Source: a bacterium (GTDB lineage: Bacteria > Patescibacteriota > Patescibacteriia > UBA9570). From it: a DNA stretch of 64,000 nt. The DNA is taken from positions 44,726 to 108,725 of the forward strand of contig JAUYKW010000018.1 in assembly GCA_030698395.1 (NCBI GenBank). The letters are read 5' to 3'. Below, piece by piece: positions 1 to 64,000 of the stretch. The notes under the pieces are model-generated. The model was not told where the DNA came from and did no database searches. It saw only the letters and a list, made by a program, of their open reading frames with translations. How positions within the stretch are numbered: position 1 is the stretch's first letter; each line of letters opens with the position of its first letter. The position numbers and the translations under genes were made by a program.

Positions 1-311
1 TCGGTTACAGTACCAACAGTGGAACGAGGATTATGAGTAGTTGTTTTTTGATCTATAGAGATAGCAGGAGATAGTCCATCGATTCTGTCTACATCTGGTT
101 TATCCATTAAACCTAAAAATTGACGCGCATATGCTGATAAACTTTCTACATATCTACGTTGTCCTTCAGCATAAATTGTATCGAAAGCCAATGAAGATTT
201 ACCAGAACCTGATAAACCTGTAATTACAACTAATTTGTTTCGCGGAATGTCTATTGAGACATTTTTTAAGTTATGAACTCTCGCGTTTTTTATTGAAATC
301 GCATCTTCCAT
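1..311 (-). CDS. uvrA: Excinuclease ABC subunit A (UvrA), N-terminal part; the gene runs off the window start
   Basis: Reverse-strand translation from the ATG at 311 gives [67 protein letters not shown]. This is the canonical UvrA N-terminus with a Walker A motif and matches E. coli UvrA closely. An in-frame stop lies just upstream of the ATG. Confidence 0.9.
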
Positions 312-400
312 GATTTAGAAAAACATGTTTAACTAATTTGAACTCGAGTAGTATATATGAATATTTAATCTACGTCAAGGTGGTATACTAAGAGGAGCTT

Positions 401-1681
401 ATGACTAGCAAGGTAAAAAAACAATTAGCAACATTACCACAAAAGCCAGGAATTTATTTGTTTAAAAATTCTATTGGTAATGTACTTTATGTAGGTAAAG
501 CGAAGTCTTTAAGTAGCCGAGTTCGATCATACTTTAGACAGCATAATGATTTGAATGAAGCTAAACAAATTATGGTACGGCAAATTGTTGATGTAGATTG
601 GATAGAAACAAAAACTGAATCTGATGCCATAATTTTAGAAGATAAGTTGATCAAAGATTATCAACCTAGATTTAATGTATTAGCAAAGGATGATAAAAGT
701 TTTTTGTATATTCATATAACGGATGAGAAGTTTCCTCAGGTACTAGCAGTACGGAGACCAAATCTTCGTAAAGCTGGAATATTTTATGGACCATATCCAT
801 TTGCTCGTAGTATTAGAGAAGTTCTAAAATTATTACATAACATTTTTCCATATCGGACTTGTAAAAATTTACCAAAAAAGGCTTGTTTAGAATATTACAT
901 TTATAAATGTAAAGCACCGTGCATTAATAAGATTTCAGAATCAGATTATCAAGCATTGATATATGATGTGTTAGCTTTTTTTGAAGGTAGAAATACTTTA
1001 GAGCTAGAATCAAGATTGGAAGAAATGATGCAGGTAGCTTCTGAAGATAAAAAGTTCGAAGATGCAGCAAAGTATCGTGATCAGTTAAAAGCAATAAAAA
1101 AGCTGCGTTCATTTCAAAAAACTCCACGTGAGTATTTAACTGATTATTACCAATTTAAGGCTATCGATCCTGATTTAGGCCTTCAACAGCTACAGGATGC
1201 TCTGGTTTTGCCAGCTCAGCCAAAGAGGGTAGAAGTTTATGATATTTCAAATATCCAAGGAACATATGCGGTTGGATCGATGGTGGTGTTTATTGATGGA
1301 TTGCCAGCTAGGAGTGAATATCGGAGATTTAAAATTAAAACTGTCCAAGGTGCAGATGATTATAAAAGTTTGCAAGAAGTGGTTAGACGGCGATTAAAAA
1401 GAGATTGGCCAAAACCAGATTTAGCTATCATGGATGGAGGTAAGGGGCAATTAAATGCTGTAAAACATTTTTGGCAAGATCATGACGTATCAGTTGTTGC
1501 TTTAGCCAAGAAAAGAGAAGAGCTATTTCTACCTGATCAAGCGATACCAATTACAATGGAAGCTGGTAGTCAGGGATTATTTCTAATTCAAAGAATGCGT
1601 GATGAAGCGCATCGTTTTGCCATCACTTATTATCGTAAATTGCACTCTAAATCAATGCGAGCTAATACCACTAAAAGCTAG
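401..1681 (+). CDS. uvrC: Excinuclease ABC subunit C (UvrC), short form of 426 aa that lacks the C-terminal (HhH)2 domain
   Basis: It has an N-terminal GIY-YIG motif (GIYLFKN...LYVGKAKSLSSRVRSYF). A UVR motif follows (EDAAKYRDQLKAIKKL). The C-terminus is a UvrC RNase H-like endonuclease domain (VEVYDISNIQGTYAVGSMVVF...YRRFKIK). It sits divergent to uvrA. Confidence 0.85.
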   Translation: MTSKVKKQLATLPQKPGIYLFKNSIGNVLYVGKAKSLSSRVRSYFRQHNDLNEAKQIMVRQIVDVDWIETKTESDAIILEDKLIKDYQPRFNVLAKDDKSFLYIHITDEKFPQVLAVRRPNLRKAGIFYGPYPFARSIREVLKLLHNIFPYRTCKNLPKKACLEYYIYKCKAPCINKISESDYQALIYDVLAFFEGRNTLELESRLEEMMQVASEDKKFEDAAKYRDQLKAIKKLRSFQKTPREYLTDYYQFKAIDPDLGLQQLQDALVLPAQPKRVEVYDISNIQGTYAVGSMVVFIDGLPARSEYRRFKIKTVQGADDYKSLQEVVRRRLKRDWPKPDLAIMDGGKGQLNAVKHFWQDHDVSVVALAKKREELFLPDQAIPITMEAGSQGLFLIQRMRDEAHRFAITYYRKLHSKSMRANTTKS

Positions 1682-3083
1682 GGGGAGTAGCTGGTGGAGT
1701 ACCACTTGGTGTTGATGGAATTATTTCCGGAGAATTTGTTGGAGTAGGAGGAATTGGACCTGATGGGGGAATTCCCTGAGTAGGTGCTTGTGGTTGTTGT
1801 GGCAGTGTAGGTTCTAATATTTCAGGGGTAGTAGGAGGATTATCTTGAGTTGGTGGTATAGGTTGTTGAATTGTAGCTGTTTCATCAGCTAGAGTATTTG
1901 CAATCGATGGTTCAGCTTCGAAGGCTGGTGCCATTTCTAAGGAAGCTAAGTCGGTTGCATTAATACCGGTTTGGATTAGTTCAGCATCTGAAATATGAAT
2001 TGCATCTATACCAATTCCAATAACTATGCCATTTTTATCTTGAGAACGATATATTTTTGCATCCGAAGCTAACGAGGCGTTTAATTCTGGTTGTTCTAGA
2101 GTTTTTAATTTGTCTGTAATTGATGAGGGCTCAGTGGTGAGTGTAGATTTAACAGCTGGAGATTCAGTTTTTTGCGGTAGCATGTGCAAGTCTTCTGTTG
2201 TGATGTCAGCATCAGTTACTTCTGTCGGAGAAAAATGTACAGATCCAGTAGCATGTTCAATTAGTAATCCCATTTCGGGTGTGGCATATACTTGAGCACC
2301 GGAAACGACAGTGTTTGCAACTGCCGGATTAGTATCGGAGAATTTTTTATTAAGAATTTCTATAATTTGCTCTGGCGTTAATGACTCTCGCTCTTTCTCG
2401 AGTGGAGTAACAGGCGATTCGGGTGCTTCTTCAATTGGTGAAATAGCTGGTGTGTTCGAAGTTGCTGGAGGAATGGAACCAGATTTATCAATGGTAGGAG
2501 TTGGTTGTTCATCTGTTGAGTTGACTTCAACAGGATGAGGTTTAATAAATTCTAAATCTTTAAAGATGTCTTCACTTTTTTCTGGATCGGTTTTAATTTG
2601 TGTTCGAGCTTCTTGAATTTTCTTTATTTGGTTATTTAGTTTACCCTCATTACTTTCCATGAAGCCGGTTTGTTCAATGAGCTTCTTTAGTTTATCAATT
2701 AAGCCGGTTTGTTCAGAATTAATACTTTCTAATTCAGAGATTAGTTTTTCTTCTGCACTATCCAATTTAGCCAAATAATCGACAGTCGTATCGGATGGTA
2801 CATCTTGAAGGGGTATTACTTGTGGTTTTAGAGATTCTCCAGGATTTTCTACTGGTGTCGATGTTGTCATGGGTTCAGGAGATGTTGTATCAGATTCTGA
2901 AGTAGGTGTTACTGGATTAGTTGTAGCTGAAGCAGTATTCACAAAAGGAAGTGTGATAGCTGGTCCAGACGTTGGAGTAGTTGAATTATCGTTGGGTGTA
3001 CCCATTGGTTGAGGAGGTACTGGATTTGAGGTTGATTCATTCATAATTAATATAATAATAGCATTTTTTTTAAGAAAAATCAA
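1671..3083 (-). CDS. Hypothetical Pro/Thr/Ser-rich low-complexity protein with a central coiled coil and an N-terminal hydrophobic segment, possibly surface or secreted
   Basis: It is a 470-aa ORF. The N-terminus MIFLKKNAIIILIM is followed by long P/T/S-rich tracts (TPPATPPSF, PIPPTPTNSP). The middle has heptad-like segments (KLKKLIEQTGFMESNEGKLNNQIKKIQEARTQIK). I recognise no catalytic motif. Confidence 0.5.
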   Translation of the reverse strand: MIFLKKNAIIILIMNESTSNPVPPQPMGTPNDNSTTPTSGPAITLPFVNTASATTNPVTPTSESDTTSPEPMTTSTPVENPGESLKPQVIPLQDVPSDTTVDYLAKLDSAEEKLISELESINSEQTGLIDKLKKLIEQTGFMESNEGKLNNQIKKIQEARTQIKTDPEKSEDIFKDLEFIKPHPVEVNSTDEQPTPTIDKSGSIPPATSNTPAISPIEEAPESPVTPLEKERESLTPEQIIEILNKKFSDTNPAVANTVVSGAQVYATPEMGLLIEHATGSVHFSPTEVTDADITTEDLHMLPQKTESPAVKSTLTTEPSSITDKLKTLEQPELNASLASDAKIYRSQDKNGIVIGIGIDAIHISDAELIQTGINATDLASLEMAPAFEAEPSIANTLADETATIQQPIPPTQDNPPTTPEILEPTLPQQPQAPTQGIPPSGPIPPTPTNSPEIIPSTPSGTPPATPPSF

Positions 3084-3098
3084 GTTGAAATATTTTAG

Positions 3099-3133
3099 AA
3101 ATACAAAAAAGTGGAGCGTTAAACCCCACTTTT
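3099..3133 (-). terminator. Rho-independent terminator downstream of the 828-aa gene (minus strand)
   Basis: On the minus strand an 8-bp perfect stem (AAAAGTGG / CCACTTTT, 3107..3114 and 3126..3133) is followed by a TTTTTTGTATTT run. Confidence 0.7.
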
Positions 3134-3169
3134 ATAATTTGATTTAGTTATTTATTATTTTTTAATGCT

Positions 3170-5656
3170 TTAAACTGTAGCATTTGCATCAGGATGTTTA
3201 AGAGTTGGCAGTTCAGCTGATATTCTATCAACATTCTTTTCAGCTTCAGCATCTCTTGAGGCCTGAGCTATATCTCCGATTTTTCCAAAAGACATATATT
3301 CAGTAGGAAGTTCATCGTTTGCTACTGATTGCAGACCCTCTAAGGCTGTTTGGATATTTAACTGACCTGCATCTGCTAATGCCTCGGATAGTTGTGGTAA
3401 ATTGATATATTCAACCCCTGCATAATTACCTGGTTCGCCAGATAATATGTAAACACCCTGAGCATTTTGTGCAGTTGTGCCTTCTGGTAATCGAATATCA
3501 ATTAATCTTCCTTGTGCTGGCAAATCTACAAGCATGCGACGCAGATTGTCATTACTAGTTGCGAACTTTTTAGCTAAAGCATTTTTAATTTCGCTTACAT
3601 TATGTTCTCTCGTTTTTACTGCTTCAGTTTTTTCCGTTCCAGCTTCTGCATACGCTTTTTCTTCTGCTGCTTCAATCTGTTCAGACATGCGGGAATACTT
3701 ATTGTCTACACTTGGTGTTTGAACTGTTTCATTTCTGGCCGCTATGGAATCTTGAACGGATTTTGGTAAAGGTATACCAGATAAAGTAGCTTCTAGTTCC
3801 CAGGCATTTTCCATATTAGCATTTGCTTCATTACTAGCTTTTGTGGCTATTGATATTTTTTTATCAAGCGTAGCTAAAGCTTTGCGTAGTGCTCTGCCTT
3901 TTAGCGTTTCTGATTTTTCTAAGTTTGCTCTTTCAACAATTAAGTTACTTTCTATTTGTGAAGCTTTAATAAATGTGTTGGCAGCTTCCATAGATGCTTG
4001 AGATGCTTGTTCTATTGCTGCATTATCGGCATCTTCATTTGTTCTTGATAGTGTTTCAACGAGTTCTTGAGAGCCAGCAACATTGGCTTCAGCTTCTTTA
4101 ATACCAGCCTGAGTATCACGACTAATTTTTTCAAATAACTTGGCTCTTCCTTTTTCATCTGTTTTTCCTGCAAGGAAACGTTGATTTACTTCCCCAATCT
4201 TATCTGATCGTGCATCAAGTAAAGTTTTTAACTTCGCTTGTGCTTGTTCTAAACTTTGTTGAGCAGGCTCTAGAGCAGCGGATTTTTCTGCAGGCGTCAT
4301 TTGTTCCATTGGACGCATTGGTGTAATCATATCTTTAGCCAAAGCAGGGCTGTTTATTGTTACATCATATACGCTTTTGTCTGTTGTGAATCTAAAATCT
4401 TGTTTTTGTCTTGGCGAAAGTTTCGATGCACCTAGTGCTGTTTGTTCATATTCATCACGGAGTGCTCTCTGTTCATGTATATCCGATGGTGTTAGAGGAT
4501 TCATTGCCTCTCCATATTTAACTGGAGCTAGACCTTCTCCTTGTTTAAAAAATTCTTGTTCAACATCGTCACCAGCAAGTTCGCTAATGGCTTTTTCTGT
4601 TTGTTTATCTTCTACTTTTTGAATTTCAACTCCAAAATCACCTAAGTTAATAACTAGGCCACGAGCTCCATCAATTCTGCCATCATATTCTTCATTTATT
4701 TTTGCAATTGCCCGTTTAATCTCAGCGTCATTTAGTTTATCTGTATCAATTTCTGCAATTGCGATTGCCTTAGCATCCATAATTTGTTTGAGTTCTTCTT
4801 GAGCATTAGCAAGAGCTTTGGTTTTTTCTGCAGGTGTCATTTCTGGTTTATTAAAGTCCATGCGAGTTCTTGCTCCAGTACCGGATTCACCAACTTTTAT
4901 ACTATACGGGCTAGCTTGGCTTGATGTTGCAGTCTCTGTTCGTTGTAACTTAATACCACCACTAGCTGTGCGCATATAGAATTCATCTGCCATGTCATTG
5001 ACAATACTGGTCATGCCTGAATCTTGCATATGAGACATCTTCCACATGCTTTGGAATAACTTATTTTGATGTTCTGGGTCAGTAGAGGTTGCAATAGCTT
5101 CTCTTAATTTTCCTACAGCTTCTTGAATACGTTGTAGTTTAGTTTCTTGTCTGGTAAATAAACCAACACGTTCTGCTAGGCGTGTTACTTGAGCTCTTAG
5201 TACACTACGTTGCTCATCCATGGCTTCGTGTCGATTGCTAACAATCGTTTCTAATATTTTTAAGCTGTTAACCATGTGCTCTGCGCTAAGTAATCCTTCT
5301 GGTTTTTCAGCTGTAGCTTCTGCATCTTCATTAGGCAAATCTGAATAATCAACATCACTCATAGGTGTTTGGTAATTTCTAGCTTCAGGAATTCTATTAT
5401 AAGTTACCACTCCTTGGTCTTCTGGTTCTCCAATGTGTTGATCTAAATCTAACATTATGTCATCACTTGGGTCGTGGGAAATGTTTGGTAGTTGAGTTCT
5501 ATCTATTGGTGTTGTGGGGGCATTGTTATCTATATTGTCATCACCTGTATCTTCAAAACGTTCTGCGCCAGATAAAGGTAAGCCAGCATTATTTTCTATT
5601 TTTTTGGCTGGTAGATCTCTTTTATTTATTGGGTCTGTTCTTTCTCTTGCAACCAT
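3170..5656 (-). CDS. Large hypothetical coiled-coil protein of 828 aa with an acidic N-terminus
   Basis: It is a long uninterrupted ORF rich in A/E/K/Q with many heptad-like stretches (LEQAQAKLKTLLDARSDKIGE, AKAIAIAEIDTDKLNDAEIKRAIAKINEEYDGRIDG). It has no TM segments and I recognise no enzymatic motif. Confidence 0.5.
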   Translation of the reverse strand: MVARERTDPINKRDLPAKKIENNAGLPLSGAERFEDTGDDNIDNNAPTTPIDRTQLPNISHDPSDDIMLDLDQHIGEPEDQGVVTYNRIPEARNYQTPMSDVDYSDLPNEDAEATAEKPEGLLSAEHMVNSLKILETIVSNRHEAMDEQRSVLRAQVTRLAERVGLFTRQETKLQRIQEAVGKLREAIATSTDPEHQNKLFQSMWKMSHMQDSGMTSIVNDMADEFYMRTASGGIKLQRTETATSSQASPYSIKVGESGTGARTRMDFNKPEMTPAEKTKALANAQEELKQIMDAKAIAIAEIDTDKLNDAEIKRAIAKINEEYDGRIDGARGLVINLGDFGVEIQKVEDKQTEKAISELAGDDVEQEFFKQGEGLAPVKYGEAMNPLTPSDIHEQRALRDEYEQTALGASKLSPRQKQDFRFTTDKSVYDVTINSPALAKDMITPMRPMEQMTPAEKSAALEPAQQSLEQAQAKLKTLLDARSDKIGEVNQRFLAGKTDEKGRAKLFEKISRDTQAGIKEAEANVAGSQELVETLSRTNEDADNAAIEQASQASMEAANTFIKASQIESNLIVERANLEKSETLKGRALRKALATLDKKISIATKASNEANANMENAWELEATLSGIPLPKSVQDSIAARNETVQTPSVDNKYSRMSEQIEAAEEKAYAEAGTEKTEAVKTREHNVSEIKNALAKKFATSNDNLRRMLVDLPAQGRLIDIRLPEGTTAQNAQGVYILSGEPGNYAGVEYINLPQLSEALADAGQLNIQTALEGLQSVANDELPTEYMSFGKIGDIAQASRDAEAEKNVDRISAELPTLKHPDANATV

Positions 5657-5835
5657 ATATTTGATAGTTAAAGAATAGTGATTTTATTTGAATTTTTTAT
5701 TTTTGATTAATATAAGTATAGCAGAAATTTGAATTTTGTCAAGTAAAATAAGGCTTTTTGTATTATTTTTTATGGATTTTAAATGCTTATTACTTATATC
5801 AATTATTAGTAACATATTTGTATGATGATTAGACC

Positions 5836-5864
5836 TTGACAAATTGTAATATATCGGTGATAAT
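5836..5864 (+). promoter_or_regulatory. Sigma70-like promoter in front of the GC-rich island ORF
   Basis: TTGACA (5836..5841), a 17-nt spacer, then GATAAT (5859..5864). It lies in a very AT-rich intergenic region. The compositional shift to high GC begins a few nucleotides downstream, where a transcript would be expected to start. Confidence 0.5.
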
Positions 5865-6018
5865 GTTCTGTCCTCTTCGTTATGGAGGGGTCTGGTTCTT
5901 ACGGCACTCTATGTCGTTGGCGCCACGCTCTTTTTTACTAGACCGGTTTAGGATAATGCCCTATTCCAAATCGTCGTGCTTTTTCGACAAATCCTTAACT
6001 CACCACAAGGGAGATAAC

Positions 6019-6987
6019 ATGACTGCGCAAGTCATTCCTTTCCCTAGCGGTGGAAGCCGGTCAGGGAAACAAGATATCTATGCTGAGATTCGGCCAAGCC
6101 AATCTCGGCTACAACAACATCGTCAAACCACAATGCAGGTAATTACGGGGACTGAGTGGACGGAACAATACCTCCACCCCCAGAACGTACGCGTGGAGCT
6201 GCCCCAACGTGGGGATGCAGAGCTCTTCGTGACAGTACACGTTCACATCCCGGCAATTCGTGGCCGGCTCCAGATTGGAGCGCAGGCGCTTGAACCGGGT
6301 AGACGACCCAGTGGTTGGGTGATGGCACAGGTAGAGGTGAGCGATCTTCGGCACCACCTCGTGTATGGACCAAGATACAAGAAGGTTCAGTATACGGTGC
6401 GACATGCCTTGGATGGCACTCACATGACCTTCCGGGTCAAGGTGGATCAATTCCCCTTCGGTCAGGCACAGGTGGTGCTTTGGTGGGTAGGCAAGAACGC
6501 CAACACCGATGGCATTTTCGTGCAGGCCAGGGAGATACCAGCTCTGACCTTGTCGACGAACGACCCTACAAGAACGATCACGCCTACGGGAGCGGTCGAT
6601 CGAACGGGAAAGGTCGTCGATAGCAACGTTGTAGTCGAGACCCACAGGTACGCATCCGGGTTTTTAACCGACTTCATCATCAACCTCCCGCACATGGATG
6701 GACAACAACATCCTGGTGTACCGCGGGTTCTCCCACGGCTGGACAAGGTGAACGTGCAAAAGGTGAACGTGCAAGACGGCACGTTGACGGTGATTGACCA
6801 ACTCACTGGCTCTGCCAAGGTGTACGACCATATCGTCTTTACGTGCGAGCGTTCAGACGAGGCTACACACCTCCGGTTCAGAGTCGAGGGGATGGACGCA
6901 ATTCCTGTCGGGTCCGAAGAGCTGGTCCTAGAATGGAGATCGACGTCTCTGGGTGGTTACTACATCCAGGTGATCGTTGATCGCTGA
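6019..6987 (+). CDS. Orphan hypothetical protein of 323 aa encoded on a compositionally foreign high-GC island
   Basis: The ATG at 6019 is preceded by AGGGAGA at 6008..6014, a strong Shine-Dalgarno sequence. The ORF track extends the frame back to a TTG at 5836, which overlaps the promoter hexamers, so the extension is unlikely to be real. The open frame runs 969 bp through DNA far more GC-rich than the rest of the window, and codon choice differs from the neighbours. It has no TM segments and I recognise no motif (no RT, DDE or HNH signature). It is followed by a hairpin at 7011..7031. Confidence 0.55.
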   Translation: MTAQVIPFPSGGSRSGKQDIYAEIRPSQSRLQQHRQTTMQVITGTEWTEQYLHPQNVRVELPQRGDAELFVTVHVHIPAIRGRLQIGAQALEPGRRPSGWVMAQVEVSDLRHHLVYGPRYKKVQYTVRHALDGTHMTFRVKVDQFPFGQAQVVLWWVGKNANTDGIFVQAREIPALTLSTNDPTRTITPTGAVDRTGKVVDSNVVVETHRYASGFLTDFIINLPHMDGQQHPGVPRVLPRLDKVNVQKVNVQDGTLTVIDQLTGSAKVYDHIVFTCERSDEATHLRFRVEGMDAIPVGSEELVLEWRSTSLGGYYIQVIVDR

Positions 6988-7166
6988 AATGTCCAGCATG
7001 GAAGTGAGAGGTACTGCGTACAACGCAGGACTTGAAACGTCGTCGCACATCAACTGCTGACTACCTCTCCATCTTCCCCTTAATCTTATAAATTATGTTT
7101 TAGACTTTTTTGTTTGTAAGTAACACAAAAGTTGAAAGCAGAATTTGTTTCTTTTAGAATCGCTAA

Positions 7167-8093
7167 CTAAGTTATTTTTAAGAGCATTACGAATTGCTCG
7201 AATGCAGAAAAATATTTCTTCGGACGTAATGTTGTATTTTGGTATTCCAACATTACTTCTATCATATAATCATCATGTGTAAACAGAACTACTCGTGATG
7301 GAGAGCTGGTTGTTGTTTCTAACATTAATCCATTTCGTTGGGAGATTTCTGGAATTGATTCAAGAATGTTAGCATTAATATATTCTGGTCTGTATTTTTT
7401 AATCCAATCAAGTGTTGTAACAGTGTCATTTTCTGCTAGTGATATTGTAAGGCTAGCACTTTCTCGATCCTTTGTTTGTAATTTTATTTTGTCTGGACCG
7501 ACTGTATTTACTTCAAAATAGTCTTCATACTCAATCGATAACTCTCCAGCATTAGTATTGAATTGTCTTTCTTGCATTGCTACCGGGTGAGTTATTTTTC
7601 CGTAGGATATATTTTCATCATATGCAGACACCATATTAATATGAGAGCTATATACAACAACTAATACCATAAAACCAATTACAACTAACGCGCAAGCGCT
7701 AAAGAAATGTTCGCCAAAACTTAACTTATTAATTTTAGATTTTTCTTCAATAGTTATTACAGGTGTTTCATTGTCACTCTCAATAGATTCAATGGGTGCA
7801 ACAGAATCGATACTTTCTATCGGTGAAATTGGTTCTAATTCTAATTTTTCAACTATGGACTGTTTTTCTGGAACTGGTTTTGATTTCTTTTGTACTTTTT
7901 TCTTAGCAACAGGTTTCTTAACAACAGTCTTTTTTGTAGTAATTTTTTTAGGTGCTTTTTTAACGGCAATGCTTTTCTTCTTTTTATTAGCTGTAACCTT
8001 TGTTACTTTAGTCGGGGCTTTGGCTTTATTCTCTTTTGCCTTGCTGACTTTAGTATTTTTTGGTTTGCTTATTTTTTTTGTTATTTTTGCCAT
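7167..8093 (-). CDS. Membrane protein with an N-terminal lysine-rich histone-H1-like tail, one TM helix and a C-terminal extracytoplasmic domain
   Basis: The N-terminal roughly 75 aa are MAKITKKISKPKNTKVSKAKENKAKAPTKV...KKAPKKITTKKTVVKKPVAKKKVQKKSKP (KAPKK and KKPVAKK repeats). A short PIESI repeat follows. There is one hydrophobic helix, FSACALVVIGFMVLVVVY, and then a roughly 170-aa non-repetitive domain. Confidence 0.6.
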   Translation of the reverse strand: MAKITKKISKPKNTKVSKAKENKAKAPTKVTKVTANKKKKSIAVKKAPKKITTKKTVVKKPVAKKKVQKKSKPVPEKQSIVEKLELEPISPIESIDSVAPIESIESDNETPVITIEEKSKINKLSFGEHFFSACALVVIGFMVLVVVYSSHINMVSAYDENISYGKITHPVAMQERQFNTNAGELSIEYEDYFEVNTVGPDKIKLQTKDRESASLTISLAENDTVTTLDWIKKYRPEYINANILESIPEISQRNGLMLETTTSSPSRVVLFTHDDYMIEVMLEYQNTTLRPKKYFSAFEQFVMLLKIT

Positions 8094-8138
8094 GGTTTAA
8101 TATTATATTCCTCCAAATAAAAATATATTATAGCGAAG

Positions 8139-10208
8139 CTACATTTTTTCTACAAGTTTTTCTGGAATATCTGCAATAAATCTAGAAGCACTTACAATTT
8201 TTGTAGTACCAAACACAGTTCGCTGATTAGCATAAATAAGATATGCTCGTTCACGGGCGCGGGTTAATGCCACATAGCATAGACGACGCTCTTCCTCCAT
8301 TTCTAGTGGTTGGAATAAACTTCTGGCATGTGGAAATAGCCCTTCTTCCATACCTGCAACGAATACGTTATTGAATTCTAAACCTTTAGCAGCGTGTACA
8401 GTCATCATAGTGACTGCATTGGTGCTTTCGTCAACATCATCTTGATCTGAAATGAGAGCAACTTCTTCTAAGAAAGAGTTGATGCCAGCTTGACCAGGTA
8501 AATGATCGAATTTTTTGGTAACTGATTTTAATTCTTCAATATTTTCTATGCGACGTTGATCTTCTGATAGCTTTGGTGAGAATTGATCAGTGTAGCCGGT
8601 TTTGTCTGCAATCATAGTTAGTAAATCAGACGGAGTTTTTTCTGGAGCTGCCGCAATAATTTCTTGCATGGTTTTTTGAAAATTTAAAAAAGCTAGCCTT
8701 TGCTTTTCTCTTAAGGGTGGTAATTTGGTTTCAGATAATTCAACAAAGGTTGCTTCATTATCTCTGCAGGCTTGTTCTATTTTTAGCCAGCTATTTCTGC
8801 CTAATGATCTGGCAGGTATATTATAAATTCGTTCTAAACTTACCCAGTCAGCCGGATTAGCTACTACTTTCATATAAGCGATGAAATCCTTAATTTCTTT
8901 GCGCTCGTAAAATTTAATACCACCGATTAAACGATAAGGGATATTGTATTTCATGAAAGTTTCTTCTAGAGCACGTGATTGAGCATTGGTTCTATATAAA
9001 ATCACATACTCAGCAAGGTTGATATCTCGTTTTTGCCTTTTAATAACTTCTTCTAGAGCTAGATCCACTTTGTAATCTTTGAAAGTTTGACTTTTCATAA
9101 TTTTATCCAAAATGGACTCATCGGCTTCTGCTATTTGAATAGGGGTATATGAAATATCGTCATTGTCTTTTGGTTCGTTATTGTCCGAAAAATCAAATAT
9201 CTCTCTGATAATGAATTCTCCTTCGAGTTGTTCGTTTTCTACCTCTTTTACGACAATTTTATGTCCCCTGTCATTATCCGTCCAAAGAACCTTTTCCTTT
9301 TGAGAGGTATTATATTTAATAACTTCGTTGGCTGCTTCTAAAATACGTTTGGTGGATCGATAATTTTGTTCTAGTAGCACAACAACTGCATCTGGGTAAT
9401 CATCTTCGAAGTCTAGAATATTTTGTAAATTAGCTCCTCGCCATGAGTAGATGGACTGAAAGTCATCTCCTACTACACAGATATTATGATGCTTATCAGC
9501 TAATTGGTGGACTAATGTATATTGAGCATGATTAGTATCTTGATACTCATCAACCAAGATGTATTTAAATGCTGCTTGGTATTTTTTTAATACTTCTGGA
9601 TGTTCCTGAAAAAGTTTTACTGTTAATTGAATCAAATCATCAAAATCAAGTGCATTATTTCGTTGTAATTCCCCTTGATATTTACTATAAACATGAGCAG
9701 CAGTTTTTTCGATAGTTTCACTTGCCTCAGCTTCGTATGCACTAACATCCTTTAAATCATTTTTTGCACTCGATATCATGTATTTAATTATTTTAGGTGC
9801 GATTACTTTAGTATCGTATCCTAAATCTTTCATACATTTTTTAATCAAGGAATCACTATCCGATGCATCGTAGATGACATAATTAGTATCGTATCCTAAG
9901 ATTTCAATTTCTCGTCTTAAAATTTGTACACAAATTGAATGGAATGTACCTACTACCGGTAATTTTTTTACTTTGCCTTTAAGTAACTTTTGTAAGCGAT
10001 CTTTAATTTCTCCAGCAGCTTTGTTTGTGAATGTTACTGCTAAAATATTCCATGGCTTAACATCTTCCGTTGCAATAATGTAAGCAATCCGATGAATTAA
10101 GGTTTTGGTTTTTCCAGAACCAGCTCCAGCTAAAATTAAAAGGGGTCCATTAGTTTGTTGGACCGCTTTGCGTTGTCTATCGTTTAGAGGGGCTAGTAAT
10201 ATATGCAT
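8139..10208 (-). CDS. pcrA: ATP-dependent DNA helicase of the UvrD/PcrA family (superfamily 1)
   Basis: The N-terminus is LNDRQRKAVQQTNGPLLILAGAGSGKTKTLIHRIAYII (Walker A, helicase motif I). Motif II is DEYQDTN. The C-terminus is UvrD-like (VTMMTVHAAKGLEFNNVFVAGMEEGLFPH). The start is most likely the Met at 10208 (MHILLAPLN). The ORF track extends it 13 codons upstream to 10247. Confidence 0.85.
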   Translation of the reverse strand: MHILLAPLNDRQRKAVQQTNGPLLILAGAGSGKTKTLIHRIAYIIATEDVKPWNILAVTFTNKAAGEIKDRLQKLLKGKVKKLPVVGTFHSICVQILRREIEILGYDTNYVIYDASDSDSLIKKCMKDLGYDTKVIAPKIIKYMISSAKNDLKDVSAYEAEASETIEKTAAHVYSKYQGELQRNNALDFDDLIQLTVKLFQEHPEVLKKYQAAFKYILVDEYQDTNHAQYTLVHQLADKHHNICVVGDDFQSIYSWRGANLQNILDFEDDYPDAVVVLLEQNYRSTKRILEAANEVIKYNTSQKEKVLWTDNDRGHKIVVKEVENEQLEGEFIIREIFDFSDNNEPKDNDDISYTPIQIAEADESILDKIMKSQTFKDYKVDLALEEVIKRQKRDINLAEYVILYRTNAQSRALEETFMKYNIPYRLIGGIKFYERKEIKDFIAYMKVVANPADWVSLERIYNIPARSLGRNSWLKIEQACRDNEATFVELSETKLPPLREKQRLAFLNFQKTMQEIIAAAPEKTPSDLLTMIADKTGYTDQFSPKLSEDQRRIENIEELKSVTKKFDHLPGQAGINSFLEEVALISDQDDVDESTNAVTMMTVHAAKGLEFNNVFVAGMEEGLFPHARSLFQPLEMEEERRLCYVALTRARERAYLIYANQRTVFGTTKIVSASRFIADIPEKLVEKM

Positions 10209-10305
10209 AGCGGATGATAGAATACCACATTTTTTGCAGTGATACAATTTTTCTATATTTTACTAAATTTGTAACCAAGTTGTATTTTTGTGGTAACATT
10301 ATTCT

Positions 10306-11223
10306 ATGCAAGACTTTATAATAAAAACTTCAACCGGAGACGAAATTGAGGTTTATGCTGAACAGTTAGTTAAAAAAAGCAATCAAGGAACAATCGTTGC
10401 CGGTAAACATTTAGGAACCAATGAAGATGTGGTAGTAAAAATATCTCATCCTTTTTCTTTGATTAATGATACAGATCATACAGCTGGTGATAAGACTCAT
10501 GTATTAAGAGAATTAGAGATTTTACCACAGCTGTCTGGAGTTGATGGTATTCCAAAATTCATCGCATCTCATAAGCTGGTTGAGCCAGGAAAAAATGAAC
10601 GATATATTTTTGCAATGTCAAAAGTTAATGGGATTGATTTTGAAGAACGGCGGAAGCAAGATACGGAGCGAAGATTAACATGTGCGGAGGCGACAGATTT
10701 ATTAAAGCAAGTTGGATTAATTTTACAGCAAGCACATGAGCGGGATATTATTCATCGTGATTTAAAATTGAGTAACTTTATGATTTCACCGGATGGTAAG
10801 ATTTCGATAGTGGATTGGGGTACAGCTAAACATATTAGTCAGCCAAAAGATTCTTTTAGCGGTAGTACGCCAGATCATACTGTTATAGGAACGGTGCAAT
10901 TTGTTTCTTACGAACAGATAACTGGTCAGAAGCTAGATCAACGAACAGACATTTATTCACTTGGAGCAGTTACAGCATTGTTACGTTATGGGCCAAAAAT
11001 TAGTCAACGTTACGTGATTGATGAACAAGGTACGGTAACACAGCGCGAGAAAGGAAAGATAGCGAAAGCAGTTGCCGCTCGCGAAACTTTAAAATATGAA
11101 CTGTTTCCTAAGCCTGAAGATGACTGTGAACGTACTTTGCAGGCTGTACTTAAAAAAATGACAGATCCGGATAAGGAGAAGCGTTTTCAGTCAATGAGAG
11201 CAATGATTGAGGCAATTTCTTGA
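10306..11223 (+). CDS. Eukaryotic-like (Hanks-type) Ser/Thr protein kinase, cytoplasmic, 305 aa
   Basis: It has a VAIK-like lysine (VVVKISHP), the catalytic loop IIHRDLKLSNFMI, a DWG (DFG-like) motif in SIVDWGTAKH, and an APE-like region. It has no TM helix or PASTA domains. Confidence 0.8.
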   Translation: MQDFIIKTSTGDEIEVYAEQLVKKSNQGTIVAGKHLGTNEDVVVKISHPFSLINDTDHTAGDKTHVLRELEILPQLSGVDGIPKFIASHKLVEPGKNERYIFAMSKVNGIDFEERRKQDTERRLTCAEATDLLKQVGLILQQAHERDIIHRDLKLSNFMISPDGKISIVDWGTAKHISQPKDSFSGSTPDHTVIGTVQFVSYEQITGQKLDQRTDIYSLGAVTALLRYGPKISQRYVIDEQGTVTQREKGKIAKAVAARETLKYELFPKPEDDCERTLQAVLKKMTDPDKEKRFQSMRAMIEAIS

Positions 11224-11260
11224 TATATGTTGACGATGATAAAAGTGCATAATTTTAGAC

Positions 11261-11289
11261 GTTGACAATATATAACTAATATTGTAGTA
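11261..11289 (+). promoter_or_regulatory. Putative sigma70-like promoter for secG
   Basis: TTGACA (11261..11266), a 17-nt spacer, then TAGTAT, about 17 nt upstream of the secG ATG. Confidence 0.4.
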
Positions 11290-11305
11290 TCACTACGTTC
11301 AATTT

Positions 11306-11530
11306 ATGGATCTTAATATCGTAATTTTAATAGCACAGATCATAGTTTCCATTTTAATGGTTGTTGTGATATTGATGCAACAAAAAGGTGCAGGCTTGGG
11401 CTCGGCTTTTGGTGGTGGTGATGCAGTGTACACAACTCGGAGAGGACCAGAAAAGTTTATTTTCAATTCAACTATAATTTTAGCAGTATTATTCCTTGGT
11501 CTAAGTATAGTAGCCTTTTTTCTGCAGTAA
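11306..11530 (+). CDS. secG: Preprotein translocase subunit SecG
   Basis: A 74-aa protein with two TM helices flanking the conserved loop ILMQQKGAGLGSAFGGGDAVYTTRRGPEKF. Confidence 0.85.
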   Translation: MDLNIVILIAQIIVSILMVVVILMQQKGAGLGSAFGGGDAVYTTRRGPEKFIFNSTIILAVLFLGLSIVAFFLQ

Positions 11531-11538
11531 AGTAATTT

Positions 11539-13308
11539 ATGCCAAATAAGAATCGACGAGAGCGGGCAAGCCGACTTGTTGTGGGAGTATCTAAAAAGAA
11601 GATGCCTTCACTAGGACAGCTCCGCTACATTAATAATTTATTATCAGGTAAAGAAAGAATAATCATTGGATTGAGTTTTTTATTTTTTTTCCTGTCTATT
11701 ATTTTTATTGGGTCTTATCGTTATTTATCAACTACAGAAGTGCAACCAAAGATTGGTGGAGAATACATAGAAGCAGTGGTTGGACATCCGCAATATATTA
11801 ATCCAGTATTATCACAGACCAATGACGTTGATTTGGATATTTCTAAATTATTGTATTCTGGATTATTTATTCGGACCAAGGTTCAGCGTCTAGAACCTGA
11901 TTTAGTGAGCGATTATGAAATTTCAGAAGATCAACTAACATATACATTTTATTTACGAAGAGATGCATATTGGCATGATGGTGAGGCGTTAACTGCTAAT
12001 GACGTAATTTTTACAATACAATCAATTCAAGATCCAAATTATCAGAGTCCTTTAGAACCAAGTTTGCGTGGTGTAGAGGTAGTTAAAGTTGATGACTATA
12101 CATTAACTTTAACATTGAAAGAACCATTTGCTCCTTTCTTATCTAGCTTAACATTCGGTATTTTGCCGGAACATATTTGGTTTAATGCCTATAAAGGATC
12201 GGTACAAAATATTACATTGTCAGAATATAATGTGAAACCTATTGGATCCGGACCCTTCGTGTTTGATAAATTAGTAAAAGATAGTGCTGGAGTACTAAAA
12301 TCTTATACAGTAGTGCCATTTGAAAAATATTATGGAAAACATCCATATCTAGAAAGCGTTACTTTTGTTTTTACACCAGACTTAATAAGTGCTACAGAGT
12401 TATTGCGTCGGAAGGAAGTTGATGCTGTAGCTTTTATCTCACCAGATCAAAAGTTAGAGCTACAAAAACAACATAAACAATTACAATATTACAATTTGAA
12501 ATTGCCTCAGTATACAGCCTTATTTTTTAATCAGGAACATTCCGATATATTAGCTAGAGATGAGGTAAGACAAGCAATTGTGTGGGGTGTAGATCGTGAT
12601 TCAATGATAGAACAGGCATTGCAAGGAGATGGAGAGCCAATTTTCACACCAATTTTAAAAGGGTACATTGGACATAATGATGATATTGAAAAATATGGCT
12701 TTGATATTGCTAAGGGAATAGAAATATTGGAAGAAGGTGGCTGGATACTGGAGGATGGTACTGAATTTAGAACTCGTAAGGACGAAACTTTAGAATTTGG
12801 AATTGCTACGGTGAATCAAGATGAATTCTTAAAAACTTTAGAGATTTTAAAAGAGAATTGGACAAAAATGGGCATAAAGGTTACTGTAGATGTGTATGAG
12901 CCGGAGGATATTCATGAGCAAATCATAAAGCCACGTAAATACGAAGCATTACTATTTGGAGAGATTGTTGGTGTTGATCCAGATCCATACGCATTCTGGC
13001 ATTCAACTCAAATGGAGCATCCTGGGTTAGCATTATCTATTTTTTATCAAAAAAATATTGATGATTTGCTAGAAACTGCACGTAAAGAAAGTGATGAAGA
13101 AGAACGACGATTAAAATACTTACATTTCCAGAATATTTTAGCTGAAGAGTTACCGGCAATTTTCCTTTATAATCCATACTATACTTATGCAATCCATCGA
13201 GATGTGCAGGGTGTAGATCCACAATATATTACTACTCCGGCTGATAGATTTGCTGATATATCCAACTGGTATAGAAAAACTGAACGGGTAAAGAATACGG
13301 ACTCCTAA
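11539..13308 (+). CDS. ABC transporter substrate-binding protein, family 5 (oligopeptide/dipeptide/nickel type), TM-anchored
   Basis: It has an N-terminal signal-anchor helix (IIIGLSFLFFFLSIIFIGSY). Its length and sequence are typical of SBP_bac_5 (GGEYIEAVVGHPQYINPVL...KLLYSGLF...DGEALTANDVIFT). Confidence 0.75.
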   Translation: MPNKNRRERASRLVVGVSKKKMPSLGQLRYINNLLSGKERIIIGLSFLFFFLSIIFIGSYRYLSTTEVQPKIGGEYIEAVVGHPQYINPVLSQTNDVDLDISKLLYSGLFIRTKVQRLEPDLVSDYEISEDQLTYTFYLRRDAYWHDGEALTANDVIFTIQSIQDPNYQSPLEPSLRGVEVVKVDDYTLTLTLKEPFAPFLSSLTFGILPEHIWFNAYKGSVQNITLSEYNVKPIGSGPFVFDKLVKDSAGVLKSYTVVPFEKYYGKHPYLESVTFVFTPDLISATELLRRKEVDAVAFISPDQKLELQKQHKQLQYYNLKLPQYTALFFNQEHSDILARDEVRQAIVWGVDRDSMIEQALQGDGEPIFTPILKGYIGHNDDIEKYGFDIAKGIEILEEGGWILEDGTEFRTRKDETLEFGIATVNQDEFLKTLEILKENWTKMGIKVTVDVYEPEDIHEQIIKPRKYEALLFGEIVGVDPDPYAFWHSTQMEHPGLALSIFYQKNIDDLLETARKESDEEERRLKYLHFQNILAEELPAIFLYNPYYTYAIHRDVQGVDPQYITTPADRFADISNWYRKTERVKNTDS

Positions 13309-13409
13309 TAAATATAAAATATAACTTTGATAGCAGAGGGACTTCGCTAATGTCTCTGCTGTCGTAATTAATAAAGTACTAACAAATAATTGTTAGTTTA
13401 AGAATAAAT

Positions 13410-15218
13410 ATGATAAAAAAATCAGACAAAACATACAGATCAAATGAAGCAGATACAAGGAAGCGAAAAGCGCGAACACTGCAAAGAACGGTAAGTAAAA
13501 GATCCGGTGGTAGAAAAACATTAAGTATTAATGGTTACCAAGGACCAACAAATAAACGTTCAAAATTACGTGTTGCCATTGTAGGTGGCGCAGAAGAAGT
13601 AGGAAGAAACATGACCATGGTTGAATACGGTAATGATATCGTATTGATTGATTGTGGTTTACAGTTTCCAGAAGAAGATCAACCGGGTATTGATTACATC
13701 ATCCCAAATGTTTCTTATCTAAAGGGACGAGAAAAAGATGTAAAGGGTATTATAATTACTCACGGTCATTATGATCACATTGGTGGTATTCCACATATTT
13801 CACCAGTTCTTCACCATCCTCCAATTTATGGTACGAAATTAACTAATGGAATAATTAACAAGCGTCAGGATGATTTTCCTGATAAGGGTAAATTAGATTT
13901 ACGGGAAATTGATCCTGAGAAATCTATTCAACTTGGTATTTTTAACATCGAATTTTTTCGAGTGAATCATAACATCCCTGATTGCGTTGGTATTATTGTA
14001 CATACACCCGAAGGTACATTAGTTCATACTGGAGATTTTAAATTTGACCTTCAACCAATCATGGATGAAGTTACTGATTTTGCAAAGATTGCAAATATTG
14101 GTAAGCAAGGTGTATTAGCTTTGTTGTCCGATTCTACAAATGCTCCTTCACCAGGACATCAGTTATCTGAAAGTAAAATTGGCTTAACACTTGATGAAAT
14201 ATTTAGTAAGTCTACTGGACGAATTATAGTTGGAACATTTGCTTCGTTGTTAAATCGTTTACAGCAAGTAATCTGGATTTCTGAAAAATACGGTCGTAAA
14301 GTAGTTGTAGAAGGATATAGCATGAAGAGTAATATTGAAATATCTCATAAGTTGGGATATTTGAAAGTTAATCCAAAAACATTAATTTCACCAAAAGAAG
14401 CTTTGAAGTTACCAGATGATAAGGTAACTATCATGTGTACTGGTGCTCAAGGAGAGAGTAATGCTGCTTTGATGCGGATTGCAAATCGTGAGCATAGATT
14501 TTTCAAGATTGCTCAAGGAGATACAATAATCTTTTCTTCTTCAGTTATTCCTGGAAACGAAAGAACAGTACAGCGATTGAAAGATACTCTTTTAAAGGAA
14601 GGTGCACATGTAATTCATTATGAAATGATGGATGTTCATGCTGGTGGTCATGCTAAAGCTGAAGATTTGAAATTACTATTCAGATTGTTAAATCCAAAAT
14701 ACATTATCCCTGTGGAAGGAAATAGATTCTTATTAGAAGCTTCAAAAGGTATAGCGAAAGAGTTGGGTTGGACAGATGAGACCGCCTTAGTAACAACTAA
14801 CGGACAAATCATTCAATTTTCTGGTGGCGAAGGTAAGTTACTGAAAGAAAAAATTCCAACTGATTATGTAATGGTTGATGGATTAGGTGTTGGAGATGTA
14901 CAAGAAATTGTATTACGTGATCGACAGTTAATGAGTGAGGACGGAATGTTTGTGATTATCGTTACTATTAAGAAACAAACTGGAGAATTAATCGGTAGTC
15001 CAGATATTATTTCTCGTGGTTTCGTGTACATGAAAGATGCAAAGCATTTAATTGAGGATGCTCGTAGTCAAGTAAAGAAAATATGTGCTAAGAATAATCC
15101 AGAGAATGCATCAAATCCTATGTGGTTGAAGAATAAGTTGCGAGATGATATGGGTCAGTTCTTATTTCAAAGAATTCAAAGACGACCAATGATTCTGCCA
15201 GTTGTGGTAGAAGTTTAA
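13410..15218 (+). CDS. rnj: Ribonuclease J (metallo-beta-lactamase / beta-CASP RNase)
   Basis: Motifs: LRVAIVGGAEEVGRNMTMVEYGNDIVLIDCG; HxHxDH motif ITHGHYDHIGG; beta-CASP and C-terminal domains of RNase J. A basic N-terminal extension is present. Confidence 0.9.
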   Translation: MIKKSDKTYRSNEADTRKRKARTLQRTVSKRSGGRKTLSINGYQGPTNKRSKLRVAIVGGAEEVGRNMTMVEYGNDIVLIDCGLQFPEEDQPGIDYIIPNVSYLKGREKDVKGIIITHGHYDHIGGIPHISPVLHHPPIYGTKLTNGIINKRQDDFPDKGKLDLREIDPEKSIQLGIFNIEFFRVNHNIPDCVGIIVHTPEGTLVHTGDFKFDLQPIMDEVTDFAKIANIGKQGVLALLSDSTNAPSPGHQLSESKIGLTLDEIFSKSTGRIIVGTFASLLNRLQQVIWISEKYGRKVVVEGYSMKSNIEISHKLGYLKVNPKTLISPKEALKLPDDKVTIMCTGAQGESNAALMRIANREHRFFKIAQGDTIIFSSSVIPGNERTVQRLKDTLLKEGAHVIHYEMMDVHAGGHAKAEDLKLLFRLLNPKYIIPVEGNRFLLEASKGIAKELGWTDETALVTTNGQIIQFSGGEGKLLKEKIPTDYVMVDGLGVGDVQEIVLRDRQLMSEDGMFVIIVTIKKQTGELIGSPDIISRGFVYMKDAKHLIEDARSQVKKICAKNNPENASNPMWLKNKLRDDMGQFLFQRIQRRPMILPVVVEV

Positions 15219-15260
15219 GATCCTTTCCTGTCTGTAAAAATGTAGGGTCAGTATTTGAAA

Positions 15261-15299
15261 AGTAGAAACGTAGCATGCTACGTTTCTACTTTTTTATTT
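15261..15299 (+). terminator. Rho-independent terminator after rnj
   Basis: Stem AGTAGAAACGTAGC, loop ATG, stem GCTACGTTTCTACT (15261..15290), followed by TTTTTATTT. Confidence 0.8.
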
Positions 15300-15300
15300 A

Positions 15301-15309
15301 TGCTATAAT
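15301..15309 (+). promoter_or_regulatory. Extended -10 element (TGnTATAAT) directly in front of trpS, suggesting a leaderless transcript
   Basis: TGCTATAAT at 15301..15309, and the trpS ATG is at 15316. Only 6 nt separate the -10 from the ATG and there is no room for a Shine-Dalgarno sequence. Confidence 0.45.
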
Positions 15310-15315
15310 ACAAAT

Positions 15316-16296
15316 ATGAAAAAACGTATATTATCAGGAGTACAACCAACTGGAGCATTACATTTAGGTAATTATATTGGTGCTTTAAGACAATGGGTTG
15401 ATCTACAGCATGAAACAGATGCATATTTTTGTATCGTTGATTATCATGCTATTACCGTGAAACAGGATACTCAGGAATTGTATGATAATATTCATTCATT
15501 AGCAGCCATGTATGTGGCAGTAGGTTTAGATCCATCAAAAGTTACTTTATTCAAGCAATCTGATGTGTCGGCTCATACTGAGTTGGCATGGATTTTGAAT
15601 AATTTCACTCACATGGGAGAGCTACAGCGTATGACGCAGTATAAGGATAAAGCAAAGGGAAACGGTAAACAAACTGTTGGCCTGTTTACATATCCAGTAT
15701 TAATGGCAGCAGATATTTTGTTGTACCAACCGCACATGGTTCCAGTGGGTGAAGATCAAAAGCAACATGTTGAATTGACTAGGAATATAGCTCAGAGATT
15801 TAATAATAGATTTAGCGAAACTTTTCGTGTACCAGATGTAATGCATCCAAAAGACGGAGCAAGAATTATGAGTTTGGATGATCCTAATACCAAGATGAGC
15901 AAAACGGGATCTTCTCAGTGGGGATACATTGCTCTAAGTGATGCTCCAGATGTAGTGATGAAAAAAATTAAGAAGGCAGTAACTGATTCAGGTAGTACGA
16001 TAGAAGCATCTGCTGATAAACCAGCATTAACAAATTTATTAGTTATATATTCAGCAGTTTCCGGAAAAACAGTTGGTGAGTTAGAAGAATTGTATCATGG
16101 TCAGGGTTATGGAAAATTTAAGAAAGAATTAGGTGAAGCTATAGTTACTTGGTTAGAGCCGATTCAAGAACGATATCACGAGTTAATACAGAATTATGAT
16201 GAGTTACAGGCAATTCTTAAACAAGGTCAGGAACGAGCCTCAGTTGTAGCGCAGGTCACCTTGGATGATGTAAAAACAAAGATCGGAGTTATTTAG
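15316..16296 (+). CDS. trpS: Tryptophan--tRNA ligase
   Basis: Motifs: ILSGVQPTGALHLGNYIGAL (HIGH-type motif); KMSKTGS (KMSKS motif). Its 326-aa length is typical of class I TrpRS. Confidence 0.9.
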   Translation: MKKRILSGVQPTGALHLGNYIGALRQWVDLQHETDAYFCIVDYHAITVKQDTQELYDNIHSLAAMYVAVGLDPSKVTLFKQSDVSAHTELAWILNNFTHMGELQRMTQYKDKAKGNGKQTVGLFTYPVLMAADILLYQPHMVPVGEDQKQHVELTRNIAQRFNNRFSETFRVPDVMHPKDGARIMSLDDPNTKMSKTGSSQWGYIALSDAPDVVMKKIKKAVTDSGSTIEASADKPALTNLLVIYSAVSGKTVGELEELYHGQGYGKFKKELGEAIVTWLEPIQERYHELIQNYDELQAILKQGQERASVVAQVTLDDVKTKIGVI

Positions 16297-16297
16297 T

Positions 16298-17575
16298 ATG
16301 ATTTTAATTTTGGGATTAGGTAGCTATCCCCAAGGCAGTGGCACATCAGCTGCATTATTTTTAGCTAAACAAGGGCATGAACTTGTAGTGACTGACTTAA
16401 AAACAGCTAATCAACTTCATCAACCAACTTTACGTAAGTTGAAAGCATTTTCTAATGTTACATTAGTATTAAGAAAACATCGCAAGCAGGACATTAAGCG
16501 AGCAAAATTAATTGTCAGAAATCCTGGTGTACCAGATTGGTCACCTTTTATTGAATATGCTCATCAATTAAAGAAGCCTATTACAAATGATGTGGGATTA
16601 TTCCTGGATGCTTTACGAGAAAGGTACTCACATGCAGAGGTTCCTGTAATTGGTATAACTGGTACCAGAGGCAAGAGTACAACTACTGCGATTATGGGTG
16701 ATGTGTTTAAAACTCATTTTGGAGAGCAGACTATTCATGTTGGTGGAAATATTGGAAAATCCCCATTAACTTTTTTGCATCATATTAAGTCTAGACATAT
16801 TGTGATATTAGAATTATCTAGTTGGCTTTTACATGATTTGCACAAACCTAGATTTACGGTAACAGTGATGACAAATCTTTTGCGTGATCATATGAATTAT
16901 TATCCATCCATGACTTTGTATCGCAAAGATAAAGAAAGAATTTTTTTAGGCCAAACTGCTGATGAATATGCGATTGTTAATCAGGATGACGTGATAGTAC
17001 AAAAAATGGCCAAGCATACTAAAGCATCAGTAATAAGTTTTCAAAAGGAGCGAGTGGCTGGCATGAAGTTATTGGGAGAGCATAATCAATATAATATTGG
17101 CGCTGCAATTGAAGTAGCGAAACTATTTAATATTCCAACAACTACAATTGAGAGAGTTATTAAGAATTTTTCTGGAATAGCTAATCGGTTAGAACAAATC
17201 AGAGTATATAAAAAACGAGAATTCTATAATGATACGACTGCAACTACTCCAGATGCAACTATAGCGGCATTAAGATCGTTCAAGAAAAAGGTTATTCTAA
17301 TTGCGGGCGGTAACACCAAACGATTATCCTTGAAAGATTTAAATAAGGAGATCGTTGGCGGAGTAAAGAGTTTAATTTTACTTCCAGGAAATGCAACAAA
17401 TCAATTTCCAGCTGGTATTGAGGTAGCAACTATGAAACAAGCTGTACATACTGCGTGGAATTTATCAAAACAAGGAGATATTATTTTATTATCTCCGGGT
17501 GTAACTTGGTTACCAAAAATGAACGAGTTTGAGCGTGGCAAGCTATTCGTTCGTGAGGTTAAAAGATTAAAATAA
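16298..17575 (+). CDS. murD: UDP-N-acetylmuramoyl-L-alanine--D-glutamate ligase
   Basis: It has a MurD-type N-terminal Rossmann-like region, the Mur ligase P-loop GITGTRGKSTTTAIMGDVF, and central and C-terminal Mur ligase domains. Confidence 0.85.
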   Translation: MILILGLGSYPQGSGTSAALFLAKQGHELVVTDLKTANQLHQPTLRKLKAFSNVTLVLRKHRKQDIKRAKLIVRNPGVPDWSPFIEYAHQLKKPITNDVGLFLDALRERYSHAEVPVIGITGTRGKSTTTAIMGDVFKTHFGEQTIHVGGNIGKSPLTFLHHIKSRHIVILELSSWLLHDLHKPRFTVTVMTNLLRDHMNYYPSMTLYRKDKERIFLGQTADEYAIVNQDDVIVQKMAKHTKASVISFQKERVAGMKLLGEHNQYNIGAAIEVAKLFNIPTTTIERVIKNFSGIANRLEQIRVYKKREFYNDTTATTPDATIAALRSFKKKVILIAGGNTKRLSLKDLNKEIVGGVKSLILLPGNATNQFPAGIEVATMKQAVHTAWNLSKQGDIILLSPGVTWLPKMNEFERGKLFVREVKRLK

Positions 17576-17576
17576 T

Positions 17577-18320
17577 TTAGGCAACTGGTAGATGAGTGTG
17601 TTTTTCTACTTCACGTAGAAAAGATTTCTTATCGCCACTACATTCAAAAATGTATTTTGGTTCTGTTTGAGGATCTTCAAGTTTTTCTTTGCGCATTATT
17701 CGTAGTACATGCCTAGTCACAGCTTCATTGGAATCAAGAATGATGACGTCTGGTCCAAATTTATTTTGCAATTTTCCTTTTATTAAAGTGTAATGCGTGC
17801 AACCAAGAATTAATACATCTGCTGTTTTGGCATCTATAGTACATTTATTTAACAATTCATCTTGTTTCGCATCATCTCCGTACTCAACGGCGTCAGCTAA
17901 GCCACTGCAAGAAACTTTTATAATTTCGCAGTTTCCTGCAAAGCGACCAATTAGTTCTGAAATATATTTAGCTGATACTGTTGATGTTGTTGCTAGTAAA
18001 GCAATTTTTTTGGTTTGAGAAATATGAGCTGCTGTTTTAATAACTGGAACAACCGCGATAATTGGTATTTTAATATTTTCGCGATAATACGCTAGATCAT
18101 TTACCGAAGCAGTATTACAAGCGATCACTAGTAAGGAACATTTCTTTTCTAATTTTTTTAAACCAGCTAGAGTGATTTTTCTAATTTCTTCCATGCTACG
18201 ATCACCGAATGGAAAATATTTAGTATCACCAAAATAGAAGATACTTTCTTGAGGAAGTACTTGAATAATGGTATTAAATATACCTAGTCCGCCAATACCT
18301 GAATCGTAAATTCCTATCAT
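17577..18320 (-). CDS. murI: Glutamate racemase
   Basis: Motifs: IGIYDSGIGGLGIF; catalytic cysteine motifs VIACNTAS and LGCTHY. Confidence 0.9.
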   Translation of the reverse strand: MIGIYDSGIGGLGIFNTIIQVLPQESIFYFGDTKYFPFGDRSMEEIRKITLAGLKKLEKKCSLLVIACNTASVNDLAYYRENIKIPIIAVVPVIKTAAHISQTKKIALLATTSTVSAKYISELIGRFAGNCEIIKVSCSGLADAVEYGDDAKQDELLNKCTIDAKTADVLILGCTHYTLIKGKLQNKFGPDVIILDSNEAVTRHVLRIMRKEKLEDPQTEPKYIFECSGDKKSFLREVEKHTHLPVA

Positions 18321-18330
18321 GTGTTTATTA

Positions 18331-19167
18331 TTAGGGCACGCGATTGAATAAAATAGCTGATATTGTAATCAGTACTACGGAGAATATTACCAGAATTCCT
18401 ATATCTATCAATACTGTTGGATATATATTGAATACAGAGAACGATAATTTATTAATGGCATCTATGGGAATGTCTTGATTTATCAGTACTATTCTGCGCA
18501 TGCCATCAACTGCATAACTAGCAGGATTTAGCTTTACTAGCGGATTCATCCAAGCTGGAACTTGTCCTAATGGAAAAAGTGCGCCGGATAAGAAGAACAT
18601 GGGCATGTTTACGAAGTTTACTACATATTGAAAAGCTTCTTGATTATCGAAGAATGAAACCATTACCATACCAATTGATGTGAGAGCGAATGCTACTAGC
18701 CAAATCATCGGAATTAGCAGGACAACCATCGTAAGAGTAAGGTGAACGCCAATAAAGGGAGCAAGGATTAGAATTAGCGTACCTTGAATTGCTGAAGTTG
18801 AGGCTGCACCTAATGCTCTGCCAATTACTATTGTAGAACGGGGGACTGGAGCTACTAAAATTTCTTTTAGAAAACCAAATTCTTTATCTTTAACGGTGCT
18901 CAGGGCAGAAAAAATTGCATTGAAAATTAAACTCATAGCGATAACTCCAGGGAAGATGAATTGTATATAATCAACGCCACTACCATTTGTCATGCTTTGG
19001 CTAGATCCACTTAATGACGATGCCATGCCACCACCAAAAATGAACAGCCATAGCATGGGCATAGTTAAACCTACTAACGCTCTAATTCTATTACGCCAAT
19101 AATGTAACAAATCTCTTTTCCAAAGAATTAGCGCTACGTTGGTATATTTTTTAACAGTATTCATCAT
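18331..19167 (-). CDS. ABC-2 type transporter permease
   Basis: It has six predicted TM helices and an ABC-2 family signature. It is co-directional with, and 6 bp downstream of, the ATPase gene. Confidence 0.75.
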   Translation of the reverse strand: MMNTVKKYTNVALILWKRDLLHYWRNRIRALVGLTMPMLWLFIFGGGMASSLSGSSQSMTNGSGVDYIQFIFPGVIAMSLIFNAIFSALSTVKDKEFGFLKEILVAPVPRSTIVIGRALGAASTSAIQGTLILILAPFIGVHLTLTMVVLLIPMIWLVAFALTSIGMVMVSFFDNQEAFQYVVNFVNMPMFFLSGALFPLGQVPAWMNPLVKLNPASYAVDGMRRIVLINQDIPIDAINKLSFSVFNIYPTVLIDIGILVIFSVVLITISAILFNRVP

Positions 19168-19172
19168 ATTTT

Positions 19173-19985
19173 TTAGTGTGCAGGACCAGTTGGTCTTTGA
19201 GATCGTTGGCGGTTTTCTCCACTTAACTCATCATCTCGGATACCATGGCCGGTTGCTTCTAGAAACACCTGATTCATTGTTGGTACATTATATTTATCTT
19301 TTAGTTTAGCAGGAGTATCAAGATCAATTATTTTCCCTGAATCAATAATGGCAATGCGATCGCAATTTTCAACTTCATCAAGATAGTGAGTTGTAAGAAA
19401 AATTGTCATTTTATGTTCCCGCCGAACTTTATTAATATACTGCCAGATGTGTTCACGTGTTTGCGGATCTAGACCTAGAGTTGGTTCATCAAGAAATAAC
19501 ACTTCCGGAAAATGCATTAAACCGCGAGCGATCTCCAAGCGACGTTTCATACCTCCAGAAAATTGTTCAACAACAGAATGCGCCCTATCATCTAATTCAA
19601 CCATTTTGAGTAAGTGCGTTATTTGTTCTTTTCTTTGTTCTTTCGACATGCCATATAAAGTTCCGTGAAAATTCAAGTTTTCATATGCAGTGAGTTTTAT
19701 ATCTAATGTAGTATCTTGAAAAATGATACCAACCTTTTTTCTTACTTCATCTCTTTCTTTTATAATGTCATGGCCAGCAACTTTAGCACTTCCACCTGTA
19801 GGATTTAGCAAAGTTGTTAGCATCGAAATAGTTACACTTTTTCCAGCTCCGTTTGGACCAAGAAAGCCAAATAGTTCTCCAGGATTTACAGAAAATGAGA
19901 TACCATCTACTGCTTTTAGTATTTTGGCATTTTTCCCTTTAATCTTAAAAGTACGAGATAAATTCTCAACTTGTATAGTAGACAC
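19173..19985 (-). CDS. ABC transporter ATP-binding protein (ABC-2 exporter type)
   Basis: Motifs: Walker A GPNGAGKS; signature LSGGMKRRLEIARGL; Walker B LFLDEPTLGLD; H-loop. Confidence 0.9.
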   Translation of the reverse strand: MSTIQVENLSRTFKIKGKNAKILKAVDGISFSVNPGELFGFLGPNGAGKSVTISMLTTLLNPTGGSAKVAGHDIIKERDEVRKKVGIIFQDTTLDIKLTAYENLNFHGTLYGMSKEQRKEQITHLLKMVELDDRAHSVVEQFSGGMKRRLEIARGLMHFPEVLFLDEPTLGLDPQTREHIWQYINKVRREHKMTIFLTTHYLDEVENCDRIAIIDSGKIIDLDTPAKLKDKYNVPTMNQVFLEATGHGIRDDELSGENRQRSQRPTGPAH

Positions 19986-19989
19986 GATA

Positions 19990-21537
19990 CTATTGTTTAT
20001 CAGTGATAATTAAATTTTTCCCAGTCATTTCTACTGGTGGTTCTTCTCCTAACAGATAAAGTATAGTTGATGCACAATCTTGGAGTGTTCCATTGTCGCG
20101 TAATTTTGAATGTCTATTTTCTTCGTCTACCAAAATGAATGGAACAAACGAATCTGTATGGAAGGTATGTGGGCAATCCCATTCTTCATCCCACATAAGT
20201 TCGGCATCACCATGATCTGCTGTAATGATAATGACACCATTATGTTTGCGAATTTCAGTATATATTTCTGCTAGTGCCATATCAATTGCTTGTACGCCAA
20301 GGATAGCTGCATCTTTGTTTCCAGTATGTCCTAACATATCAGCATTTGGGAAGTTCATAAAGTAAGTATCAAAAGCCTGTGCTTGTAAATGCTTCACTGC
20401 TTCCTTCGCAATGTTAGCTGCTTGCATTTCTGGCTTTAAATCGTAAGTAGCAACTTTGTCGGATGGAATTAATATTCGTTCTTCACCAGCAAATGGATTT
20501 TCTCGCATAACATTGAATATTTTTGTCATGTATACCCACTTTTCTGTTTCGGTTAATCTTAATTGACTGTATTTACGATCACTTAACACTTCTCCCAAAA
20601 TATTTTTTACTTCTAGTTCAGTTCTTTCTAAGGCAGTAGGTGTTTTCATGTCTGCATAATATTTACTCATGCCAACATAATGTATCTTTGGCCAGTTGCG
20701 TCGTTCAAAATGTTCAAAATCATCTTCAATGAGAGCTTTGGTTATCTCAATTTCTCTATCAACACGAAAATTAAAATTAATAACTACATCATTTTCTTGA
20801 ATTGTGCCAGCTGGATCAATTAGTGTTGGTTGGATGAACTCATCAGTTTCACCTCGGCTATATGCATCGCTAATACCCATGTGAATATTTTGAGCTTCTT
20901 GCAATCCTTCACCTAAGACCAGTAGTTTGTAGGCAGCTTCTATTCTTTCCCAACGATTATCACGATCCATTACCCACCAACGTCCTTGGAGGGAAGCGAT
21001 GGTACCTACACCGGCTGTAGCTATTTTATTTTCTAGCTTGTGAGCAAATTTTGAAACTGATTTTGGTGGTACATCTCTACCATCACTAATTACATGTACA
21101 AAGACATTTGCGATATCATATTCCTTCGCGATGTCTAATAATTCATGACAAGCTCTATCATACGTGTGCACGCCACCATCCGATAATAATCCCATTAGAT
21201 GTAAACGGCCATTACCTTGAGAGGCTTTGGTCATAGCTTCTACGATTGCTGTATTTTTACGCAGACCTCCGCTTTCAATTGCACTCAATAGTTGCATTTG
21301 AGGTAATAGTAAATTTCGTCCAGCACCCATAATGAGGTGTCCCATTTCAGTTGAGCCCGGATGTCCATTTGGTAATCCAATATGTGGACCAGCTGCACCA
21401 ATTGGTTTATTAGGATAGTTTGCGAGGAAGAAATCAATTTGCGGTGTATCTGCTAAAAAAATTGCATTATGTGCATCATCAGTACCAATGCCCCAGCCAT
21501 CTAGGACAATAAACATTATTGGTCGCTTTGCTTTCAT
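19990..21537 (-). CDS. gpmI: 2,3-bisphosphoglycerate-independent phosphoglycerate mutase
   Basis: The N-terminus IMFIVLDGWGIG is followed by iPGM metal-binding motifs (TADHGD). A 515-aa length is typical. Confidence 0.9.
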   Translation of the reverse strand: MKAKRPIMFIVLDGWGIGTDDAHNAIFLADTPQIDFFLANYPNKPIGAAGPHIGLPNGHPGSTEMGHLIMGAGRNLLLPQMQLLSAIESGGLRKNTAIVEAMTKASQGNGRLHLMGLLSDGGVHTYDRACHELLDIAKEYDIANVFVHVISDGRDVPPKSVSKFAHKLENKIATAGVGTIASLQGRWWVMDRDNRWERIEAAYKLLVLGEGLQEAQNIHMGISDAYSRGETDEFIQPTLIDPAGTIQENDVVINFNFRVDREIEITKALIEDDFEHFERRNWPKIHYVGMSKYYADMKTPTALERTELEVKNILGEVLSDRKYSQLRLTETEKWVYMTKIFNVMRENPFAGEERILIPSDKVATYDLKPEMQAANIAKEAVKHLQAQAFDTYFMNFPNADMLGHTGNKDAAILGVQAIDMALAEIYTEIRKHNGVIIITADHGDAELMWDEEWDCPHTFHTDSFVPFILVDEENRHSKLRDNGTLQDCASTILYLLGEEPPVEMTGKNLIITDKQ

Positions 21538-22910
21538 GAATCTTTTCTAATGATTGCTAAAATTTCATCTGTTTTAGCTCGCATGGTTTCTTCGTTGATA
21601 GATTCTAAATTTAGTCGTAATACAGATTCGGTGTTAGATGGTCTAACGTTGAACCAATAATCTTCATATTCAACCGTGATGCCATCTAGTTTAGATATAC
21701 TTTTGGCATCTGCTTCATAAATTTCTAAAAGTTTATTCATTATGCCCTCTTTATCTTTAACTGCAGAATTAATCTCTCCAGAATGAGCATATTTTCTGTA
21801 TGGTCGAACCTGATCTGCTACTGATTCTTCTTTACGGCTAAAGAATTTAAGAAGCATCATTGCTACAATAACAGGTGTTTCAAATACACCGAGTTCTGTA
21901 CGCATAAAAAAGTGTCCAGATGATTCGCCAGCAAATGCAGCCCCTTCTTTAATGGCTTGATCTTTAATAAAAGAATGACCAACCTTTGTAACAGATGGCT
22001 TTCCTCCGGCTGCTTCTATCATATCGCGAGTGATACGACCGGGTCGGATATCATAACAAATAGTAGAATTTGGTTCGCGTTCTAGCACTAGTTTTGCAAC
22101 CAATCCTCGAATGATAGCTGGTTCAATCATATTCCCTTCATTATCGATAAAGAATATTCTATCACCGTCTCCATCTGTTGCAATTCCTAAATCTGCACCT
22201 TCCTCAACTACACGTTTCATTAAGTCTTGATTATTTTCTTCTTTGAATGGATCTGCTTCATGCGCCGGCATATTACCATCGAGCTCAAAATTCATTTCAA
22301 TAAGTTCACATGGTAGGTGAGAGAACATGGCTCGAACATATGTACTTCCCATTGCATTTGCACAATCAGCAACAATCTTAAATGGGCGAATTCCTTCAGT
22401 ACCAACCCAATCAACTTCGAATTTTGTATGTTCTTCTACAATGCCACTTTGTTCTTCAACGTTGCCACCAGCAGTTGGTGCAGCGAAGTTATCAGCAATT
22501 ACTGTATCTCTGATCTCAGCAATACCATTTTCCATGCTTACAGGCTTTACTCCGGCACGCACAAATTTTAAACCATTAAATTCTTTTGGATTATGTGATG
22601 CAGTTACCATGATGCCACCATCGTAGGCATACTTTGCCACAGCATAATAAAAAGCTGGCGTAGATACGATGCCAACGTGCATAACGTGTAAGCCCTCATC
22701 AGTAAGCCCAGCTATTACTTGATCTTTAAGTGACGGTGATGACAAACGCATATCTTCACCTACTGCAACTGTAAGTAGTTTACCTGCGTTTTCTTTTTTT
22801 AAAAGCTGCGCATATGCTCGAGCAGTTTTATATGTAACTTCTTCGGTTAGTTCAGATCCGTAAATTCCACGAATGTCGTATGCTTTATAAATGTTACTTG
22901 CTACTTCCAT
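21534..22910 (-). CDS. Phosphoglucomutase / phosphomannomutase family protein (alpha-D-phosphohexomutase)
   Basis: Motifs: active-site serine loop TASHNPKEFNGLKF; metal-binding loop DGDGDR; sugar-binding GESSGH. Its start overlaps the gpmI start region by 4 bp. Confidence 0.85.
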   Translation of the reverse strand: MEVASNIYKAYDIRGIYGSELTEEVTYKTARAYAQLLKKENAGKLLTVAVGEDMRLSSPSLKDQVIAGLTDEGLHVMHVGIVSTPAFYYAVAKYAYDGGIMVTASHNPKEFNGLKFVRAGVKPVSMENGIAEIRDTVIADNFAAPTAGGNVEEQSGIVEEHTKFEVDWVGTEGIRPFKIVADCANAMGSTYVRAMFSHLPCELIEMNFELDGNMPAHEADPFKEENNQDLMKRVVEEGADLGIATDGDGDRIFFIDNEGNMIEPAIIRGLVAKLVLEREPNSTICYDIRPGRITRDMIEAAGGKPSVTKVGHSFIKDQAIKEGAAFAGESSGHFFMRTELGVFETPVIVAMMLLKFFSRKEESVADQVRPYRKYAHSGEINSAVKDKEGIMNKLLEIYEADAKSISKLDGITVEYEDYWFNVRPSNTESVLRLNLESINEETMRAKTDEILAIIRKDS

Positions 22911-24204
22911 ATTTTGATTTTAAAAATAAGACGATTGCTCCCGTAGCCCAAATAATGCCAAGTGCATTAACAAAAGTGCCAATAAAATTGTAAGGAAACG
23001 GAATGCTACCAAGAATTGTAGTTATTAAATAAAAAATAGTTATACCTACAACCATGGATAAATAAATATTTTTTTGCTTTGGTAATATTATTTTTCCAAT
23101 AGCTAATCCAACATAAATTTTTGCTAGAAATACTGTTGTTCCAAATATCAATACGCCAAGAATACTGAGGGGAATTCCAATTAAGGAAAAAAGCAACATA
23201 GCAATTATTAAAGGAACTATAACCACGTAACCAAAGCCCCAGGCAAAACAGATTCCAGCTTTAGATAGCATTAGTTTTTTTACGGCTAGTGATTTTTCTT
23301 TCAGTACTACTAAAACAACTACACCTAACATTATGTAACCGAGCAAGCTAATTATTTTCCTAAGAAAAAACCACACGGTAAAACGAGATTTTTGTTCTTT
23401 CGGTTCTACTAAGGGAGGTGAATATGATTCTGTACCATTTATATGTGCCGCCGGATCAATTGTTGCATGGTTTGCAGATGAATAAAGTACGTCCCCACTA
23501 ATTTTTGCAGTTTCATTTATTATTAGATTGTTTACACTTTGAAAATATACATCGTTACCAATAGTACCGTTGATAGTTGCATTACCTATACTGCCCGATA
23601 GCTTTCCATTAATAACTCCATTTAATGTTAAGTCTCCAGCTTGTATTATGGCATCACGACTAATAACTGCACCTTTTTTTAGGGTGACTTTTCCTGCAGC
23701 CACAGTAAGGCTTCTATTTATATCTTCATTGATAATTACATTGTTACCACCAACTCTAAGATCCCCATCTACTGGAGCATTGATAGTTACGTTGGCTCCA
23801 ACAGCCATTAAATCTCCATCAACTATTCCATTAATGGTTACATTGTTGCCGATTACAATTACGTCACTTTTAAAATGACCAGTAACATCGATTGTTTCGC
23901 TAGCTACAAAATAAACGTCTTCATATATCTTTAAAGTAGATATATTTGGTGTTTCATCTAAAAATGATGTAGTGTCAATATTTTTCTCTAGTTCTGGAAA
24001 TCCTGAATTAATAACTTCTTCCGAGGCAGGCTTGGCAAGTTGTGCAGCTAGTTGACCAGTAGCAGTTTCTTGGTCTGCGGAAAAATCATCTGTCAGTAGC
24101 GCTGCATCAGCTTTAGAGAACGAAAAAAACAGTACGCTTACAACGAGTACTGCTCCAAAGGTGAATAATAATGGGAGTGCTTCTCGAAACTCTTTCATTT
24201 TCAT
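22894..24204 (-). CDS. Membrane-anchored protein with a bactofilin-like (DUF583) beta-helical repeat domain and a C-terminal bundle of 4-5 TM helices
   Basis: It has an N-terminal signal or anchor. Repeated ...VTINGIVDGDLMAVGANVTINAPVDGDLRVGGNNVIINEDI...GKVTLKKGAVISRDAIIQAGDLTLNGVINGKLSGSIGNATINGTIGNDV... windings follow. The C-terminal third is hydrophobic. Start is at the Met at 24204 or 24258. Confidence 0.55.
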   Translation of the reverse strand: MKMKEFREALPLLFTFGAVLVVSVLFFSFSKADAALLTDDFSADQETATGQLAAQLAKPASEEVINSGFPELEKNIDTTSFLDETPNISTLKIYEDVYFVASETIDVTGHFKSDVIVIGNNVTINGIVDGDLMAVGANVTINAPVDGDLRVGGNNVIINEDINRSLTVAAGKVTLKKGAVISRDAIIQAGDLTLNGVINGKLSGSIGNATINGTIGNDVYFQSVNNLIINETAKISGDVLYSSANHATIDPAAHINGTESYSPPLVEPKEQKSRFTVWFFLRKIISLLGYIMLGVVVLVVLKEKSLAVKKLMLSKAGICFAWGFGYVVIVPLIIAMLLFSLIGIPLSILGVLIFGTTVFLAKIYVGLAIGKIILPKQKNIYLSMVVGITIFYLITTILGSIPFPYNFIGTFVNALGIIWATGAIVLFLKSKYGSSK

Positions 24205-24300
24205 AACCGGTATACTATACAGAATTTGTTCGATTTTGGCAAGCACTAATAAGGCCATTTTTAGGGCTAAAAAAGCACCAATTCTAGCAATAAAATATGG

Positions 24301-24996
24301 TTATTTTTTCGCGATAGTGATGATGTTTCTACCTAACTTTTGATCAGTTTTTTCGTTATTTGTAGAGTAGAAGTTGTCAGCATTTTTCCATGATGCATCA
24401 TCTAGCAGTTCATTTAGTTCAGGAATTGTGAAACCATGATAATAACGTTCTGCTAACACTTCTCCTTGTTCGTTTTTCCAAGGAACGATTGCATCACCAT
24501 TTTCGAATTCATTTGGAACATTCGTAAAGTAGTCAGGTAATGCTGGTTGATATAAATTCCAGTTCATCATAAATAAAGAACCTCCCGGTTTAGTAACTCG
24601 GGACATTTCCTGTAAAGCTTGAAGACGATATTTTTTCGATGGAATGTGCTGTAAGCTTGCAATCGCGATAGTGACATTGAACTCCTCATTGGCAAAAGGA
24701 AGTTCCAGCATGGATCCTTGAACTAGTTTAATATCAGGGTATAATTTCTTACCTTCCGTGATTAGTTTTTTTGAGACATCAAGGCCAGTATAGTAACCCT
24801 TGATTTTTTCTATAATTTCCGCTAGTCTGCCATTGCCACAACCAACGTCCAATACTTGATCTTCCGGTTTTACTAACTTATGAAGTAGTTGAAATTCCGG
24901 CCAATCATGTTGACGAGTTTGAGAAAAGTGTGGCGCAATTAAATTATAATCACTTTCAACTTTTTTTATCAATTTTTGAGCAAATGAATCAAGCAT
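24301..24996 (-). CDS. Class I SAM-dependent methyltransferase
   Basis: Motif I is VLDVGCGNGR and the motif post I is acidic. The length is 231 aa. Its substrate is not inferable. Confidence 0.75.
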   Translation of the reverse strand: MLDSFAQKLIKKVESDYNLIAPHFSQTRQHDWPEFQLLHKLVKPEDQVLDVGCGNGRLAEIIEKIKGYYTGLDVSKKLITEGKKLYPDIKLVQGSMLELPFANEEFNVTIAIASLQHIPSKKYRLQALQEMSRVTKPGGSLFMMNWNLYQPALPDYFTNVPNEFENGDAIVPWKNEQGEVLAERYYHGFTIPELNELLDDASWKNADNFYSTNNEKTDQKLGRNIITIAKK

Positions 24997-26534
24997 TACG
25001 GGACATTATTAATAAATCTATAAATCGTAGCGTAAGTGACGTTTTAAGTTTGCGGAGTGTAAAAGCAGAGGTGGCAAAAGAGTATGGCATCCATATGCCT
25101 ACTAATGCTAACATATTGTCCGAATACAAAACAATGATAGAGCAGGGCGATGCAGAGGAGGATATGATATTTATGCAGGTATTGCAAGTGAGAAGTATTC
25201 GTACTCTTTCTGGAATTGCTCCTATTACAGTACTTACTAAGCCTTATGCGTGCCCAGGTAAATGCATATATTGTCCATCTGAAGCGAATATGCCCAAGAG
25301 CTATATTGATACTGAGCCAGGTGCTATGCGGGCGTTGGCTTTAAAATTTGATCCTTATGAACAAGTTAGCAAACGTTTAACTGCCTTAGAAAGAAATGGC
25401 CATATTCCAGAAAAGTGTGAGTTGTTAGTTTTGGGTGGCACTTGGTCATCTTATCCGCATGATTATCAAGAGTGGTTCATGAAACGTTGTTATGATGCTT
25501 TTAATGAGGAGGAGTCTGAGACTTTGGCAGAAGCGAAAATTAAAAATGAAACTGCTAAATACCGAGTTATCGGATGTACATTAGAAACTCGCCCGGATTT
25601 TATTACAGAGGAAGAAGTAAAACGCTTACGATGGTTTGGCGCAACTCGAATGCAGATAGGAGTTCAATCTTTAAATAAACATGTATTAGAGCTGAATCGG
25701 AGAGAACAAACGAATGAACAAGTCCAAGTAGCTACGAAGCTTTTAAAAGAGGCAGGAATAAAAATTTCGTATCATATGATGCAAAATTTACCAGGCTCTA
25801 CTCCAGAAGGTGATTTACAGGATATTAAAACAATTTTTTCTGATCCTGGATATCAGCCTGATCATATAAAAGTGTATCCATGTGTAGTGGTTAAGTCTGC
25901 TCCGTTGTATCGACATTGGAAAGCTGGAAGATATAAATCTTATTCCCGAGAAGTGCTTACTGATTTGCTGATCAAGATTAAAAATGAAGTTCCATATTAT
26001 TGTAGGATTGAGCGTTTAGTACGAGATATTCCAGAAAATTCTATTGAAGGTGGAAATACCGTTACAAATCTACGACAAATGATGCAAGATAAGGGCGCAC
26101 AGTGTAATTGCATTCGTTGTCGAGAACCGCGCGCTGATACAACAGGAATAGAAGATGCAAAAATGTATGTTGATGAATACGAATCTGCTGACGGTGTTGA
26201 ATATTTTATTTCATTAGAAAATGATGATCGGACAAAGTTATTTGGCTTCGTGCGATTACGTTTACAAGATCGAGAACAACATTGGCTGGAAGAGTTGCAA
26301 GATTGTGCAATTATTCGAGAGTTGCACGTGTATGGTCAGTTGGTTCCAGTGGCAGCAAAAGGTAAGGCAGTTCAACACAAGGGCTTCGGTCGTAAGTTGA
26401 TGGTTGCCGCAGAAAAGATTGCTCAAGAACAAGGTGCTAAAAAAATAGCAGTAATTGCCGGAGTTGGAGTGAGAAAGTATTATGAAAAATTGGGTTATCA
26501 GTTAGATCAGGAATACATGATAAAATCACTTTAG
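24984..26534 (+). CDS. Elp3-family radical-SAM / GNAT protein (bacterial homologue of the elongator catalytic subunit; putative tRNA wobble-uridine modifying enzyme)
   Basis: The N-terminal region has KAEVAKEYGIHMPTNANILSEY. A radical-SAM cysteine cluster is present (CPGKCIYCPS). The C-terminal GNAT has QHKGFGRKLMVAAEKIA, matching the Elp3 QHxGxG acetyl-CoA motif. The start is uncertain between 24930, 24984 and 25095. The earlier starts overlap the divergent methyltransferase 5' end. Confidence 0.75.
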   Translation: MNQALRDIINKSINRSVSDVLSLRSVKAEVAKEYGIHMPTNANILSEYKTMIEQGDAEEDMIFMQVLQVRSIRTLSGIAPITVLTKPYACPGKCIYCPSEANMPKSYIDTEPGAMRALALKFDPYEQVSKRLTALERNGHIPEKCELLVLGGTWSSYPHDYQEWFMKRCYDAFNEEESETLAEAKIKNETAKYRVIGCTLETRPDFITEEEVKRLRWFGATRMQIGVQSLNKHVLELNRREQTNEQVQVATKLLKEAGIKISYHMMQNLPGSTPEGDLQDIKTIFSDPGYQPDHIKVYPCVVVKSAPLYRHWKAGRYKSYSREVLTDLLIKIKNEVPYYCRIERLVRDIPENSIEGGNTVTNLRQMMQDKGAQCNCIRCREPRADTTGIEDAKMYVDEYESADGVEYFISLENDDRTKLFGFVRLRLQDREQHWLEELQDCAIIRELHVYGQLVPVAAKGKAVQHKGFGRKLMVAAEKIAQEQGAKKIAVIAGVGVRKYYEKLGYQLDQEYMIKSL

Positions 26535-26615
26535 ACCAAAAATTCATTAATTTGAGGACTATTATAGTATTTGGTAGGGGTGGAATTGCATAGCTAGTAA
26601 TAAGATATTTATCTG

Positions 26616-26624
26616 TGCTACAAT
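26616..26624 (+). promoter_or_regulatory. Extended -10 promoter element upstream of glyA
   Basis: TGCTACAAT (TGn-extended -10) sits 33 nt upstream of the glyA ATG. Confidence 0.4.
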
Positions 26625-26657
26625 AGGGATGAATTAATCATTTATTCATAAATTTTC

Positions 26658-27899
26658 ATGTTAGAACACCTCAAAAAACAGGATCCAGACTTAGCTGGAT
26701 ATATCGAAGGGGAGCTAGAGCGACAGCGAACTAATTTAGAGTTGATTCCTTCGGAAAATTTTGTATCTCCAGCAGTATTAGAAGCTTTAGGTAGTATTTG
26801 TACGAATAAATATTCGGAAGGTTATCCAGGAAAGCGTTATTATGGTGGTCAGGAATGGATCGATAAAATTGAACAGTTAGCAATTGATAGAGCAAAGGAC
26901 ATATTTCAAGCCGAACATGTGAACGTTCAGCCGTTATCTGGTGCACCAGCAAATTTGGCTGTATATACAGCGCTATTAGAACAAGGAGATACGGTATTAG
27001 GAATGGATCTTTCACATGGTGGTCATCTTACTCATGGTCATCCGGTTACATTCATGGCTAAGGTGTACAATTTTGTTCGTTATAAGACAGGTGCTGATGG
27101 CTTGATTGATTTTGATAATTTACGGGAGATGGCTTTAGAGCATAAACCAAAAATGATTCTAGCTGGTTTCTCTGCTTATTCTCGAGATTTAGATTATGCT
27201 AAGTTCAAGGAAATTGCTGATGAAGTAGGAGCTCTTACGATGGCTGATATTGCTCATATTTCTGGATTGATCGCTGCTGGAGAATTAAATAATCCAGTGC
27301 CACATTTTGATGTTGTATCTACCACCACTCATAAGACTTTGCGTGGTCCTCGGGGTGGCATGATTATGTGCAAAGCAAAACATGCCAAAGCGATTAATAA
27401 AGCAGTATTCCCAGGATTGCAGGGTGGCCCACATGAAAATCAGATTGCAGCTTTAGCAGTTGCTTTAGGTGAAGCTCAACAGCCAGAGTTTAAAGATTAT
27501 GCTGCTCAAATTCGGAAGAATGCAAAAGTATTGTGTAATAAATTGCAAGAAGCTGGATTGAAAATAATGTTTGGAACTACTGATAATCATCTTATTTTGG
27601 CAGATGTTACACCGCTTGGAATTACAGGTAAGATCGCGCAGACAGTTTTAGATGAAGCTCGCATGACACTTAATATGAATATGATTCCGGATGATCCACG
27701 ATCACCAATGGATCCATCTGGTATTAGGTTAGGTACACCCCCTGTCACAACCCGCGGAATGAAAGAACCGGAGATGGAGCAAATTGCTGAGATGATGATC
27801 CGTGTTTTAACTAATCATGAAGACGAGTCTGTAAAAGAGGAAGTTCGGCAGGAAGTGAAAGCTTTAACCGATAGATTTCCACTTTATCCAGGCATGTAA
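26658..27899 (+). CDS. glyA: Serine hydroxymethyltransferase
   Basis: Motifs: LELIPSENFVSPAVLEALGS; PLP-lysine region TTTHKTLRGPRGG. Length 413 aa. Confidence 0.95.
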   Translation: MLEHLKKQDPDLAGYIEGELERQRTNLELIPSENFVSPAVLEALGSICTNKYSEGYPGKRYYGGQEWIDKIEQLAIDRAKDIFQAEHVNVQPLSGAPANLAVYTALLEQGDTVLGMDLSHGGHLTHGHPVTFMAKVYNFVRYKTGADGLIDFDNLREMALEHKPKMILAGFSAYSRDLDYAKFKEIADEVGALTMADIAHISGLIAAGELNNPVPHFDVVSTTTHKTLRGPRGGMIMCKAKHAKAINKAVFPGLQGGPHENQIAALAVALGEAQQPEFKDYAAQIRKNAKVLCNKLQEAGLKIMFGTTDNHLILADVTPLGITGKIAQTVLDEARMTLNMNMIPDDPRSPMDPSGIRLGTPPVTTRGMKEPEMEQIAEMMIRVLTNHEDESVKEEVRQEVKALTDRFPLYPGM

Positions 27900-27905
27900 A
27901 ATATA

Positions 27906-28958
27906 ATGGCATTACAGTTAGGAATTGTTGGTCTACCAAATGTTGGAAAATCTACATTATTCAAAGCACTTACCAAGCAACAAGTTGAAGCTAGCAACTA
28001 TCCTTTTTGTACTATCGATCCAAATGTAGGGTGCGTTTCTGTTCCTGATGAACGTTTAGAAAAATTACGGAATCTTTCTCAATCAGAAAATATTATTCCG
28101 GCTGCTATTGAATTTGTGGATATTGCCGGACTAGTTGCAGGCGCACATAAAGGTGAGGGCTTAGGAAATAAGTTTTTAGCAAATATTCGAGAGGTAGATG
28201 CAGTTGTGCAAGTAGTGAGAAATTTTACTGATGAAAATGTTACGCATGTACATAACGATGTGAATCCAAAAAATGATATTGAAGTGATTAATTTAGAATT
28301 AATCATGGCTGACGTTCAGTTATTGCAAAGCCATTATCAAAAAGTAGAAAAAAAAGCAAAGGGGCAAGATAAAGAAGCGATGCAAGAAAAAGCTGTAATA
28401 GAGAAGGTACTACCAATTTTAGAGGGTGGCGTGATGGCAAACACAATTGTATTAGATCCAGAAACTGAAGAACCATTTATTAAACATTTAAATTTACTCA
28501 CCCGCAAACCATTTCTATATGTAGTGAATGTTGATGAAGGAGAAACTGTTACACCCATTGAAGGGGCAGTGGTAATATCTGCAAAGATTGAAGCCGAGCT
28601 TACGGAATTATCAGACACTGAAGCAAAAGAGATGATGGATGCTTTGGGAATGGAATCTACTGGTTTGAATAAACTCATTCAAGCAGGGTATAAACTTCTT
28701 AATTTGATATCATATTTCACAACTGGAGAAAAAGAAACCAGAGCTTGGACCGTTGAACGTGGTGCTTTGGCGCCTGAAGCAGCTGGAGTTATTCATTCTG
28801 ATTTTGAGGAAAAGTTTATTAGAGCGGAGGTTATTGGTTGGGAGAAGTTGTTAGAGGCTGGAAGTTGGAGCTCTGCAAGAGATAAGGGTTGGCTGAGAAT
28901 GGAAGGCAAGGAATATGAGACTCAGGATGGAGATGTGATGGTATTTCATCATTCTTAA
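27906..28958 (+). CDS. ychF: Ribosome-binding ATPase YchF (Obg-family)
   Basis: It has the G1 motif GIVGLPNVGKSTLF and the TGS/YchF C-terminal domain. Length 350 aa. Confidence 0.9.
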   Translation: MALQLGIVGLPNVGKSTLFKALTKQQVEASNYPFCTIDPNVGCVSVPDERLEKLRNLSQSENIIPAAIEFVDIAGLVAGAHKGEGLGNKFLANIREVDAVVQVVRNFTDENVTHVHNDVNPKNDIEVINLELIMADVQLLQSHYQKVEKKAKGQDKEAMQEKAVIEKVLPILEGGVMANTIVLDPETEEPFIKHLNLLTRKPFLYVVNVDEGETVTPIEGAVVISAKIEAELTELSDTEAKEMMDALGMESTGLNKLIQAGYKLLNLISYFTTGEKETRAWTVERGALAPEAAGVIHSDFEEKFIRAEVIGWEKLLEAGSWSSARDKGWLRMEGKEYETQDGDVMVFHHS

Positions 28959-28961
28959 AAA

Positions 28962-30827
28962 ATGAATAAAAAAAAATATCAAGCTAAATTTGATGCTTTC
29001 ATAAAAAGGCATCCATTATTGTTACCAGTTATTGTTTCAGTTTTATGTGGATTGGTGTTATTAATTATTGCATTAAAATCTAGTGGTTCAGATTGGTTTT
29101 TTTCGGAGGTGTTAGCGGAGACAATCTATTCAGCAATTGTCTATCATCATGAGTTTCCATTTTTTTCTTACTTTCTAAATGGTGGAACACCTTTTATTCA
29201 AGATCCACAAGGGCCATTATTATCTATTAGTACGTTATGGATTTTGATATTTGGGCCTTGGGGTGGCTTAAGATTTGCCGCATTTTTTTGGGGATTTATC
29301 GGTACCTTTTCCTGCTGGGGGTGGCTAAGACCTAAATTAGGAAGTGGGCCAGCGTTAGTTTCTGCTACTGCCTGGATTTTGAGCATGGGTTTCTTTTGGC
29401 GTTTAGTAGTTGGTCACGATATGTTCTTGTGGCACTTAGCATTACCATTATTTTTAATAGTTATTGAAAAGTTAATATTTAAACCAACATGGAAGAATAG
29501 TATATTACTTGGATTGCTAACTGGATTATTTATCCTCGGACCATCATTACATTCACTTTTATATTTTATTATCCCAGCTGTAGTAATCTGGTACGTGGTG
29601 TTGTTGGTTGGTAATCACAAAAGAATAGCTATTAAGAATATATTTCTATTTTCAGCAATGGCTATTGTTATAGCATTAGCAATTGCATCACCAAAAGTTG
29701 CTGCATGGTCACGGCTAGATATGGTGAGAGAGACACAGAGTGAAAGTGCAATGTATTTAAAGGATGCTTTAATATCAATTGTTGACACTCAAGTTAGATC
29801 TGATCGTGGGTATTTGCTGGACGAGAAGTATGAGCGGGAAAGTTGGGGTATTTGGGAAAGTAATGTTGCCGCAACACCAATAATTCTTACATTAGCAATA
29901 TTAGCGCTTTTCATAGTAGCTTTCAAAAAAGAAAAACCAAATAGTTTGTTCATTTTTTCTATTACACTGTTTTTTGTAGGATTATTTATTGCGACAAACT
30001 CTTGGTTTTGGCAAGTATTTAGAGAATTATCGAATGGTAGTTTTAGGGTATCAGGCAGATTTTTAGGATTAGCTAATTTTTCAATAATTATCTTAGCGGG
30101 TATCGCAACAAAGTATTTGACAGGAATTGTCTCAAAAAAAATTCCTCATTTATCTGCAATTTTTATATTATCAACATTTGTTTTTAGTGCATTACTGATC
30201 TATCAAGCGAGCGTGACATTATCACCATATGTAAGTTCTGGAGGTAATATCCTTAAGCCAATCACAGCTATCTGGAATCATTCAAAAAAGAAAACTGACT
30301 CACCCATGTTAACAGGAGTAAATCATTATTATTATGATCAGGAGATAGAAGCAAATCAAATTAGTTCTGGTAACCTATATTTATTATATGGTCATAAAAT
30401 AATTGGAGATTCTGTTTCTGAAATACCTCTTGATGATTTTATGAAGATATTACCGAATAAAGATATAGAAATTCCAGTCTCACCAGAATTATCACCAGAT
30501 CGTTTAGAAGTATTTCATACTAAATTAGTGATTAGTAATTTACAGCCATTGGAAGAAGTAAACATCAGATTAAAGGTTGCACCATTAGGACAGGAAATTA
30601 TCACAGAACCTAGCGGGGCTAATATCACATTAGAGGAAAATGCAGGCACAATGACATTAATTAATAATGAGAATTACTTAATAGAAAAAATTACGATAAA
30701 ACCAAAGTCTCCTGTACCAGTAATAGCATGGATAGTGTCAATATTAACGTTAATAGCCTCTATAGGCTATCTAGTGGCCAAATCTGGAATTAGTGCTAGA
30801 ATAAGGTTTCAAAAAAATAAGGCATAA
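28962..30827 (+). CDS. Polytopic membrane protein (at least 10 TM) with a C-terminal extracytoplasmic domain; putative GT-C-fold glycosyltransferase
   Basis: It is 621 aa. The N-terminal two-thirds are multi-TM and a soluble C-terminal domain of about 180 aa ends in a final TM. It sits immediately upstream of a Dpm1-like GT2. It could not be assigned to a named family by eye. Confidence 0.45.
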   Translation: MNKKKYQAKFDAFIKRHPLLLPVIVSVLCGLVLLIIALKSSGSDWFFSEVLAETIYSAIVYHHEFPFFSYFLNGGTPFIQDPQGPLLSISTLWILIFGPWGGLRFAAFFWGFIGTFSCWGWLRPKLGSGPALVSATAWILSMGFFWRLVVGHDMFLWHLALPLFLIVIEKLIFKPTWKNSILLGLLTGLFILGPSLHSLLYFIIPAVVIWYVVLLVGNHKRIAIKNIFLFSAMAIVIALAIASPKVAAWSRLDMVRETQSESAMYLKDALISIVDTQVRSDRGYLLDEKYERESWGIWESNVAATPIILTLAILALFIVAFKKEKPNSLFIFSITLFFVGLFIATNSWFWQVFRELSNGSFRVSGRFLGLANFSIIILAGIATKYLTGIVSKKIPHLSAIFILSTFVFSALLIYQASVTLSPYVSSGGNILKPITAIWNHSKKKTDSPMLTGVNHYYYDQEIEANQISSGNLYLLYGHKIIGDSVSEIPLDDFMKILPNKDIEIPVSPELSPDRLEVFHTKLVISNLQPLEEVNIRLKVAPLGQEIITEPSGANITLEENAGTMTLINNENYLIEKITIKPKSPVPVIAWIVSILTLIASIGYLVAKSGISARIRFQKNKA

Positions 30828-30830
30828 TCT

Positions 30831-31592
30831 ATGGATATAAAAGTATCAGTAATACTTCCAACTTATAATGAAAAGGATAATATTGGAGATTTAGTATTGG
30901 CCATTGATAAGGAAGTTCAAGCTAGTAAAGAAATTATTGTGGTTGACGACGATTCTCCAGATGGGACGTCTCAAATAATTCAAAAGATGATCGATCAGCA
31001 TCAGGTGCTTAATTTAAGATTGATTACAAGAAAACAAGATAAGGGATTAACCAATAGTATTTGGGAAGGAATTCAGCAAGCACATGGTGAGATTGTGCTA
31101 TGGATGGATTGTGATTTTTCAATGCCTCCAAAAGATATACCTCGTTTATTAAAGAAAATTGATGAAGGTAATGATGTTGCAGTTGGTTCTCGTTTTGTGA
31201 AGGGTGGAAGCTTTAAAGAAGATACGTCAGATTCAGAAGATTCTTGGTTGGCAGTTGTGCTTAGTAGATTGATGAATGTATTTATTCGCATGATGTTAGG
31301 TAGAGATTTTAAGGATTATACGAGTGGTTTTATTGCTATTAAACGAAGCATCTTTGATAAGATAACTCTTACTGGAGATTATGGAGAATATTTTATAGAT
31401 TTGATTGTGCGAGCTAAATTATTCAATTTTAAAATTATTGAAATTCCATATACATGCTTACCCCGTGAAAAAGGTGAGTCTAAGACTGGTAGTAATTTAT
31501 CTGATTATATTAAGCGTGGCAGTAAATACGTTTGGGTGACTTTAAAGCTTTTTAAATTAAGGATGAAGTATAAGTTTTTTAGAATTGTGTAG
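30831..31592 (+). CDS. GT2 polyprenyl-phosphate glycosyltransferase (Dpm1/GtrB/ArnC-like)
   Basis: Motifs: VSVILPTYNEKDNI; VVDDDSPDGT (DxD region); LWMDCDFSMPP; VGSRF. Its 253-aa length is typical of dolichyl/undecaprenyl-phosphate sugar synthases. Confidence 0.8.
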   Translation: MDIKVSVILPTYNEKDNIGDLVLAIDKEVQASKEIIVVDDDSPDGTSQIIQKMIDQHQVLNLRLITRKQDKGLTNSIWEGIQQAHGEIVLWMDCDFSMPPKDIPRLLKKIDEGNDVAVGSRFVKGGSFKEDTSDSEDSWLAVVLSRLMNVFIRMMLGRDFKDYTSGFIAIKRSIFDKITLTGDYGEYFIDLIVRAKLFNFKIIEIPYTCLPREKGESKTGSNLSDYIKRGSKYVWVTLKLFKLRMKYKFFRIV

Positions 31593-31596
31593 GACT

Positions 31597-32181
31597 ATGG
31601 TTTTACCATTAAAAAAAGAAAGTATTTCAAAAGTAGTAGATCTTCATAAGCAAGTATTGGGACACACTCTAAACGCTAGAATAGGTTCATGGTTTTTAGA
31701 GAAATTATATGAAGAGACTATGCTAGCAAAAGAAAATGGTAGGTGCTTTGTCTCGTTTGAGGATGAAAAAGTTGTTGGCTTTGTTAGTATTTGTTTAGAT
31801 TATGAAGCTCTCAGTTCACGAATTATGAGTTCATTAACATTGGTACAAAAAATTAAGGTAAGCATTTTTATGGGAAGTCATTTTTGGTTAATACCAGATT
31901 TTTTCAAGAAGCAATTGTTCTCTAGATACATAAAAGCAAATATGCCACAGCCATATCCTATGGTATTAACAATTGGTGTAGATTCTAACCAACAGGGTAA
32001 TGGGATTGGTAAACAATTGATGCATGAGGTAAAAACTAGCTTTCGTAAGCATAATTTAACAGAATTTTATCTAGATACAGAAGAAACAAACGAACAGGCT
32101 ATCGGATTTTATAAGAAAATTGGTTTTGATGAGATTGCCAGGAAATACGGCAACGTAGTTTTGCAATATAAATTGAACTGA
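31597..32181 (+). CDS. GNAT-family N-acetyltransferase
   Basis: It has the acetyl-CoA binding motif QQGNGIGKQLMHEV in a GNAT fold. The C-terminus has EETNEQAIGFYKKIGF. Start is probably the Met at 31597. Confidence 0.7.
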   Translation: MVLPLKKESISKVVDLHKQVLGHTLNARIGSWFLEKLYEETMLAKENGRCFVSFEDEKVVGFVSICLDYEALSSRIMSSLTLVQKIKVSIFMGSHFWLIPDFFKKQLFSRYIKANMPQPYPMVLTIGVDSNQQGNGIGKQLMHEVKTSFRKHNLTEFYLDTEETNEQAIGFYKKIGFDEIARKYGNVVLQYKLN

Positions 32182-33440
32182 TGAGCATTGGTAAGAGAGA
32201 AATTAAAAAGGAGCATCTTCCGATTATAGTATTGGTTGCATTTAGTATCTTGGTGCAGTTAGCAATCTTGCCAAATTTTGGTTCTTTAGATACTAATGCA
32301 TTTATTAGAGTTGTTGATACAGTGGAGGCTTTTGGATTAAAACAAGGGTATGCAATTTATAATTTAGTGTATCCGCCACTAAGCTCCATCTTTGCATATG
32401 GTATTCATTTGATAATTCCGCTTTATTCTTTTATGCCTAAGCATCTACAGGTATTGGCTATAAAAGTGGGTTTGGCAATATTTCATTATGGTTTCCTAGC
32501 TTGTATATTATTGTTTCATAGAAAAAATAAAAAGTTATCTTGGTTCGCAGCAACAAAAGAAACAATTCCTATTTTATTGAACATTGCATTGATTGAGTCT
32601 ACGTTTATTATAGGATCATTTGATATTCTTTTGGCCATTCCGTTATTTTTTGCTTTTTATTTTGTATATAAGAAAAAGTTTTTTTGGTCTGGTTTTTTTC
32701 TCGCCACCGCTTTTTGTACTAAATTATTGCCGATTCTTTTAATTCCAGCTTTTTTAGTTTTCTTTTCATCGAAATTGTCGAAGGAAAAAATTACCCTTAA
32801 TTGGAGAGCGGTAAATTTATTTTTTCTGGGTATGTTAGTTGTAGTTGTACCTTTAGTGGCGTATTTTGGTTATCCGGAGATTAGAGAAATATTTGTAAAA
32901 TCATCAGTTCATAGTGATAAGTTGTCAGCGGCTTTTAATTTTAATAGAATAGTTCGTGAATTATTTATGCCGGAGAATATAACTACGCCGGCTATTTACT
33001 ATTTTGGTCGAGGAGTATTCTTTCTAACCTCAGCATTTTTACTAATAAGATTATGGATGAGTCCAAAGAATATTCAAAATCTACTATATACTAGCATTGG
33101 AATAATCATAACTTATTTTACTTTTCTTGCTGGCGTGCATCAGAATCATATTTTTCCGGCACTAATCTTTGCTATCCTCTTGGTGATGTATAACAAAAAT
33201 AGCATAAATATGTTTATTTATTATTCTATCACTGCAATAGCCTTTATAAATTGGTTCGCACCTTATGGGTTTGGATATTTTGAAACTGTTGAATATACCG
33301 GAATTAGATATTTGTGGCAGCTTCCAGTTACTACCATTGGTTTGATATATGCTTTGTTAAGCTTGCTTACTGTTTTCTTTTTTGGGGGATATATGTGGTT
33401 GGTGTTACGACCAAAATTCTTCAGGCAGACTGAGAAATAA
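32181..33440 (+). CDS. Polytopic membrane protein, putative GT-C-like mannosyltransferase family (DUF2029/GT87-like)
   Basis: It has about 11 TM helices across 419 aa and hydrophobic loops rich in aromatic residues. It lies in a glycosylation context. The family assignment is tentative. Confidence 0.4.
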   Translation: MSIGKREIKKEHLPIIVLVAFSILVQLAILPNFGSLDTNAFIRVVDTVEAFGLKQGYAIYNLVYPPLSSIFAYGIHLIIPLYSFMPKHLQVLAIKVGLAIFHYGFLACILLFHRKNKKLSWFAATKETIPILLNIALIESTFIIGSFDILLAIPLFFAFYFVYKKKFFWSGFFLATAFCTKLLPILLIPAFLVFFSSKLSKEKITLNWRAVNLFFLGMLVVVVPLVAYFGYPEIREIFVKSSVHSDKLSAAFNFNRIVRELFMPENITTPAIYYFGRGVFFLTSAFLLIRLWMSPKNIQNLLYTSIGIIITYFTFLAGVHQNHIFPALIFAILLVMYNKNSINMFIYYSITAIAFINWFAPYGFGYFETVEYTGIRYLWQLPVTTIGLIYALLSLLTVFFFGGYMWLVLRPKFFRQTEK

Positions 33441-34530
33441 GTTTCATTTGTTCACAAACATAATCAATCTGTTCATCTGTGATTGCTAGACCAGAAGGTA
33501 AATATAGGCCATGTTTTGCTATGTAATCCGTGTTGGGGTAGGATCCAATATCCCCGTAAGTATTTATTAGTACTGGCTGATCTGTTGGCGAGTAAAAGAA
33601 ATCTCTAGTATCAATATCTACTTCTTTTAGCTGTGTTCGGACTTCGTCTTTAGTTTTGCCAAATTCCTCTTCAATTAAAATTGCATACATCCAAAAAACA
33701 TTTTTATTTTTCGGAAGTGTGGTTGGCAACTTAATACCTGGAATATCTTTTAGTACGCTATTATACCTTTCTGCCATCTGATTCTTCTTTTCAATATATT
33801 CATCAATATGCTGAAGTTCCCCGCATCCTATTGCAGCTTGCATATTAGTCATTCTATAGTTATAGCCAACGTGTTCATGGATGAATCTTGTATCAGAGTG
33901 ATAGAGATCTTTTAATTTTCTAGCTTTTTCAGCAATTGCATCGTCATTTGTTACTACCATACCGCCTTCTCCAGTAGTGATTATTTTATTTCCATAAAAA
34001 CTAAAACATGCAATGTCGGACATGCTTCCACAAATTCTTCCTTTGTAGGTTGCACCATGAGCTTCAGCAGCATCTTCAATTACGATCAAATTATGTTTCT
34101 GGGCAATTTCTAATATTGGATCCATATCGCAGGAATGGCCATAGATATGAACGGGCATTATTGCTTTGGTATTTTTGGTAATTTTTTCTTCAAGTTTAGC
34201 TGGATCTAAATTATATGTTTCTAATTCACAATCTACAAAAACTGGTTTAGCCCCAGTGTACATTACTGCAAATATTGTTGCGATCATTGTAAACGCAGGT
34301 ACGATTACTTCATCTCCAGGTCCAATATTCATTGTGAGTAAGGCAGTGTGTAATGCTGTTGTTCCATTATTTGTAGTAATGGCGTGCTTAACACCAAGAT
34401 AAGATGCGAACTTGTTTTCGAATTCTTCTACAAATTTTCCAGCAGATGAGATCCAACCTGTTTCTACTGCTTCTAATATATTTTTTTTTGCTTCTTCTGA
34501 TATCAGCGGTTCATTAACGGGTACACGCAT
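33421..34530 (-). CDS. DegT/DnrJ/EryC1/StrS-family PLP-dependent sugar aminotransferase
   Basis: The N-terminal VNEPLISEEAKKNILEAVETGWIS is typical of this family. Further motifs are NNGTTALHTAL and the conserved lysine region SFYGNKIITTGEGG. Length 369 aa. It is compatible with a perosamine-synthase-like C4-aminotransferase or an FdtB-like C3-aminotransferase. Confidence 0.85.
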   Translation of the reverse strand: MRVPVNEPLISEEAKKNILEAVETGWISSAGKFVEEFENKFASYLGVKHAITTNNGTTALHTALLTMNIGPGDEVIVPAFTMIATIFAVMYTGAKPVFVDCELETYNLDPAKLEEKITKNTKAIMPVHIYGHSCDMDPILEIAQKHNLIVIEDAAEAHGATYKGRICGSMSDIACFSFYGNKIITTGEGGMVVTNDDAIAEKARKLKDLYHSDTRFIHEHVGYNYRMTNMQAAIGCGELQHIDEYIEKKNQMAERYNSVLKDIPGIKLPTTLPKNKNVFWMYAILIEEEFGKTKDEVRTQLKEVDIDTRDFFYSPTDQPVLINTYGDIGSYPNTDYIAKHGLYLPSGLAITDEQIDYVCEQMKLISQSA

Positions 34531-34533
34531 ATA

Positions 34534-34950
34534 TTAATCCATAAATATTTTAGCTTTCTTATCTCCAGGATATGGGCCTTGTTTGATTTCAATGATTCTA
34601 CATTTACTTAACATTTTAAATGAATGACCGCCAGCAACGAATAGTGCAAAATCTCCTTTATTTAGTTTAACTTTTTTTAGTACGGTCCAATCATTGCGGT
34701 AAATAGTAGCTTCAACACTGCCCTTTTCAATGTAGAGAAATTCTTGAGTAGTGGATACATTGTATTTTAAGCTTGGATGTCGATGAGGTTTTACTTTGTG
34801 ACCTTTAGGATGTTCTAATAGACCAACTTGAAGCGGGTAATTTTGTGGAGTTAAAAAACGCACTCCATCAGCCTTCATGTCTGCGGAATAAATTAAGGCG
34901 TAGACTTTTTTCCCCTCTGTAATTTCGTTTACTGCTTTCATTTGATGCAA
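34534..34950 (-). CDS. Cupin-fold WxcM/FdtA-like sugar 3,4-ketoisomerase (putative)
   Basis: It is a 138-aa single cupin with a paired-His motif (KPHRHP) positioned like the catalytic HxH of FdtA. It lies directly downstream of, and is co-oriented with, the DegT aminotransferase. Confidence 0.5.
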   Translation of the reverse strand: MHQMKAVNEITEGKKVYALIYSADMKADGVRFLTPQNYPLQVGLLEHPKGHKVKPHRHPSLKYNVSTTQEFLYIEKGSVEATIYRNDWTVLKKVKLNKGDFALFVAGGHSFKMLSKCRIIEIKQGPYPGDKKAKIFMD

Positions 34951-35073
34951 GTATTAATTGAAAATCAGATTATATTATAGGTTCAAAGTACGGGGGAGTC
35001 AATTATTGAAGAATTTCATTATCATTGTTTTTTTTAACCTTTGTCTATATAATAAAGCCTCATTGAAATAATT

Positions 35074-35496
35074 ATGAAACAGTTTATTAGTCAGTTTGTA
35101 AAATTTTGTATTACGGGAACAATCAATGCTGGCATTGATTTCTTAGTATATTTAGGGTTAACGCGCTACTTTGATTTTTGGGAAAATCGTTTAGTCATGG
35201 CCACCGGAGTTGCGTTTGTGATAGCAAATATCAATAGTTATATCATGAATAAATACTGGACATTTCGAGATCCTAACGGTAGGCACAAAATACAATATCC
35301 AAAATTCTTTGCAGTTTCATTGGTTGGTTTAGCAATAAACTTAGCTGTCTTTTATTATCTAGTTCATGTATTAATGATAGACGACATTCTTAGCAAGGTA
35401 ATAGTTGCAGCAATTGTATTAGTATGGAATTTTTTCGCGAATAAATTTTGGACTTTTATTAAGCCAAAAAAAGATTTATTGGAATCTAAAAGTTAA
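35074..35496 (+). CDS. GtrA-family small membrane protein (polyprenyl-phosphate sugar handling / flippase-like)
   Basis: It is 140 aa with four TM helices and the GtrA signature FVKFCITGTINAGIDFLVY...NKYWTF...NKFWTF. Confidence 0.8.
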   Translation: MKQFISQFVKFCITGTINAGIDFLVYLGLTRYFDFWENRLVMATGVAFVIANINSYIMNKYWTFRDPNGRHKIQYPKFFAVSLVGLAINLAVFYYLVHVLMIDDILSKVIVAAIVLVWNFFANKFWTFIKPKKDLLESKS

Positions 35497-36615
35497 TTAG
35501 CCTTGATAGGTTAGAAATAGTATTTTACGTACTACTCGTGCTTCTGGTCGGGAGTAAAAAATTGGTTCATGAAATTGTGAGTAGTTTAGTTTTGTATAAT
35601 ATTTTGCCAGCGGTAATGTCAAAGTATCATCATGTCTGCGCCATGCTGGTACAGCCAATACTATTCTGGCTTGAGGAGCAAGAATATCTGTAAGTGCTAG
35701 AAATGTTTCTTCATATAACTTGATCATTTGGCGATGAACTTTATCTGTTTTCTTTGGTCGCAGCGGTCCCAGATATCCTTCAGCGACAACTCTATTTATT
35801 GACTCTTTTCCTAAAATATTTTTAATATCCTTAACATCACTAACATGTAATGGAATTTTTGGTAGGTTTAACCATGCCAGATTATCTGTTGTGTCTAAAA
35901 TACTTTTCTTCGAAATGTCGGAACCTATTACATTTTTGTAGCCTGATAATAGAGCTTCCTGCAATATAGTGCCTGATCCGCAAAAGGGATCTAGAATAGT
36001 ATCATCTAAATTTGGTTGTGAAATATTTATCATCATTCTAGCGATTTTTGGTGGGAGCATTCCAGAATGATGATCTCTTTGTGGTCTGCCGTAATCTCGT
36101 TTTGAAAAATCTCTGAATGGTTGTACTGAGGTGGTGCGAGCTAATAAAATACTCTTATTATAAAGCACTAAACAAAAATCTGTTTGGTTATCTAACAAAT
36201 GTTCTTTTTGTACAATTACAGAAGACAGCGCTGGTTCTTTACTACTAACATATCTAATTGATTTACCGGTAGCTCTGACTTCTTTTTTCCAGTCTATCCC
36301 TATGCGTTCTAATTTTTTTGCGTAATGCTTTACTATATTATCGGTCATGGCATTTTCTCCTGCATAAACACTAAAACCAAACCTAATTTTATTTTCTCCT
36401 GTTAAGTATTTTTTAAAAATATCCAAGCCCGCTAAATCACGGGATATTTCATCAACGACTGTACATATTTTTATGGTACCTCCTAAGATATTAATGTCTA
36501 CATCATTAGAAAGTTCTGCTATATTTCCGCCAGACCATTTTTTCAAAACATTAAGTGATTCTAATTCTAATGCTGAGAGATCTGGTGTAGTACCAAGAAT
36601 TGCTATTTGTTTCAT
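35497..36615 (-). CDS. Putative SAM-dependent methyltransferase with a Trm11/RlmL-like (UPF0020) catalytic domain and an N-terminal non-catalytic domain
   Basis: Motif I is ILDPFCGSGTILQEALLSGY, preceded by HSGMLPPKIARMMINI, a pattern seen in N2-guanine RNA methyltransferases. I could not find a clear DPPY motif IV. Start is at the Met at 36615 (MKQIAILG) or 36636. Confidence 0.45.
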   Translation of the reverse strand: MKQIAILGTTPDLSALELESLNVLKKWSGGNIAELSNDVDINILGGTIKICTVVDEISRDLAGLDIFKKYLTGENKIRFGFSVYAGENAMTDNIVKHYAKKLERIGIDWKKEVRATGKSIRYVSSKEPALSSVIVQKEHLLDNQTDFCLVLYNKSILLARTTSVQPFRDFSKRDYGRPQRDHHSGMLPPKIARMMINISQPNLDDTILDPFCGSGTILQEALLSGYKNVIGSDISKKSILDTTDNLAWLNLPKIPLHVSDVKDIKNILGKESINRVVAEGYLGPLRPKKTDKVHRQMIKLYEETFLALTDILAPQARIVLAVPAWRRHDDTLTLPLAKYYTKLNYSQFHEPIFYSRPEARVVRKILFLTYQG

Positions 36616-37550
36616 ATACGATTGTTTTGATACCATGAGGCAAATTTATTTAAACCTTCTTCTAGACTTGTAGTTGGTTTAAAGTTTAAAAGTTTTTTTG
36701 CTTTATCTATATTAGCGTATGTTTGATGAACGTCACCTGGTTGCATGCCAACCTGTTTAATGATTGCAGTTTTACCAGTAACTTTTTCTACAGTAGCAAT
36801 GAAATCATTTAACGAGATTGGTTCATTATTTCCTAGGTTGATAATTTCATAAGGAAATGGATTTTCTACGGCAGCTTTTACACCCTGTACTATGTCTGCT
36901 ATGTAAGTATAATCTCTACTAGTATTTCCATCACCAAATTTTATAATTTCCTTTTCTTTTAGAATTTTTTCTGTAAATAGATATGGAGCCATGTCTGGCC
37001 TACCACGTTCACCATATACTGTGAAGAATCGTAGGATGGTAGTTTGAATGTTGTGCAAATGATGATTGGTATAAAGCATTAGTTCAGCTGCTCGTTTTGT
37101 AGCTGCATATGGAGAAATCGGCTCATTAACATTTACATCTTCTGAAAAAGGCACTGTCGTAGTATCTCCGTAAACCGCGGAAGTTGATCCGAAGATAAAA
37201 CGATTTACATTATATTCCATCGCTAACTTTGCTAAATTTGTTGTGCCTAGTAAATTTACTTTCGCATATAAATCTGGTTCTAGCAAAGATGATCGGACAC
37301 CTGCACGAGCTGCCAAATGAATTATCAGATCAAATTTATGATCTTTAAATATTTCAGTTAGAGCTGTAGAATCTGTAACATCAACTTGATAAAATTTTTC
37401 TGGTCGTAATAATGCTAAATTTTCTTTTTTGAATTCTGGATTATAGTAATCATTAATATTATCAATAATTACAACGTTATGATCAGCTTGTAGAGCTTCT
37501 ACTATATGAGAGCCAATGAAACCAGCGCCTCCGGTTACTAATATATTCAT
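36612..37550 (-). CDS. NAD-dependent nucleotide-sugar epimerase (extended SDR; UDP-hexose/hexuronate 4-epimerase-like)
   Basis: Motifs: ILVTGGAGFIGSHIVEAL; catalytic YAATK. Length 312 aa. Confidence 0.8.
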   Translation of the reverse strand: MNILVTGGAGFIGSHIVEALQADHNVVIIDNINDYYNPEFKKENLALLRPEKFYQVDVTDSTALTEIFKDHKFDLIIHLAARAGVRSSLLEPDLYAKVNLLGTTNLAKLAMEYNVNRFIFGSTSAVYGDTTTVPFSEDVNVNEPISPYAATKRAAELMLYTNHHLHNIQTTILRFFTVYGERGRPDMAPYLFTEKILKEKEIIKFGDGNTSRDYTYIADIVQGVKAAVENPFPYEIINLGNNEPISLNDFIATVEKVTGKTAIIKQVGMQPGDVHQTYANIDKAKKLLNFKPTTSLEEGLNKFASWYQNNRI

Positions 37551-37582
37551 ATTAAATTTTTATCCATTACTTCCATATTCTA

Positions 37583-37831
37583 TCACCTTTTCTTAATAAC
37601 GAGCATCATAATACCAGCTATCATCGATAAAGCAATACTAAACCATGTAAATGCCCATGCAGCAAAAGCTCTTTGGTGAGCTAAAATTTGATCTTCATAA
37701 TATGGATCTCCTAATAGAGTGGTATCTTGCAAGGTGGCTAAATAGATAATATAAATAGCAGTTAGCGCAATTAGTGCAGTGATTACCCACATAATAGATG
37801 AAAAAATCTTATTTTTAAGGTTTGAGGTCAT
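37583..37831 (-). CDS. Small two-TM membrane protein, hypothetical
   Basis: It is 82 aa with two hydrophobic helices. It overlaps the start of the upstream GT-C-like gene by 17 bp and is co-oriented with it. Confidence 0.4.
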   Translation of the reverse strand: MTSNLKNKIFSSIMWVITALIALTAIYIIYLATLQDTTLLGDPYYEDQILAHQRAFAAWAFTWFSIALSMIAGIMMLVIKKR

Positions 37832-39383
37832 AAATAACGTATGATGTATTTTCGTAAATAACAGGATAATATTCTGATTTGTTTGTACTCCAGATACTTT
37901 TATAAACCGGTGAATCTTTACTAATAATGAAGTAACTAATACCTAGCTCAGCAATATTGGATGTATTTCTTTCGTTTTTTGGTTTAGCAATAATAGTATA
38001 CATTGCATGAAGTCTTTGATAAGTTGGGTTTTCTGGTTGATTGATAATTTCGGAAAATGGAGAAGATGGATTAAGAACATTAAATTTTTGTATATCACGA
38101 TGATTTAAACTGTACCATGGGTAATAAATAGTATGGCCAGAGTACCATAATGGAGCATGGAGAATTTCTTGATTAGTTGCGCTTTGGACACCTAATAACC
38201 TGCCAGTATGATTCGTATCATCTAGCCATTCAAGCGCTTCAGCAAAACCATCATGTGGTCGATAGCGGAAAGACCACCCTTCGATATCATCTTTCATAAA
38301 CACTACGGCATGAGTTGCTTGTGCACCTACAATTAAAACTGCAAACAAGACAAATACAATAGGTGTAAATTTTAAATACTTTCGTAATTCTACTAAGCCG
38401 AAACTTGCAAAAATAGCCAGACTTATCCAAGCAAAAGGAATGAATCTGTTAGGTAGGATGCCAATTCCAAACAATGGTAGGTGGCCTAGAATTATAGGTA
38501 CTAGCAACATGATTAGAAGTAACCATTTTATTTGTTTAGTTATTTTTGATAAACCAAAAACTAAACCAACTCCTGCTAGCATTGTAATTAAGTATCCCCA
38601 AATTGCTGGATGATCCCAAATTGGATGATAAAAACCAGGCAGACTATTATTTATGAAGTAGCCGATCATACCTTTGATAGACACAGGAAATATAGCTAAT
38701 GTAAAATCAAGCACTAAAACAATAATTCCAGTAGTAATTAGACCAATTTTTATTTTCCATGATTTTATATAAAAAAGAACAAACCATGAGGAAAATACAA
38801 TTGCCGCAATGCCGAAAGATAAATCATGAACGAGAGCTAGTAGGCTAAATGGTGACAAAGCAAAAGCGATCCATCGATGTTGCTGTTTAGTGATGGCCAA
38901 AATAGCAAAAATAATACAAAAAATAATTAGCATATAACCAAATAGATTTTGCGGAGTCAAAACTAATGACCTTATTAGAGCAGGAGACAAAGCAGAAAAT
39001 AATCCAGCAAATAGAGCAATGGTTGGAGATTTACTTAATAACCAGCCTATTAACCAAACTCCTACAACGCATGCCAAAAAAGCTAGACCACCTGTTAATA
39101 ATAATAGATGATGACTTTGGATGGGCAATATTTTTAATAATCCTGCATGGATGATTTGTAGAACAGGATAGGTAGATGGTCGCCAACACATTTCATAACT
39201 ATTTCCGGTTAATGAATAAGTACTGAACTCACCGGTTTCGGCTAATACTTTGGCTCCGCAGGCTAATCCACTAGCATCTGGCGTGATGGCAAAATCATTC
39301 CAATATAGTGATATGAAAACTAAAAATATAGCCACTATTGCTACAATACTTAAGCTGAGGGTGATTTTTAATTTTTTATTCAT
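37815..39383 (-). CDS. Polytopic membrane protein, putative GT-C-fold glycosyltransferase (PMT/ArnT/YfhO-like architecture)
   Basis: It is 522 aa with about 12 TM helices. The first extracytoplasmic loop carries acidic residues (TPDASGLACGAKVLAETGEF). The C-terminal soluble domain is about 150 aa. It sits divergent from a polyprenyl-P GT2 plus DUF2304 pair. Confidence 0.45.
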   Translation of the reverse strand: MNKKLKITLSLSIVAIVAIFLVFISLYWNDFAITPDASGLACGAKVLAETGEFSTYSLTGNSYEMCWRPSTYPVLQIIHAGLLKILPIQSHHLLLLTGGLAFLACVVGVWLIGWLLSKSPTIALFAGLFSALSPALIRSLVLTPQNLFGYMLIIFCIIFAILAITKQQHRWIAFALSPFSLLALVHDLSFGIAAIVFSSWFVLFYIKSWKIKIGLITTGIIVLVLDFTLAIFPVSIKGMIGYFINNSLPGFYHPIWDHPAIWGYLITMLAGVGLVFGLSKITKQIKWLLLIMLLVPIILGHLPLFGIGILPNRFIPFAWISLAIFASFGLVELRKYLKFTPIVFVLFAVLIVGAQATHAVVFMKDDIEGWSFRYRPHDGFAEALEWLDDTNHTGRLLGVQSATNQEILHAPLWYSGHTIYYPWYSLNHRDIQKFNVLNPSSPFSEIINQPENPTYQRLHAMYTIIAKPKNERNTSNIAELGISYFIISKDSPVYKSIWSTNKSEYYPVIYENTSYVIYDLKP

Positions 39384-39643
39384 GCGAAACAGACTGTGTT
39401 ATTTTACGTATATAATTAAGTCTTGAATATTAGCACTATAGCGCACGTTGGTCGATATTGCCTTATATTGTTATCCTTCTATTAGATTTGAGATGATTGA
39501 GATCTATAAATATGACAATAATGACAATTAATTATAACATGATCAATTAAGCTGGTTTAGTATAATATAATATCATTATCTCTTGCAAATATTGAGAAAA
39601 TGTGGTTTTCTTAACGATACATTAGTAAAAATTAAGTAAATTC

Positions 39644-40306
39644 ATGAAATCAATAGCAGTAATACCGGCATATAATGAAGAGATTCATTTACAAGAAGTG
39701 TTAGATAAAGTTAGGTCATATGTATCTCAAGTTATTGTGATTGATGATGGTTCATCAGATAGTAGTTTTGAGATCGCAGATAGTATGGGTGGCCAGGTAA
39801 TCGCTCTTCAGCATGAAATAAATTTAGGAAAGGGAGCAGCTCTAAAGACTGGATGTGACGCTGCCAAAAAGTTGGGTGCAGATTATATAATATGTATGGA
39901 TGCGGATAATCAGCACAAGCCAGAGAGTATACCAAAATTTCTAGATGCATTAGTAGATGAAGATATTGATATAGTATTCGGAGCAAGACAGTTTAATAAA
40001 GATATGCCATTTATGATGTTTATGGGAAATAGAGTTTTATCGGTAATTATTAATAAACTTTTTCATATTTTTGTTCACGACACTCAATCTGGCTATCGGG
40101 CGTTTACAGTTGATGCTTATGATAAGTTGAAATGGGAGAGTAGTGGATATGAGGCAGAAACCGAAATGATTGTTCGAGCCAGTGAGTATCATTTAAAATA
40201 TGCAGAGGTAGATATTGATACTATTTATCATGATGACTATAAAGGGACTACAGCAATAGACGGGATCAAGATATTACTTCAAATAATTAAGTGGAAACTT
40301 CTATGA
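39644..40306 (+). CDS. GT2 polyprenyl-phosphate glycosyltransferase (GtrB/CsbB/ArnC-like)
   Basis: Motifs: IAVIPAYNEEIHL; VIVIDDGSSDSS; ICMDADNQH; FGARQ. Length 220 aa. Confidence 0.8.
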   Translation: MKSIAVIPAYNEEIHLQEVLDKVRSYVSQVIVIDDGSSDSSFEIADSMGGQVIALQHEINLGKGAALKTGCDAAKKLGADYIICMDADNQHKPESIPKFLDALVDEDIDIVFGARQFNKDMPFMMFMGNRVLSVIINKLFHIFVHDTQSGYRAFTVDAYDKLKWESSGYEAETEMIVRASEYHLKYAEVDIDTIYHDDYKGTTAIDGIKILLQIIKWKLL

Positions 40307-40650
40307 CAAATATTCAAATAGTAGCATCAATTTTTGGCTTAGCTATGATATATATGACGTTTTTGCAGTATAAACGAGGAGCGTTCAATAGATATCAATT
40401 TGTTATTTGGGTAGTATTATTTCTTAGTTTTGTAATTGTAATTTGGTTGCCGGATAAGTTTAATTTTATAACGGAACGTTTAGGTATTTCACGCGCATTT
40501 GATTTATTTTCTATCATTGCTTTTGTTATCATATTGTTTCTTACATTTCATAATTATTTATTAATAACGAGGATAGAAAAGAGATTAGAAACTAAAGTTC
40601 GAGAAAAAACTTTAACGAAAGTAGATTCATTTAAGGATAAACAACAATAA
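40291..40650 (+). CDS. DUF2304-family small membrane protein (frequent partner of polyprenyl-P GT2 enzymes)
   Basis: It is 119 aa with three or four TM helices and overlaps the 3' end of the preceding GT2 gene. The GT2-plus-small-membrane-protein pair is typical of this family. Confidence 0.6.
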
Positions 40651-40660
40651 TAAAATTTTT

Positions 40661-41710
40661 ATGAAAAAAGCATTACTAATTGGAATCACAGGACAAGACG
40701 GATCTTACTTAGCAGAACTATTATTAGACAAAGGCTATGAAGTTCATGGTACAATGCGGAGATCTAGCCAATTTAATACTGGACGAATTGATCACTTGTA
40801 TAAGGATCCACATTTAAATGGAGTAAGACTTTTTTTACATTATAGTGATTTAACTGATGGAAGTAATTTAGCTAGATTAATTAGAGAAATTAAACCAGAC
40901 GAAATTTATAATTTAGGTGCTCAAAGTCATGTGCGGGTTAGTTTTGATATTCCGGAATATACAGCTATGGTGACTGGATTAGGAACGCTTAAAATTTTAG
41001 ATGCGATTCGCGATGTAAAAAAGGATACAAAGTTTTATCAAGCATCAAGTTCAGAGATGTTTGGTTTAGTACAGGAAGTACCACAAAAAGAAGATACGCC
41101 TTTTTATCCAAGATCACCATATGCAGTGGCTAAAGTTTATTCATACTGGATTACTAGAAATTACCGGGAAGGATATGATCTTTTTGCTAGTAATGGTATT
41201 TTGTTTAATCATGAATCACCCCGACGTGGAGAAACATTCGTAACTAGAAAGATAACCAGAGCTTTATCTAAGATAAAATTGGGCATCGATAAAAAATTGT
41301 ATTTGGGCAACATGGATGCAAAACGTGATTGGGGATATGCTCCTGATTATGTTGAAGCTATGTGGATGATGATGCAACAAGATAAACCAGATGATTATGT
41401 AATAGCAACTGGGGAAACTCATTCAGTGCGAGAGTTTGTAGAAGTTGCTGCAAAATGTTTGGATATTGATGTTATTTGGGAGGGTAAGGGAGTTGATGAG
41501 AAAGGCTATAATAAAAAAACGGGAGAGGAAATTGTTAATATAGATCCTAAATATTTTCGACCAACTGAGGTTGATTTATTAATTGGTGATTATTCCAAAG
41601 CTAAGAAAGATTTAGGTTGGGAACCGAAAGTTACTTTTAAAGAGCTAACTCAAATCATGATAGATGCGGATTACGATTATTATGTACGCGAGAAAGGACA
41701 TATAAAATAG
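40661..41710 (+). CDS. gmd: GDP-mannose 4,6-dehydratase
   Basis: Motifs: [29 protein letters not shown]; [19 protein letters not shown] (catalytic YxxxK); [10 protein letters not shown]. Length 349 aa. Confidence 0.9.
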
Positions 41711-41711
41711 T

Positions 41712-42641
41712 ATGGATAAAAATGATAAAATATATATTGCTGGACACCGAGGATTAGTTGGTAGTGCGATAGTACGAAAGTTGGAAGCAGAGGGTTTTAC
41801 TAACATTATTAAGCGTACTAGAAAAGAATTAGATTTAGTAAATCAAGCAGCCGTTACAGAATTTTTTGCTACTGAAAAACCAGATTATGTATTTTTAGCT
41901 GCAGCTAAAGTAGGTGGCATTAATGCTAACGATATTTATCCTGGTGATTTTATTTATCAGAATTTACAGATTCAGAATAACATTATTAGTAATGCTAAAG
42001 AAGTTGGAGTTAAGAAATTATTGTTTTTAGGCAGTAGCTGTATTTATCCTAAATTGTCTAAGCAGCCAATGAAAGAAGAGTATCTTTTAACAGGAACTTT
42101 AGAGCCAACAAATGAACCGTATGCTATAGCAAAGATTGCTGGTATAAAAATGTGTCAATCATACAATAAACAATATGGGACGAATTTTATCTCTGTGATG
42201 CCGACAAATTTATTTGGTTTTAATGATAACTTTGATTTAGAAAAATCACATGTACTACCAGCATTATTACGAAAAATTTATGAAGCAAAAAAAAATAATC
42301 AATCCACTGTTACGGTTTGGGGAACAGGAAAGCCACGTCGTGAATTTTTGTTTGTTGACGATTTAGCTGATGCAGTTTATTTTTTGATGCAGAACTATGA
42401 TGAGGATGAAATAGTAAATATTGGCACTGGTGAAGATATTATGATTTCAGAGTTAGCAGAATTGATTAAGAAGGTAATAGGTTTTGAAGGCGAAATTGTA
42501 TATGACGCAAGTAAACCTGATGGAACTCCGCGAAAATTATTAGATGTAAGTAAATTAAATGGACTTGGTTGGAAAGCAGATACTTCGCTTGAGGACGGTA
42601 TTAGAAAAACTTTTGAATGGTTTCAGGCTAACTTGCCTTAA
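41712..42641 (+). CDS. fcl: GDP-L-fucose synthase (GDP-4-keto-6-deoxy-D-mannose 3,5-epimerase/4-reductase)
   Basis: The N-terminus [19 protein letters not shown] is typical of this family. Further motifs are catalytic YAIAKIAG and [23 protein letters not shown]. It is immediately downstream of gmd. Confidence 0.9.
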
Positions 42642-42643
42642 AT

Positions 42644-43414
42644 ATGAAGGTATCTATAATTACACCTTCATATAATCAGAAAAATTTTATTGCCCAAACA
42701 ATAGAAAGCGTTATTAATCAGCGTGGTGATTTTGAGTTGGAGTATATTATTATTGATGGTTCATCTACTGATGGATCAATTGATATTATTAAAAAGTATG
42801 CAGCAATGGATGCTAGAATAAAATGGCTTTCTGAAGAGGATCGTGGGCAATCACATGCAATCAATAAAGGATTAAAAATGGCTACTGGTGATATAGTTGC
42901 TTATTTGAATTCGGATGATGTTTATCTAAAAGATGCTTTAAAAAAATTAGTGGCAGAATTTTCCAAACAGAAAGACTTAAAATGGTTATATGGTGGTTGT
43001 AATATCATAGATGAATCTGGAGATGAAACACGAGGCATAATAACAAAATATAAAGAGTGGCTAGGAAAAAAATATTCGTATAACAAACTATTAGTAGTGA
43101 ATTTTATTAGCCAGCCAGCAGTTTTTTGGCGACGGGATTTATTAGATGAAATTGGATTTATCAATGAAGATGAGCACTTAGTTATGGATTATGAATATTG
43201 GTGCAGACTTGGCAAGAAGTACCAACCTTATAAGCTAACAGATAACATAGCTGCGTTTCGTTCGTATACTGATAATAAAAGTAGCCAAGGTTTTGTAAAG
43301 CAATTTAAGCGAGAAGCACAAATAGCTAAAAAATATTCCAATAGTTTTATATTAAACATTTTGCATTTGATACACGTAGGAGGAATAATTATGATTTATA
43401 AAATAATTTCTTAG
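42644..43414 (+). CDS. GT2 family glycosyltransferase
   Basis: Motifs: VSIITPSYNQKNFI; IIIDGSSTDGS; YLNSDD (DxD). Confidence 0.8.
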   Translation: MKVSIITPSYNQKNFIAQTIESVINQRGDFELEYIIIDGSSTDGSIDIIKKYAAMDARIKWLSEEDRGQSHAINKGLKMATGDIVAYLNSDDVYLKDALKKLVAEFSKQKDLKWLYGGCNIIDESGDETRGIITKYKEWLGKKYSYNKLLVVNFISQPAVFWRRDLLDEIGFINEDEHLVMDYEYWCRLGKKYQPYKLTDNIAAFRSYTDNKSSQGFVKQFKREAQIAKKYSNSFILNILHLIHVGGIIMIYKIIS

Positions 43415-44578
43415 ATGAAAATTCTTCAGGTTATTCCATATTTTGTGCCGGCCTTTAGTTATGGCGGTCCTATCCAGACATGTTTAGTTATATCTCAGCA
43501 CATGGTTAATAATGGCCATGAGGTAACTGTTGCTACAACAGATACTCTTGATGGTAAAGAGAGAATATATTTTCTAAATGAGGATATCGATGGAATTAGA
43601 GTTGTGAGGTTTCGGAATGTAAGTAATTCAATTGCAAAAAAAACTAATTTATTTTTGCCGATAGGTTTTAGAAAATGGTGTAAAGATAATATAAAACAAT
43701 TTGATATTATTCATTGTCATGATTTTTTTACGTACCAAAATATTGTAGTTAGGTACTATGCAAAGAAATATCACATTCCTTTCATAATTCAACCACATGG
43801 ATCTTTAGAGGATGTGCGATTACAGGCTAGGTTTGGTTTTATAAAAAGATTTTTTATTCGAAAAGTTCTTTTTTTATTATTAGAAGCTAAATATGTTATT
43901 GCTCTAACTAAAGCAGAACAACTGACAATAAATAAGATTGATTCAAATGCAAATGTTTCAATTGTACCAAATGGCATTAATTTGGATCAGTATTATGATG
44001 TTCAAGAAATTAATTTGCATGCGAAATATAATTTACCTGCAGATACAAAGTTAATTTGTTTCTTAGGAAGAGTACAATACATCAAGGGATTAGATCATTC
44101 CTTATTAACACTTAAGCATCTAGTTGGTAAGGTGGCATTTCATTTTTTTATTATCGGACCCAACGAAGGTGATGAACAACAACGATTAGAGAATATAATT
44201 AAAGAAGATAATTTAGAAAAATTTGTTACTTTTGTAGGATTATTATCTGGAATGGAAAAGAAGCAATTTATTAAATCATGTGATTCATTTTTAATGTTAT
44301 CACGCAGTGAAGGATTGCCAATATCTATTTTAGAAGCTGCGGCCGTTGGTTTACCGACTATGATTTCATATGAGTGTCATGTTCCAGAATTAGCAGTTTT
44401 AAATGCTGGGTACGAAGTTGATAAGATTGATTATGTTAATAATGCAAAAATACTCAAGAATTTTTTTGATTCTTCTGATATTTCAGATAACATGCGGATG
44501 CAAGCAAGGGCAGTAGTTGCGGATAAATTTTCCGTCCCAAAGATGGTAACCAAAATAAAGTCTTTATATCAGGATTAG
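43415..44578 (+). CDS. GT4 (group 1) glycosyltransferase
   Basis: The N-terminus KILQVIPYFVPAFSYGGP is typical of GT4. The C-terminal half has the EGLPISILEAAAVGLP (E-x7-E) motif. Confidence 0.8.
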   Translation: MKILQVIPYFVPAFSYGGPIQTCLVISQHMVNNGHEVTVATTDTLDGKERIYFLNEDIDGIRVVRFRNVSNSIAKKTNLFLPIGFRKWCKDNIKQFDIIHCHDFFTYQNIVVRYYAKKYHIPFIIQPHGSLEDVRLQARFGFIKRFFIRKVLFLLLEAKYVIALTKAEQLTINKIDSNANVSIVPNGINLDQYYDVQEINLHAKYNLPADTKLICFLGRVQYIKGLDHSLLTLKHLVGKVAFHFFIIGPNEGDEQQRLENIIKEDNLEKFVTFVGLLSGMEKKQFIKSCDSFLMLSRSEGLPISILEAAAVGLPTMISYECHVPELAVLNAGYEVDKIDYVNNAKILKNFFDSSDISDNMRMQARAVVADKFSVPKMVTKIKSLYQD

Positions 44579-46554
44579 CTATCTGGCGTATTTATTTTTT
44601 TGGTACCGTATATTGTACGGTATTTTTTGTGATTGAATTTGTAGAGCATCCATTGTGTTCGGTTGCCAATTCTCTGTTCATCTACTTTGGTAAATGCTAA
44701 AGGGTATTTATCTAATACCTTGTAAAATTCTTGGAGATCTTTTTGATTATTACTATTATTTAGGATCCAGTAATAATTAATTCCATTTTTACGTAACTTA
44801 TTTGTGAGTAGTTCATTTGGTTTGATGGTGAAATATCTTTGTTGGTAATTTGTGTCGAATGTTCTAATAAGGGCTACAGCGTGATTATTACGAATTTGTA
44901 TATCTGAGGAATAGTATTGAGTTTCATAGAAATGAGCATTACTAGCTATTAAACCATTATTAGATGCATTTTTTAATGAGTCTGTAGCGGTAGGTGCGCC
45001 ATAATCATATCCGTAAGTTGCTAAGGACAACTTGTTATTAAAATAAAAAGGAGCCATTTTTAAACAGAGTAAGGTAATTATTATTAATCCGAGGATGGGG
45101 TATTTCTGTTTGAGTTTTATCTTTGGGAATAATATGACTCCTATTAAGAGAATCACAAAAAGTGCAATAAAAATTATCGGTTTATAAGTTAATAGAGTTG
45201 CAAGAAATGAGGCATTTGCTAGTGCACTACCATATACAAGATCTTTGATATCAAACCAATACAAAATTACAAAAAATATAAATACTGATGAAAATATAAT
45301 TGATTGTCGTTTGGAGAATTTTGTTAGTATTTGGCGAGCGGCGAGAAATGTAAAGTAAATAATACAAACTAATATTGGCAATGTAACTCGGAAACCAATA
45401 ATGCTTTCAGCCTCATGATAATTCAGATAAACGAATACGAGGAGTAATGTCATCATTACAATGTCTGGTCGTATTTTACTATAATGTTTTTTAAAATTGT
45501 TAAATATTCGCTTTGCACTTATCCAAATCCCTAGAGATGTTAAAGGTAAAATAAAAATATTTAAATCTTGCTCGGAAAAATTATAAGAATAAATCAACCA
45601 AAGTTTTTGAAAGAAGTTAGCAGGTGCGCGTTGAATTTGAGATTCAACTAATCCTGTTGGAATTTCTCTTGAGTATTCCGCAATAGCAATTTTAGATTGG
45701 CTTAATTCACTTATTAGTGGAGTATCAGATGGGCTAAGAGAAAGAATTTGATCCAGCACAGAAAAAATAAGTTTGTTGATGAAAATGTATATATCACCAA
45801 ATACAAAACGAAGAAGATTTTCATATAAGCGGGGATATGGCAACATGTTAAAATCTAGTAATAGTATCGTTGCAATAAAAGTAGGGAAGGCAATTATTAA
45901 AGATTCTTTTATGATATATAATATTTTATATGATATTTCTTTATTTATTTTCCAAGAGTCTAGTATAGTAATTGTAAAAATCATTGGAGCAGCCAGCAAC
46001 AAATAGTAATCTTTTATCAACATTAGCAACAATAGGCCAAGACCAATTTGATATGCTTTGGCTTTTTTTGCCAGTAAGTAGACTAGGAAAGTAAATGCAA
46101 AAGTTGCTGGAATGTCTAGCATTAAACGAACCGAGAATATCCAAAAACCTGGAATTAGTAATAAGATAAAAAGAAACCACTTGCGTCTTTCCTTTTTAAT
46201 GTCTAAATGATTAGTAAGTAAATAAAGGGATATTATAAATCCAGCAGCGAAGATAAAAATTGGAATTCTATATTCAGTTAGAGTCTGAGGATTTGTGATT
46301 AGATTGTATAAAAATGCTACAAACGCCACTAAAAATGTATGCTCTGTATTAATGTTATACCAGGAAATTTCTCCATTAAATGCACCTTTGAAAGCGTTAA
46401 CAATGTTTGCATAGATATACTCATCAGGTGTGGGCCATATCCAGTTATTTAAAAGGGCAAGAAATATTAAGGAAAATAATAAAAAAAATATCAAGGTAGA
46501 ATGTTGTTTGAGGAATTTTACTAGTTGTTGTATTATCTTCATTTTATATCTCAC
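44575..46554 (-). CDS. GT-C-fold membrane glycosyltransferase (PMT/ArnT, GT39/GT83-like)
   Basis: It is 659 aa with about 12 TM helices. The first loop carries WPTPDEYIYANIV, matching the DE-x-Y catalytic motif of PMT/ArnT-type polyprenyl-phosphate-sugar-dependent transferases. The C-terminal soluble domain is about 160 aa. Confidence 0.6.
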   Translation of the reverse strand: MRYKMKIIQQLVKFLKQHSTLIFFLLFSLIFLALLNNWIWPTPDEYIYANIVNAFKGAFNGEISWYNINTEHTFLVAFVAFLYNLITNPQTLTEYRIPIFIFAAGFIISLYLLTNHLDIKKERRKWFLFILLLIPGFWIFSVRLMLDIPATFAFTFLVYLLAKKAKAYQIGLGLLLLMLIKDYYLLLAAPMIFTITILDSWKINKEISYKILYIIKESLIIAFPTFIATILLLDFNMLPYPRLYENLLRFVFGDIYIFINKLIFSVLDQILSLSPSDTPLISELSQSKIAIAEYSREIPTGLVESQIQRAPANFFQKLWLIYSYNFSEQDLNIFILPLTSLGIWISAKRIFNNFKKHYSKIRPDIVMMTLLLVFVYLNYHEAESIIGFRVTLPILVCIIYFTFLAARQILTKFSKRQSIIFSSVFIFFVILYWFDIKDLVYGSALANASFLATLLTYKPIIFIALFVILLIGVILFPKIKLKQKYPILGLIIITLLCLKMAPFYFNNKLSLATYGYDYGAPTATDSLKNASNNGLIASNAHFYETQYYSSDIQIRNNHAVALIRTFDTNYQQRYFTIKPNELLTNKLRKNGINYYWILNNSNNQKDLQEFYKVLDKYPLAFTKVDEQRIGNRTQWMLYKFNHKKYRTIYGTKKINTPDS

Positions 46555-46586
46555 TAGAAGCAGGCTTTATTATATAAAAAAGTCTA

Positions 46587-47450
46587 TTATCTCACCAATT
46601 TGAACGGGGATAGAATAGCTACTTTTGTAATTTTTATAGCATGAAATCCAATAAGTAGGACAATATGCTTTATTTTGTAGTATTGGTTGGGACAATTCTT
46701 TAATAAATATTTAATCATATAAATCATATTGCTGTGTGATTTTATATGAAAGGCATCATCAAAAGCTTGTTTGAGAGTTGGGTTTTTTATCCTAGATTCA
46801 ATTCCTGATTTAATCCCAGTATCGTGAGAAACAGCATCATAAGATACCACCATTTTAAAACCAGCCCTTTTTACTTGCAGAAAAAAATCATAATCTGATA
46901 GATAATGGGGAAAGCGTTTATAATCAAAGGCAACTTTAGAAAAAACTTCTATCGGTAGGAGCGTGAATCTGCCTGTCATTACATCAATCTGTCCATCATA
47001 AACACCATTTTCTTGAATTGGTATCAGAGGATATGTTCTGGTTTTCCATTTAGCTACATGCCCGCCACTAATTATTTTTCCCGTGGAATTTTTTATTGCT
47101 GCAGCAACGACAGCTCTATTATACTTCAAGCTAGTTTGATAGCAGATTTCTAAAGCATCTTTTTCTGGAAAGTGATCATTGTTAGCAAACAGAATGAAAT
47201 CTTCCGGTTGAGCTTCTTTTTTTATATACTCAACCCCCATAGCCATGGTTCTTGTCCAGAAAACGTCACCCTTAGTAGATAGTATTTTTACTTTTGGAAA
47301 ATGTTTTTTTATTGCTTCAACCGAACCATCTGTTGAAGCATCATCAACTACCACAATTTCAAAATCTTGCATTGTTTGGCTATAAATTTTTTCTATAAAC
47401 TTGAGCGTAGTGTCTCGACGATTATAAATGGCTGTTAATACATAAATCAT
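46587..47450 (-). CDS. GT2 family glycosyltransferase
   Basis: Motifs: YVLTAIYNRRDTTLKFI; VVVDDASTDGS; FANNDH. Confidence 0.75.
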   Translation of the reverse strand: MIYVLTAIYNRRDTTLKFIEKIYSQTMQDFEIVVVDDASTDGSVEAIKKHFPKVKILSTKGDVFWTRTMAMGVEYIKKEAQPEDFILFANNDHFPEKDALEICYQTSLKYNRAVVAAAIKNSTGKIISGGHVAKWKTRTYPLIPIQENGVYDGQIDVMTGRFTLLPIEVFSKVAFDYKRFPHYLSDYDFFLQVKRAGFKMVVSYDAVSHDTGIKSGIESRIKNPTLKQAFDDAFHIKSHSNMIYMIKYLLKNCPNQYYKIKHIVLLIGFHAIKITKVAILSPFKLVR

Positions 47451-47462
47451 AATTGATACAAT

Positions 47463-48635
47463 CTATTCAGAAAGTTCTAATAAATTATCAGCAAAGGCTT
47501 TGATGGTGAATTTCTGTTGGGAGCGTAGATAGTTACTTTCCAAAATTTTTGTTCGTTCAGTATCATCAAGATTTAAACAGAAAAGTATTTTTTCTATCAT
47601 GGATTGTTGATTTCCTTGCTGAAAGATAAATCTATCATCTCCTACAACTTCAGGGATTGCTCCATTGTTACTTCCAAGAATTAATGTTTTCGTCATCATA
47701 GCTTCAACCAAAACTCTTCCAAATAATTCATAGAAGTCTCTCTTTCCTTTATTAGTAGGCAAAATAAGTAAATCAATTATATTATATAGATATACTAGAC
47801 GATCGTAATCTTGGGCACCTAACATAAAGCAACGTTTTTCTAATTTATGTTCTGTAATGTATTTTTTACATTTCATAATATATTCTTCATTCCCATCACC
47901 AGCCACTACAAATGAAACATGTTCTGGTAAATCAGCTAATGCTTGAATTATATTCAATACTCCTTTTTCAGGAACAACTCGGCCAACAAAGCCGAGAATA
48001 TATTTTTGATCAAAAATAATTTCCTGCTTTAACTTTTTTACGAGTTTTGCACTTGATAAGTTAAGAGGTTTAAATTGAGCGGGGTCACTACTCCAGTAAA
48101 CAGTTTTAACTTTATTGCCGATTGGTAAAGCTTTCTTAATTCTTTCTTCTTGGCCATGGTTACGGGCTACAAATCTATGGGCAAATAACTTATTAAATTT
48201 TAAAAGTATTCTAACAGGCCATGGTAGGTAGCTGGAATCTTCAAAATATTTTGCCTGACTCCAGGTAACAATACGATATCGTTTAAAGAAGAGTAATTTG
48301 TAAAGAACTACAAAGAACGTATCGAATGTAAAGGTTTCATCGGTTACAATTATTATATCTGGATTATGTTGCATGATAGCCAAAGGTAAGGCTGGGAAGT
48401 ATCCAGATAATAGATACGTTTTTTTTCTGAATAATTTTCCCGGAATGTACTCAACATTATTAATCGTTTTACGTTCCAGAAAATATTGTGGCTGATATCC
48501 ATTGGTATATTGCACTTCTTTTGGTAAAACTACTTTTACCTCAAATCCAGGTCGATTTCCTATTTCACTAAAAAAATCTTGAAATTGGTGATTTGCCCCG
48601 TAATGGCTTAAGAATAGAATTTTTGTGATATCCAT
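47463..48635 (-). CDS. GT4 (group 1) glycosyltransferase
   Basis: It has the C-terminal GT4 Rossmann domain with ...GRVVPEKG... and ELFGRVLVEAMMTKTLILGSNNGAIPEVV. Start is at the Met at 48635 or 48683. Confidence 0.75.
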   Translation of the reverse strand: MDITKILFLSHYGANHQFQDFFSEIGNRPGFEVKVVLPKEVQYTNGYQPQYFLERKTINNVEYIPGKLFRKKTYLLSGYFPALPLAIMQHNPDIIIVTDETFTFDTFFVVLYKLLFFKRYRIVTWSQAKYFEDSSYLPWPVRILLKFNKLFAHRFVARNHGQEERIKKALPIGNKVKTVYWSSDPAQFKPLNLSSAKLVKKLKQEIIFDQKYILGFVGRVVPEKGVLNIIQALADLPEHVSFVVAGDGNEEYIMKCKKYITEHKLEKRCFMLGAQDYDRLVYLYNIIDLLILPTNKGKRDFYELFGRVLVEAMMTKTLILGSNNGAIPEVVGDDRFIFQQGNQQSMIEKILFCLNLDDTERTKILESNYLRSQQKFTIKAFADNLLELSE

Positions 48636-48721
48636 AAATTGCCTACTATTTTCATTGTAGCTTTGTGTATGGTAACAGAACAATGATATGAGGACAATAT
48701 CATGGATACATTATCATTGCC

Positions 48722-49573
48722 TTGTCACACAGCTATATTTTCAGTATAATATCGACAACTTTATATAACTCCAAATTCAACTGCATGAGCCTCATTTCGC
48801 ATCTAGCAACAGTTGCAAAGCCAAGTAATGTTTTGGAAAGCATTAAGAGTATCAAGTTATCGTCCCAATATTCGATTAAGGGGGACTATAAACGGATATA
48901 TCTATATCATATTCGAAAAACTGGTGGAACAAGCTTAAACCACATGTTTTTATCTCTAGGTGGTAGAGATGGCAGAGATGTTTATCGAGAGATGATGCAA
49001 AAGCCTAATCATCGAATAATTAGTAGCAATAAGGTATTTGCTGGTTTTAACCACAGTATAATTAAAAGGGGTAATTATTATTATGCTTTTTCTCATGAGC
49101 CAATGCATGAAGTTGTGATTCCTGATAAAACCTTTACTGTTACTTGTGTACGAGATCCCTTAGAAAGAGTTGTGTCTCATTATAAAATGTTGATTGAAAT
49201 GAAACAGGATAATGCAAAACATCCGGGAATGCAAAAACAAAGTAAATGGCTAGGAAATAGTTTTGAAGATTTTTTAAAGAATATTCCAAAAAAGTTTTTA
49301 TTAAATCAGTTATACATGTTTTCAAAGGAATATAGTATAGACGAAGCTACTACTAATATTGTATCTTGTTCACATTTTTTCTTCACAGAAAATTTTTCGC
49401 AAGGTGTTGCTGGGTTATCCGATAAGTTAGGAATTCAACTGCAAGCTCTTCATACTCGTAAGACCCCAAGTAGCATTATGGTTACAGAAAAAGAGCAAGA
49501 TCAGCTACGAGAAATGTTGGAACCTGAATATATTTTATATAAAAAATTATCACAAATAAAAGAATCAGCTTAA
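48722..49573 (+). CDS. Sulfotransferase (carbohydrate-sulfotransferase-like, Sulfotransfer_2-type)
   Basis: A 5'-phosphosulfate-binding loop is present (YLYHIRKTGGTSLNHMF). A 3'-phosphate-binding motif is present (TCVRDPLERVVSHYKML, RDPxxRxxS). The true start may be an internal Met. Confidence 0.6.
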   Translation: MSHSYIFSIISTTLYNSKFNCMSLISHLATVAKPSNVLESIKSIKLSSQYSIKGDYKRIYLYHIRKTGGTSLNHMFLSLGGRDGRDVYREMMQKPNHRIISSNKVFAGFNHSIIKRGNYYYAFSHEPMHEVVIPDKTFTVTCVRDPLERVVSHYKMLIEMKQDNAKHPGMQKQSKWLGNSFEDFLKNIPKKFLLNQLYMFSKEYSIDEATTNIVSCSHFFFTENFSQGVAGLSDKLGIQLQALHTRKTPSSIMVTEKEQDQLREMLEPEYILYKKLSQIKESA

Positions 49574-49575
49574 TT

Positions 49576-50316
49576 ATGAATGTTTTTAATATACCCTCAG
49601 TTATTTGGAAGAGAGTTAATAACAAAGTATATGGTTTACTAGGTAAAGATCCATTAACCAAGGAGAAAATTTATCAAGTTAAGACTGAACGAATCGGTAC
49701 AAATTATGGTGGCTGGGTGATTCCAGCAAATTATCTAACTAAAGATTCAGTTTGTTATTGTGCAGGCGTTGGTGAAGATGTTAGTTTTGATTTGGGTATA
49801 ATTAAAAAATATGTTTGTAAAGTTTATGCTTTTGATCCTACGCCACGCGCGCAAGAATACATAGAGAAAAATGTTGAGCCAGATCCAAATTTTGTTTTTG
49901 TGGACGTTGGTTTATGGGATGAAGACACCACCATGAAGTTTTATTCTCCAAAAAATCCAGATCATGTCTCACATTCGATTGTGAATCTACAGAAAACTGA
50001 TACTTATTTTGAAGCAAAGGTAAAAAGATTATCGACTATTATGAGAGAGTTACAGCATGATAAATTATCTTTATTAAAGTTAGACATTGAAGGTGCTGAG
50101 TATAAAGTGTTAGATTCTTTAGTAGATGATAAGGTTGATATTGATATATTATGTATCGAATTTGATGAGGGGCATACTAAAATGGACAATGATTATAAAT
50201 CTCGAATCAAAGGATCGTTAGAAAAACTTTTTGCCATGGGTTACGTGATGATAGATGTTGATCAGAGTTGTAATTACACCTTGATTAAAGAGAATATGTT
50301 AAGAGAATTGGCTTAG
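49576..50316 (+). CDS. FkbM-family methyltransferase
   Basis: The signature SLLKLDIEGAEYKVLDS is typical of FkbM. The SAM-binding region is CYCAGVGEDVSFDLG. Length 246 aa. Confidence 0.75.
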   Translation: MNVFNIPSVIWKRVNNKVYGLLGKDPLTKEKIYQVKTERIGTNYGGWVIPANYLTKDSVCYCAGVGEDVSFDLGIIKKYVCKVYAFDPTPRAQEYIEKNVEPDPNFVFVDVGLWDEDTTMKFYSPKNPDHVSHSIVNLQKTDTYFEAKVKRLSTIMRELQHDKLSLLKLDIEGAEYKVLDSLVDDKVDIDILCIEFDEGHTKMDNDYKSRIKGSLEKLFAMGYVMIDVDQSCNYTLIKENMLRELA

Positions 50317-50319
50317 AGC

Positions 50320-51570
50320 ATGAAAGTTGCACAGTTGAGTACAATGGATATCAAAGGAGGTGGCGGTTCTATGGCCGCCTATCGCTTGCATACTGCTTTG
50401 CGTGCTAACAATGTAGATTCTTCACTATTGGTAAAATTCAAATATAGTGATGATAAAAATGTAATCGGTAAACATCCGACTAACGAGTTAGTAAGAAAAA
50501 TTAGTTCGTTCAGTTCATTTATGGATGAAATTCCTGGTAAATTTTCTAACTCGCCTGATACGGTGTATCGTTCGAGTGCATGGTATCCGGATGGTGTGGC
50601 ACGAAAGTTAAAAGAGTTGAATCCTGACGTAATAAATCTACATTGGATTAATGGTGGCTTTGTGCGATTGGAATCTCTTGCTAAGTGGCAAGGGTCAATT
50701 GTATGGACGATGCATGATATGTGGGCATTTTGTGGCACAGAGCATTACACTAGTGATCAACGTTATCAAGAGGGATATTTAAAAACAAATCGACCAGCTG
50801 GAGAATCTGGATTTGATGTAAATCGTTGGACGTGGCAACGAAAACAAAAGGCATGGTCTACACTAACTGATCTAGTTGTAGTAACACCTAGTAAGTGGTT
50901 AGCAAGTTGTGTTCGAAAAAGTGTATTGTTCAAGAATTATCGAATTGAAGTAATTCCAAATAGTGTTAACCAAGAAATTTTTAAACCACAAGAAAAGATT
51001 GTGTTACGAAAGAAACATAATATAAATCCACAGAGTAAACTTATTTTGTTTGGCGCTGGAAATACTGCTAGTCCAAGAAAGGGAGTGGATTTACTAAAAA
51101 AAGCATTAAAAAAATTAAGTGTTAATGCTACACATAATTATATTGAGTTAGTAGTTTTTGGTAAGTATCAGCCAGAGGATTACAGTGATATTAATTTACC
51201 AATTAAGCATTTAGGTCATGTTGCTGGAGAGTCTGAGATTGCAGAAATATATTCTATGGCCGATGTATTTGTTGCTCCGTCCCGCCAAGATAATCTACCA
51301 AATACAATTGTAGAGGCTTTAGCTTGTGGAACACCATGTGTGGCATTTAATATTGGCGGCATGCCAGATATGATTGATCATCAAAATAATGGGTATTTAG
51401 CTAAAGCATTTGATGTGGATGAATTAGCTGCTGGAATTGTTTGGGTATTGGAAGATAAAGAACGATGGCAGAAGCTTTCTAGTCAATCTAGAATTAAGGC
51501 TGAAAATAATTATACATATTCAGAGCAAGCAAAAAAATATAGTGAACTTTATCAAAGCATCACTGTTTAA
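50320..51570 (+). CDS. GT4 (group 1) glycosyltransferase
   Basis: Motifs: VAQLSTMDIKGGGGS; C-terminal RQDNLPNTIVEALACGTPCVAFNIGGMPDMI (E-x7-E). Confidence 0.8.
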   Translation: MKVAQLSTMDIKGGGGSMAAYRLHTALRANNVDSSLLVKFKYSDDKNVIGKHPTNELVRKISSFSSFMDEIPGKFSNSPDTVYRSSAWYPDGVARKLKELNPDVINLHWINGGFVRLESLAKWQGSIVWTMHDMWAFCGTEHYTSDQRYQEGYLKTNRPAGESGFDVNRWTWQRKQKAWSTLTDLVVVTPSKWLASCVRKSVLFKNYRIEVIPNSVNQEIFKPQEKIVLRKKHNINPQSKLILFGAGNTASPRKGVDLLKKALKKLSVNATHNYIELVVFGKYQPEDYSDINLPIKHLGHVAGESEIAEIYSMADVFVAPSRQDNLPNTIVEALACGTPCVAFNIGGMPDMIDHQNNGYLAKAFDVDELAAGIVWVLEDKERWQKLSSQSRIKAENNYTYSEQAKKYSELYQSITV

Positions 51571-51582
51571 GGAGTTGTCTTT

Positions 51583-52479
51583 TTATTGACCTGCCTTATA
51601 TATAGCGTATCGATCAGCTAACCAATTTTGGGGAGATTGTTTTTTTGGTTGGAGTTTAGCTAGCTCGGATAAGATAGATTCAATATTATATCCAAGGAGG
51701 GATAATTTTTCTGAGTCTAATGAACGTAGATATTTTTTTGCGTACTGTATACGTAAATTTGTATTGAATGTAGTTTTCCATTTTTCTAATGACTTATTCT
51801 GTACCTGTTTTTCTTTAGCTATATAGGGATCTCCCATGGTGCCATGAAGTTTTTCTTTTTGAATATTTTGGATCATATTTGAATTGAATGGTATTTCTAG
51901 ATAGTTACAAATCTTCTCTGTAACTTCGCTTGATTTTTCTACTAACTCTTCATATTTAATTAATATACTTTTTTCTTTCAGCAATTCATATCCATCACTC
52001 AGGAGATGTGGACCTTCATACAGATCTGTATTTGAAGGTTTTACATTTAATTTACCAAAGTTCCATGTTTCAATCACTGAAGCTAATGTTGCCAAAGGAT
52101 TTCTGCCTAAAAAAATAAATTTTGCCTCAGGAAATAATTTTGCTATTTCTGGAATAATAAAATAGTAACGAGGAGTTTTATCAAGAAAATATTTTTCATT
52201 GTCACAAGCTGAACTATATATGTCAGTGACAAATTCTTTTAATGACTTATCATAAGAAAACATTTTTTTTGGAAGTTCTGAAAAAAAATCTTGTAGCGCT
52301 TGACGACAAACTTCCTTATCGTAATCTACTGTTAGATCATTTTGTTTTTTTGGATATAGGAGTGGTAACAATATCCATGGTTCAGATACAGAACAAATTT
52401 CTGGATGAGACATTAATATTTTCTGCAGTAAAGTTGAACCAGAACGAGGTGTGGAAAAGAGGAAGATTAAATTATCCAT
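51583..52479 (-). CDS. Sulfotransferase (Sulfotransfer_3-type, PAPS-dependent)
   Basis: Motifs: 5'-PSB loop FLFSTPRSGSTLLQKIL; 3'-PB region FIFLGRNPLATLASV. Length 298 aa. Confidence 0.7.
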   Translation of the reverse strand: MDNLIFLFSTPRSGSTLLQKILMSHPEICSVSEPWILLPLLYPKKQNDLTVDYDKEVCRQALQDFFSELPKKMFSYDKSLKEFVTDIYSSACDNEKYFLDKTPRYYFIIPEIAKLFPEAKFIFLGRNPLATLASVIETWNFGKLNVKPSNTDLYEGPHLLSDGYELLKEKSILIKYEELVEKSSEVTEKICNYLEIPFNSNMIQNIQKEKLHGTMGDPYIAKEKQVQNKSLEKWKTTFNTNLRIQYAKKYLRSLDSEKLSLLGYNIESILSELAKLQPKKQSPQNWLADRYAIYKAGQ

Positions 52480-53491
52480 TTTTTCTAATTAATTTGCTAT
52501 AAGCTAGAGCTAACATATCTTGAAGTTGAGTTTTTTTACAAGAAATTATTCTTCGACGTAAATCATTTGGTATTACTTGCTGAATATCATCTTGCTCATT
52601 TAATTCTTGTATTTCAGCAACATAATCTTTATTTTTTTCGTAGAGTATATCAGCGTATTCTGTTCTATCAGATAGCTTTGGATTATTATGTTCCTCAGGC
52701 CACTTTAAAAGTTGTTCTTGCAATTTAAAATAAAGTTTAACTTTTTCACTAGTTCGTAAACCATTAGTCCCAATTGGATGCCATGGGTGTGCCGTGTATG
52801 TGTCTGTAAGTACAGCTCCTTTGCTGTTAGCGGCCATTTCCAATCTGATACTGACATCTTCTCCAATTTTGGATAGAGAAGTACTCCAAAGAGGATTAGT
52901 GTCATATCCTTCTATTATATCCCAATACTTTCTTGCCGCGGATATCATTGGTCCAAAATTTCGGCGGGGTGGAAATAATTCAGGTTGTCTATATTTTGTT
53001 GGGCAAGTTGCTAGCACAGATGCTAGATCGTTGTTAGCATTTTGCCATTCCTTAAAGGATGCCCCAGCTGGGTATTGAGCCATTCTACGAAACGCATTAA
53101 ATACTTTGTACTTTCCTTGTTGATGATGCTTTGTTAGCACAGTTAGAAAGTCTTTAGGTAGAAGTTGATCTCCATCCATTACTGAAATTATATCGCCTTG
53201 AGATGCCGCTATGCCAGCATTATTACATTTTGATAAGTGATAAGCTTCAGTATTAACATTCTCGTCCAAATAAATTATCTTGATATTCATTTGGTCTTTA
53301 ACTTCTTTATGGCGATCGAACAGCGATTTTAATCCCTTTTTGTGATTATACTTATCGGCAAATTCACGGCTTCTTTGTTCAACATAAATAAGTTCAAAAT
53401 TATTCCTAGGGAAATCTTGATTTAGTAGACCATTAATTAGATGAAAAAAATTACGATAACTCGAGTCCCAACTAATGATAGAGTGTAACAT
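52472..53491 (-). CDS. GT-A-fold glycosyltransferase-like protein (GT2-related)
   Basis: It has ISVMDGDQLLP (DxD-like) after a Rossmann-like N-terminus. Length 339 aa. No close named family was recognised. Confidence 0.5.
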   Translation of the reverse strand: MLHSIISWDSSYRNFFHLINGLLNQDFPRNNFELIYVEQRSREFADKYNHKKGLKSLFDRHKEVKDQMNIKIIYLDENVNTEAYHLSKCNNAGIAASQGDIISVMDGDQLLPKDFLTVLTKHHQQGKYKVFNAFRRMAQYPAGASFKEWQNANNDLASVLATCPTKYRQPELFPPRRNFGPMISAARKYWDIIEGYDTNPLWSTSLSKIGEDVSIRLEMAANSKGAVLTDTYTAHPWHPIGTNGLRTSEKVKLYFKLQEQLLKWPEEHNNPKLSDRTEYADILYEKNKDYVAEIQELNEQDDIQQVIPNDLRRRIISCKKTQLQDMLALAYSKLIRKNG

Positions 53492-53495
53492 ATAG

Positions 53496-54467
53496 TTATT
53501 TTATATCAGTCAACCAAGCTCTTACAAGTTTGATTTCGTCGTTGGATACAAATCCATTTTTATGAAGAGCAGTGTAAACAATTTCTAAGTTTTTCAATAA
53601 ATCTTTACCTAGTTTTATATTTTGAAGTAATTCAATGATTGGTTTAGTGTTTTGATATACTTCAACTTCATCAGCAAAATCTTTCATTAAGTTGTGAGCA
53701 TTTCTTTCTTGGTAAACAGTTGCCTCAGTAAAACCTAAATGCATGCCATGTAGCCACATAATATGTTGTGCCAGATAACCTCTTAGAATATCAGTAAATC
53801 TAAAACTAACAGTTGCGGGGAGATATAATAATGGAAATGCTTTTTTTTGCCAGAAAGTATTTTGCGAATTAAACGGACAGTAACACTTTTTTGGTAAATG
53901 AATACTTTTTTTTCGATCGAATTTGGTAGTGTCGTTAAAGACTAAGCGATAAATGGCATCAACATCTGGATCTGTATCAGCTAAACCTTGCCATGCTCCA
54001 ATACTAGTTAATTTAGAATGTTGTTTTAACTTGCTCTTATTTTTTGTTTGAATGAGGTCTAACGGGTATCCTCGTGGCCAAATTAATTTCTTTGAAAAGT
54101 AATTGTATACATTATAATATTTGTCTTTTGTCTCTATACTTCTTTTGCTAGTAAAATCTGGACACTTCCAATGTTTGTATGGCAGATTGTCGTCATCTGT
54201 ATCATAGATAATATCTGCTCCTTGACGCATTGCATAAATATACCCGATGTTTTTTCTAGTATAGTGGTTATAAGGACTGTAGCGAACAAATTCGTAGCCT
54301 AGTTTTTTTTGATCTTGAACTGAAAGGAAGGTTAAGTTTTTTGAACTTTTAATTTGTGGAGTTTTTTTATCTCCAACAAGAACAACGTGCCAATCTGGAA
54401 TTTTTTCAAAAGCTTTTACCGCTTTAGTTCTGTCGTTAATGCTAGTTATGACTATGAATTTTTTCAT
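53496..54467 (-). CDS. GT75/RGP-like (DUF288/STELLO-like) protein; possible nucleotide-sugar mutase or glycosyltransferase
   Basis: It has KFIVITSINDRT...WHVVLVGDKKTPQI...RKNIGYIYAMRQGADIIYDTDDDNLPY. This parallels the RGP/UDP-arabinopyranose-mutase pattern (IV.T.R......W......H.I.V.DGD....I...........R..GY........YI...DDDC.P). Confidence 0.45.
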   Translation of the reverse strand: MKKFIVITSINDRTKAVKAFEKIPDWHVVLVGDKKTPQIKSSKNLTFLSVQDQKKLGYEFVRYSPYNHYTRKNIGYIYAMRQGADIIYDTDDDNLPYKHWKCPDFTSKRSIETKDKYYNVYNYFSKKLIWPRGYPLDLIQTKNKSKLKQHSKLTSIGAWQGLADTDPDVDAIYRLVFNDTTKFDRKKSIHLPKKCYCPFNSQNTFWQKKAFPLLYLPATVSFRFTDILRGYLAQHIMWLHGMHLGFTEATVYQERNAHNLMKDFADEVEVYQNTKPIIELLQNIKLGKDLLKNLEIVYTALHKNGFVSNDEIKLVRAWLTDIK

Positions 54468-55675
54468 GATAGTTGCGTAATTTTATAATCAGTTGGAGGA
54501 CAAGATCCTAAGACATCTCTGCGCGACACAATAAAAGGATCAATTACACTAGTTGGTTGCATTTCAAAGAATAATAATTGTGGACGGTAAAAAATTCCTG
54601 TATCAAGCAGTCCCAGCCCTAAGCTAATGCTGTAATTTCCGGGTGGAAGATTTGTATCTTCAGCAGAAATTTCAAGTTTATGTTTTCCTTTAGGAATGGC
54701 ATCTATTTTTGCTGTAACTGTCATGATGCGTGCTAACTGACTGTTAAATATTTGGATACCAACTCTAATATTATTGAGTTCTTTATCGGTGTTATTAGTT
54801 ACTAGCAACTCTGTAATCAGAGGCTTGCTGTACTGCATTTGGGACAATCTAATTTGTTCAATAGTAAAGTTTTTGATTTTTGTATCAAACGGACCAGTTC
54901 CTGATTCTTGAGAATTTGTCAGGCGTAGATATTCTTGAACAGCTTTGTCTGTATCTGCGATCGTTACAATTTTTCCTTGATTCAGCACAACGCATGATTT
55001 ACATAAGCTTTGAATTGCTCCCATATTGTGGCTAACAAAAATGATAGTGCGACCATCTTCTTTTGTTACTTCATCCATTTTGCCAAGGCACTTTTTTTGA
55101 AACTGGGTATCACCAACAGCTAGTACTTCATCTACTAAAAGAATCTCTGGTTCTAGATGGGCAGCTACAGCAAATGCTAAACGCACGCGCATCCCACTAG
55201 AATATCTTTTTACTGGGGTGTCTAAGAATTTTTCTACTTCTGCGAATTCAACAATTTCATCAAACTTTTTTGAGATTTCTCTTTTTGTCATGCCCAATAC
55301 AGCTCCATTTAGAAATACATTTTCTCGGCCAGTTAATTCTGGATGAAATCCAGTGCCAACTTCCAATAAGCTAGCAACTCTGCCACGTAAAGTTATTTTA
55401 CCAGTGGTTGGTGATGTGATGCGGGACAATACTTTTAATAGGGTACTTTTACCAGCTCCGTTACTACCGATTAATCCTATTACTTCACCTTTCTCTATAG
55501 AAAAATTTATATCTTTAAGTGCCCAGAATGTTTCTCGATGGGATTCTTTGTTTGTGAACCATTTTTTTGGATTTAAAGATTTAGCAATTACATCACGTAA
55601 AGCTACATAGGGTTCCATTTCCCCTAGTTGATATTGTTTTGAAATATTTTCAGCTAGAATTACAGGTTTGGACAT
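54464..55675 (-). CDS. wzt: ABC exporter ATP-binding protein, Wzt/TagH type, with a C-terminal substrate-binding beta-domain
   Basis: Motifs: Walker A GSNGAGKST; signature SSGMRVRLAFAVA; Walker B LLVDEVLAVGD. An extra non-ATPase domain of about 150 aa follows, as in O-antigen Wzt proteins. Confidence 0.85.
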   Translation of the reverse strand: MSKPVILAENISKQYQLGEMEPYVALRDVIAKSLNPKKWFTNKESHRETFWALKDINFSIEKGEVIGLIGSNGAGKSTLLKVLSRITSPTTGKITLRGRVASLLEVGTGFHPELTGRENVFLNGAVLGMTKREISKKFDEIVEFAEVEKFLDTPVKRYSSGMRVRLAFAVAAHLEPEILLVDEVLAVGDTQFQKKCLGKMDEVTKEDGRTIIFVSHNMGAIQSLCKSCVVLNQGKIVTIADTDKAVQEYLRLTNSQESGTGPFDTKIKNFTIEQIRLSQMQYSKPLITELLVTNNTDKELNNIRVGIQIFNSQLARIMTVTAKIDAIPKGKHKLEISAEDTNLPPGNYSISLGLGLLDTGIFYRPQLLFFEMQPTSVIDPFIVSRRDVLGSCPPTDYKITQLS

Positions 55676-55679
55676 AATT

Positions 55680-56501
55680 TTATACTACATCTGCGAACTT
55701 TTGTTCGGTTTTACGGAAATAAAATAAGCCTACAATAAATAACAATATTGAAATACCTATAGACATGGCTAGACTTTCTAGATTAATTGGCGTATTTCCA
55801 ATAATGATGGCACGAGCGTTTTCAATTACACCAGACATTGGATTAAGATTTAGAATCCATTGGTATTTCTCGCCAGCAATTTTTGCGGGATAAATTACGG
55901 GTGTTAAAAAAAGTAGCATTTGAATAAAAAACGGAATAATATATCGGACATCACGATATTTTACATTTACTGCTGATAGAAATAATCCCATACCTAAACT
56001 AGTGAAGTAGGTAATGAGAATCAATATTGGAATAAGAAATAGACTAATTGGTTTAGGGACGAATTGATAATAAAACATCATGGCACAGAGGATGGAGCTG
56101 GCAATTAAGAAATCAATAAAAGCAACAATTACTGTTGATGATGGTAATATTAATCTTGGAAAATAGATTTTTTTGATCATCTCTTGATCAGATACTAAGC
56201 TACCGCTAGCACTTGATAGTGCTTGTGAGAAAAAGAGCCAGAAAACTAAACCAACATAAACAAATATTGGATATGGAGCACCGCTAGAATCTATTTGAGC
56301 TAGGTTTCCAAAAAAGACTGTAAAAATTACCATACTTATGATAGGTACAAAAAAAGCCCACAATATTCCAATGGCTGTTTGTTTGTATCTTACTTTTACA
56401 TCTCTAAGTGCAAGAAAGTAAAAGAGATCTTTATATTGGAGCATTTCCCGGAAGTCTATCCGTAGCCAGCTACGTTTTGGTAGGATAATTGTTTCTTTCA
56501 T
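55680..56501 (-). CDS. wzm: ABC-2 exporter permease, Wzm/TagG type
   Basis: It is 273 aa with six TM helices. The N-terminus (ETIILPKRSWLRIDFREMLQYKDLFYFLALRDVKVRYKQTAIGILWAF) is typical of polysaccharide ABC-2 permeases. It is immediately upstream of wzt. Confidence 0.85.
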   Translation of the reverse strand: MKETIILPKRSWLRIDFREMLQYKDLFYFLALRDVKVRYKQTAIGILWAFFVPIISMVIFTVFFGNLAQIDSSGAPYPIFVYVGLVFWLFFSQALSSASGSLVSDQEMIKKIYFPRLILPSSTVIVAFIDFLIASSILCAMMFYYQFVPKPISLFLIPILILITYFTSLGMGLFLSAVNVKYRDVRYIIPFFIQMLLFLTPVIYPAKIAGEKYQWILNLNPMSGVIENARAIIIGNTPINLESLAMSIGISILLFIVGLFYFRKTEQKFADVV

Positions 56502-56575
56502 TTACGAAGAATATTTATAATTGAGCAGGCATACTCTACTATTTTTAAGGGTATAAGTCAACAAGTTTTATTAGT

Positions 56576-57586
56576 CTATGCTTTTTCCAGAAATACAATA
56601 AAGCTCTCTCCTTTGCCGGCTTTATCGCGTATCCGCCATGCTGGAATGGTGAAGTAACTATTCAATAATGCTAGAACTCTCAAACTGAATTCTTTGAAAC
56701 TTAAGTATTTAATATATTCTAATGTATTCATGTTCTTAGGACGCGGTTGCCAGATGGTTTCTTTGTTTCCCAGTGATACTCGTTCTTTTTTATTGGTAAG
56801 ATATTGTAATGCAACCCAACCCATTGGAGTGGTAGTTTCGGATTTAAGAACTTTGAATCCAGTTTCTTTAGCCAGAACATTTATACTTTTTTGTGAAAAA
56901 AAATTTACGTGATATGGAATGTGCCAGTTAATCCATTTTTTTTCGGTTCGCTTTGCATTTGCACTTTCTATATTTGGTGTACTAAGAATTATTTTACCAC
57001 CAACCTTTAATTTTTTTGATATTTTGATTAAAAAATCTTTAGGATCAGGTATATGTTCTATTAACTGACTCATTGTGATGAAATCAAAGAAATCATCAGG
57101 GTAAGGCATTGTGTCTATGTCGCCAAAATGTATTTCTAAATTTAGTTCGTCTGCAATTGGTTTTATATTTTTATCTAGTTCTGTTCCGTATGCATCACCA
57201 CCAAGTTTAGTAATTTCTAAAAGAGATACTCCGTTTCCGCAACCTATATCCAAAACTTTGCTACCAGCAGTTATATAACTATGACATTTATTTTTTTCTC
57301 CTTGTAGATTGTTTTTGTCGCTATTTGGTTTTCTAGAGAAATTATCAGCAGTTGCTTTTACATCATCAGCAGTCATTGCTTTTCTGGGATAATAATCTGT
57401 ATAAATACTTTCTAATACTTCACTAGATGGAATTGGGTTAATTTCAGCAAAGTTACATGATGAACATTTATTCACTGAGTATTGTTCAGGGTATCCATAA
57501 CGATCATCATGCATTTCATTGTACAGGAGTGTCGTCGGAGATTTGCATATTTTGCAGTATAATACTGCATTTTCTTCACTTAGCAT
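56576..57586 (-). CDS. Class I SAM-dependent methyltransferase with an N-terminal Cys4 zinc-ribbon
   Basis: The N-terminus has CKICKS...CSSCNF. Motif I is VLDIGCGNGVSLLEI. Length 336 aa. It is co-oriented with wzm-wzt. Confidence 0.7.
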   Translation of the reverse strand: MLSEENAVLYCKICKSPTTLLYNEMHDDRYGYPEQYSVNKCSSCNFAEINPIPSSEVLESIYTDYYPRKAMTADDVKATADNFSRKPNSDKNNLQGEKNKCHSYITAGSKVLDIGCGNGVSLLEITKLGGDAYGTELDKNIKPIADELNLEIHFGDIDTMPYPDDFFDFITMSQLIEHIPDPKDFLIKISKKLKVGGKIILSTPNIESANAKRTEKKWINWHIPYHVNFFSQKSINVLAKETGFKVLKSETTTPMGWVALQYLTNKKERVSLGNKETIWQPRPKNMNTLEYIKYLSFKEFSLRVLALLNSYFTIPAWRIRDKAGKGESFIVFLEKA

Positions 57587-57816
57587 GCTTTATTGGGTTG
57601 AAAAGATTCAATAGTTATCATGTATAGATCGCTTGTAACTAGATTAGTCTACAATTTTCATTATCTAGCGTCAATTGCCAGCTCTTGACTGAAAATATCC
57701 TTTTTGTTACTGTTTGTTCACTAAATAAATAATACTTCTACTCTTTAATCCATATTATAGGAGCGAGATCATATCGCGACGCTATAATGGGTAGTTGTTA
57801 AGAACAATACAATACA

Positions 57817-58470
57817 ATGATACAACACTATGAACTTATGTTCATTATACCTGGTTCTATTGATGCGGCTGCAGTTAAGCCCGTTCAGGAGCGAGTATTT
57901 GAACTAATCAAGCAAGCTAACGCTACTATGTCTAGTCAGTATGACATGGGACGGCGAAAATTAGCATACAAAATTAAACAGCAAACATATGGCCATTACT
58001 ATGTGTTGCAGTTTGATGCAGAAGCAGAAGTAATAAAAGATTTGGATACTAAATTACGACTCGATCACGAGATTTTGCGTTATATGTTAGTTAAGGGAAA
58101 GCCTTTGACTAATGAACAATTGAAAGCGATGATTGAGGAGCCAGAAAAGGAAGAAGTGGAACCGGCAGAGGAAATGAGCGACATATCAGGCGCACTCCCT
58201 GCGGAGCCACAGGTGCAAGTACAACCAGTTGTAAAATCTGCAACAGAGGTTAAGGTTGAAGCAGAGCCTGTTACAGAAGTAGCAGAGCCAGAAACTGTAA
58301 CAACTGAAGTTGTGGAAGAATCTATTGTTACAGAGGTTGCTGAACCAGAAGTAGCGGAATCAACTCCAACTCCAGAATCAGAGGTTATGAAATCAAAATT
58401 AACTATGGAAGAACTGGATAAAAAATTGGAAGATATTCTAGGTGATACTGATTTAGAATCACAATTATAA
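57817..58470 (+). CDS. rpsF: 30S ribosomal protein S6 with a long acidic C-terminal extension
   Basis: The N-terminus MIQHYELMFIIPGS...GRRKLAYKI is S6. The C-terminal roughly 110 aa are E/P/V/T-rich repeats (EVAEPE..., VTEVAEPE). Confidence 0.85.
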   Translation: MIQHYELMFIIPGSIDAAAVKPVQERVFELIKQANATMSSQYDMGRRKLAYKIKQQTYGHYYVLQFDAEAEVIKDLDTKLRLDHEILRYMLVKGKPLTNEQLKAMIEEPEKEEVEPAEEMSDISGALPAEPQVQVQPVVKSATEVKVEAEPVTEVAEPETVTTEVVEESIVTEVAEPEVAESTPTPESEVMKSKLTMEELDKKLEDILGDTDLESQL

Positions 58471-58506
58471 CTTAGTAACAAAACATAACTACTAAATTAC
58501 AAATAT

Positions 58507-58944
58507 ATGGATCTTAATAAAGTAATGATAATTGGTAGAATTACCAAAGATCCAGAAGTGCGTACAATTACTTCTGGACAAACTGTTGCATCGTTCTCTA
58601 TTGCAACAAATCGACAGTGGAAAGACCAATCTGGCCAAAAACAAGAAAAAGCAGAATTTCATAATGTTGTTGCTTGGAGAAAATTGGCTGAGATAATCCA
58701 ACAATATGTAAAAAAAGGATCAAAAATTTACATAGAAGGTAGATTAGAAACTCGTTCTTGGGATGATCCTCAGGGAGTGAAAAAATATCGTACAGAAATT
58801 GTTGCTGATAATATGATCATGCTTGATTCAAAAGGATCAGTAGCCAATACAGGTGGAGGATCTGTTCCTGCACCATCTATTGCCCCAGAGCCAGCTGTTG
58901 AAGATCCTGGAGAAGAAATCACAGTTGAGGATATTCCATTCTAG
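58507..58944 (+). CDS. ssb: Single-stranded DNA-binding protein
   Basis: It has an OB-fold N-terminus (MDLNKVMIIGRITKDPEVRT...FHNVVAWRKLAE), a Gly-rich linker, and the acidic tail ending DIPF. Confidence 0.9.
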   Translation: MDLNKVMIIGRITKDPEVRTITSGQTVASFSIATNRQWKDQSGQKQEKAEFHNVVAWRKLAEIIQQYVKKGSKIYIEGRLETRSWDDPQGVKKYRTEIVADNMIMLDSKGSVANTGGGSVPAPSIAPEPAVEDPGEEITVEDIPF

Positions 58945-58962
58945 AAATTAATATATATAACA

Positions 58963-59196
58963 ATGAGACCACAAAAAAGAAAAAATAGAAAAAAGCGAGA
59001 TCCACTAGATATTAGTATCGATGATATTGATTACAAAAATGTTGCAGTACTAAGAAAAGTTGTATCAAATTACTCAAAAATTTTACCAGCAAAACGTACG
59101 GGTGCAAGTTCTAAGATGCAACGTAAATTTGCTAAGGAAATTAAGCGAGCTCGCACCATGGGTTTATTGCCATTTATTCCATTCATTAAGAAGTAG
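58963..59196 (+). CDS. rpsR: 30S ribosomal protein S18
   Basis: The core IDYKNVAVLRKVVSNYSKILPAKRTGASSKMQRKFAKEIKRARTMGLLPF matches S18. It completes the rpsF-ssb-rpsR arrangement. Confidence 0.9.
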   Translation: MRPQKRKNRKKRDPLDISIDDIDYKNVAVLRKVVSNYSKILPAKRTGASSKMQRKFAKEIKRARTMGLLPFIPFIKK

Positions 59197-59208
59197 GGTA
59201 TGTTAAAC

Positions 59209-59757
59209 ATGAGTGACATCAAAATGGGGAAGGTTGTCGATATGGATGGCGCTCCCTTTCAGGTGATGAATACCGATCATTTGCAAATGGGCCGAGGTAG
59301 TGCAGTATTGCGTACAAAATTACGTAATTTAATTGATGGTTCTGTTCGTGAGCATACATTTAAATCTGGAGATAAAATTGAGGAAGCTGATTTATCACGG
59401 ATGCGAGCGAGCTTTCTTTATCGAGAGGATGATCAATTTCATTTTATGAATAATGAAAATTACGAGCAGTTCGCATTTGATCTTGAACAGATTGGAGAAA
59501 TCTCTAATTTTGTAAAGGAAGGTGAGGATGTTGATGTAATGAGTTTTAATGGTAATCCAGTAACTATTACAATACCTACAAAGGTAGAGCTTAAAGTAGT
59601 TGAATCTCCTCCGGGAATAAAAGGTGATTCTGCAGCTAATGTTACTAAACGAGTAAAGTTAGAAACAGGTTATGAAATTCCAGTACCATTATTTGTAAAA
59701 CAAGATGATATAATCAGAGTGAATACTGAGACTGGAGAATACGTAGAGCGAGTGTAA
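59209..59757 (+). CDS. efp: Elongation factor P
   Basis: The protein reads SDIKMGKVVDMDGAPFQVMNTDHLQMGRGSAVLRTKLRNLIDGS. The modification-site loop has GRGSA, and KOW/OB domains are present. Start is at the Met at 59209 or 59200. Confidence 0.9.
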   Translation: MSDIKMGKVVDMDGAPFQVMNTDHLQMGRGSAVLRTKLRNLIDGSVREHTFKSGDKIEEADLSRMRASFLYREDDQFHFMNNENYEQFAFDLEQIGEISNFVKEGEDVDVMSFNGNPVTITIPTKVELKVVESPPGIKGDSAANVTKRVKLETGYEIPVPLFVKQDDIIRVNTETGEYVERV

Positions 59758-59785
59758 TTTATATCCGAGCATAGAAAAATATAAT

Positions 59786-59820
59786 AAAGGCGCTAATATT
59801 TGCGCCTTTATTACTTTATA
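59786..59820 (+). terminator. Rho-independent terminator after efp
   Basis: Stem AAAGGCGC, loop TAATATTT, stem GCGCCTTT (59786..59809), followed by a T-rich run, ATTACTTTATATTT. Confidence 0.6.
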
Positions 59821-59846
59821 TTTCATATTATGCTAAAATTATTGAT

Positions 59847-61271
59847 ATGAAAAAAACAAAAATTGTCTGTACAATCGGACCAGCATCAGAGAATAAAATA
59901 GTATTAGAAAAAATGGCGCGAGCCGGAATGAATGTTGCTCGGCTTAATTTTTCGCACGGTACATATGATAATCATAGACTGTTGATTAAGAATATTCGGG
60001 ATATGGCAAAAAAAGTTGGGACACCAATTGCAATTATGCAAGATTTGCAAGGGCCTCGCATTAGGGTTGGTGATGTACATAAAGATGGTATTGATATATT
60101 AAGAGGAGAAAAAGTAGTATTGGTTCCTGAGAAACTGATTAACTATAAATTATTAGTTACTGGTGATGATAAAATTATTCCGATTGGATATCAAGATTTA
60201 CATAAGTATGTAAAAGTTGGTGGACACGTTCTAATTAGTGATGGTCTGATAGATATTAAAGTAAATAAGGTTAAAGATGGATTTATTCATGGTAAAGTTA
60301 TCAAACCTGGTATTATTTTGTCTCATAAAGGAATTAATTTACCAGGTACGTTAATTGAAGCTGAGGTAATCACAGCTAAAGATAAAAAGGATTTAATATT
60401 TGGTCTATCACAAGGAATTGATTTTGTTGCCCTTTCATTTGTGAAGGATGCAGCAAACGTAATAGCATTGAGAAAATTATTAGGTAATAAAGATGTTCAA
60501 ATAATATCAAAGATAGAACGCAAAGAAGCATTGAATAATTTCGATGAAATTTTAGAAGTTACAGATGGTGTGATGGTTGCTCGGGGAGATTTAGGTATTG
60601 AGATTCCACCAGCTGATGTACCATTAGCTCAAAAAGATATGATTCAGAGATGTATGCTAGTTGGTAAGCCTGTTATTGTAGCAACACAAATGTTGGAATC
60701 AATGATGTTAAATCCACGACCAACCAGAGCTGAAGTTTCAGATGTTGCTAACGCAGTAATTGATCATACAGATGCAGTGATGCTTTCTGGTGAGTCTGCT
60801 TATGGTAAATATCCGGTAGAGTCCGTGCAGATGATGGCGGATGTTATTAAAAAAACAGAAGCTTCTAGATTTGACGATTTACCTGGACATTACTTAAAAA
60901 TTACTCATCCTAATATTCAAGATTCAATATCTATTGTAGCCTATGATTTAGCATTGCAAGAAGATGTGAAAGCTATTGTGGTAAATTCTCTTTCTGGTAG
61001 AGCTGCGCGCATGGTTGTTCGGCATCGTCCGGAAACAACTATTGCAGTATTGACTAATAACCAGAGAACTCAAAATAAACTTGCTTTGTCTTGGGGGATT
61101 CAAGCATTACTATTACCTAAGTGCAAAACTTTGGATGAGTTGATTCGTAAATCGGTTACTTTAATGAAAAATAGTAAATTAGTTAAAGCGGGAGATAATA
61201 TTGTATTGGTATCCGGACATCCAGTAGGAACATCTGAAGGGGTTAACATGGTAAAACTTCATTCAATATAA
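59847..61271 (+). CDS. pyk: Pyruvate kinase
   Basis: Motifs: KIVCTIGPASENKIVLEKMARAGMNVARLNFSHG; MVARGDLGIEIP; sugar-phosphate binding region. Length 474 aa. Confidence 0.95.
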   Translation: MKKTKIVCTIGPASENKIVLEKMARAGMNVARLNFSHGTYDNHRLLIKNIRDMAKKVGTPIAIMQDLQGPRIRVGDVHKDGIDILRGEKVVLVPEKLINYKLLVTGDDKIIPIGYQDLHKYVKVGGHVLISDGLIDIKVNKVKDGFIHGKVIKPGIILSHKGINLPGTLIEAEVITAKDKKDLIFGLSQGIDFVALSFVKDAANVIALRKLLGNKDVQIISKIERKEALNNFDEILEVTDGVMVARGDLGIEIPPADVPLAQKDMIQRCMLVGKPVIVATQMLESMMLNPRPTRAEVSDVANAVIDHTDAVMLSGESAYGKYPVESVQMMADVIKKTEASRFDDLPGHYLKITHPNIQDSISIVAYDLALQEDVKAIVVNSLSGRAARMVVRHRPETTIAVLTNNQRTQNKLALSWGIQALLLPKCKTLDELIRKSVTLMKNSKLVKAGDNIVLVSGHPVGTSEGVNMVKLHSI

Positions 61272-61432
61272 AAAAACAGCTAGAAGCTAGATATTAAAAT
61301 TCATTATCTATTGGGTGATTTTTTTATGTTCTACGGAGAACAATCAATAATTTATTTATTTTCTGATTAAGGATAAAAAACTACTAAGATTAGTACATAA
61401 TAGATTCTATCCACCGTTGTTGTGTATATAAG

Positions 61433-61461
61433 TAGACAATAGTACGCGGTTTTTATATAAT
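61433..61461 (+). promoter_or_regulatory. Sigma70-like promoter upstream of ppsA
   Basis: TAGACA (61433..61438), a 17-nt spacer, then TATAAT (61456..61461). Confidence 0.45.
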
Positions 61462-61528
61462 ACGCCTTAGTGTGTCCATATCGAAAATGGACTTTTATTT
61501 ATCTCGAATAGTAAACAGAATAAAGATT

Positions 61529-63967
61529 ATGGCAGACAATAAGCAAACAGATTACATTCTATGGTTTAAAGATCTTGGTATTGAAGATGTACCTTTAGTA
61601 GGCGGAAAAAATGCATCCTTGGGTGAGATGTATCAAAACATGGCTGAAAAAGGAGTTGCAGTACCAAATGGCTTTGCTATTACTGCATATGCATATGAGC
61701 ATTTCTTAGAAGAAACAGGTGTGAAACAGCAAATTGTTGATATTTTGGCTACGTTAGATACTGCGGATTTAAGAAACTTGCAGGAGCATGGCCTAAAAGT
61801 AAGAGAAGCTATATTACGAGCAGAATTACCAGATGATTTGAAAACAGCAATTGAGAAAGCTTATAAAGAAATGACTGAGTTAGAAGGAAATGGTGAGAAT
61901 ATGGATGTAGCAGTGCGGAGCTCTGCAACAGCAGAAGATATGCCAGATGCTTCATTTGCAGGACAACAAGAAACATTCTTAAATATTCGTGGTGGTTTTG
62001 AGGTTATTGAAGCTACAAAAAAATGTATGGCATCACTTTTTACAAATCGAGCAATTTCTTATCGGCATGATAAGGGATATGATCAGTTTAATGTTTCTTT
62101 ATCTGTTGGTGTACAAAAGATGGTGCGAGCTGATGAAGCTGGTTCTGGTGTAATGTTTACAATTGATACAGAATCTGGTTTTCAAAACGCTGTGTTGATA
62201 AATGCATCGTGGGGATTAGGTGAAATGGTTGTACAAGGTAAAGTTGAGCCAGATGAGTACTATGTTTATAAACCAACATTAAAAGAAGGATCTACCAGAA
62301 ATGATGATGACACGCTAAATTTTAAGTATCGTCCAATAGTTGCGAAGAGCCTTGGTAATAAAGAAGAAAAAATGATTTACAGCTTAGAAGGTAACGATCC
62401 TGTGAGAGAGGTGCCAGTAGCAGAGGAAGATAGAAAGAAATTTGTTCTAACTGATGACGAAGTATTGCAATTGGCATACTGGGCATGTTTAATCGAGGAT
62501 CATTATGGCAAACCAATGGATATTGAGTGGGCCAAGGATGGTATCACTGAAAAGTTATATATCGTACAAGCCAGACCAGAGACTGTACATGCACAGGTTG
62601 AAGGAAATATATTGGAAGAGTACGAAATCCATGGTAAAGGTGAAATATTAACTGAAGGTGTATCAGTGGGATCAAAGATTGGTCAAGGTAAAGTACATGT
62701 GTTAAAAGATGCATCAGAAATTCATGATTTTAAAGAAGGTGAAGTATTAGTAACAGAAATTACTGATCCGGATTGGGAGCCAATCATGAAAATCGCATCT
62801 GCCATTGTTACAAATTCAGGTGGTAGAACTTCTCATGCAGCAATTGTGTCTCGTGAGTTAGGTATTCCAGCAGTTGTAGGAACTAAAGATGCAACCATGG
62901 TATTAAAGACTGGCCAAGAAGTAACAGTCTCTTGTGCTGAAGGTGAGAAGGGATTTATTTACGATGGTAATGTTCCTTATGATATAAAGAAAACAGATTT
63001 GGGAGATCTAAGGCCACCGAAAACTGACATTATGCAAATTGTGGGAGATCCATCACGGGTGTTTGATTTTTCCATGATTCCAAATCGTGGCGTTGGTTTG
63101 GCTCGTTTAGAAATGATTATCCTTAATGCTATTAAAGTTCATCCATTAGCATTACTTAAATTTGATGAGCTAGAAGAGGAAGAAGTAAAAAAAGAAATAA
63201 CTGAGCTAACTCGTAACTACGAAAAGAAGGAAGATTTCTTTATTGATCAATTAGCATTAGGAGTGGGAAGAATTGCTGCGGCTTATGCTCCACATCAGGT
63301 GATTGTGCGTATGTCGGATTTTAAATCTAATGAATATGCAAATTTGATTGGTGGAAAGCAATTTGAACCACATGAAGAAAATCCTATGCTAGGTTGGAGA
63401 GGAGCTTCTCGTTATTACTCTGAAGAATATAAAGATGCTTACATCTTAGAGTGTAAAGCGATGAAGATTGTGCGTGAAGAAATGGGATTAACTAACATGA
63501 AATTGATGATTCCTTTTGTGCGCACTCCAGAAGAGGGCCAAAAAGTTATTGATATTCTGGCTGAAAATGGTTTGAAGCAAGGAGATGGTGGGCTAGAAAT
63601 TTACATGATGTGCGAGATACCATCAAATGTACTTTTAGCTGAAGAGTTTATTAAAATCTTTGATGGTTTCTCAATCGGATCAAATGATCTTACTCAACTT
63701 ACATTAGGCTTAGATCGTGATTCTGGATTAGTAGCTCATATCTATGATGAGCGTAATGAGGCTGTAAAGAAGTTGTTAGGACAAGCTATCGATGTAGTTC
63801 ACGCTGCTGGTAAGAAGATTGGTATTTGCGGGCAAGCACCATCTGATTTTCCAGAAATTGCTGAGTTTTTAGTTGATAAGGGAATCGATACTATATCTGT
63901 CACTCCTGATACTGGATTAAAGACATGGCTTAACGTAGCAGCTTACGAAGAAAAAGTCGGCAAATAA
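61529..63967 (+). CDS. ppsA: Phosphoenolpyruvate synthase (pyruvate, water dikinase)
   Basis: It has the N-terminal ATP-grasp region ILWFKDLGIEDVPLVGGKNASLGEMY. The phospho-His domain has GGRTSHAAIVSRELGIPAVVG. The C-terminal PEP-utilising domain has GICGQAPSD. Start is most likely the Met at 61529 (MADNKQ). The ORF track extends it to 61472. Confidence 0.9.
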   Translation: MADNKQTDYILWFKDLGIEDVPLVGGKNASLGEMYQNMAEKGVAVPNGFAITAYAYEHFLEETGVKQQIVDILATLDTADLRNLQEHGLKVREAILRAELPDDLKTAIEKAYKEMTELEGNGENMDVAVRSSATAEDMPDASFAGQQETFLNIRGGFEVIEATKKCMASLFTNRAISYRHDKGYDQFNVSLSVGVQKMVRADEAGSGVMFTIDTESGFQNAVLINASWGLGEMVVQGKVEPDEYYVYKPTLKEGSTRNDDDTLNFKYRPIVAKSLGNKEEKMIYSLEGNDPVREVPVAEEDRKKFVLTDDEVLQLAYWACLIEDHYGKPMDIEWAKDGITEKLYIVQARPETVHAQVEGNILEEYEIHGKGEILTEGVSVGSKIGQGKVHVLKDASEIHDFKEGEVLVTEITDPDWEPIMKIASAIVTNSGGRTSHAAIVSRELGIPAVVGTKDATMVLKTGQEVTVSCAEGEKGFIYDGNVPYDIKKTDLGDLRPPKTDIMQIVGDPSRVFDFSMIPNRGVGLARLEMIILNAIKVHPLALLKFDELEEEEVKKEITELTRNYEKKEDFFIDQLALGVGRIAAAYAPHQVIVRMSDFKSNEYANLIGGKQFEPHEENPMLGWRGASRYYSEEYKDAYILECKAMKIVREEMGLTNMKLMIPFVRTPEEGQKVIDILAENGLKQGDGGLEIYMMCEIPSNVLLAEEFIKIFDGFSIGSNDLTQLTLGLDRDSGLVAHIYDERNEAVKKLLGQAIDVVHAAGKKIGICGQAPSDFPEIAEFLVDKGIDTISVTPDTGLKTWLNVAAYEEKVGK

Positions 63968-64000
63968 AATTACAAATAACGGATAGAAAAGTAGCGACAT

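Follow-up and report, generated by a model that had tools for sequence, protein, structure and literature searches.

Elp3 and Trm9 are the builders of the mcm5U modification of the tRNA wobble position in eukaryotes and archaea. The two genes are clustered in Sulfolobus solfataricus (PMC2584109), and in Haloferax volcanii (HVO_2888 / HVO_1032) the Trm9-dependent formation of mcm5U by Trm9 and Trm112 has been demonstrated (PMC6144793). A 2020 review restricts bacterial Elp3 to Dehalococcoides and states that evidence for xcm5U derivatives, cm5U and mcm5U among them, is lacking in bacteria (PMC7663514). Trm9 orthologues have been reviewed as occurring only in Sulfolobales and Halobacteriales, and the methyltransferases that partner with Trm112 as having no bacterial homologues (PMC5372719). 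A literature search combining Elp3 or Elongator with Patescibacteria or CPR found no relevant publication. The clustering of archaeal Elp3 and Trm9 is already published; what is new here is a bacterial member of the known pathway.

The window, by which we mean the whole 64-kb stretch of DNA that was analyzed, encodes MurD, glutamate racemase, UvrC, and RNase J, and its host, an uncultured member of the Patescibacteria (CPR), is thus bacterial. ORFs and domain matches bear out the head-to-head pair of an Elp3 and a class I SAM methyltransferase that had been described in an earlier note on this DNA (Table 1). No Rfam match and no tRNA gene were obtained in the 64-kb window, and neither MnmE nor MnmG was found within it by Pfam and gene content.

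Table 1. Positions of the paired genes and of their sequence features in the window
Feature	Position	Strand	Remark
Trm9-like class I SAM methyltransferase, 231 aa	24301..24996	-	ATG start; predicted tRNA cm5U34 carboxyl methyltransferase, from sequence
Methyltransferase N224	24304-24333	-	Equivalent of ScTrm9 N271
Predicted Trm9 catalytic/substrate residues: H117 (LQHIPS), W146/Q150 (NWNLYQ), W173 (IVPWK), R184-Y185-Y186 (ERYYHGF)	24430..24654	-	
SAM-binding motif I, LDVGCGNG	24829..24852	-	Invariant in A1/A2
Trm9 N-terminal signature DYNLIAPHFSQTRQHDWP (Y17, H23, R28, W32)	24898..24951	-	Alignments A1, A2
Candidate -10 box TATAAT for Elp3	24945..24950	+	34 nt upstream of ATG 24984; inside methyltransferase codons D16-Y17-N18
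Shared 13 nt of both coding 5' ends, ATGAATCAAGCAT	24984..24996	.	ATG 24984 and ATG 24996(-)
Elp3 (radical-SAM plus GNAT; predicted tRNA U34 carboxymethyl synthase), 516 aa from ATG 24984	24984..26534	+	TIGR01211, PDB matches
Candidate -10 box TAATAAT for the methyltransferase	25005..25011	-	Ends 9 nt upstream of ATG; inside Elp3 codons 8-10
Elp3 radical-SAM cluster motif CPGKCIYC (Cx3Cx2C), residues 90-97	25251..25274	+	Aligns with MinElp3/DmcElp3 cluster loop
Elp3 linker cysteines CNCIRC, residues 374-379	26103..26120	+	Aligned to CRCIRC of MinElp3 and DmcElp3
Elp3 GNAT acetyl-CoA-binding motif QHKGFG, residues 464-469	26373..26390	+	Q/RxxGxG

Sequence comparisons confirm the plus-strand gene as one for a predicted full-length Elp3. 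Its product scored 523.3 bits on the NCBIfam model TIGR01211 "Elp3" (curated cutoff, 350), covering model positions 2 to 522, and possesses the Radical_SAM, Radical_SAM_C, and GNAT domains (Pfam/NCBIfam), the last of these matching Pfam Acetyltransf_1 with 28.6 bits (cutoff, 20.7). In a PDB search, it aligned end to end with the solved structures of MinElp3 (6ia8, 2e-115) and DmcElp3 (5l7j, 5e-106). The cluster motif is the same in DmcElp3 and reads CPHGKCIFC in MinElp3, while the linker cysteines correspond to a Zn site that is conserved among the Elp3 proteins of bacteria and archaea (PMC6367351). A motif of the QHKGFG type is kept in 39 of the 40 Elp3 proteins compared. The extended basic N terminus (ELP3_N) of Elp3 serves tRNA binding; the window protein includes this region, which can be aligned with MinElp3 from residue 23 onward and has a Pfam ELP3_N score of 20.5 bits (cutoff, 27). 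With the TIGR01211 match, the PDB alignments, and the intact motifs, the Elp3-type radical-SAM plus GNAT protein of the earlier note stands. Its rarity in bacteria, claimed in the same note, holds among cultured bacteria and does not extend to metagenome genomes of Patescibacteria and Dehalococcoidia, in which Elp3 is common and is already named by the NCBI pipeline.

The methyltransferase was analyzed with three alignments, one of homologues including eukaryotes (A1), one of CPR sequences only (A2), and one of eukaryotic Trm9/ALKBH8 and their haloarchaeal relatives (A3). The protein matches Pfam Methyltransf_11/25/31 (best E value, 7e-20, with Methyltransf_11). When the A2 profile was searched against the PDB, Yarrowia Trm9 (5cm2_Z) came out on top (1e-22, 83.8 bits; runner-up, 71), and hhalign of A2 against A3 gave a probability of 100% and an E value of 7e-45 over 203 columns. 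Named homologues outside CPR are nearly all haloarchaeal methyltransferases, which are probably Trm9 orthologues, and eukaryotic TRM9/ALKBH8, the exceptions being three weak matches with automatic UbiE/MenG-type labels. Aligned to Trm9/AlkB8-type enzymes, the methyltransferase accordingly groups with Trm9/ALKBH8 and the haloarchaeal relatives. Its AlphaFold model (pLDDT 94) has a Rossmann-like fold. Foldseek placed the uncharacterised structure 3sm3 first and Trm9 second, with METTL6 close behind; this ranking by itself does not tell Trm9 apart from the other class I methyltransferases, a point against the Trm9 reading.

Residues characteristic of Trm9 are retained throughout the protein. The N-terminal family motif Y-x2-IA-x-HFS-x-TR-x2-PWP, represented by YNLIAPHFSQTRQHDWP in the window protein, is common to eukaryotic TRM9/ALKBH8 and the haloarchaeal relatives, and Y17, H23, and R28 within it map to ScTrm9 Y18, H24, and R29 (numbering from PMC4678810). 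The acidic SAM-binding residue D73 (ScTrm9 D72) is invariant in A1 and A2. Residues H117, W146, Q150, W173, R184, Y186, and N224 are equivalent to ScTrm9 H116, W145, Q149, W168, R241, Y243, and N271, and the columns of these catalytic/substrate residues are invariant or nearly so in the same alignments. Alanine substitutions in ScTrm9 at R29, D72, H116, W145, W168, R241, Y243, and N271 abolish or strongly reduce activity (PMC4678810); all eight essential residues are kept in the window protein (R28, D73, H117, W146, W173, R184, Y186, and N224). At least seven of the nine signature residues are found in 50 of the 53 Elp3-adjacent homologues (window included), and the position of ScTrm9 Y243 varies across the wider methyltransferase family. 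Sequence evidence thus largely supports a Trm9-like rather than a UbiE-like methyltransferase.

Related loci were collected in a metagenome scan with the A2 profile as the query, while a contig search with a single Elp3 protein returned only four loci, two of which were cut off at the 5' end of Elp3. Elp3 is adjacent in 53 of the 68 loci (window included) with sufficient flank for judging, and each of the 52 related loci in which both genes are present has them head-to-head. Look-ups from the Elp3 side recovered the pair in 7/7 loci, comprising 4/4 CPR contigs and 3/3 Dehalococcoidia, among them Dehalococcoides mccartyi CP019867, whose methyltransferase beside Elp3 belongs to the same family as that of the window. 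Because it recurs in all of these loci, from either side, the arrangement is not a chance juxtaposition. Pairwise identities of Elp3 and of the methyltransferase are correlated (r = 0.89), with none of 2,000 permutations reaching so high a value. The methyltransferase appears, from these sequence data, to be functionally coupled to Elp3, the predicted source of cm5U, and Patescibacteria and Dehalococcoidia have most likely inherited the two genes together, as one unit.

Family membership, essential residues, conserved adjacency, and co-divergence all support the two-enzyme module of Elp3 and a Trm9-type methyltransferase for wobble uridine that the earlier note had suggested. What that note held would speak against the module, a clustering of the methyltransferase with unrelated small-molecule enzymes together with unconserved adjacency, is not what we found. 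The accompanying idea that the two genes were acquired together was not borne out: the pair matches the base composition of the window and sits in conserved synteny, and any transfer must therefore be ancient.

All-against-all clustering of the neighboring ORFs revealed no further conserved partner of the pair (e.g., Trm112 or a thiolase). The neighbor clusters obtained were rejected as parts of the system, being antisense shadow ORFs or lineage-specific synteny (an EF-Tu-D2-like 85-aa ORF, a SLOG/LOG-like protein, MgtC, UDG, and a truncated AsnRS-like gene). Inspection of the small-ORF sequences of the 64-kb window turned up none resembling Trm112, and Trm112 was absent among the conserved neighbors scanned with Pfam. 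Eukaryotic and Haloferax Trm9 require Trm112, a counterpoint to a Trm9 pathway here. The AT-rich loci with CATG junctions were also considered as archaeal (DPANN) ones with TATA boxes; L018, however, encodes MurE over the cutoff, and at least its lineage is therefore bacterial. Several related loci are GC-rich (L006, L063, L066, L069, and L072).

The candidate starts of the two genes had been described as overlapping or at most about 100 bp apart, which is correct for every choice of the Elp3 start. The longest Elp3 ORF (24930-26534, plus strand; 534 aa) begins with GTG and would overlap the methyltransferase gene by 67 nt; ATG 24984 lies in frame within it, and TTG 25050 would leave a gap of 53 nt. 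For the methyltransferase, ATG 24996 is the sole ATG/GTG/TTG from the upstream stop to the conserved region. ATG 24984 and ATG 24996(-) are the best-supported predicted starts, with a 13-nt overlap of the gene 5' ends. The 51 junctions analyzed include 14 with CATG, 7 with CATATG, 2 with a 1-nt gap, and 5 with deeper overlaps. Junctions of at most 5 nt occur in 29/51 pairs, compared with 8/63 other divergent pairs of the same loci (Fisher p = 7e-7), and compact junctions are present in 19 of 30 clusters formed at 70% Elp3 identity.

Since the spacing is zero or negative, any promoters must be inside the coding sequence of the partner. Both candidate -10 boxes in Table 1 are so placed. In 11 compact loci, TATAAT likewise precedes the Elp3 ATG by 45 to 47 nt, a placement that cannot be separated from conservation of the DYN coding motif. 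TAATAAT, if used by the methyltransferase, would leave its mRNA with no leader or almost none. No Shine-Dalgarno sequence precedes the methyltransferase, and the same is true of most window genes. A scan of 24200-26700 for sigma-70 sites and terminators stayed at chance level (8 sites; 8.4 expected in shuffled sequence), so that the compact bidirectional promoter proposed in the earlier note found no support. The strongest sigma-70 match (minus strand, 24972-24943, 11/12) was rejected as a methyltransferase promoter, as it lies within the coding sequence of that gene, downstream of its start.

We consider it probable that the locus encodes a bacterial counterpart of the Elongator-type pathway for wobble uridine. 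Elp3 would work alone, as in archaea, using its radical-SAM 4Fe-4S cluster and GNAT-bound acetyl-CoA to carboxymethylate U34 at C5 in certain tRNAs, which would yield cm5U34. The divergently encoded Trm9 orthologue would then convert the carboxyl group with SAM into its methyl ester, mcm5U34, and mcm5s2U34 may be the product where a 2-thiolase also works. The abutting or overlapping starts would put the transcription signals of each gene inside the first codons of the other, and the mRNAs would probably be leaderless or short-leadered in an organism essentially without Shine-Dalgarno sequences. It is tempting, if rather speculative, to extend this to a general model in which Patescibacteria (CPR) and Dehalococcoidia decode with mcm5(s2)U34 of the eukaryotic/archaeal type made by a self-sufficient, Trm112-free Elp3-Trm9 pair that replaces MnmE/MnmG. 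In that model, which we hold to be doubtful, the genes would form a "zero-spacer" divergent unit with a CATG palindrome shared by the starts and each promoter in the first codons of the other gene (e.g., TATAAT from Trm9 D-Y-N), and leaderless or Shine-Dalgarno-free mRNAs would enforce co-expression.

The methyltransferase might instead be an ordinary small-molecule enzyme (UbiE/MenG/BioC-like), or act on some other unrelated substrate, and lie beside Elp3 by local synteny only. Pfam and NCBIfam do give only generic or quinone-type models, the labels in public annotation are "class I SAM-dependent methyltransferase" or "UbiE," and the generic methyltransferases 3l8d and 3sm3 score slightly higher than Trm9 in a single-sequence PDB search. 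However, every NCBIfam small-molecule model falls far under its cutoff (DVU_1556 family, 60.1 versus 155; MenG/UbiE, 59.6 versus 158 bits; BioC, 37.4 versus 185), whereas the family profile finds Trm9 first and aligns to Trm9/ALKBH8, as described above. The Trm9-specific N- and C-terminal motifs are retained with all essential residues, and the adjacency persists down to ~25 to 30% methyltransferase identity and in two bacterial phyla, making this explanation highly improbable. It is also unlikely, to a lesser degree, that the pair modifies tRNA U34 and ends at a product other than mcm5U, either another xcm5 derivative or the result of a methyltransferase acting at a different step or atom. 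Such a product would be consistent with the absence of Trm112 from the surroundings searched, with the diverged N-terminal motif of the Dehalococcoides methyltransferase, with the Q found in the window protein at ScTrm9 H115, and with Haloferax trm9 and trm112 mutants, in which cm5U does not accumulate and which make pathway details lineage dependent (PMC6144793). Set against this, the proposed binders of the cm5U carboxylate and the uracil ring (equivalents of R29, H116, R241, N271, and W145) are all conserved, an argument that substrate and chemistry are the same as in Trm9.

A separate question is whether the 5' overlap is a start-codon artefact, with Elp3 truly starting at TTG 25050 and both promoters residing in a 53-nt intergenic region. 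One public gene call (P0083) has the same Elp3 protein from residue 23 (494 aa), tblastn matches to distant Elp3 homologues begin only at residue 27, and the ELP3_N score is under the cutoff. The TIGR01211 alignment, on the other hand, covers the 516-aa form from residue 8 onward, and close homologues keep residues 1 to 16 with mainly synonymous changes (L002 MTQALRDIITKSIERS versus MNQALRDIINKSINRS). Elp3 homologues begin at the equivalent ATG, and several loci are without any alternative start codon, this ATG being the sole ATG/GTG/TTG upstream of the conserved region in L016, L018, L031, and L041. Together with the recurrence of abutting or overlapping junctions across loci, these observations favor ATG 24984, and a start at TTG 25050 has some chance but a small one.

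With overlapping genes for Elp3 and a Trm9-like enzyme as the favored reading, the locus and its relatives point to a genuine Trm9 family in bacteria, tied to Elp3 across much of Patescibacteria and in Dehalococcoidia. Dehalococcoides mccartyi, the source of the bacterial Elp3 structures, also carries the Elp3-methyltransferase pair. The pair leads one to expect that bacterial tRNA contains mcm5U34, whose specific mass can be sought, and provides a predicted function for a family now annotated merely as "class I SAM-dependent methyltransferase." A possibly Trm112-independent Trm9 would be of use to biochemistry, and the locus offers a natural case, in hosts without Shine-Dalgarno sequences, of divergent genes whose start codons abut or overlap.

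Compared with the eukaryotic system of Elongator and Trm9/ALKBH8-Trm112, which makes mcm5U34 and mcm5s2U34, the bacterial pair has the same two catalytic proteins, the Trm9 motifs, and the essential ScTrm9 residues. It differs in being without the Elp1, Elp2, and Elp4-6 subunits, in the Cx3Cx2C cluster motif of the window Elp3, in the head-to-head coupling of the genes, and in the methyltransferase, which lacks the insertion between "VPW" and "RYYH"; moreover, no Trm112 was detected near the pair. Archaeal Elp3 likewise functions without other Elongator subunits, and MinElp3 shares the long N-terminal extension of the window Elp3, while the archaeal Elp3-Trm9 systems differ from the window in that its host is bacterial and its genes stand in a fixed divergent arrangement in which the start codons abut or overlap. 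DmcElp3, for which only weak activity in vitro was reported (PMC7663514), resembles the window protein as a bacterial stand-alone Elp3 with the CPGKCIYC motif; the present analysis found that a gene for a Trm9-like methyltransferase lies divergently 43 nt upstream of it. Unlike the window Elp3, it has no N-terminal extension (459 aa, aligned from window residue 72); the N-terminal motif of its partner methyltransferase has diverged, and the spacer in Dehalococcoidia is 43 to 101 nt instead of an overlap. Bacterial MnmE/MnmG (with MnmC), which form (c)mnm5U34, target the same atom (C5) of the wobble uridine, and the two routes presumably share the same decoding role at NNA/NNG codons (PMC7663514), although MnmE/MnmG and Elp3-Trm9 are unrelated in enzymes and chemistry.

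The head-to-head Elp3 gene and small class I SAM methyltransferase (MT) gene that the earlier note had described, with their coordinates, were confirmed by the ORF list and by the junction sequence, which reads ...TTGAGCAA-ATGAATCAAGCAT-TACGGG.... Because the Elp3 ATG lies at 24984-24986 (+) and the MT ATG, read as CAT, at 24994-24996 (-), the coding 5′ ends of the two genes share 13 nt. Initiation of Elp3 from GTG 24930 would lengthen the overlap to 67 nt; one public gene call (P0083, 494 aa) instead starts Elp3 at TTG 25050, which would leave a 53-nt spacer to MT. The ATG at 24984 is backed by the TIGR01211 alignment, which begins at residue 8 of that form, by the retention of residues 1-16 in close homologues, where changes are mostly synonymous, and by several loci in which the equivalent ATG is the sole possible Elp3 start upstream of the conserved region.

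Features of the Elp3-methyltransferase pair and its surroundings in the window
Feature	Position	Strand	Remark
Methyltransferase ORF, 231 aa	24301-24996	-	ATG start; ORF list
Elp3 longest ORF, 534 aa	24930-26534	+	GTG start; ORF list
Elp3 ORF from in-frame ATG 24984, 516 aa	24984-26534	+	ORF list
Radical-SAM motif CPGKCIYC of Elp3	25251-25274	+	
Candidate TATAAT for Elp3	24945-24950	+	34 nt upstream of Elp3 ATG
Candidate TAATAAT for MT	25011-25005	-	ends 9 nt upstream of MT ATG
GtrA	35074-35496		glycan cluster
GDP-mannose 4,6-dehydratase	40661-41710		glycan cluster
Sulfotransferase	48722-49573		glycan cluster
Sulfotransferase	51583-52479		glycan cluster
STELLO-like glycosyltransferase	53496-54467		glycan cluster
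ABC-2 exporter	54464-56501		glycan cluster
Large ORF	1671-3083	-	no Pfam match
Large ORF	3170-5656	-	no Pfam match
Large ORF	5836-6987	+	no Pfam match
Large ORF	7167-8093	-	no Pfam match
Large ORF	28962-30827	+	no Pfam match
Large ORF	37815-39383	-	no Pfam match
Large ORF	44575-46554	-	no Pfam match

Elp3 matches TIGR01211 over model positions 2-522 with 523 bits (cutoff 350), contains the Pfam domains Radical_SAM, Radical_SAM_C, and GNAT, and matches solved Elp3 structures over almost its full length (M. infernus, 2e-115; Dehalococcoides mccartyi, 5e-106; eukaryotic Elp3, ~1e-95). Its radical-SAM triad, linker cysteines (CNCIRC), and acetyl-CoA motif (QHKGFG) are all intact. Like archaeal and eukaryotic Elp3, the protein carries a long N-terminal extension, which is absent from D. 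mccartyi Elp3 (DmcElp3); its match to Pfam ELP3_N falls under the cutoff of that model. In the MT-adjacent bacterial Elp3 proteins (loci L001-L083) and in DmcElp3 the radical-SAM cysteines show the canonical spacing, CPGxCxxC (Cx3Cx2C); in the archaeal M. infernus Elp3 the motif reads CPHGKCIFC (Cx4Cx2C) and is followed by an additional insertion.

The Pfam and NCBIfam models matching MT are only generic or quinone-type, and every NCBIfam score lies far under its curated cutoff. A homologue search retrieved ~65 CPR proteins, followed by haloarchaeal methyltransferases and eukaryotic TRM9/ALKBH8; three weak matches bore automatic UbiE/MenG-type labels. In the multiple alignment with Trm9/ALKBH8 enzymes, MT displays the Trm9 signatures Y-x2-IA-x-HFS-x-TR-x2-PWP, DVGCGNG, HH/QH, W-x3-Q, VPW, RYYH, and a C-terminal N. 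Alanine substitution of R29, D72, H116, W145, W168, R241, Y243, or N271 in yeast Trm9 (ScTrm9) abolishes or strongly reduces activity (Létoquart et al. 2015, PMC4678810); the MT equivalents are R28, D73, H117, W146, W173, R184, Y186, and N224, and Y17 aligns as the counterpart of ScTrm9 Y18. With the MT family profile, the best PDB match was Yarrowia Trm9 (5cm2_Z, 1e-22), above generic methyltransferases, and profile-profile comparison of the MT family with eukaryotic Trm9/ALKBH8 and haloarchaeal relatives gave a probability of 100% (E 7e-45, 203 columns). The AlphaFold model of MT is confident (pLDDT 94); in the Foldseek ranking Trm9 came second (TM 0.84, target-normalised) to an archaeal methyltransferase that is uncharacterised, so the fold by itself does not discriminate. 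Judged by its sequence, MT is a Trm9 orthologue.

Linkage was assessed in 80 loci from a metagenome scan with the MT alignment and 4 loci from a genome scan with Elp3. All 52 loci holding both genes have them head-to-head, and Elp3 adjoins MT in 53 of the 68 loci with enough flank to judge, the window counted; the remaining 15 include truncated copies and also some intact Trm9-like genes. Viewed from the Elp3 side, long CPR contigs (Elp3 51-57% identity) have a divergent Methyltransf_11 gene 0-25 nt away in 4/4 cases, three with PGM-DUF8173-MT-Elp3 synteny, one of these three with SHMT a few genes on. The pair also occurs in three Dehalococcoidia, where a 218-224-aa MT diverges from Elp3 at a spacing of 43-101 nt: on two contigs (L090, L091) and in D. 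mccartyi, the reference species for structures of bacterial Elp3. In D. mccartyi CP019867.1 (L089:3283-5380, ~567.4-569.5 kb), a 224-aa Trm9-like MT lies divergently 43 nt upstream of Elp3; hhalign assigns it to the CPR MT family (probability 99.9 against the CPR profile and 99.1 against Trm9/ALKBH8). The adjacency is thus conserved from both gene sides and in two phyla. Pairwise identities of Elp3 and MT over 40 complete loci correlate with r = 0.89, a value reached by 0/2000 permutations; the two genes are inherited together. A few loci (L001, L012, L043, L024) have the pair split by a 0.5- to 1.7-kb insert, which measures 755 nt (9195-9949) in L001, the closest relative of the window (Elp3 80% identical). 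Contigs L002 (CAZSXL010000016.1) and L004 (CAYLOJ010000034.1), each with an Elp3 that shares 74% identity with the one in the window, are labelled "uncultured Gammaproteobacteria" and look like mis-binned or mislabelled Patescibacteria.

Junctions were classified from homology-guided start codons in 51 loci. Fourteen have CATG, in which the two ATGs share two bases, 7 have CATATG, 2 a 1-nt gap, and 5, including the window, an overlap of 13-47 nt. Junctions of ≤5 nt occur in 29/51 loci, spread over 19 of 30 clusters at 70% Elp3 identity, versus 8/63 of the remaining divergently oriented neighbours in these loci (median spacing 163 nt; Fisher p = 7e-7); the other divergent pairs inside the window are 38-260 nt apart. 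Because the starts abut or overlap, the transcription signals of each gene must sit in the first codons of its partner. The candidate TATAAT for Elp3 arises on the strand complementary to the invariant MT codons for D-Y-N (GAT TAT AAy; 24943-24950), whose palindrome TTATAA yields a perfect TATAAT on both strands. This site recurs in L011, L016, L018, L020, L021, L028, L030, L038, and others; in 11 compact loci the same TATAAT precedes the Elp3 ATG by 45-47 nt, and loci with TAC for Y (L019, L023, L029, L042) have instead TAAAAT 23 nt upstream. Since both candidate boxes are confounded with coding constraints and a consensus promoter scan was at chance level (8 sites versus 8.4 expected), the compact bidirectional promoter proposed earlier remains putative. 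Only ~3 of 53 window genes have a Shine-Dalgarno-like sequence, and starts are often preceded by a TATAAT-like box at a distance of 6-15 nt (e.g., genes at 15316, 32181, 52472, and 54464), which suggests that short-leader or leaderless, SD-independent initiation is widespread in this organism.

The window is bacterial, with genes for UvrC, UvrD, RNase J, MurD, glutamate racemase, iPGM, phosphoglucomutase, SHMT, and YchF. The closest relatives of Elp3 and MT are in Patescibacteria/CPR genomes, e.g., Kerfeldbacteria, and the G+C of the pair (0.36 and 0.38) is in line with the window (0.35). Neither tRNA genes nor Rfam matches were found across the 64 kb. Downstream of MT, a 454-aa membrane protein (22894-24258, -) has no Pfam match at E ≤ 0.01; its homologues in L085, L086, and L088 have precomputed DUF8173 matches, one with a faint bactofilin match, and the order PGM/PMM-DUF8173-MT-Elp3 persists in CPR contigs at an Elp3 identity of only 51-57%. 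Pfam gave nothing at E ≤ 1e-6 for seven large ORFs (308-828 aa); the product of one of them, 28962-30827, resembles a polytopic membrane protein. A large surface-glycan cluster (30831-56501) encodes several GT2, GT1, GT4, and GT87 glycosyltransferases, epimerases, an FkbM methyltransferase, and two sulfotransferases, the last of which are unusual for a small-genome CPR bacterium. The ORF at 35497-36636 (-) encodes a 379-aa methyltransferase of RMKL/UPF0020-like type with a further match to N6_N4_Mtase; its target could be RNA, as for an m2G methyltransferase of the Trm11/RlmKL type, or DNA. Eukaryotic Trm11 is another Trm112 partner. Neither the window nor the conserved neighbours of the pair yielded a Trm112-like ORF. 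An 85-aa conserved ORF after MT in L018 (10976-11233) and 10 other loci is not Trm112; it resembles EF-Tu domain 2, often accompanies a SLOG/LOG-like protein and MgtC, and probably reflects lineage synteny. Directly downstream of Elp3, L018 (7273-8277, -) and L030 (7040-8191, -) encode a protein of 334-383 aa whose similarity is confined to the catalytic core of AsnRS/AspRS or of archaeal-type asparagine synthetase A; it lacks an anticodon-binding domain. L018 also has mevalonate kinase beside MurE.

Elp3 alone, in the archaeal fashion, would form cm5U34, which the Trm9 orthologue would methyl-esterify to mcm5U34. The two-enzyme wobble-uridine module suggested by the earlier note gains support from the Trm9 residues and profile match, the conserved linkage, and the co-divergence of the genes, and we consider it likely that the two genes form an Elp3/Trm9-type U34 module. 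What the analysis shows directly is the identity of the genes, the conservation of residues, and the linkage; we infer the chemistry, which tRNAs serve as substrates, what happens at the 2-position, and that the pair works independently of Trm112.

In eukaryotes, the order Elp3 then Trm9 is textbook knowledge. Haloferax mcm5U depends on Trm9 and Trm112, and Elp3 and Trm9 genes cluster in Sulfolobus (PMC6144793, PMC2584109). Among bacteria, D. mccartyi has a known Elp3 (PMC6367351). According to a 2017 review, Trm9 orthologues are restricted to Sulfolobales and Halobacteriales and bacterial homologues of Trm112-partner methyltransferases are undetectable (PMC5372719); in a 2020 review, Dehalococcoides are the only bacteria credited with Elp3, and evidence for xcm5U in bacteria is said to be lacking (PMC7663514). 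Our search for literature on Elp3/Elongator together with Patescibacteria/CPR found nothing relevant. We read the pair as a bacterial instance of the already known Elongator-type pathway, not a new kind of system; less expected was its gene architecture, a conserved zero-spacer arrangement. The Elp3-MT pair would extend the Elongator pathway to bacteria in a specific and testable way.

What the first reader, a model, noticed from the sequence alone, without database searches (positions are those of the whole stretch)
28962..57586. Very large (about 28.6 kb, about 29 genes) surface-glycan locus combining Wzm/Wzt export, Gmd/Fcl, amino-sugar enzymes, 12 glycosyltransferases, sulfation and methylation
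For a gene-dense, apparently reduced genome, nearly half of this window is devoted to one glycan pathway. The precursor enzymes are GDP-mannose 4,6-dehydratase, GDP-fucose synthase, DegT aminotransferase, an FdtA-like cupin, GNAT and a UDP-sugar 4-epimerase. Polymerisation enzymes are 5 GT2, 3 GT4 and 4 GT-C-like membrane transferases, an RGP/DUF288-like protein and a GT-A-like protein. Decoration enzymes are 2 sulfotransferases, an FkbM methyltransferase and further SAM methyltransferases. Export is by Wzm/Wzt, with the Wzt C-terminal binding domain. No Wzx/Wzy, WbaP/WecA-like initiating phosphotransferase or ligase is visible in the window. This implies an ABC-transporter-dependent polymer made on a polyprenyl carrier and further glycosylated outside the membrane. 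The product would be a sulfated, methylated, fucose- and aminosugar-containing heteropolysaccharide or protein glycan. That combination is not a described bacterial system to my knowledge.
Basis: partly seen in the sequence, partly recalled or inferred. Interest (0 to 1): 0.75.

Follow-up and report, generated by a model that had tools for sequence, protein, structure and literature searches.

The report
Composite surface-glycan gene island in CPR bacterium
Nearly half of this window really is a 29-gene sugar-polymer locus in an uncultivated Patescibacteria-type bacterium, but it is assembled from well-known modules (ABC exporter, lipid-sugar/GT-C decoration, fucose synthesis, sulfation), so it is an interesting new example rather than a new kind of system.

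Summary
Window 28962-57586 carries 29 tightly packed genes (97.9% coding), nearly all glycan-related. HMMs confirm Gmd, Fcl, DegT, GNAT, GalE-like epimerase, GT2s, three GT4s, GT87, GtrA, DUF2304, two sulfotransferases with intact PAPS motifs, FkbM, STELLO/DUF288, Wzm and Wzt.

- **GT-C proteins:** two membrane proteins without Pfam hits (621 and 659 aa) are GT-C by predicted fold. The 522-aa one is unproven.
- **Corrections:** the cupin is WbuC-like, not FdtA-like. One methyltransferase looks like an RNA methyltransferase. The Wzt C-terminal domain is only weakly supported.
- **Separate conservation patterns:** a core is shared with Kerfeldbacteria-like relatives (PpgS-like GT2-DUF2304-Gmd-Fcl-GT2-GT4, cupin-DegT, GtrA, 522 aa, GT-C 659, GT2, MTase_23). 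The 9-kb block 47463-56501 (Wzm/Wzt, STELLO, both sulfotransferases, FkbM, two GT4) is absent from the stretches of those relatives that I could read. It interrupts a gene trio that is adjacent in them.
- **Precedents:** the logic matches mycobacterial arabinogalactan assembly and three-component O-antigen decoration. Wzm/Wzt plus sulfotransferase loci also occur in Tamlana, Anaerolineae and cyanobacteria.

No initiating transferase, ligase or PAPS genes are in the window. I rate it a new member of a known kind, of moderate interest.

The parts
28962..30827 (+). 621-aa polytopic membrane protein with a GT-C fold. It belongs to an orphan family of 8 known members, including 2 paralogues in the same MAG. 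It starts 3 nt after ychF.
30831..31592 (+). GT2 glycosyltransferase
   Evidence: PF00535, 115 bits
31585..32181 (+). GNAT N-acetyltransferase, a candidate amino-sugar N-acetylase
   Evidence: PF00583, 62.9 bits. No NCBIfam equivalog reached its cut-off.
32181..33440 (+). GT87-family GT-C glycosyltransferase, dependent on a polyprenyl-P-sugar donor
   Evidence: PF09594, 43.1 bits, gathering cut-off 25. About 10 hydrophobic segments.
33421..34530 (-). DegT/DnrJ/EryC1 sugar aminotransferase, nearest to the LegC/PseC types
   Evidence: PF01041, 429 bits. LegC 360 bits and PseC 280 bits, both below cut-off. 67-69% identical in L083 and L084.
34534..34950 (-). Small cupin, WbuC-like rather than FdtA-like
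   Evidence: Cupin_2, 17.7 bits. TIGR04366 WbuC, 33.5 bits, below the 42 cut-off. 65-67% identical in L083 and L084.
35074..35496 (+). GtrA-family small membrane protein, a putative lipid-linked-sugar flippase
   Evidence: PF04138, 98 bits. 65% identical in L084.
35497..36636 (-). SAM methyltransferase of the UPF0020/Trm11-Trm14 (RNA m2G) type. It is probably a passenger gene, not glycan-related, and has no homologue in the relatives' loci.
   Evidence: PF01170, 46 bits, and PF01555, 43 bits. TIGR01177, 75 bits, below the 316 cut-off. No hit in L083 or L084.
36612..37550 (-). NAD-dependent sugar epimerase/dehydratase, nearest to GalE
   Evidence: PF01370, 201 bits. TIGR01179 GalE, 200.6 bits, below the 262 cut-off.
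37583..37831 (-). 82-aa protein with two transmembrane segments, conserved partner of the 522-aa protein
   Evidence: ORF. Shared motif TTLLGDPYYED with the 81-aa ORF that follows the 519-aa homologue in L084.
37815..39383 (-). 522-aa polytopic membrane protein of a small orphan family. It may be GT-C-like or a Wzy/EpsG-like polymerase; this is undecided.
   Evidence: No Pfam hit. 40 representatives among 1.84 billion proteins. Invariant D36 after TM1. Of 32 members, 2 hit PMT_2 (6.9e-5) and 2 hit EpsG (1.6e-4). 40% identical in L084.
39644..40306 (+). GT2 polyprenyl-phosphate sugar synthase, PpgS/AglJ/GtrB-like
   Evidence: PF00535, 95.5 bits. PpgS 117.7 bits and AglJ 107 bits, both below cut-off. 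60% identical in L084.
40291..40650 (+). DUF2304 small membrane protein, translationally overlapped with the GT2 upstream. By my recollection this is the Rv3632-type partner of PpgS.
   Evidence: PF10066, 55.5 bits. 62% identical in L084. Role of Rv3632 with PpgS: PMC9671496.
40661..41710 (+). GDP-mannose 4,6-dehydratase (Gmd)
   Evidence: TIGR01472, 577 bits, above the 415 cut-off. 81% identical in L084.
41712..42641 (+). GDP-L-fucose synthase (Fcl)
   Evidence: NF047922, 511.7 bits, above the 500 cut-off
42644..43414 (+). GT2 glycosyltransferase
   Evidence: PF00535, 108 bits. 53-54% identical in L083 and L084.
43415..44578 (+). GT4 glycosyltransferase
   Evidence: PF00534 and PF13439
44575..46554 (-). 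659-aa GT-C-fold membrane glycosyltransferase. It belongs to an orphan family of 18 members, including Kerfeldbacteria; some members are fused to a GT8 domain.
   Evidence: No Pfam hit. Family. Invariant WPTPDEY loop after TM1. AF2 model pLDDT 83. Foldseek: ArnT 5f15 at E 6e-5, then STT3, ALG12, PglB, AftB, Pmt4.
46587..47450 (-). GT2 glycosyltransferase, part of the conserved trio with GT-C 659 and MTase_23
   Evidence: PF00535, 69 bits. Homologues lie next to the GT-C in L083, L089 and L090.
47463..48683 (-). GT4 glycosyltransferase, first gene of the variable 9-kb block
   Evidence: PF00534, 100 bits. No homologue in L083, L084 or L089.
48722..49573 (+). Sulfotransfer_2-family sulfotransferase. 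The true start is probably the ATG about 21 codons in.
   Evidence: PF03567, 35.6 bits, gathering cut-off 22. Motifs HIRKTGGTS (5'-PSB) and RDPLERVVS (3'-PB). Called as 262 aa in L001.
49576..50316 (+). FkbM-family methyltransferase
   Evidence: PF05050, 53 bits. TIGR01444, 64 bits, above the 37.7 cut-off.
50320..51570 (+). GT4 glycosyltransferase
   Evidence: PF00534, 105.8 bits
51583..52479 (-). Sulfotransfer_3-family sulfotransferase. Its nearest relatives are outside the CPR.
   Evidence: PF13469, 108.6 bits. Motifs PRSGST and RNPLATLAS. More than 3690 homologues, the best about 50% identical, in Deferribacter, Flexistipes and Bacteroidota. The N-terminal half matches NoeE at 84 bits, far below the 500 cut-off.
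52472..53491 (-). Weak GT2 / GT-A-like protein
   Evidence: PF00535, 31.9 bits, gathering cut-off 23.3
53496..54467 (-). STELLO/DUF288-like putative glycosyltransferase with a DTDDD motif
   Evidence: PF03385, 54 bits, partial match. Sequence. No relative found in JGI metagenomes with the single-protein scan.
54464..55675 (-). Wzt ATPase of the glycan ABC exporter, with a divergent C-terminal extension of about 150 aa
   Evidence: PF00005. PDB 8dku/7k2t (full-length A. aeolicus Wzt), 235 bits, aligned over residues 43-354. TagH and galactan Wzt models. Wzt_C 21.9 bits, below the 30.4 gathering cut-off. The C-terminus alone gives no PDB hit.
55680..56501 (-). Wzm ABC-2 permease
   Evidence: PF01061, 68 bits. 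Galactan_ABC_perm, 70.7 bits, sub-cut-off. 49-59% identical to Wzm of Parcubacteria, Saccharibacteria and Berkelbacteria MAGs.
56576..57586 (-). Class-I SAM methyltransferase (Methyltransf_23) with an N-terminal Cys4 motif. It is a core gene that heads the Wzm/Wzt operon.
   Evidence: PF13489, 87.9 bits. 48% identical homologue directly next to the GT-C in L083, and a 225-bit homologue in L089.

Best explanation
This is a cell-envelope glycan island of an uncultivated Patescibacteria (CPR) bacterium related to Kerfeldbacteria. It is built from two known kinds of machinery that most likely act in sequence on one polyprenyl-linked glycan.

**Step 1 (family assignments shown; activities not tested).** Nucleotide sugars are made in the cytoplasm. 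Gmd and Fcl give GDP-L-fucose. The epimerase, DegT, WbuC-like cupin and GNAT give an N-acetylated amino-(dideoxy)hexose.

**Step 2 (inferred).** GT2, GT4 and STELLO-like transferases build a chain on a polyprenyl diphosphate carrier. The initiating enzyme is encoded elsewhere. Two PAPS-type sulfotransferases, an FkbM methyltransferase and a class-I methyltransferase modify the chain. One of these modifications may form the chain-end cap.

**Step 3 (components shown, substrate inferred).** Wzm/Wzt exports the lipid-linked polymer.

**Step 4 (components shown).** A PpgS-like GT2 with its DUF2304 partner charges polyprenyl phosphate with a sugar, and GtrA flips it. Three or four GT-C enzymes (GT87, the 621-aa and 659-aa orphans, perhaps the 522-aa protein) add residues outside the membrane.

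**Evolution.** The GT-C/fucose core is lineage-conserved. The 9-kb block 47463-56501 (Wzm/Wzt, STELLO, sulfotransferases, FkbM, GT4) is a variable cassette. It sits inside a MTase_23-GT2-GT-C gene trio that is otherwise adjacent.
For: **Family assignments.**

**GT-C folds.**

**PAPS motifs.** Present in both sulfotransferases.

**Wzt and Wzm.** Wzt matches full-length A. aeolicus Wzt. Both subunits match TagH and the mycobacterial galactan exporter models.

**Operon structure.**
- Overlapping or near-abutting genes within eight same-strand blocks.
- One block reads MTase_23-Wzm-Wzt-STELLO-GT2-sulfotransferase, with gaps of -8 to 74 nt.

**Conserved core in relatives.** Identities to the window proteins:
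- Gmd 81%.
- DegT 67-69%.
- GtrA 65%.
- GT2-DUF2304 60-62%.
- GT-C 659 38-41%.
- 522-aa protein 40%.

**Variable cassette.**
- The cassette genes have no homologues in L083, L084 or L089.
- MTase_23, GT2 and GT-C are adjacent there.
- The sulfotransferase's nearest homologues are non-CPR.

**Other CPR genomes.** Other CPR Wzm/Wzt loci also pair the exporter with large membrane transferases or ligases.

**Assembly.** Junctions are confirmed by independent contigs.

**Precedents for each module.** PMC11127046, PMC9671496, PMC13018209, PMC8205485.
Against: - No initiating phosphoglycosyltransferase, ligase (Wzy_C, LCP) or PAPS-synthesis gene is in the 64-kb window. A complete pathway is therefore not demonstrated.
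- Only 22-kb stretches of the relatives' contigs could be read. 'Cassette absent' could mean 'located elsewhere'.
- No insertion scars or repeats mark the cassette borders, and its GC content is not distinct.
- The Wzt C-terminal domain is only weakly related to known carbohydrate-binding domains.
- Nothing shows that the GT-C enzymes and the exporter act on the same molecule.
- Sugar identities and sulfation or methylation sites are inference.
- Affiliation to CPR rests on the homologues' names, not on a phylogeny.
Confidence: 0.5

Rival explanations
1. Two or more independent glycoconjugate systems merely sit side by side. The conserved GT-C/PpgS-like/GtrA core would glycosylate proteins (S-layer, pilins) or peptidoglycan-bound structures directly from polyprenyl-P-sugars, in the manner of PMT or YfhO. 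The Wzm/Wzt cassette would make a separate sulfated, methylated polymer.
For: - The core and the cassette have separate conservation patterns.
- Homologues of GT-C 659 also occur alone among non-glycan genes in Kerfeldbacteria (L082).
- A paralogue of GT-C 621 sits alone next to pgi.
- The closest structural matches include the protein-modifying GT-Cs STT3, PglB and Pmt.
Against: - MTase_23, a core gene, heads the Wzm/Wzt operon, 74 nt upstream of Wzm.
- The core itself contains several cytoplasmic GT2 and GT4 enzymes, which need an exporter for their product.
- The window has no second flippase of the Wzx type.
Confidence: 0.3
2. One reading: the whole 28.6 kb is one dedicated, co-evolved pathway producing one sulfated, methylated fucose/aminosugar heteropolysaccharide of a kind not seen before.
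For: - Tight packing, with 97.9% of the span coding.
- Nearly all 29 genes are glycan-related.
- No strong terminators were found.
Against: - The arms of the locus vary among relatives while the core is kept.
- At least one gene, the 35497-36636 RNA-methyltransferase-like protein, is probably unrelated.
- The promoter and terminator scans were at chance level and therefore uninformative.
- Each module has described counterparts, and the exporter-plus-sulfotransferase combination recurs elsewhere (PMC8205485).
Confidence: 0.15
3. The sulfation part is non-functional or acts on something other than the glycan. A reduced CPR genome may have no PAPS supply, so the sulfotransferases would be relics of horizontal transfer or would modify lipids or small molecules.
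For: - No PAPS genes are in the window. In contrast, the Deferribacter locus with the closest homologue carries APS kinase, CysD/N-like and CysQ genes in the locus.
- The nearest homologues are non-CPR.
- In A. salmonicida a sulfotransferase-domain gene lies next to wzt, yet the known O antigen has no sulfate (PMC4483657).
Against: - Both proteins keep intact 5'-PSB and 3'-PB motifs and full-length reading frames.
- They are embedded in, and translationally coupled to, glycosyltransferase genes (8-nt overlap at 52472-52479).
- Only 64 kb of the genome could be inspected.
Confidence: 0.15

Closest known systems
Mycobacterial/corynebacterial arabinogalactan assembly. Cytoplasmic galactan is made on decaprenyl-PP, exported by Wzm-Wzt, then extended outside by GT-C arabinosyltransferases. 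The PpgS + Rv3632 to Rv3779 route adds GalN.
   Same: - An ABC-2 exporter. The window's Wzm and Wzt hit the galactan-exporter NCBIfam models.
- Several GT-C enzymes. AftD and AftA are top structural matches of the 621-aa protein, and a GT87 is present.
- A PpgS-like GT2 paired with a small membrane partner (PMC9671496).
- A monoderm-type envelope with peptidoglycan genes nearby.
   Different: - All matches to the mycobacterial equivalog models fall far below their cut-offs.
- There is no GlfT-type polymerase, no Araf donor pathway and no LCP ligase in the window.
- Fucose and amino-sugar supply, two sulfotransferases and FkbM have no counterpart in arabinogalactan synthesis.
- The Wzt here has a C-terminal extension that the mycobacterial Wzt lacks (chain lengths 260-263 aa).
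ABC-transporter-dependent O-antigen systems with a capped chain end recognised by the Wzt carbohydrate-binding domain (E. coli O9a WbdD, K. pneumoniae O12 WbbB, A. aeolicus Wzm-Wzt). Also three-component extracytoplasmic decoration of such O antigens (Citrobacter youngae O1/O2, GT136; PMC11127046).
   Same: - Wzm/Wzt with an extended Wzt. The best PDB match is full-length A. aeolicus Wzt.
- Methyltransferases are encoded beside the exporter.
- A polyprenyl-P-sugar synthase, a flippase and a GT-C are present for decoration after export.
   Different: - The organism has no evident outer membrane or LPS pathway, and no WaaL.
- The carbohydrate-binding domain is very divergent.
- The flippase is GtrA-type, not MATE.
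- No cap enzyme can be assigned.
- Sulfotransferases are not part of any characterised system of this type. This statement rests on my own knowledge and on the literature searches.
S-layer glycan (slg) clusters of Gram-positive bacteria such as Geobacillus stearothermophilus NRS 2004/3a. These have Wzm/Wzt export, an O-methylated chain cap and a Wzy_C-type O-oligosaccharyltransferase (from my own knowledge).
   Same: - A monoderm context with Wzm/Wzt and methyltransferases.
- Other CPR Wzm/Wzt loci carry a Wzy_C+TPR protein next to the exporter (L004 and L017), which fits this model.
   Different: - The window itself has no Wzy_C protein.
- It has no rhamnose pathway.
- It has an extra GT-C module and sulfation.
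Sulfated polysaccharide clusters of cyanobacteria (synechan xss cluster; predicted ABC-type clusters with sulfotransferases; PMC8205485), and Nod-factor fucose sulfation by NoeE.
   Same: - Pfam sulfotransferase families PF13469 and PF03567 sit inside a polysaccharide cluster.
- Several of the nearest Wzt relatives are cyanobacterial.
- The N-terminal half of the Sulfotransfer_3 protein resembles NoeE.
- GDP-fucose synthesis and methyltransferases are co-encoded.
   Different: - Synechan uses Wzx/Wzy, not an ABC exporter.
- The NoeE similarity is remote (84 bits against a 500 cut-off).
- No PAPS genes or regulators are in the window.
- The host is a CPR bacterium.
Uncharacterised genomic look-alikes. 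Tamlana sp. 2_MG-2023 (L057) has Gmd-Fcl-Wzm-Wzt-sulfotransferase-GT2-GT4. An Anaerolineae MAG (L079) has Wzm, Wzt, Sulfotransfer_3 and GT2.
   Same: The exporter family is the same (45-61% identity). A Pfam-verified sulfotransferase lies directly downstream, and in Tamlana Gmd/Fcl lie upstream.
   Different: - There is no GT-C/PpgS-like/GtrA core.
- The sulfotransferase subfamilies differ.
- None has been studied experimentally.

Membership tests
ABC-transporter-dependent (Wzm/Wzt) glycan export pathway | ABC-2 type integral membrane permease (Wzm) | tested here: met
   PF01061, 68 bits, above the 26.9 gathering cut-off. About 6 transmembrane segments. 49-59% identical to Wzm proteins next to related Wzt.
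ABC-transporter-dependent (Wzm/Wzt) glycan export pathway | Wzt/TagH-type nucleotide-binding subunit | tested here: met
   PDB 8dku/7k2t at 235 bits, 6amx at 227 bits, TarH/TagH at 165-190 bits. NCBIfam TagH and galactan Wzt models are the best hits but below their equivalog cut-offs.
ABC-transporter-dependent (Wzm/Wzt) glycan export pathway | C-terminal carbohydrate-binding domain on Wzt that reads a chain-end cap | tested here: inconclusive
   - A C-terminal extension of about 150 aa exists.
- Pfam Wzt_C scores 21.9 bits, below the 30.4 gathering cut-off.
- The full-length alignment to A. aeolicus Wzt runs to residue 354.
- The C-terminus alone has no PDB sequence hit.
- Only one of the 80 related Wzt proteins shares it.
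ABC-transporter-dependent (Wzm/Wzt) glycan export pathway | Initiating polyprenyl-phosphate phosphoglycosyltransferase (WecA/MraY-type PF00953 or WbaP-type PF02397) | tested here: not met
   None was found among the ORFs of 100 aa or more scanned across the 64-kb window. The rest of the genome could not be searched.
ABC-transporter-dependent (Wzm/Wzt) glycan export pathway | Ligase that attaches the exported glycan (WaaL/Wzy_C, LCP or O-OTase) | tested here: not met
   No PF04932 or PF03816 hit in the window. Related CPR loci L004 and L017 do carry Wzy_C+TPR proteins.
Three-component extracytoplasmic glycosylation (GtrB-like synthase / flippase / GT-C; PpgS-Rv3632-Rv3779 type) | GT2 polyprenyl-phosphate sugar synthase | tested here: met
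   The 39644-40306 protein scores PF00535 at 95.5 bits. Its best NCBIfam hits are PpgS (117.7 bits), AglJ (107 bits) and dolichyl-P hexose transferase, all below equivalog cut-offs. The family type is met; the substrate is unknown.
Three-component extracytoplasmic glycosylation (GtrB-like synthase / flippase / GT-C; PpgS-Rv3632-Rv3779 type) | Small membrane partner or flippase (DUF2304 and GtrA) | tested here: met
   PF10066, 55.5 bits; the gene overlaps the GT2 by 16 nt. PF04138 GtrA, 98 bits.
Three-component extracytoplasmic glycosylation (GtrB-like synthase / flippase / GT-C; PpgS-Rv3632-Rv3779 type) | GT-C fold transferase with an acidic residue in the first outside loop | tested here: met
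   - GT87 by Pfam, 43 bits.
- 659-aa protein: Foldseek hit to ArnT at E 6e-5, and an invariant D44-E45 after TM1.
GT-C superfamily (522-aa protein 37815-39383) | Sequence or fold match to a GT-C family | tested here: inconclusive
   - The protein itself has no Pfam hit.
- Of 32 relatives, 2 hit PMT_2 (6.9e-5) and 2 hit EpsG (1.6e-4).
- hhalign against the 659-aa family gave 2.6% probability.
PAPS-dependent carbohydrate sulfotransferases | Sulfotransferase domain with 5'-phosphosulfate and 3'-phosphate binding motifs | tested here: met
   PF13469 at 108.6 bits and PF03567 at 35.6 bits, both above their gathering cut-offs. Motif pairs PRSGST/RNPLATLAS and RKTGGTS/RDPLERVVS were read from the sequences.
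PAPS-dependent carbohydrate sulfotransferases | A PAPS supply (ATP sulfurylase and APS kinase) in the same organism | not testable with these tools
   None is in the window. The MAG is not among the searchable GTDB representative genomes. Only scattered contigs were reachable.
GDP-L-fucose de novo pathway | Gmd and Fcl equivalogs | tested here: met
   TIGR01472, 577 bits, above 415. NF047922, 511.7 bits, above 500.
   The only hits are Cupin_2 at 17.7 bits (below its gathering cut-off) and the WbuC cupin at 33.5 bits (below 42).

The most novel reading that the evidence does not exclude
In this CPR bacterium sulfation, perhaps of a methylated fucose made by the NoeE-like enzyme, is the chain-terminating signal read by the unusually divergent Wzt C-terminal domain. 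The exported sulfated polymer is then elaborated outside the cell by three CPR-restricted orphan GT-C families. The result would be a sulfated surface glycan that mediates attachment to a host cell. It would be a sulfate-capped ABC-transporter pathway with no characterised precedent. It would also operate in a reduced genome that may have to import or scavenge PAPS.
Probability: 0.12. Interest if true: 0.65.

Novelty: new member of a known kind. Interest (0 to 1): 0.35.

Why it matters
Patescibacteria (CPR) live attached to other cells, and their surface chemistry is essentially unknown. A locus that takes 45% of a 64-kb window suggests heavy investment in a surface glycan.

Three points are useful:

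1. It gives a concrete, testable gene set for a fucose- and aminosugar-containing, possibly sulfated and methylated envelope glycan. Sulfated bacterial polysaccharides are described as scarce outside cyanobacteria (PMC8205485).
2. It defines two, perhaps three, small orphan families of GT-C-fold transferases (8, 18 and about 40 known members) that current HMM libraries miss.
3. It shows a conserved core with variable arms, the pattern expected of a surface antigen under diversifying selection.

None of this requires a new mechanism. Every module has a described counterpart.

Tried and rejected
- **Promoter and terminator scans** over the locus gave counts at or below shuffled expectation. They say nothing about operon borders.
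- **Repeat search** around the variable block found only short AT-rich chance matches and no insertion scars.
- **GC profile** shows no distinct composition for the cassette.
- **PDB sequence searches** with the three orphan membrane proteins and their family profiles found nothing.
- **hhalign** between the three orphan families found no relationship.
- **STELLO-like protein against JGI metagenomes:** no relative found.
- **Organism identification via GTDB representatives** failed. The best Wzt hits were only 42-65% identical and spread over many phyla. The label comes from NCBI names of homologues.
- **Look-ups of P0001 and P0142** were not on record. The paralogue P0140 context was uninformative.
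- **The afdb50 fold library** was unavailable.
- **Wzt C-terminal domain alone** gave no PDB match.
- **Assembly chimera as an explanation for the cassette** was rejected, because independent Logan contigs cover both junctions.
- **tRNA and Rfam scans** of the window were empty.
- **Literature searches** for sulfotransferase or Wzt in Patescibacteria/Saccharibacteria returned nothing relevant.

Full report
**What is there**

Window 28962-57586 holds 29 open reading frames. This count includes an 82-aa two-transmembrane gene at 37583-37831 that the 90-aa ORF list missed. The genes cover 97.9% of the 28,625 bp and are arranged in eight same-strand blocks. Most intra-block gaps run from -25 to +32 nt.

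The flanks are housekeeping genes. On the left are SHMT and YchF; YchF ends 3 nt before the first locus gene. On the right are S6, SSB, S18, EF-P, pyruvate kinase and PPDK. Independent Logan assemblies of run SRR13727534 reproduce three junctions, so the arrangement is not an assembly artefact:
- YchF | first gene;
- S6 | MTase_23 | Wzm;
- Wzm through to the 659-aa gene.

**Gene identities**

- Gmd and Fcl pass NCBI equivalog cut-offs (577 bits against 415; 511.7 against 500).
- DegT scores 429 bits and is nearest to the LegC/PseC types, but below their cut-offs.
- A GNAT and a GalE-like epimerase are present.
- Four clear GT2, one weak GT2/GT-A and three GT4 are present.
- A GT87 (a GT-C family) scores 43 bits.
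- GtrA (98 bits) and DUF2304 are present.
- A Sulfotransfer_2 (35.6 bits, gathering cut-off 22) and a Sulfotransfer_3 (108.6 bits) are present.
- FkbM, a partial STELLO/DUF288 match (54 bits), an ABC-2 permease, a Wzt-type ATPase and a Methyltransf_23 enzyme complete the list.

Both sulfotransferases keep the two PAPS-binding motifs: PRSGST with RNPLATLAS, and RKTGGTS with RDPLERVVS.

The GT2 at 39644 is most like polyprenyl-phosphate sugar synthases (PpgS 117.7 bits, AglJ 107 bits). It overlaps the DUF2304 gene by 16 nt.

**The three membrane proteins without Pfam hits**

- **659-aa protein.** It belongs to a family of only 18 proteins, including Candidatus Kerfeldbacteria entries. Some members are fused to a GT8 domain. 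Its alignment has an invariant WPTPDEY loop right after TM1. An AlphaFold model (pLDDT 83) matches ArnT (E 6e-5), STT3, ALG12, PglB, AftB and Pmt4.
- **522-aa protein.** Its family has about 40 representatives among 1.84 billion proteins and an invariant Asp after TM1. Only 2 of 32 members touch PMT_2 and 2 touch EpsG. It may be GT-C-like or polymerase-like; I could not decide.

The three families are unrelated by profile-profile comparison. So three GT-C enzymes are established and a fourth is possible.

- The cupin is WbuC-like (33.5 bits, below the 42 cut-off), not FdtA-like.
- The 35497-36636 methyltransferase is of the UPF0020/Trm11-Trm14 RNA-methyltransferase type. It has no counterpart in related loci, so it is probably a passenger.
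- The Wzt C-terminal extension of about 150 aa is real, but only weakly like known Wzt carbohydrate-binding domains:
  - Pfam Wzt_C scores 21.9 bits against a gathering cut-off of 30.4.
  - The full-length alignment to A. aeolicus Wzt reaches residue 354.
  - The domain alone has no PDB match.
  - Only one of the 80 related Wzt proteins shares it.

**What is missing**

No WecA/WbaP-type initiator, Wzx/Wzy, Wzy_C ligase, LCP ligase or PAPS-synthesis gene is present anywhere in the 64 kb. The rest of the genome could not be searched. The MAG (NCBI locus tags Q8P90_03360 and Q8P90_03445, labelled only 'bacterium') is not among the GTDB representatives.

**Organism**

The orphan GT-C families are shared with Candidatus Kerfeldbacteria, which belongs to the Patescibacteria/Parcubacteria group. 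GC content is about 34% and the genes are densely packed. A CPR affiliation is likely but rests on homologue names, not on a phylogeny.

**Conservation: a core and a variable block**

Two Logan contigs (L083, L084) and JGI contigs (L088-L090) carry homologues of the 659-aa GT-C.

L084 reproduces the following, with identities to the window proteins:
- the PpgS-like GT2-DUF2304-Gmd-Fcl-GT2-GT4 run, in the same order (54-81% for the first five; the GT4 is 26%);
- the divergent 522-aa gene with its small partner (40%);
- cupin-DegT (67-69%);
- GtrA (65%);
- a distant 621-aa homologue (27%).

In L083 and L089 the homologues of MTase_23, GT2 (46587) and GT-C 659 are adjacent; L090 retains the GT2 next to the GT-C. 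In the window the trio is split by 47463-56501, a block of nine genes and 9.0 kb: GT4, Sulfotransfer_2, FkbM, GT4, Sulfotransfer_3, weak GT2, STELLO, Wzt and Wzm. None of these nine genes has a homologue in the readable parts of L083, L084 or L089.

The Sulfotransfer_3 protein belongs to a very large family (more than 3690 hits). Its closest members, about 50% identical, are in Deferribacter, Flexistipes and Bacteroidota, not in CPR.

I therefore read the block as a variable cassette within a lineage-conserved core. Three caveats apply:
- only about 22 kb of each relative could be seen;
- no insertion scars were found;
- the cassette has no distinct GC content.

The left arm (GT2, GNAT, GT87) is also not conserved in the relatives.

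**How it most likely works**

The parts fit a two-stage scheme.

- **Stage one.** It takes place in the cytoplasm:
  - GT2, GT4 and STELLO-like enzymes assemble a chain on a polyprenyl diphosphate carrier, using GDP-fucose and an N-acetylated amino sugar.
  - Methyltransferases and sulfotransferases modify the chain.
  - Wzm/Wzt exports it.
- **Stage two.** It completes the glycan outside the membrane:
  - The PpgS-like GT2 with DUF2304 makes a polyprenyl-phosphate sugar.
  - GtrA flips it.
  - The GT-C enzymes add residues outside the membrane.

The components are shown by family assignment. The order of steps, the substrates and the common acceptor are inference.

One physical link argues for integration. 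MTase_23, a core gene, now heads the operon MTase_23-Wzm-Wzt-STELLO-GT2-Sulfotransfer_3. The core's own cytoplasmic GT2 and GT4 enzymes also need an exporter for their product.

The main rival is that the GT-C core modifies proteins or wall structures independently of the exported polymer. Supporting this, GT-C 659 homologues and a GT-C 621 paralogue also occur alone.

**Comparison with known systems**

- **Arabinogalactan.** The scheme matches mycobacterial/corynebacterial arabinogalactan assembly: Wzm-Wzt galactan export (PMC13018209), then GT-C extension, with PpgS and Rv3632 feeding the GT-C Rv3779 (PMC9671496).
- **Three-component decoration.** It also matches the three-component decoration of ABC-exported O antigens (PMC11127046).
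- **Sulfotransferases in ABC-type clusters.** They were reported from cyanobacterial genome surveys. The same paper calls sulfated polysaccharides 'scarcely known in other bacteria' (PMC8205485).
- **A. salmonicida.** It has a sulfotransferase-domain gene next to wzt without a known sulfated product (PMC4483657).
- **The 80 nearest Wzt loci.**
  - Gmd or Fcl accompany the exporter in 29-34 of them.
  - Pfam-verified sulfotransferases do so in at least three: Tamlana sp. with Gmd-Fcl-Wzm-Wzt-sulfotransferase-GT2-GT4, an Anaerolineae MAG and a Flavobacteriaceae MAG.
- **Other CPR Wzm/Wzt loci.** They pair the exporter with a large membrane protein:
  - Wzy_C+TPR in a Parcubacteria MAG and a Saccharibacteria MAG;
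  - PMT_2 in another Patescibacteria MAG;
  - DUF6541 in a Berkelbacteria MAG.

Exporter plus membrane transferase or ligase is therefore a recurrent CPR layout.

**Verdict**

The locus is a new, uncharacterised member of known kinds of glycan machinery.

Its distinctive points are:
- its size relative to a small genome;
- the co-occurrence of sulfation and methylation with ABC export in a CPR bacterium;
- two, perhaps three, orphan GT-C families.

It does not call for a new mechanism. I found no literature on CPR glycan sulfation, so experimental follow-up would be new ground. My interest score is 0.35.

Noticed in passing
window 5700-7100: An island of higher GC (0.44-0.45, against 0.34-0.37 around it). 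It contains a 383-aa ORF (5836-6987, +) with overlapping ORFs on both strands. It has no Pfam, PHROG or Rfam match, even at E<=1. Its origin is unexplained.
   Followed up: partly
L086 (Flexistipes sinusarabici DSM 4947, CP002858 385268-406236), locus 10001-20049: Three Sulfotransfer_3 genes are interleaved with GT2 genes. They lie directly beside a PglB/STT3-type oligosaccharyltransferase and a Bac_transf initiating transferase. This is a candidate sulfated N-linked protein glycan locus in a cultured bacterium.
   Followed up: no
L085 (Deferribacter thermophilus, JAPNXM010000010.1), locus 2728-10969: The closest homologue of the window's Sulfotransfer_3 sits in a Wzx/EpsG-type polysaccharide locus. 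That locus carries its own PAPS supply: two APS kinase genes, a PAPS_reduct-fold (CysD-like) gene, a CysN-like GTPase and a CysQ-like phosphatase. The window has no PAPS genes.
   Followed up: no
L004 5210-7420(-), L017 3272-5524(-): Parcubacteria and Saccharibacteria MAGs carry a protein of about 740 aa with a Wzy_C (O-antigen ligase) domain and TPR repeats next to Wzm/Wzt; in L004 it is divergently transcribed from wzm. This suggests an ABC-dependent glycan is ligated to a surface acceptor in these CPR lineages.
   Followed up: partly
window 18331-19985 (-): A second ABC-2 permease plus ATPase pair lies next to glutamate racemase and MurD. It could be another envelope-polymer or drug exporter. 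It was not examined.
   Followed up: no
window 24930-26534 (+): An ELP3-like radical-SAM plus GNAT protein. By my recollection this family is uncommon in bacteria.
   Followed up: no
P0004, P0005, P0012 (homologues of window 44575-46554): Some members of the orphan GT-C 659 family are about 955-961 aa long. Two of the 16 family members scanned carry a Glyco_transf_8 (GT8) domain, and P0005 carries this annotation. These would be fusions of a Leloir transferase domain with a GT-C domain.
   Followed up: no
window 22894-24258 (-): A 454-aa protein with no Pfam hit. It has an N-terminal transmembrane segment, a repetitive (D/N)GDL-type central region and a C-terminal polytopic membrane part. Its gene overlaps the phosphohexomutase gene.
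   Followed up: no

What the first reader, a model, noticed from the sequence alone, without database searches (positions are those of the whole stretch)
28962..46554. Three GtrA/GtrB/GtrC-style extracytoplasmic glycosylation modules (polyprenyl-P GT2 + small membrane partner + GT-C)
Module 1 is a GT-C-like 621-aa membrane protein (28962..30827), then a Dpm1-like GT2 (30831..31592), then after a GNAT a second polytopic membrane protein (32181..33440). A GtrA flippase-like protein (35074..35496) lies nearby. Module 2 is a GT-C-like 522-aa protein (37815..39383) divergent from GT2 (39644..40306) plus DUF2304 (40291..40650). Module 3 is a PMT/ArnT-like GT-C with a DE-x-Y loop motif (44575..46554). 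In known systems such trios charge a polyprenyl phosphate with a monosaccharide in the cytoplasm, flip it, and add it to a polymer, lipid or protein outside the membrane. Examples are Shigella Gtr, Gram-positive CsbB/GtcA/YfhO, mycobacterial Ppm1/PMT and ArnC/ArnT. Several such modules in one locus imply multiple extracytoplasmic sugar decorations, or protein O-glycosylation.
Basis: inference. Interest (0 to 1): 0.55.

Follow-up and report, generated by a model that had tools for sequence, protein, structure and literature searches.

The report
Extracytoplasmic glycosylation gene cluster, four GT-Cs
A candidate-phyla (Kerfeldbacteria-like) bacterium carries a roughly 29-kb surface-glycan locus in which two lipid-phosphate sugar synthases, a GtrA protein and four membrane GT-C glycosyltransferases probably add sugars outside the cell membrane; this is a known kind of system, built here from three GT-C families that sequence databases do not recognise.

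Summary
Every ORF is at the stated coordinates, and all four polytopic proteins are GT-C glycosyltransferases, not transporters or Wzy/ligase-like proteins.

- **B (419 aa):** passes Pfam GT87.
- **A (621 aa):** linked by profile search to YfhO/AftD-like GT-Cs.

The count of "three trios" is off. There are two polyprenyl-phosphate-type GT2 synthases, one GtrA, one DUF2304 (GacJ-like) partner and four GT-Cs.

- **Module 2:** GT2 + DUF2304 + Gmd + Fcl lie divergent from C plus a conserved 82-aa two-helix protein. This layout is kept in 11 of 11 related loci.
- **Module 1:** the DPMS-like GT2 belongs to a widespread cassette with a DegT aminotransferase and a cupin, often plus a GNAT. That resembles the Arn pathway and points to an amino sugar.
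- **D:** has no synthase of its own.

The locus extends to about 57586 and includes Wzm/Wzt, GT4/GT2 enzymes, sulfotransferases and methyltransferases. The best reading is decoration of an ABC-exported surface glycan. This is a new member of a known kind, of moderate interest.

The parts
28962..30827 (+). GT-C 'A' (621 aa), a distant YfhO/AftD-like member; first gene of the operon A-GT2-GNAT-B
   Evidence: No Pfam, NCBIfam or PDB sequence hit itself. A family profile finds 1345 proteins at E<=1e-3. Of 70 distant ones, 17 hit Pfam YfhO, 14 PTPS_related and 8 GT-C_AftD. hhalign against the C family gives 92% probability. About 10 or more hydrophobic helices and an N-terminus inside. D44-W45 after TM1 is nearly invariant across the superfamily, and R366 is invariant. 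Two homologues carry a CBM_4_9 domain.
30831..31592 (+). Soluble DPMS/ArnC-like GT2 (253 aa), a candidate polyprenyl-phosphate sugar synthase
   Evidence: Pfam GT2 E 4e-33. Best PDB match is P. furiosus Dol-P-Man synthase 5mlz at E 8e-38 (residues 3-229), then ArnC at 1e-20 and GtrB at 8e-10. The top four NCBIfam hits are ArnC, AglJ, Dol-P-hexose transferase and PgfS. No TM helix. In 37 metagenome loci, homologues sit within 3 kb of a DegT gene in 31 and of a cupin gene in 26.
31585..32181 (+). GNAT N-acetyltransferase, overlapping both neighbouring genes
   Evidence: Pfam Acetyltransf_1 E 4e-17. A GNAT lies within 3 kb of the GT2 homologue in 10 of 37 metagenome loci, and also in L014 and L017.
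32181..33440 (+). GT-C 'B' (419 aa), GT87-like
   Evidence: Pfam PF09594 GT87 E 5.4e-11, 43.1 bits against a cut-off of 25. About 9 or more hydrophobic helices and an N-terminus inside. No structure model was made.
33421..34530 (-). DegT-family sugar aminotransferase (LegC/PseC-like)
   Evidence: Pfam DegT_DnrJ_EryC1 E 1.5e-128. Best NCBIfam match is the LegC family, E 7e-108. Syntenic with the DPMS-like GT2.
34534..34950 (-). Small cupin (138 aa), weakly WbuC-like
   Evidence: NCBIfam WbuC cupin E 3e-8, below the cut-off. Conserved beside DegT and the GT2 in 26 of 37 loci.
35074..35496 (+). GtrA-family small membrane protein (140 aa)
   Evidence: Pfam GtrA_DPMS_TM E 5e-28. Orthologues lie between the A and D genes in L017 (63% identity), directly upstream of a GT8-D fusion in L019, and between the GT2 and C in L002.
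36612..37550 (-). GalE-like or 4,6-dehydratase-like SDR, in the C operon
   Evidence: NCBIfam GalE E 3e-59, dTDP-glucose dehydratase 2e-46, LegB 4e-43. Found downstream of C+s82 in 9 loci.
35497..36636 (-). UPF0020/TIGR01177-like methyltransferase, last gene of the C operon (role unknown)
   Evidence: conserved position.
37583..37831 (-). s82: an 82-aa two-helix membrane protein overlapping the end of the C gene; candidate accessory subunit
   Evidence: No Pfam or NCBIfam hit. Two TM helices. Invariant inter-helix loop DTTLLGDPYYED. Present after the C gene in all 10 loci that extend far enough.
37815..39383 (-). GT-C 'C' (522 aa), a sequence-orphan family
39644..40306 (+). PpgS/GacI-like GT2 (220 aa), a candidate polyprenyl-phosphate sugar synthase
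   Evidence: Best NCBIfam match is PpgS at E 5e-34 over its full length, but below the equivalog cut-off. PDB matches: ArnC 2e-12, DPMS 2e-11. Divergent from C in 11 of 11 loci.
40291..40650 (+). DUF2304 (GacJ/Rv3632-like) three-helix partner of the GT2
   Evidence: Pfam DUF2304 E 7.5e-15, 55.5 bits against a cut-off of 25.5. Three hydrophobic helices. Overlaps the GT2 stop codon. GacJ and Rv3632 stimulate their synthases (bioRxiv 10.1101/180810).
40661..42641 (+). Gmd (40661-41710) and Fcl (41712-42641): synthesis of GDP-L-fucose
   Evidence: Both pass NCBIfam equivalog cut-offs (577 against 415; 511.7 against 500). They directly follow a DUF2304 gene in the 10 loci that contain one; L010 is cut short.
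42644..44578 (+). Cytoplasmic GT2 (TuaG/EpsE-like) and GT4, in the same operon
   Evidence: conserved after Fcl in most loci.
44575..46554 (-). GT-C 'D' (659 aa; NCBI start at 46542), ArnT-like fold with an invariant DE motif
46587..48683 (-). Generic GT2 (287 aa) and GT4 (406 aa), upstream of D in the same operon
   Evidence: A GT2_287 homologue is adjacent to D in L004, L006 and L018.
48722..57586 (.). Rest of the glycan locus: two sulfotransferases, an FkbM methyltransferase and a class-I methyltransferase, a GT4, a GT2, a STELLO-like GT, and the Wzt/Wzm ABC exporter (54464-56501)

Best explanation
The interval is the core of a roughly 29-kb surface-glycan locus (28962-57586). [quoted passage not shown]

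Proposed mechanism:
1. Cytoplasmic GT4 and GT2 enzymes build a lipid-linked glycan, which Wzm/Wzt exports.
2. In parallel, two GT-A-fold GT2 enzymes load single sugars onto polyprenyl phosphate at the inner face of the membrane.
3. GT2_220 works with its DUF2304 (GacJ-like) partner. Its substrate is probably either a UDP-hexose or UDP-HexNAc epimer made by the linked GalE-like enzymes, or GDP-L-fucose made by the adjacent Gmd/Fcl.
4. GT2_253 is a soluble DPMS-like enzyme. Its substrate is probably an N-acetylated amino-deoxy sugar made by the linked DegT aminotransferase, cupin and GNAT. This parallels ArnB/ArnA/ArnC.
5. The lipid-linked sugars are flipped, probably by the single GtrA protein. 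GtrA may also act as the missing membrane domain of the DPMS-like enzyme.
6. The four GT-C enzymes (A YfhO-like, B GT87-like, C with its 82-aa partner, D ArnT-like) use these donors outside the membrane to glycosylate the exported polymer or another surface acceptor. An invariant acidic residue in the first external loop would act in catalysis, and an invariant Arg would bind the donor phosphate.

Shown here: gene content, family and fold assignments, conserved motifs and conserved synteny. Inferred: donors, flipping, acceptor, and which synthase feeds which GT-C.
For: GT-C identity:
- B passes Pfam GT87.
- The A family profile reaches 1345 proteins. Distant members hit Pfam YfhO (17 of 70), PTPS_related (14) and GT-C_AftD (8). 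hhalign between the A superfamily and the C family gives 92%, E 6.6e-7.
- All four proteins have a basic N-terminus, then TM1, then a conserved Asp: A D44, C D36, D D40-E41.

Synthases:
- GT2_253 matches PfDPMS at 8e-38, ArnC at 1e-20 and GtrB at 8e-10.
- GT2_220 matches PpgS at 5e-34 and ArnC/DPMS at about 1e-11 to 1e-12.
- The other scanned GT2s match glycan-elongating enzymes instead.
- DUF2304 and GtrA pass Pfam.

Synteny:
- GT2_220 lies divergent from C in 11 of 11 loci. A DUF2304-Gmd-Fcl run follows it in the 10 loci that extend that far, and s82 follows C in 10 of 10.
- GT2_253 homologues lie next to DegT in 31 of 37 loci, the cupin in 26 of 37, a GNAT in 10 of 37 and a polytopic membrane protein in 20 of 37.
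- L017 has GNAT / DegT-cupin / A-GtrA-GT8-D in one block. L061 has a YfhO-like gene next to the cassette.

Exporter and cytoplasmic GTs.

Literature for the model: PMC8035078, PMC5836110, bioRxiv 10.1101/180810, PMC9671496. For the GtrA-like TM domain of DPMS: PMC12992685.
Against: - No experiment or lipid analysis exists, and the organism is an uncultured MAG.
- D has no adjacent polyprenyl-phosphate-type GT2. Its conserved upstream neighbours are a generic GT2 or a GT8, sometimes fused, which does not fit a simple trio.
- Both synthases score far below the NCBIfam equivalog cut-offs (117.7 against 370 for PpgS; 91.4 against 529 for ArnC), so the sugar specificity is unknown.
- No priming phosphoglycosyltransferase, LCP ligase or identified acceptor lies in the window.
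- GtrA proteins are only presumed flippases.
Confidence: 0.75

Rival explanations
1. The GT-C enzymes are elongating or branching enzymes. They would build a substantial part of the glycan outside the membrane from polyprenyl-phosphate sugars, as mycobacterial Aft/Emb/Mpt/PimE enzymes do, rather than adding single-sugar decorations.
For: Four GT-Cs are fed by only two donor synthases, the pattern seen with mycobacterial DPA and PPM. B is GT87, the PimE family. A's relatives hit the AftD GT-C domain. AftD, AftA and AftB are among the structural matches. A-family genes occur as tandem paralogues, with at least three in this genome.
Against: The locus also encodes a full set of cytoplasmic GT4/GT2 enzymes and a Wzm/Wzt exporter, enough for a backbone. 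Nothing distinguishes processive from single-addition GT-Cs by sequence.
Confidence: 0.2
2. One or more of the GT-Cs (C or D) glycosylate proteins such as an S-layer protein, pilin or lipoprotein, in the manner of PMT or an oligosaccharyltransferase, rather than a polysaccharide.
Confidence: 0.12
3. D transfers the whole ABC-exported polymer from its undecaprenyl-diphosphate carrier to its final acceptor, acting as an en bloc ligase, rather than using a polyprenyl-monophosphate sugar.
For: D lacks its own polyprenyl-phosphate synthase. It is linked, and in some relatives fused, to a cytoplasmic GT8 or a generic GT2 that would act on the lipid-linked glycan. No LCP or WaaL-type ligase was found in the window.
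Against: GtrA lies directly upstream of D or of the GT8-D fusion in L017 and L019, which suggests a monophosphate-linked donor. The best structural match is ArnT, a polyprenyl-phosphate monosaccharide user.
Confidence: 0.1
4. The polytopic proteins are not glycosyltransferases. They would be transporters, Wzy polymerases, O-antigen ligases or SEDS-type proteins.
For: A, C and D have no Pfam or NCBIfam match above a family's own curated cut-off (D has one weak sub-threshold NCBIfam hit) and no significant PDB sequence match.
Confidence: 0.03

Closest known systems
Streptococcus pyogenes GacI/GacJ/GacK/GacL (GlcNAc side chain of the group A carbohydrate)
   Same: A short GT2 with no TM helix sits next to a three-helix DUF2304 protein, and a GT-C uses the lipid-linked sugar outside the membrane. 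The backbone is made by cytoplasmic GTs and exported by an ABC transporter (bioRxiv 10.1101/180810; PMC8035078). Module 2 and the Wzm/Wzt genes here have the same layout.
   Different: The flippase candidate here is GtrA, not the Wzx-type GacK. The GT-C (C) is a sequence-orphan family with a conserved 82-aa partner. The operon carries Gmd/Fcl and GalE-like genes, so the sugar is probably not GlcNAc.
Mycobacterium / Corynebacterium PpgS-Rv3632-Rv3779 with Rv3634c epimerase (GalN on arabinogalactan)
   Same: GT2_220's best NCBIfam match is PpgS. It has a DUF2304 partner like Rv3632. A GalE-like epimerase is linked to the cluster, and a GT-C performs the final transfer (PMC9671496).
   Different: The PpgS score is far below the equivalog cut-off (117.7 against 370). 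The organism is a Patescibacteria-type bacterium with no arabinogalactan. The GT-C is unrelated in sequence to anything named.
Bacillus / Listeria / Staphylococcus CsbB-GtcA-YfhO and Lactococcus CsdAB/CD/EF with a single CflA flippase
   Same: The parts are a polyprenyl-phosphate GT2, a GtrA-type protein and a YfhO-type GT-C. As in L. lactis, several GT-Cs share one GtrA (PMC8035078, PMC5836110). A is a distant YfhO-superfamily member.
   Different: A itself does not hit the Pfam YfhO model. GT2_253 lacks the C-terminal TM helices of CsbB and GtrB. The teichoic-acid acceptors are not expected here.
ArnB/ArnA/ArnC/ArnT (lipid A aminoarabinose) and related lipid-linked amino-sugar pathways
   Different: None of the proteins reaches an Arn equivalog cut-off. 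The acyltransferase is a GNAT, not a formyltransferase. No deformylase or deacetylase, and no ArnE/F, is seen. A monoderm-like CPR bacterium has no lipid A.
Pyrococcus furiosus type-III Dol-P-Man synthase (PDB 5mlz)
   Same: It is the best solved relative of GT2_253 (E 8e-38 over the catalytic domain). Its membrane domain is GtrA-like (PMC12992685).
   Different: Here the catalytic domain and the GtrA-like protein are separate genes 3.5 kb apart. Synteny suggests an amino-deoxy sugar rather than mannose.

Membership tests
GT-C glycosyltransferase superfamily (fold level) | Polytopic membrane protein with at least 8 TM helices, a cytoplasmic N-terminus and a large first external loop | tested here: met
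   Hydropathy scans show about 9 to 14 helices in A, B, C and D, all with basic N-termini. The AF2 helix maps for C and D agree.
GT-C glycosyltransferase superfamily (fold level) | Conserved acidic residue(s) at the start of the first external loop | tested here: met
   A: D44-W45, nearly invariant in 70 remote relatives. C: invariant T34-P35-D36. D: invariant D40-E41-x-x-Y44. B: Asp residues follow TM1, but no homologue set was available, so conservation is untested for B.
GT-C glycosyltransferase superfamily (fold level) | Three-dimensional similarity to solved GT-C enzymes | tested here: met
GT-C glycosyltransferase superfamily (fold level) | Uses a polyprenyl-phosphate or polyprenyl-diphosphate linked sugar donor | not testable with these tools
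   Only inferred, from linkage to polyprenyl-phosphate-type GT2, DUF2304 and GtrA genes.
Pfam GT87 (PF09594; PimE-type) | Score above the Pfam gathering threshold | tested here: met
   B: 43.1 bits against a cut-off of 25, E 5.4e-11, residues 64-309.
YfhO family (PF09586) | Match to the Pfam YfhO model | tested here: not met
   A and its 7 close homologues do not hit YfhO. Only remote profile hits do (17 of 70, best E 3.6e-10). A is a distant relative, not a member.
PMT (GT39) / ArnT (GT83) | Match to the Pfam PMT or PMT_2 models; for PMT also a MIR domain in loop 5 | tested here: not met
   D has no Pfam hit, and 1 of 16 homologues hits PMT at E 0.012. The Pfam scans returned no MIR domain. 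The DE motif and the ArnT-like fold are present.
Oligosaccharyltransferase STT3/AglB/PglB | WWDYG motif in the C-terminal external domain | tested here: not met
   No WW[DE][YWF]G or close variant occurs in any of the 9 C-family sequences. The nearest conserved string is (L/Q/I)W(Y/F)xG, which lacks the Asp.
GtrA family (PF04138) | Pfam gathering threshold; small protein with 3-4 TM helices | tested here: met
   98 bits against a cut-off of 26.1. 140 aa with hydrophobic helices. Flippase activity is not testable here.
DUF2304 / GacJ / Rv3632 | Pfam gathering threshold, three TM helices, and a gene adjacent to a short polyprenyl-phosphate GT2 | tested here: met
   55.5 bits against a cut-off of 25.5. 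Three hydrophobic segments. Overlaps the GT2_220 stop codon. The pairing is kept in the 10 related loci that extend far enough.
PpgS (NCBIfam NF058614 equivalog) | Score above the equivalog cut-off | tested here: not met
   GT2_220 scores 117.7 bits against 370. It is the best hit and covers the full length.
ArnC (NCBIfam NF007986 equivalog) | Score above the equivalog cut-off, plus C-terminal TM helices | tested here: not met
   GT2_253 scores 91.4 bits against 529 and has no TM helix.
Type-III DPMS | DPMS catalytic domain fused to a GtrA-like four-helix membrane domain | tested here: not met
   The catalytic domain matches 5mlz at E 8e-38, but there is no fused TM domain. GtrA is a separate gene at 35074-35496.
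Multi-component transmembrane glycosylation system (three-component Gtr type) | A polyprenyl-phosphate GT-A synthase, a small flippase-type protein and a GT-C encoded together, with conserved linkage | tested here: met
   All three classes are present within 18 kb. The synthase-GT-C linkage is conserved in 11 of 11 loci for module 2 and recurs for module 1 parts.

The most novel reading that the evidence does not exclude
The locus makes two lipid-linked sugar donors that have not been described. One would be polyprenyl-phosphate L-fucose (or another GDP-6-deoxyhexose derivative), made by the GacI/GacJ-like pair that is always followed by Gmd-Fcl. It would be used by the orphan GT-C 'C' together with an obligatory 82-aa subunit. 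The other would be a polyprenyl-phosphate N-acetyl-amino-dideoxyhexose (perosamine-like or bacillosamine-like), made by a split DPMS-like enzyme. That enzyme sits in a DegT-cupin-GT2 cassette that recurs in most of 37 sampled metagenome contigs (31 with DegT) and would represent an Arn-like pathway outside lipid A biology.
Probability: 0.2. Interest if true: 0.55.

Novelty: new member of a known kind. Interest (0 to 1): 0.35.

Why it matters
Candidate-phyla (Patescibacteria) bacteria live attached to host cells, and their surface glycans are essentially uncharacterised.

- This locus shows that they use the same extracytoplasmic, lipid-phosphate-sugar-dependent glycosylation logic as Firmicutes, Actinobacteria and Gram-negative bacteria.
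- The GT-C enzymes involved are invisible to Pfam, NCBIfam and PDB sequence searches and are annotated as hypothetical proteins.
- The analysis gives three GT-C families with defined catalytic-loop motifs, plus a conserved 82-aa partner.
- It also defines a widespread DegT-cupin-DPMS-like cassette that could be annotated across metagenomes.
- It yields concrete enzymes for testing new lipid-linked donors.
- It does not change the concept of how such systems work.

Tried and rejected
- **Sequence searches against the PDB.** A, B, C and D as single sequences, and the A, C and D families as profiles, found nothing meaningful.
- **Pfam and NCBIfam on A, C and D.** No hits, except a weak AZOBR_p60025 match for D.
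- **hhalign between the small family alignments.** This gave no signal. Only the deeper A superfamily profile linked to C, and it did not link to D.
- **OST identity for C.** Rejected, because there is no WWDYG motif.
- **Other failed or uninformative searches.** The AFDB Foldseek library was unavailable. A metagenome scan with B found no relatives. Cluster look-up of A-superfamily members returned no informative names. The promoter and terminator scan found no more sites than shuffled sequence. Rfam found nothing in the window.
- **Polytopic neighbours of the GT2_253 cassette.** In metagenomes these are diverse and could not be tied to A-D by hmmsearch or phmmer.
- **GT2_287 as a polyprenyl-phosphate synthase for D.** Considered but not supported. 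Its NCBIfam hits are to glycan-elongating GT2s and cover only the N-terminus.

Full report
**Source and observation**

The window is part of a 112,874-bp contig of an NCBI metagenome-assembled genome labelled only 'bacterium' (locus tags Q8P90_). The closest relatives of its proteins are from Candidatus Kerfeldbacteria and other Patescibacteria. GC content is about 34%.

The 522-aa and 659-aa genes are on the minus strand. NCBI starts the 659-aa gene four codons later, giving 655 aa.

Pfam confirms the following:
- GT2 for 30831-31592 and 39644-40306.
- A GNAT at 31585-32181.
- GtrA_DPMS_TM for 35074-35496 (E 5e-28).
- DUF2304 for 40291-40650 (E 7.5e-15).
- GT87 for the 419-aa protein 'B' (E 5.4e-11, above the gathering cut-off).

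The three large polytopic proteins had no Pfam match and no NCBIfam match above cut-off. These are A (621 aa, 28962-30827), C (522 aa, 37815-39383, minus strand) and D (659 aa, 44575-46554, minus strand). D gave one weak hit to NF046093. As single sequences, none had a meaningful PDB match.

**Are the polytopic proteins GT-C enzymes?**

Homologue searches returned small families confined to CPR-type metagenome bins: 8 sequences for A, 18 for D and 9 for C. Profiles of these families still found nothing in PDB sequences. The small alignments were also not detectably related to one another.

*C and D.* AlphaFold2 models built on the family alignments were confident: C at pLDDT 80.9 and pTM 0.76, D at pLDDT 82.2 and pTM 0.82.
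- Foldseek gave the same families for C at probability 1.0.

*A.* A profile search of 1.84 billion representative proteins found 1345 relatives at E<=1e-3. I scanned 70 distant full-length hits against Pfam. Of these, 17 match YfhO, 14 match PTPS_related and 8 match the AftD GT-C domain. The 70-sequence profile aligns to the C family with 92% hhalign probability (E 6.6e-7). The aligned stretch contains A's invariant R366 and C's invariant R313.

A is therefore a remote YfhO/AftD-superfamily GT-C. It is not a member of Pfam YfhO itself. Two A homologues carry a CBM_4_9 carbohydrate-binding domain, which hints at a glycan acceptor.

*Shared features.* All four proteins have a basic N-terminus, then TM1, then a conserved acidic residue:
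- A: G-x-D44-W45.
- C: T34-P35-D36.
- D: W-P-T-P-D40-E41-Y-x-Y.

This is the GT-C hallmark. C has no WWDYG motif, so it is not an oligosaccharyltransferase in the STT3/PglB sense.

**The synthases and small partners**

Only two of the five GT2 genes scanned against NCBIfam or the PDB resemble polyprenyl-phosphate sugar synthases.
- **GT2_253** (30831-31592) matches P. furiosus Dol-P-Man synthase at E 8e-38, ArnC at 1e-20 and GtrB at 8e-10. Its four best NCBIfam hits are ArnC, AglJ, Dol-P-hexose transferase and PgfS.
- **GT2_220** (39644-40306) has PpgS as its best NCBIfam hit (E 5e-34, full length). In the PDB it matches ArnC and DPMS at about 1e-11 to 1e-12.

Both score far below the equivalog cut-offs, so sugar specificity cannot be read off. 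The GT2s at 42644-43414 and 46587-47450 match TuaG, EpsE and WcaE-type glycan-elongating enzymes instead.

DUF2304 is the family of GacJ and Rv3632. These are three-helix proteins that bind and strongly stimulate GacI and PpgS (bioRxiv 10.1101/180810; PMC9671496).

GT2_253 lacks any TM helix. Its nearest solved relative carries a GtrA-like membrane domain (PMC12992685). The separate GtrA gene could therefore serve as flippase, as membrane partner, or as both. This is inference.

**Synteny**

*Module 2.* I examined 11 loci holding a C-family gene: two from contig look-ups and nine from GTDB genomes. The layout is constant. On one strand, the order is GT2_220-like, DUF2304, Gmd, Fcl, then usually a GT2_256-like gene and a GT4. 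Divergent from this, the order is an optional GalE-like gene, C, the 82-aa ORF, GalE312 and MTase379. The 82-aa protein is a two-helix hairpin with an invariant loop DTTLLGDPYYED. Gmd and Fcl pass the NCBIfam equivalog cut-offs. This is strong evidence that GT2_220/DUF2304 and C/s82 work together.

*Module 1.* The metagenome scan matched 537 stretches encoding a GT2_253 relative, and the best 80 loci were kept. Among 37 of these loci of at least 6 kb:
- a DegT aminotransferase lies within 3 kb in 31;
- a WbuC-like cupin lies within 3 kb in 26;
- a GNAT lies within 3 kb in 10;
- a polytopic membrane protein lies within 5 kb in 20.

Two loci add Gmd to the cassette. The window's DegT is closest to the LegC family. 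This pattern parallels ArnB/ArnA/ArnC/ArnT. It suggests that GT2_253 charges the lipid with an N-acetylated amino-deoxy sugar.

*Links between A, GtrA and D.*
- L017 carries GNAT / DegT-cupin / A-family - GtrA - GT8-like - D in one block.
- L014 has an A-family pair 4 kb from GNAT-GT2-cupin-DegT.
- L061 has a YfhO-like gene adjacent to the cassette.

*D's neighbours.* D has no synthase of its own. Its conserved upstream neighbour is a generic GT2 (window, L004, L006, L018) or a GT8-like protein. In three homologues the GT8-like protein is fused to D's N-terminus. The free L017 protein is 55% identical to that fused domain.

**Extent of the locus**

Upstream of 28962 the genes are housekeeping: ELP3-like, SHMT and YchF. 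Downstream, the glycan locus continues to about 57586. It includes a GT2, two GT4s, two sulfotransferases, FkbM and class-I methyltransferases, a further GT2, a STELLO-like GT, and Wzt (with a weak Wzt_C match) and Wzm. After that come rpsF, ssb and efp. No priming phosphoglycosyltransferase, LCP ligase or WaaL-type gene was seen in the window.

**Interpretation**

- Two lipid-phosphate sugar donors are made in the cytoplasm, flipped (GtrA is the candidate), and used by four GT-Cs outside the membrane.
- The acceptor is most likely the polymer built by the cytoplasmic GTs and exported by Wzm/Wzt.
- One GtrA serving several GT-A/GT-C pairs has a precedent in Lactococcus lactis (PMC8035078).

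Shown here: gene content, folds, motifs and synteny. Inferred: donors, pairings of synthases with GT-Cs, flipping and the acceptor.

Rival readings are extracytoplasmic elongation as in mycobacteria, protein glycosylation, and an en bloc ligase role for D. The data cannot exclude any of them.

**Novelty**

The new elements are:
- three GT-C families that sequence databases do not recognise, now with defined catalytic-loop motifs;
- a conserved 82-aa partner of C;
- a split DPMS-like synthase;
- a widespread DegT-cupin-GT2 cassette.

I found no paper linking Patescibacteria with GT-C enzymes in the searchable library. I rate this a new member of a known kind, of moderate interest.

Noticed in passing
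window 37583-37831 (-): An 82-aa two-helix membrane protein overlaps the stop codon of the GT-C 'C' gene. Its inter-helix loop DTTLLGDPYYED is invariant. It follows the C gene in every related locus that extends far enough, and it has no Pfam or NCBIfam match.
   Followed up: partly
window 35497-36636 (-) and 36612-37550 (-): A UPF0020/TIGR01177-like (RNA/DNA-type) methyltransferase and a GalE-like SDR always close the C operon in related loci. The role of this type of methyltransferase in a glycan operon is unexplained.
   Followed up: partly
P0012, P0013, P0020; L019:1883-4765; L017:5036-6013: Some D-family GT-Cs (about 960 aa) carry an N-terminal cytoplasmic GT8 domain. In L017 the same domain is a free 325-aa protein (55% identical) encoded just upstream of D. 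This is a fusion/fission link between a GT8-family cytoplasmic glycosyltransferase domain and a GT-C.
   Followed up: partly
L020-L099 (metagenome loci): Homologues of the DPMS-like GT2 (45-67% identity) form a widespread cassette with a DegT aminotransferase and a small cupin, often plus a GNAT. The cassette sits next to very diverse polytopic membrane proteins that could not be annotated.
   Followed up: partly
L004:3831-5147, L018:1831-3147; L004:1853-3844: Related loci encode a 438-aa GT4::GtrA fusion protein. L004 also encodes a 663-aa protein combining a weak MptA_B-family (GT-C) hit with a PRK (uridine kinase/phosphoribulokinase) domain; L018 has a truncated PRK-domain gene in the same position.
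   Followed up: no
window 48722-57586: The rest of the glycan locus holds two sulfotransferases, an FkbM methyltransferase, a class-I methyltransferase, a STELLO-like GT, and Wzm/Wzt with a weak Wzt_C domain. This suggests a sulfated and methylated, ABC-exported polymer, possibly with a terminal-modification export signal.
   Followed up: no
window 5836-6987: GC content in the surrounding 6001-8000 bin is about 0.44 against a background of about 0.35. ORFs overlap on both strands. The 383-aa ORF has no Pfam match, and there is no Rfam hit. The nature of this stretch is unknown.
   Followed up: partly
window 22894-24258 (-): A 454-aa protein with an N-terminal TM helix, long repeats of the type G-D-x-x-V-x-G-x-N-V-x-I (beta-helix-like) and 4-5 C-terminal TM helices. 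It has no Pfam or NCBIfam match and lies next to a phosphomannomutase-type gene.
   Followed up: no
window 1671-5656 (-): Two long proteins (470 aa and 828 aa) without Pfam hits or TM helices. The 470-aa one is low-complexity and rich in Pro/Thr/Ser; the 828-aa one is rich in Glu/Ala/Lys. Possibly surface or secreted proteins.
   Followed up: no
window 24930-26534 (+): An ELP3-like radical-SAM plus GNAT protein, which is uncommon in bacteria, is encoded about 2.4 kb upstream of the glycan locus.
   Followed up: no
same MAG, proteins P0002 and P0004 (Q8P90_00205, Q8P90_00695); L014-L016: The genome has at least three A-family GT-C paralogues. Related genomes carry them as tandem pairs, mostly away from any GT2, which suggests shared lipid-linked donors.
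   Followed up: partly
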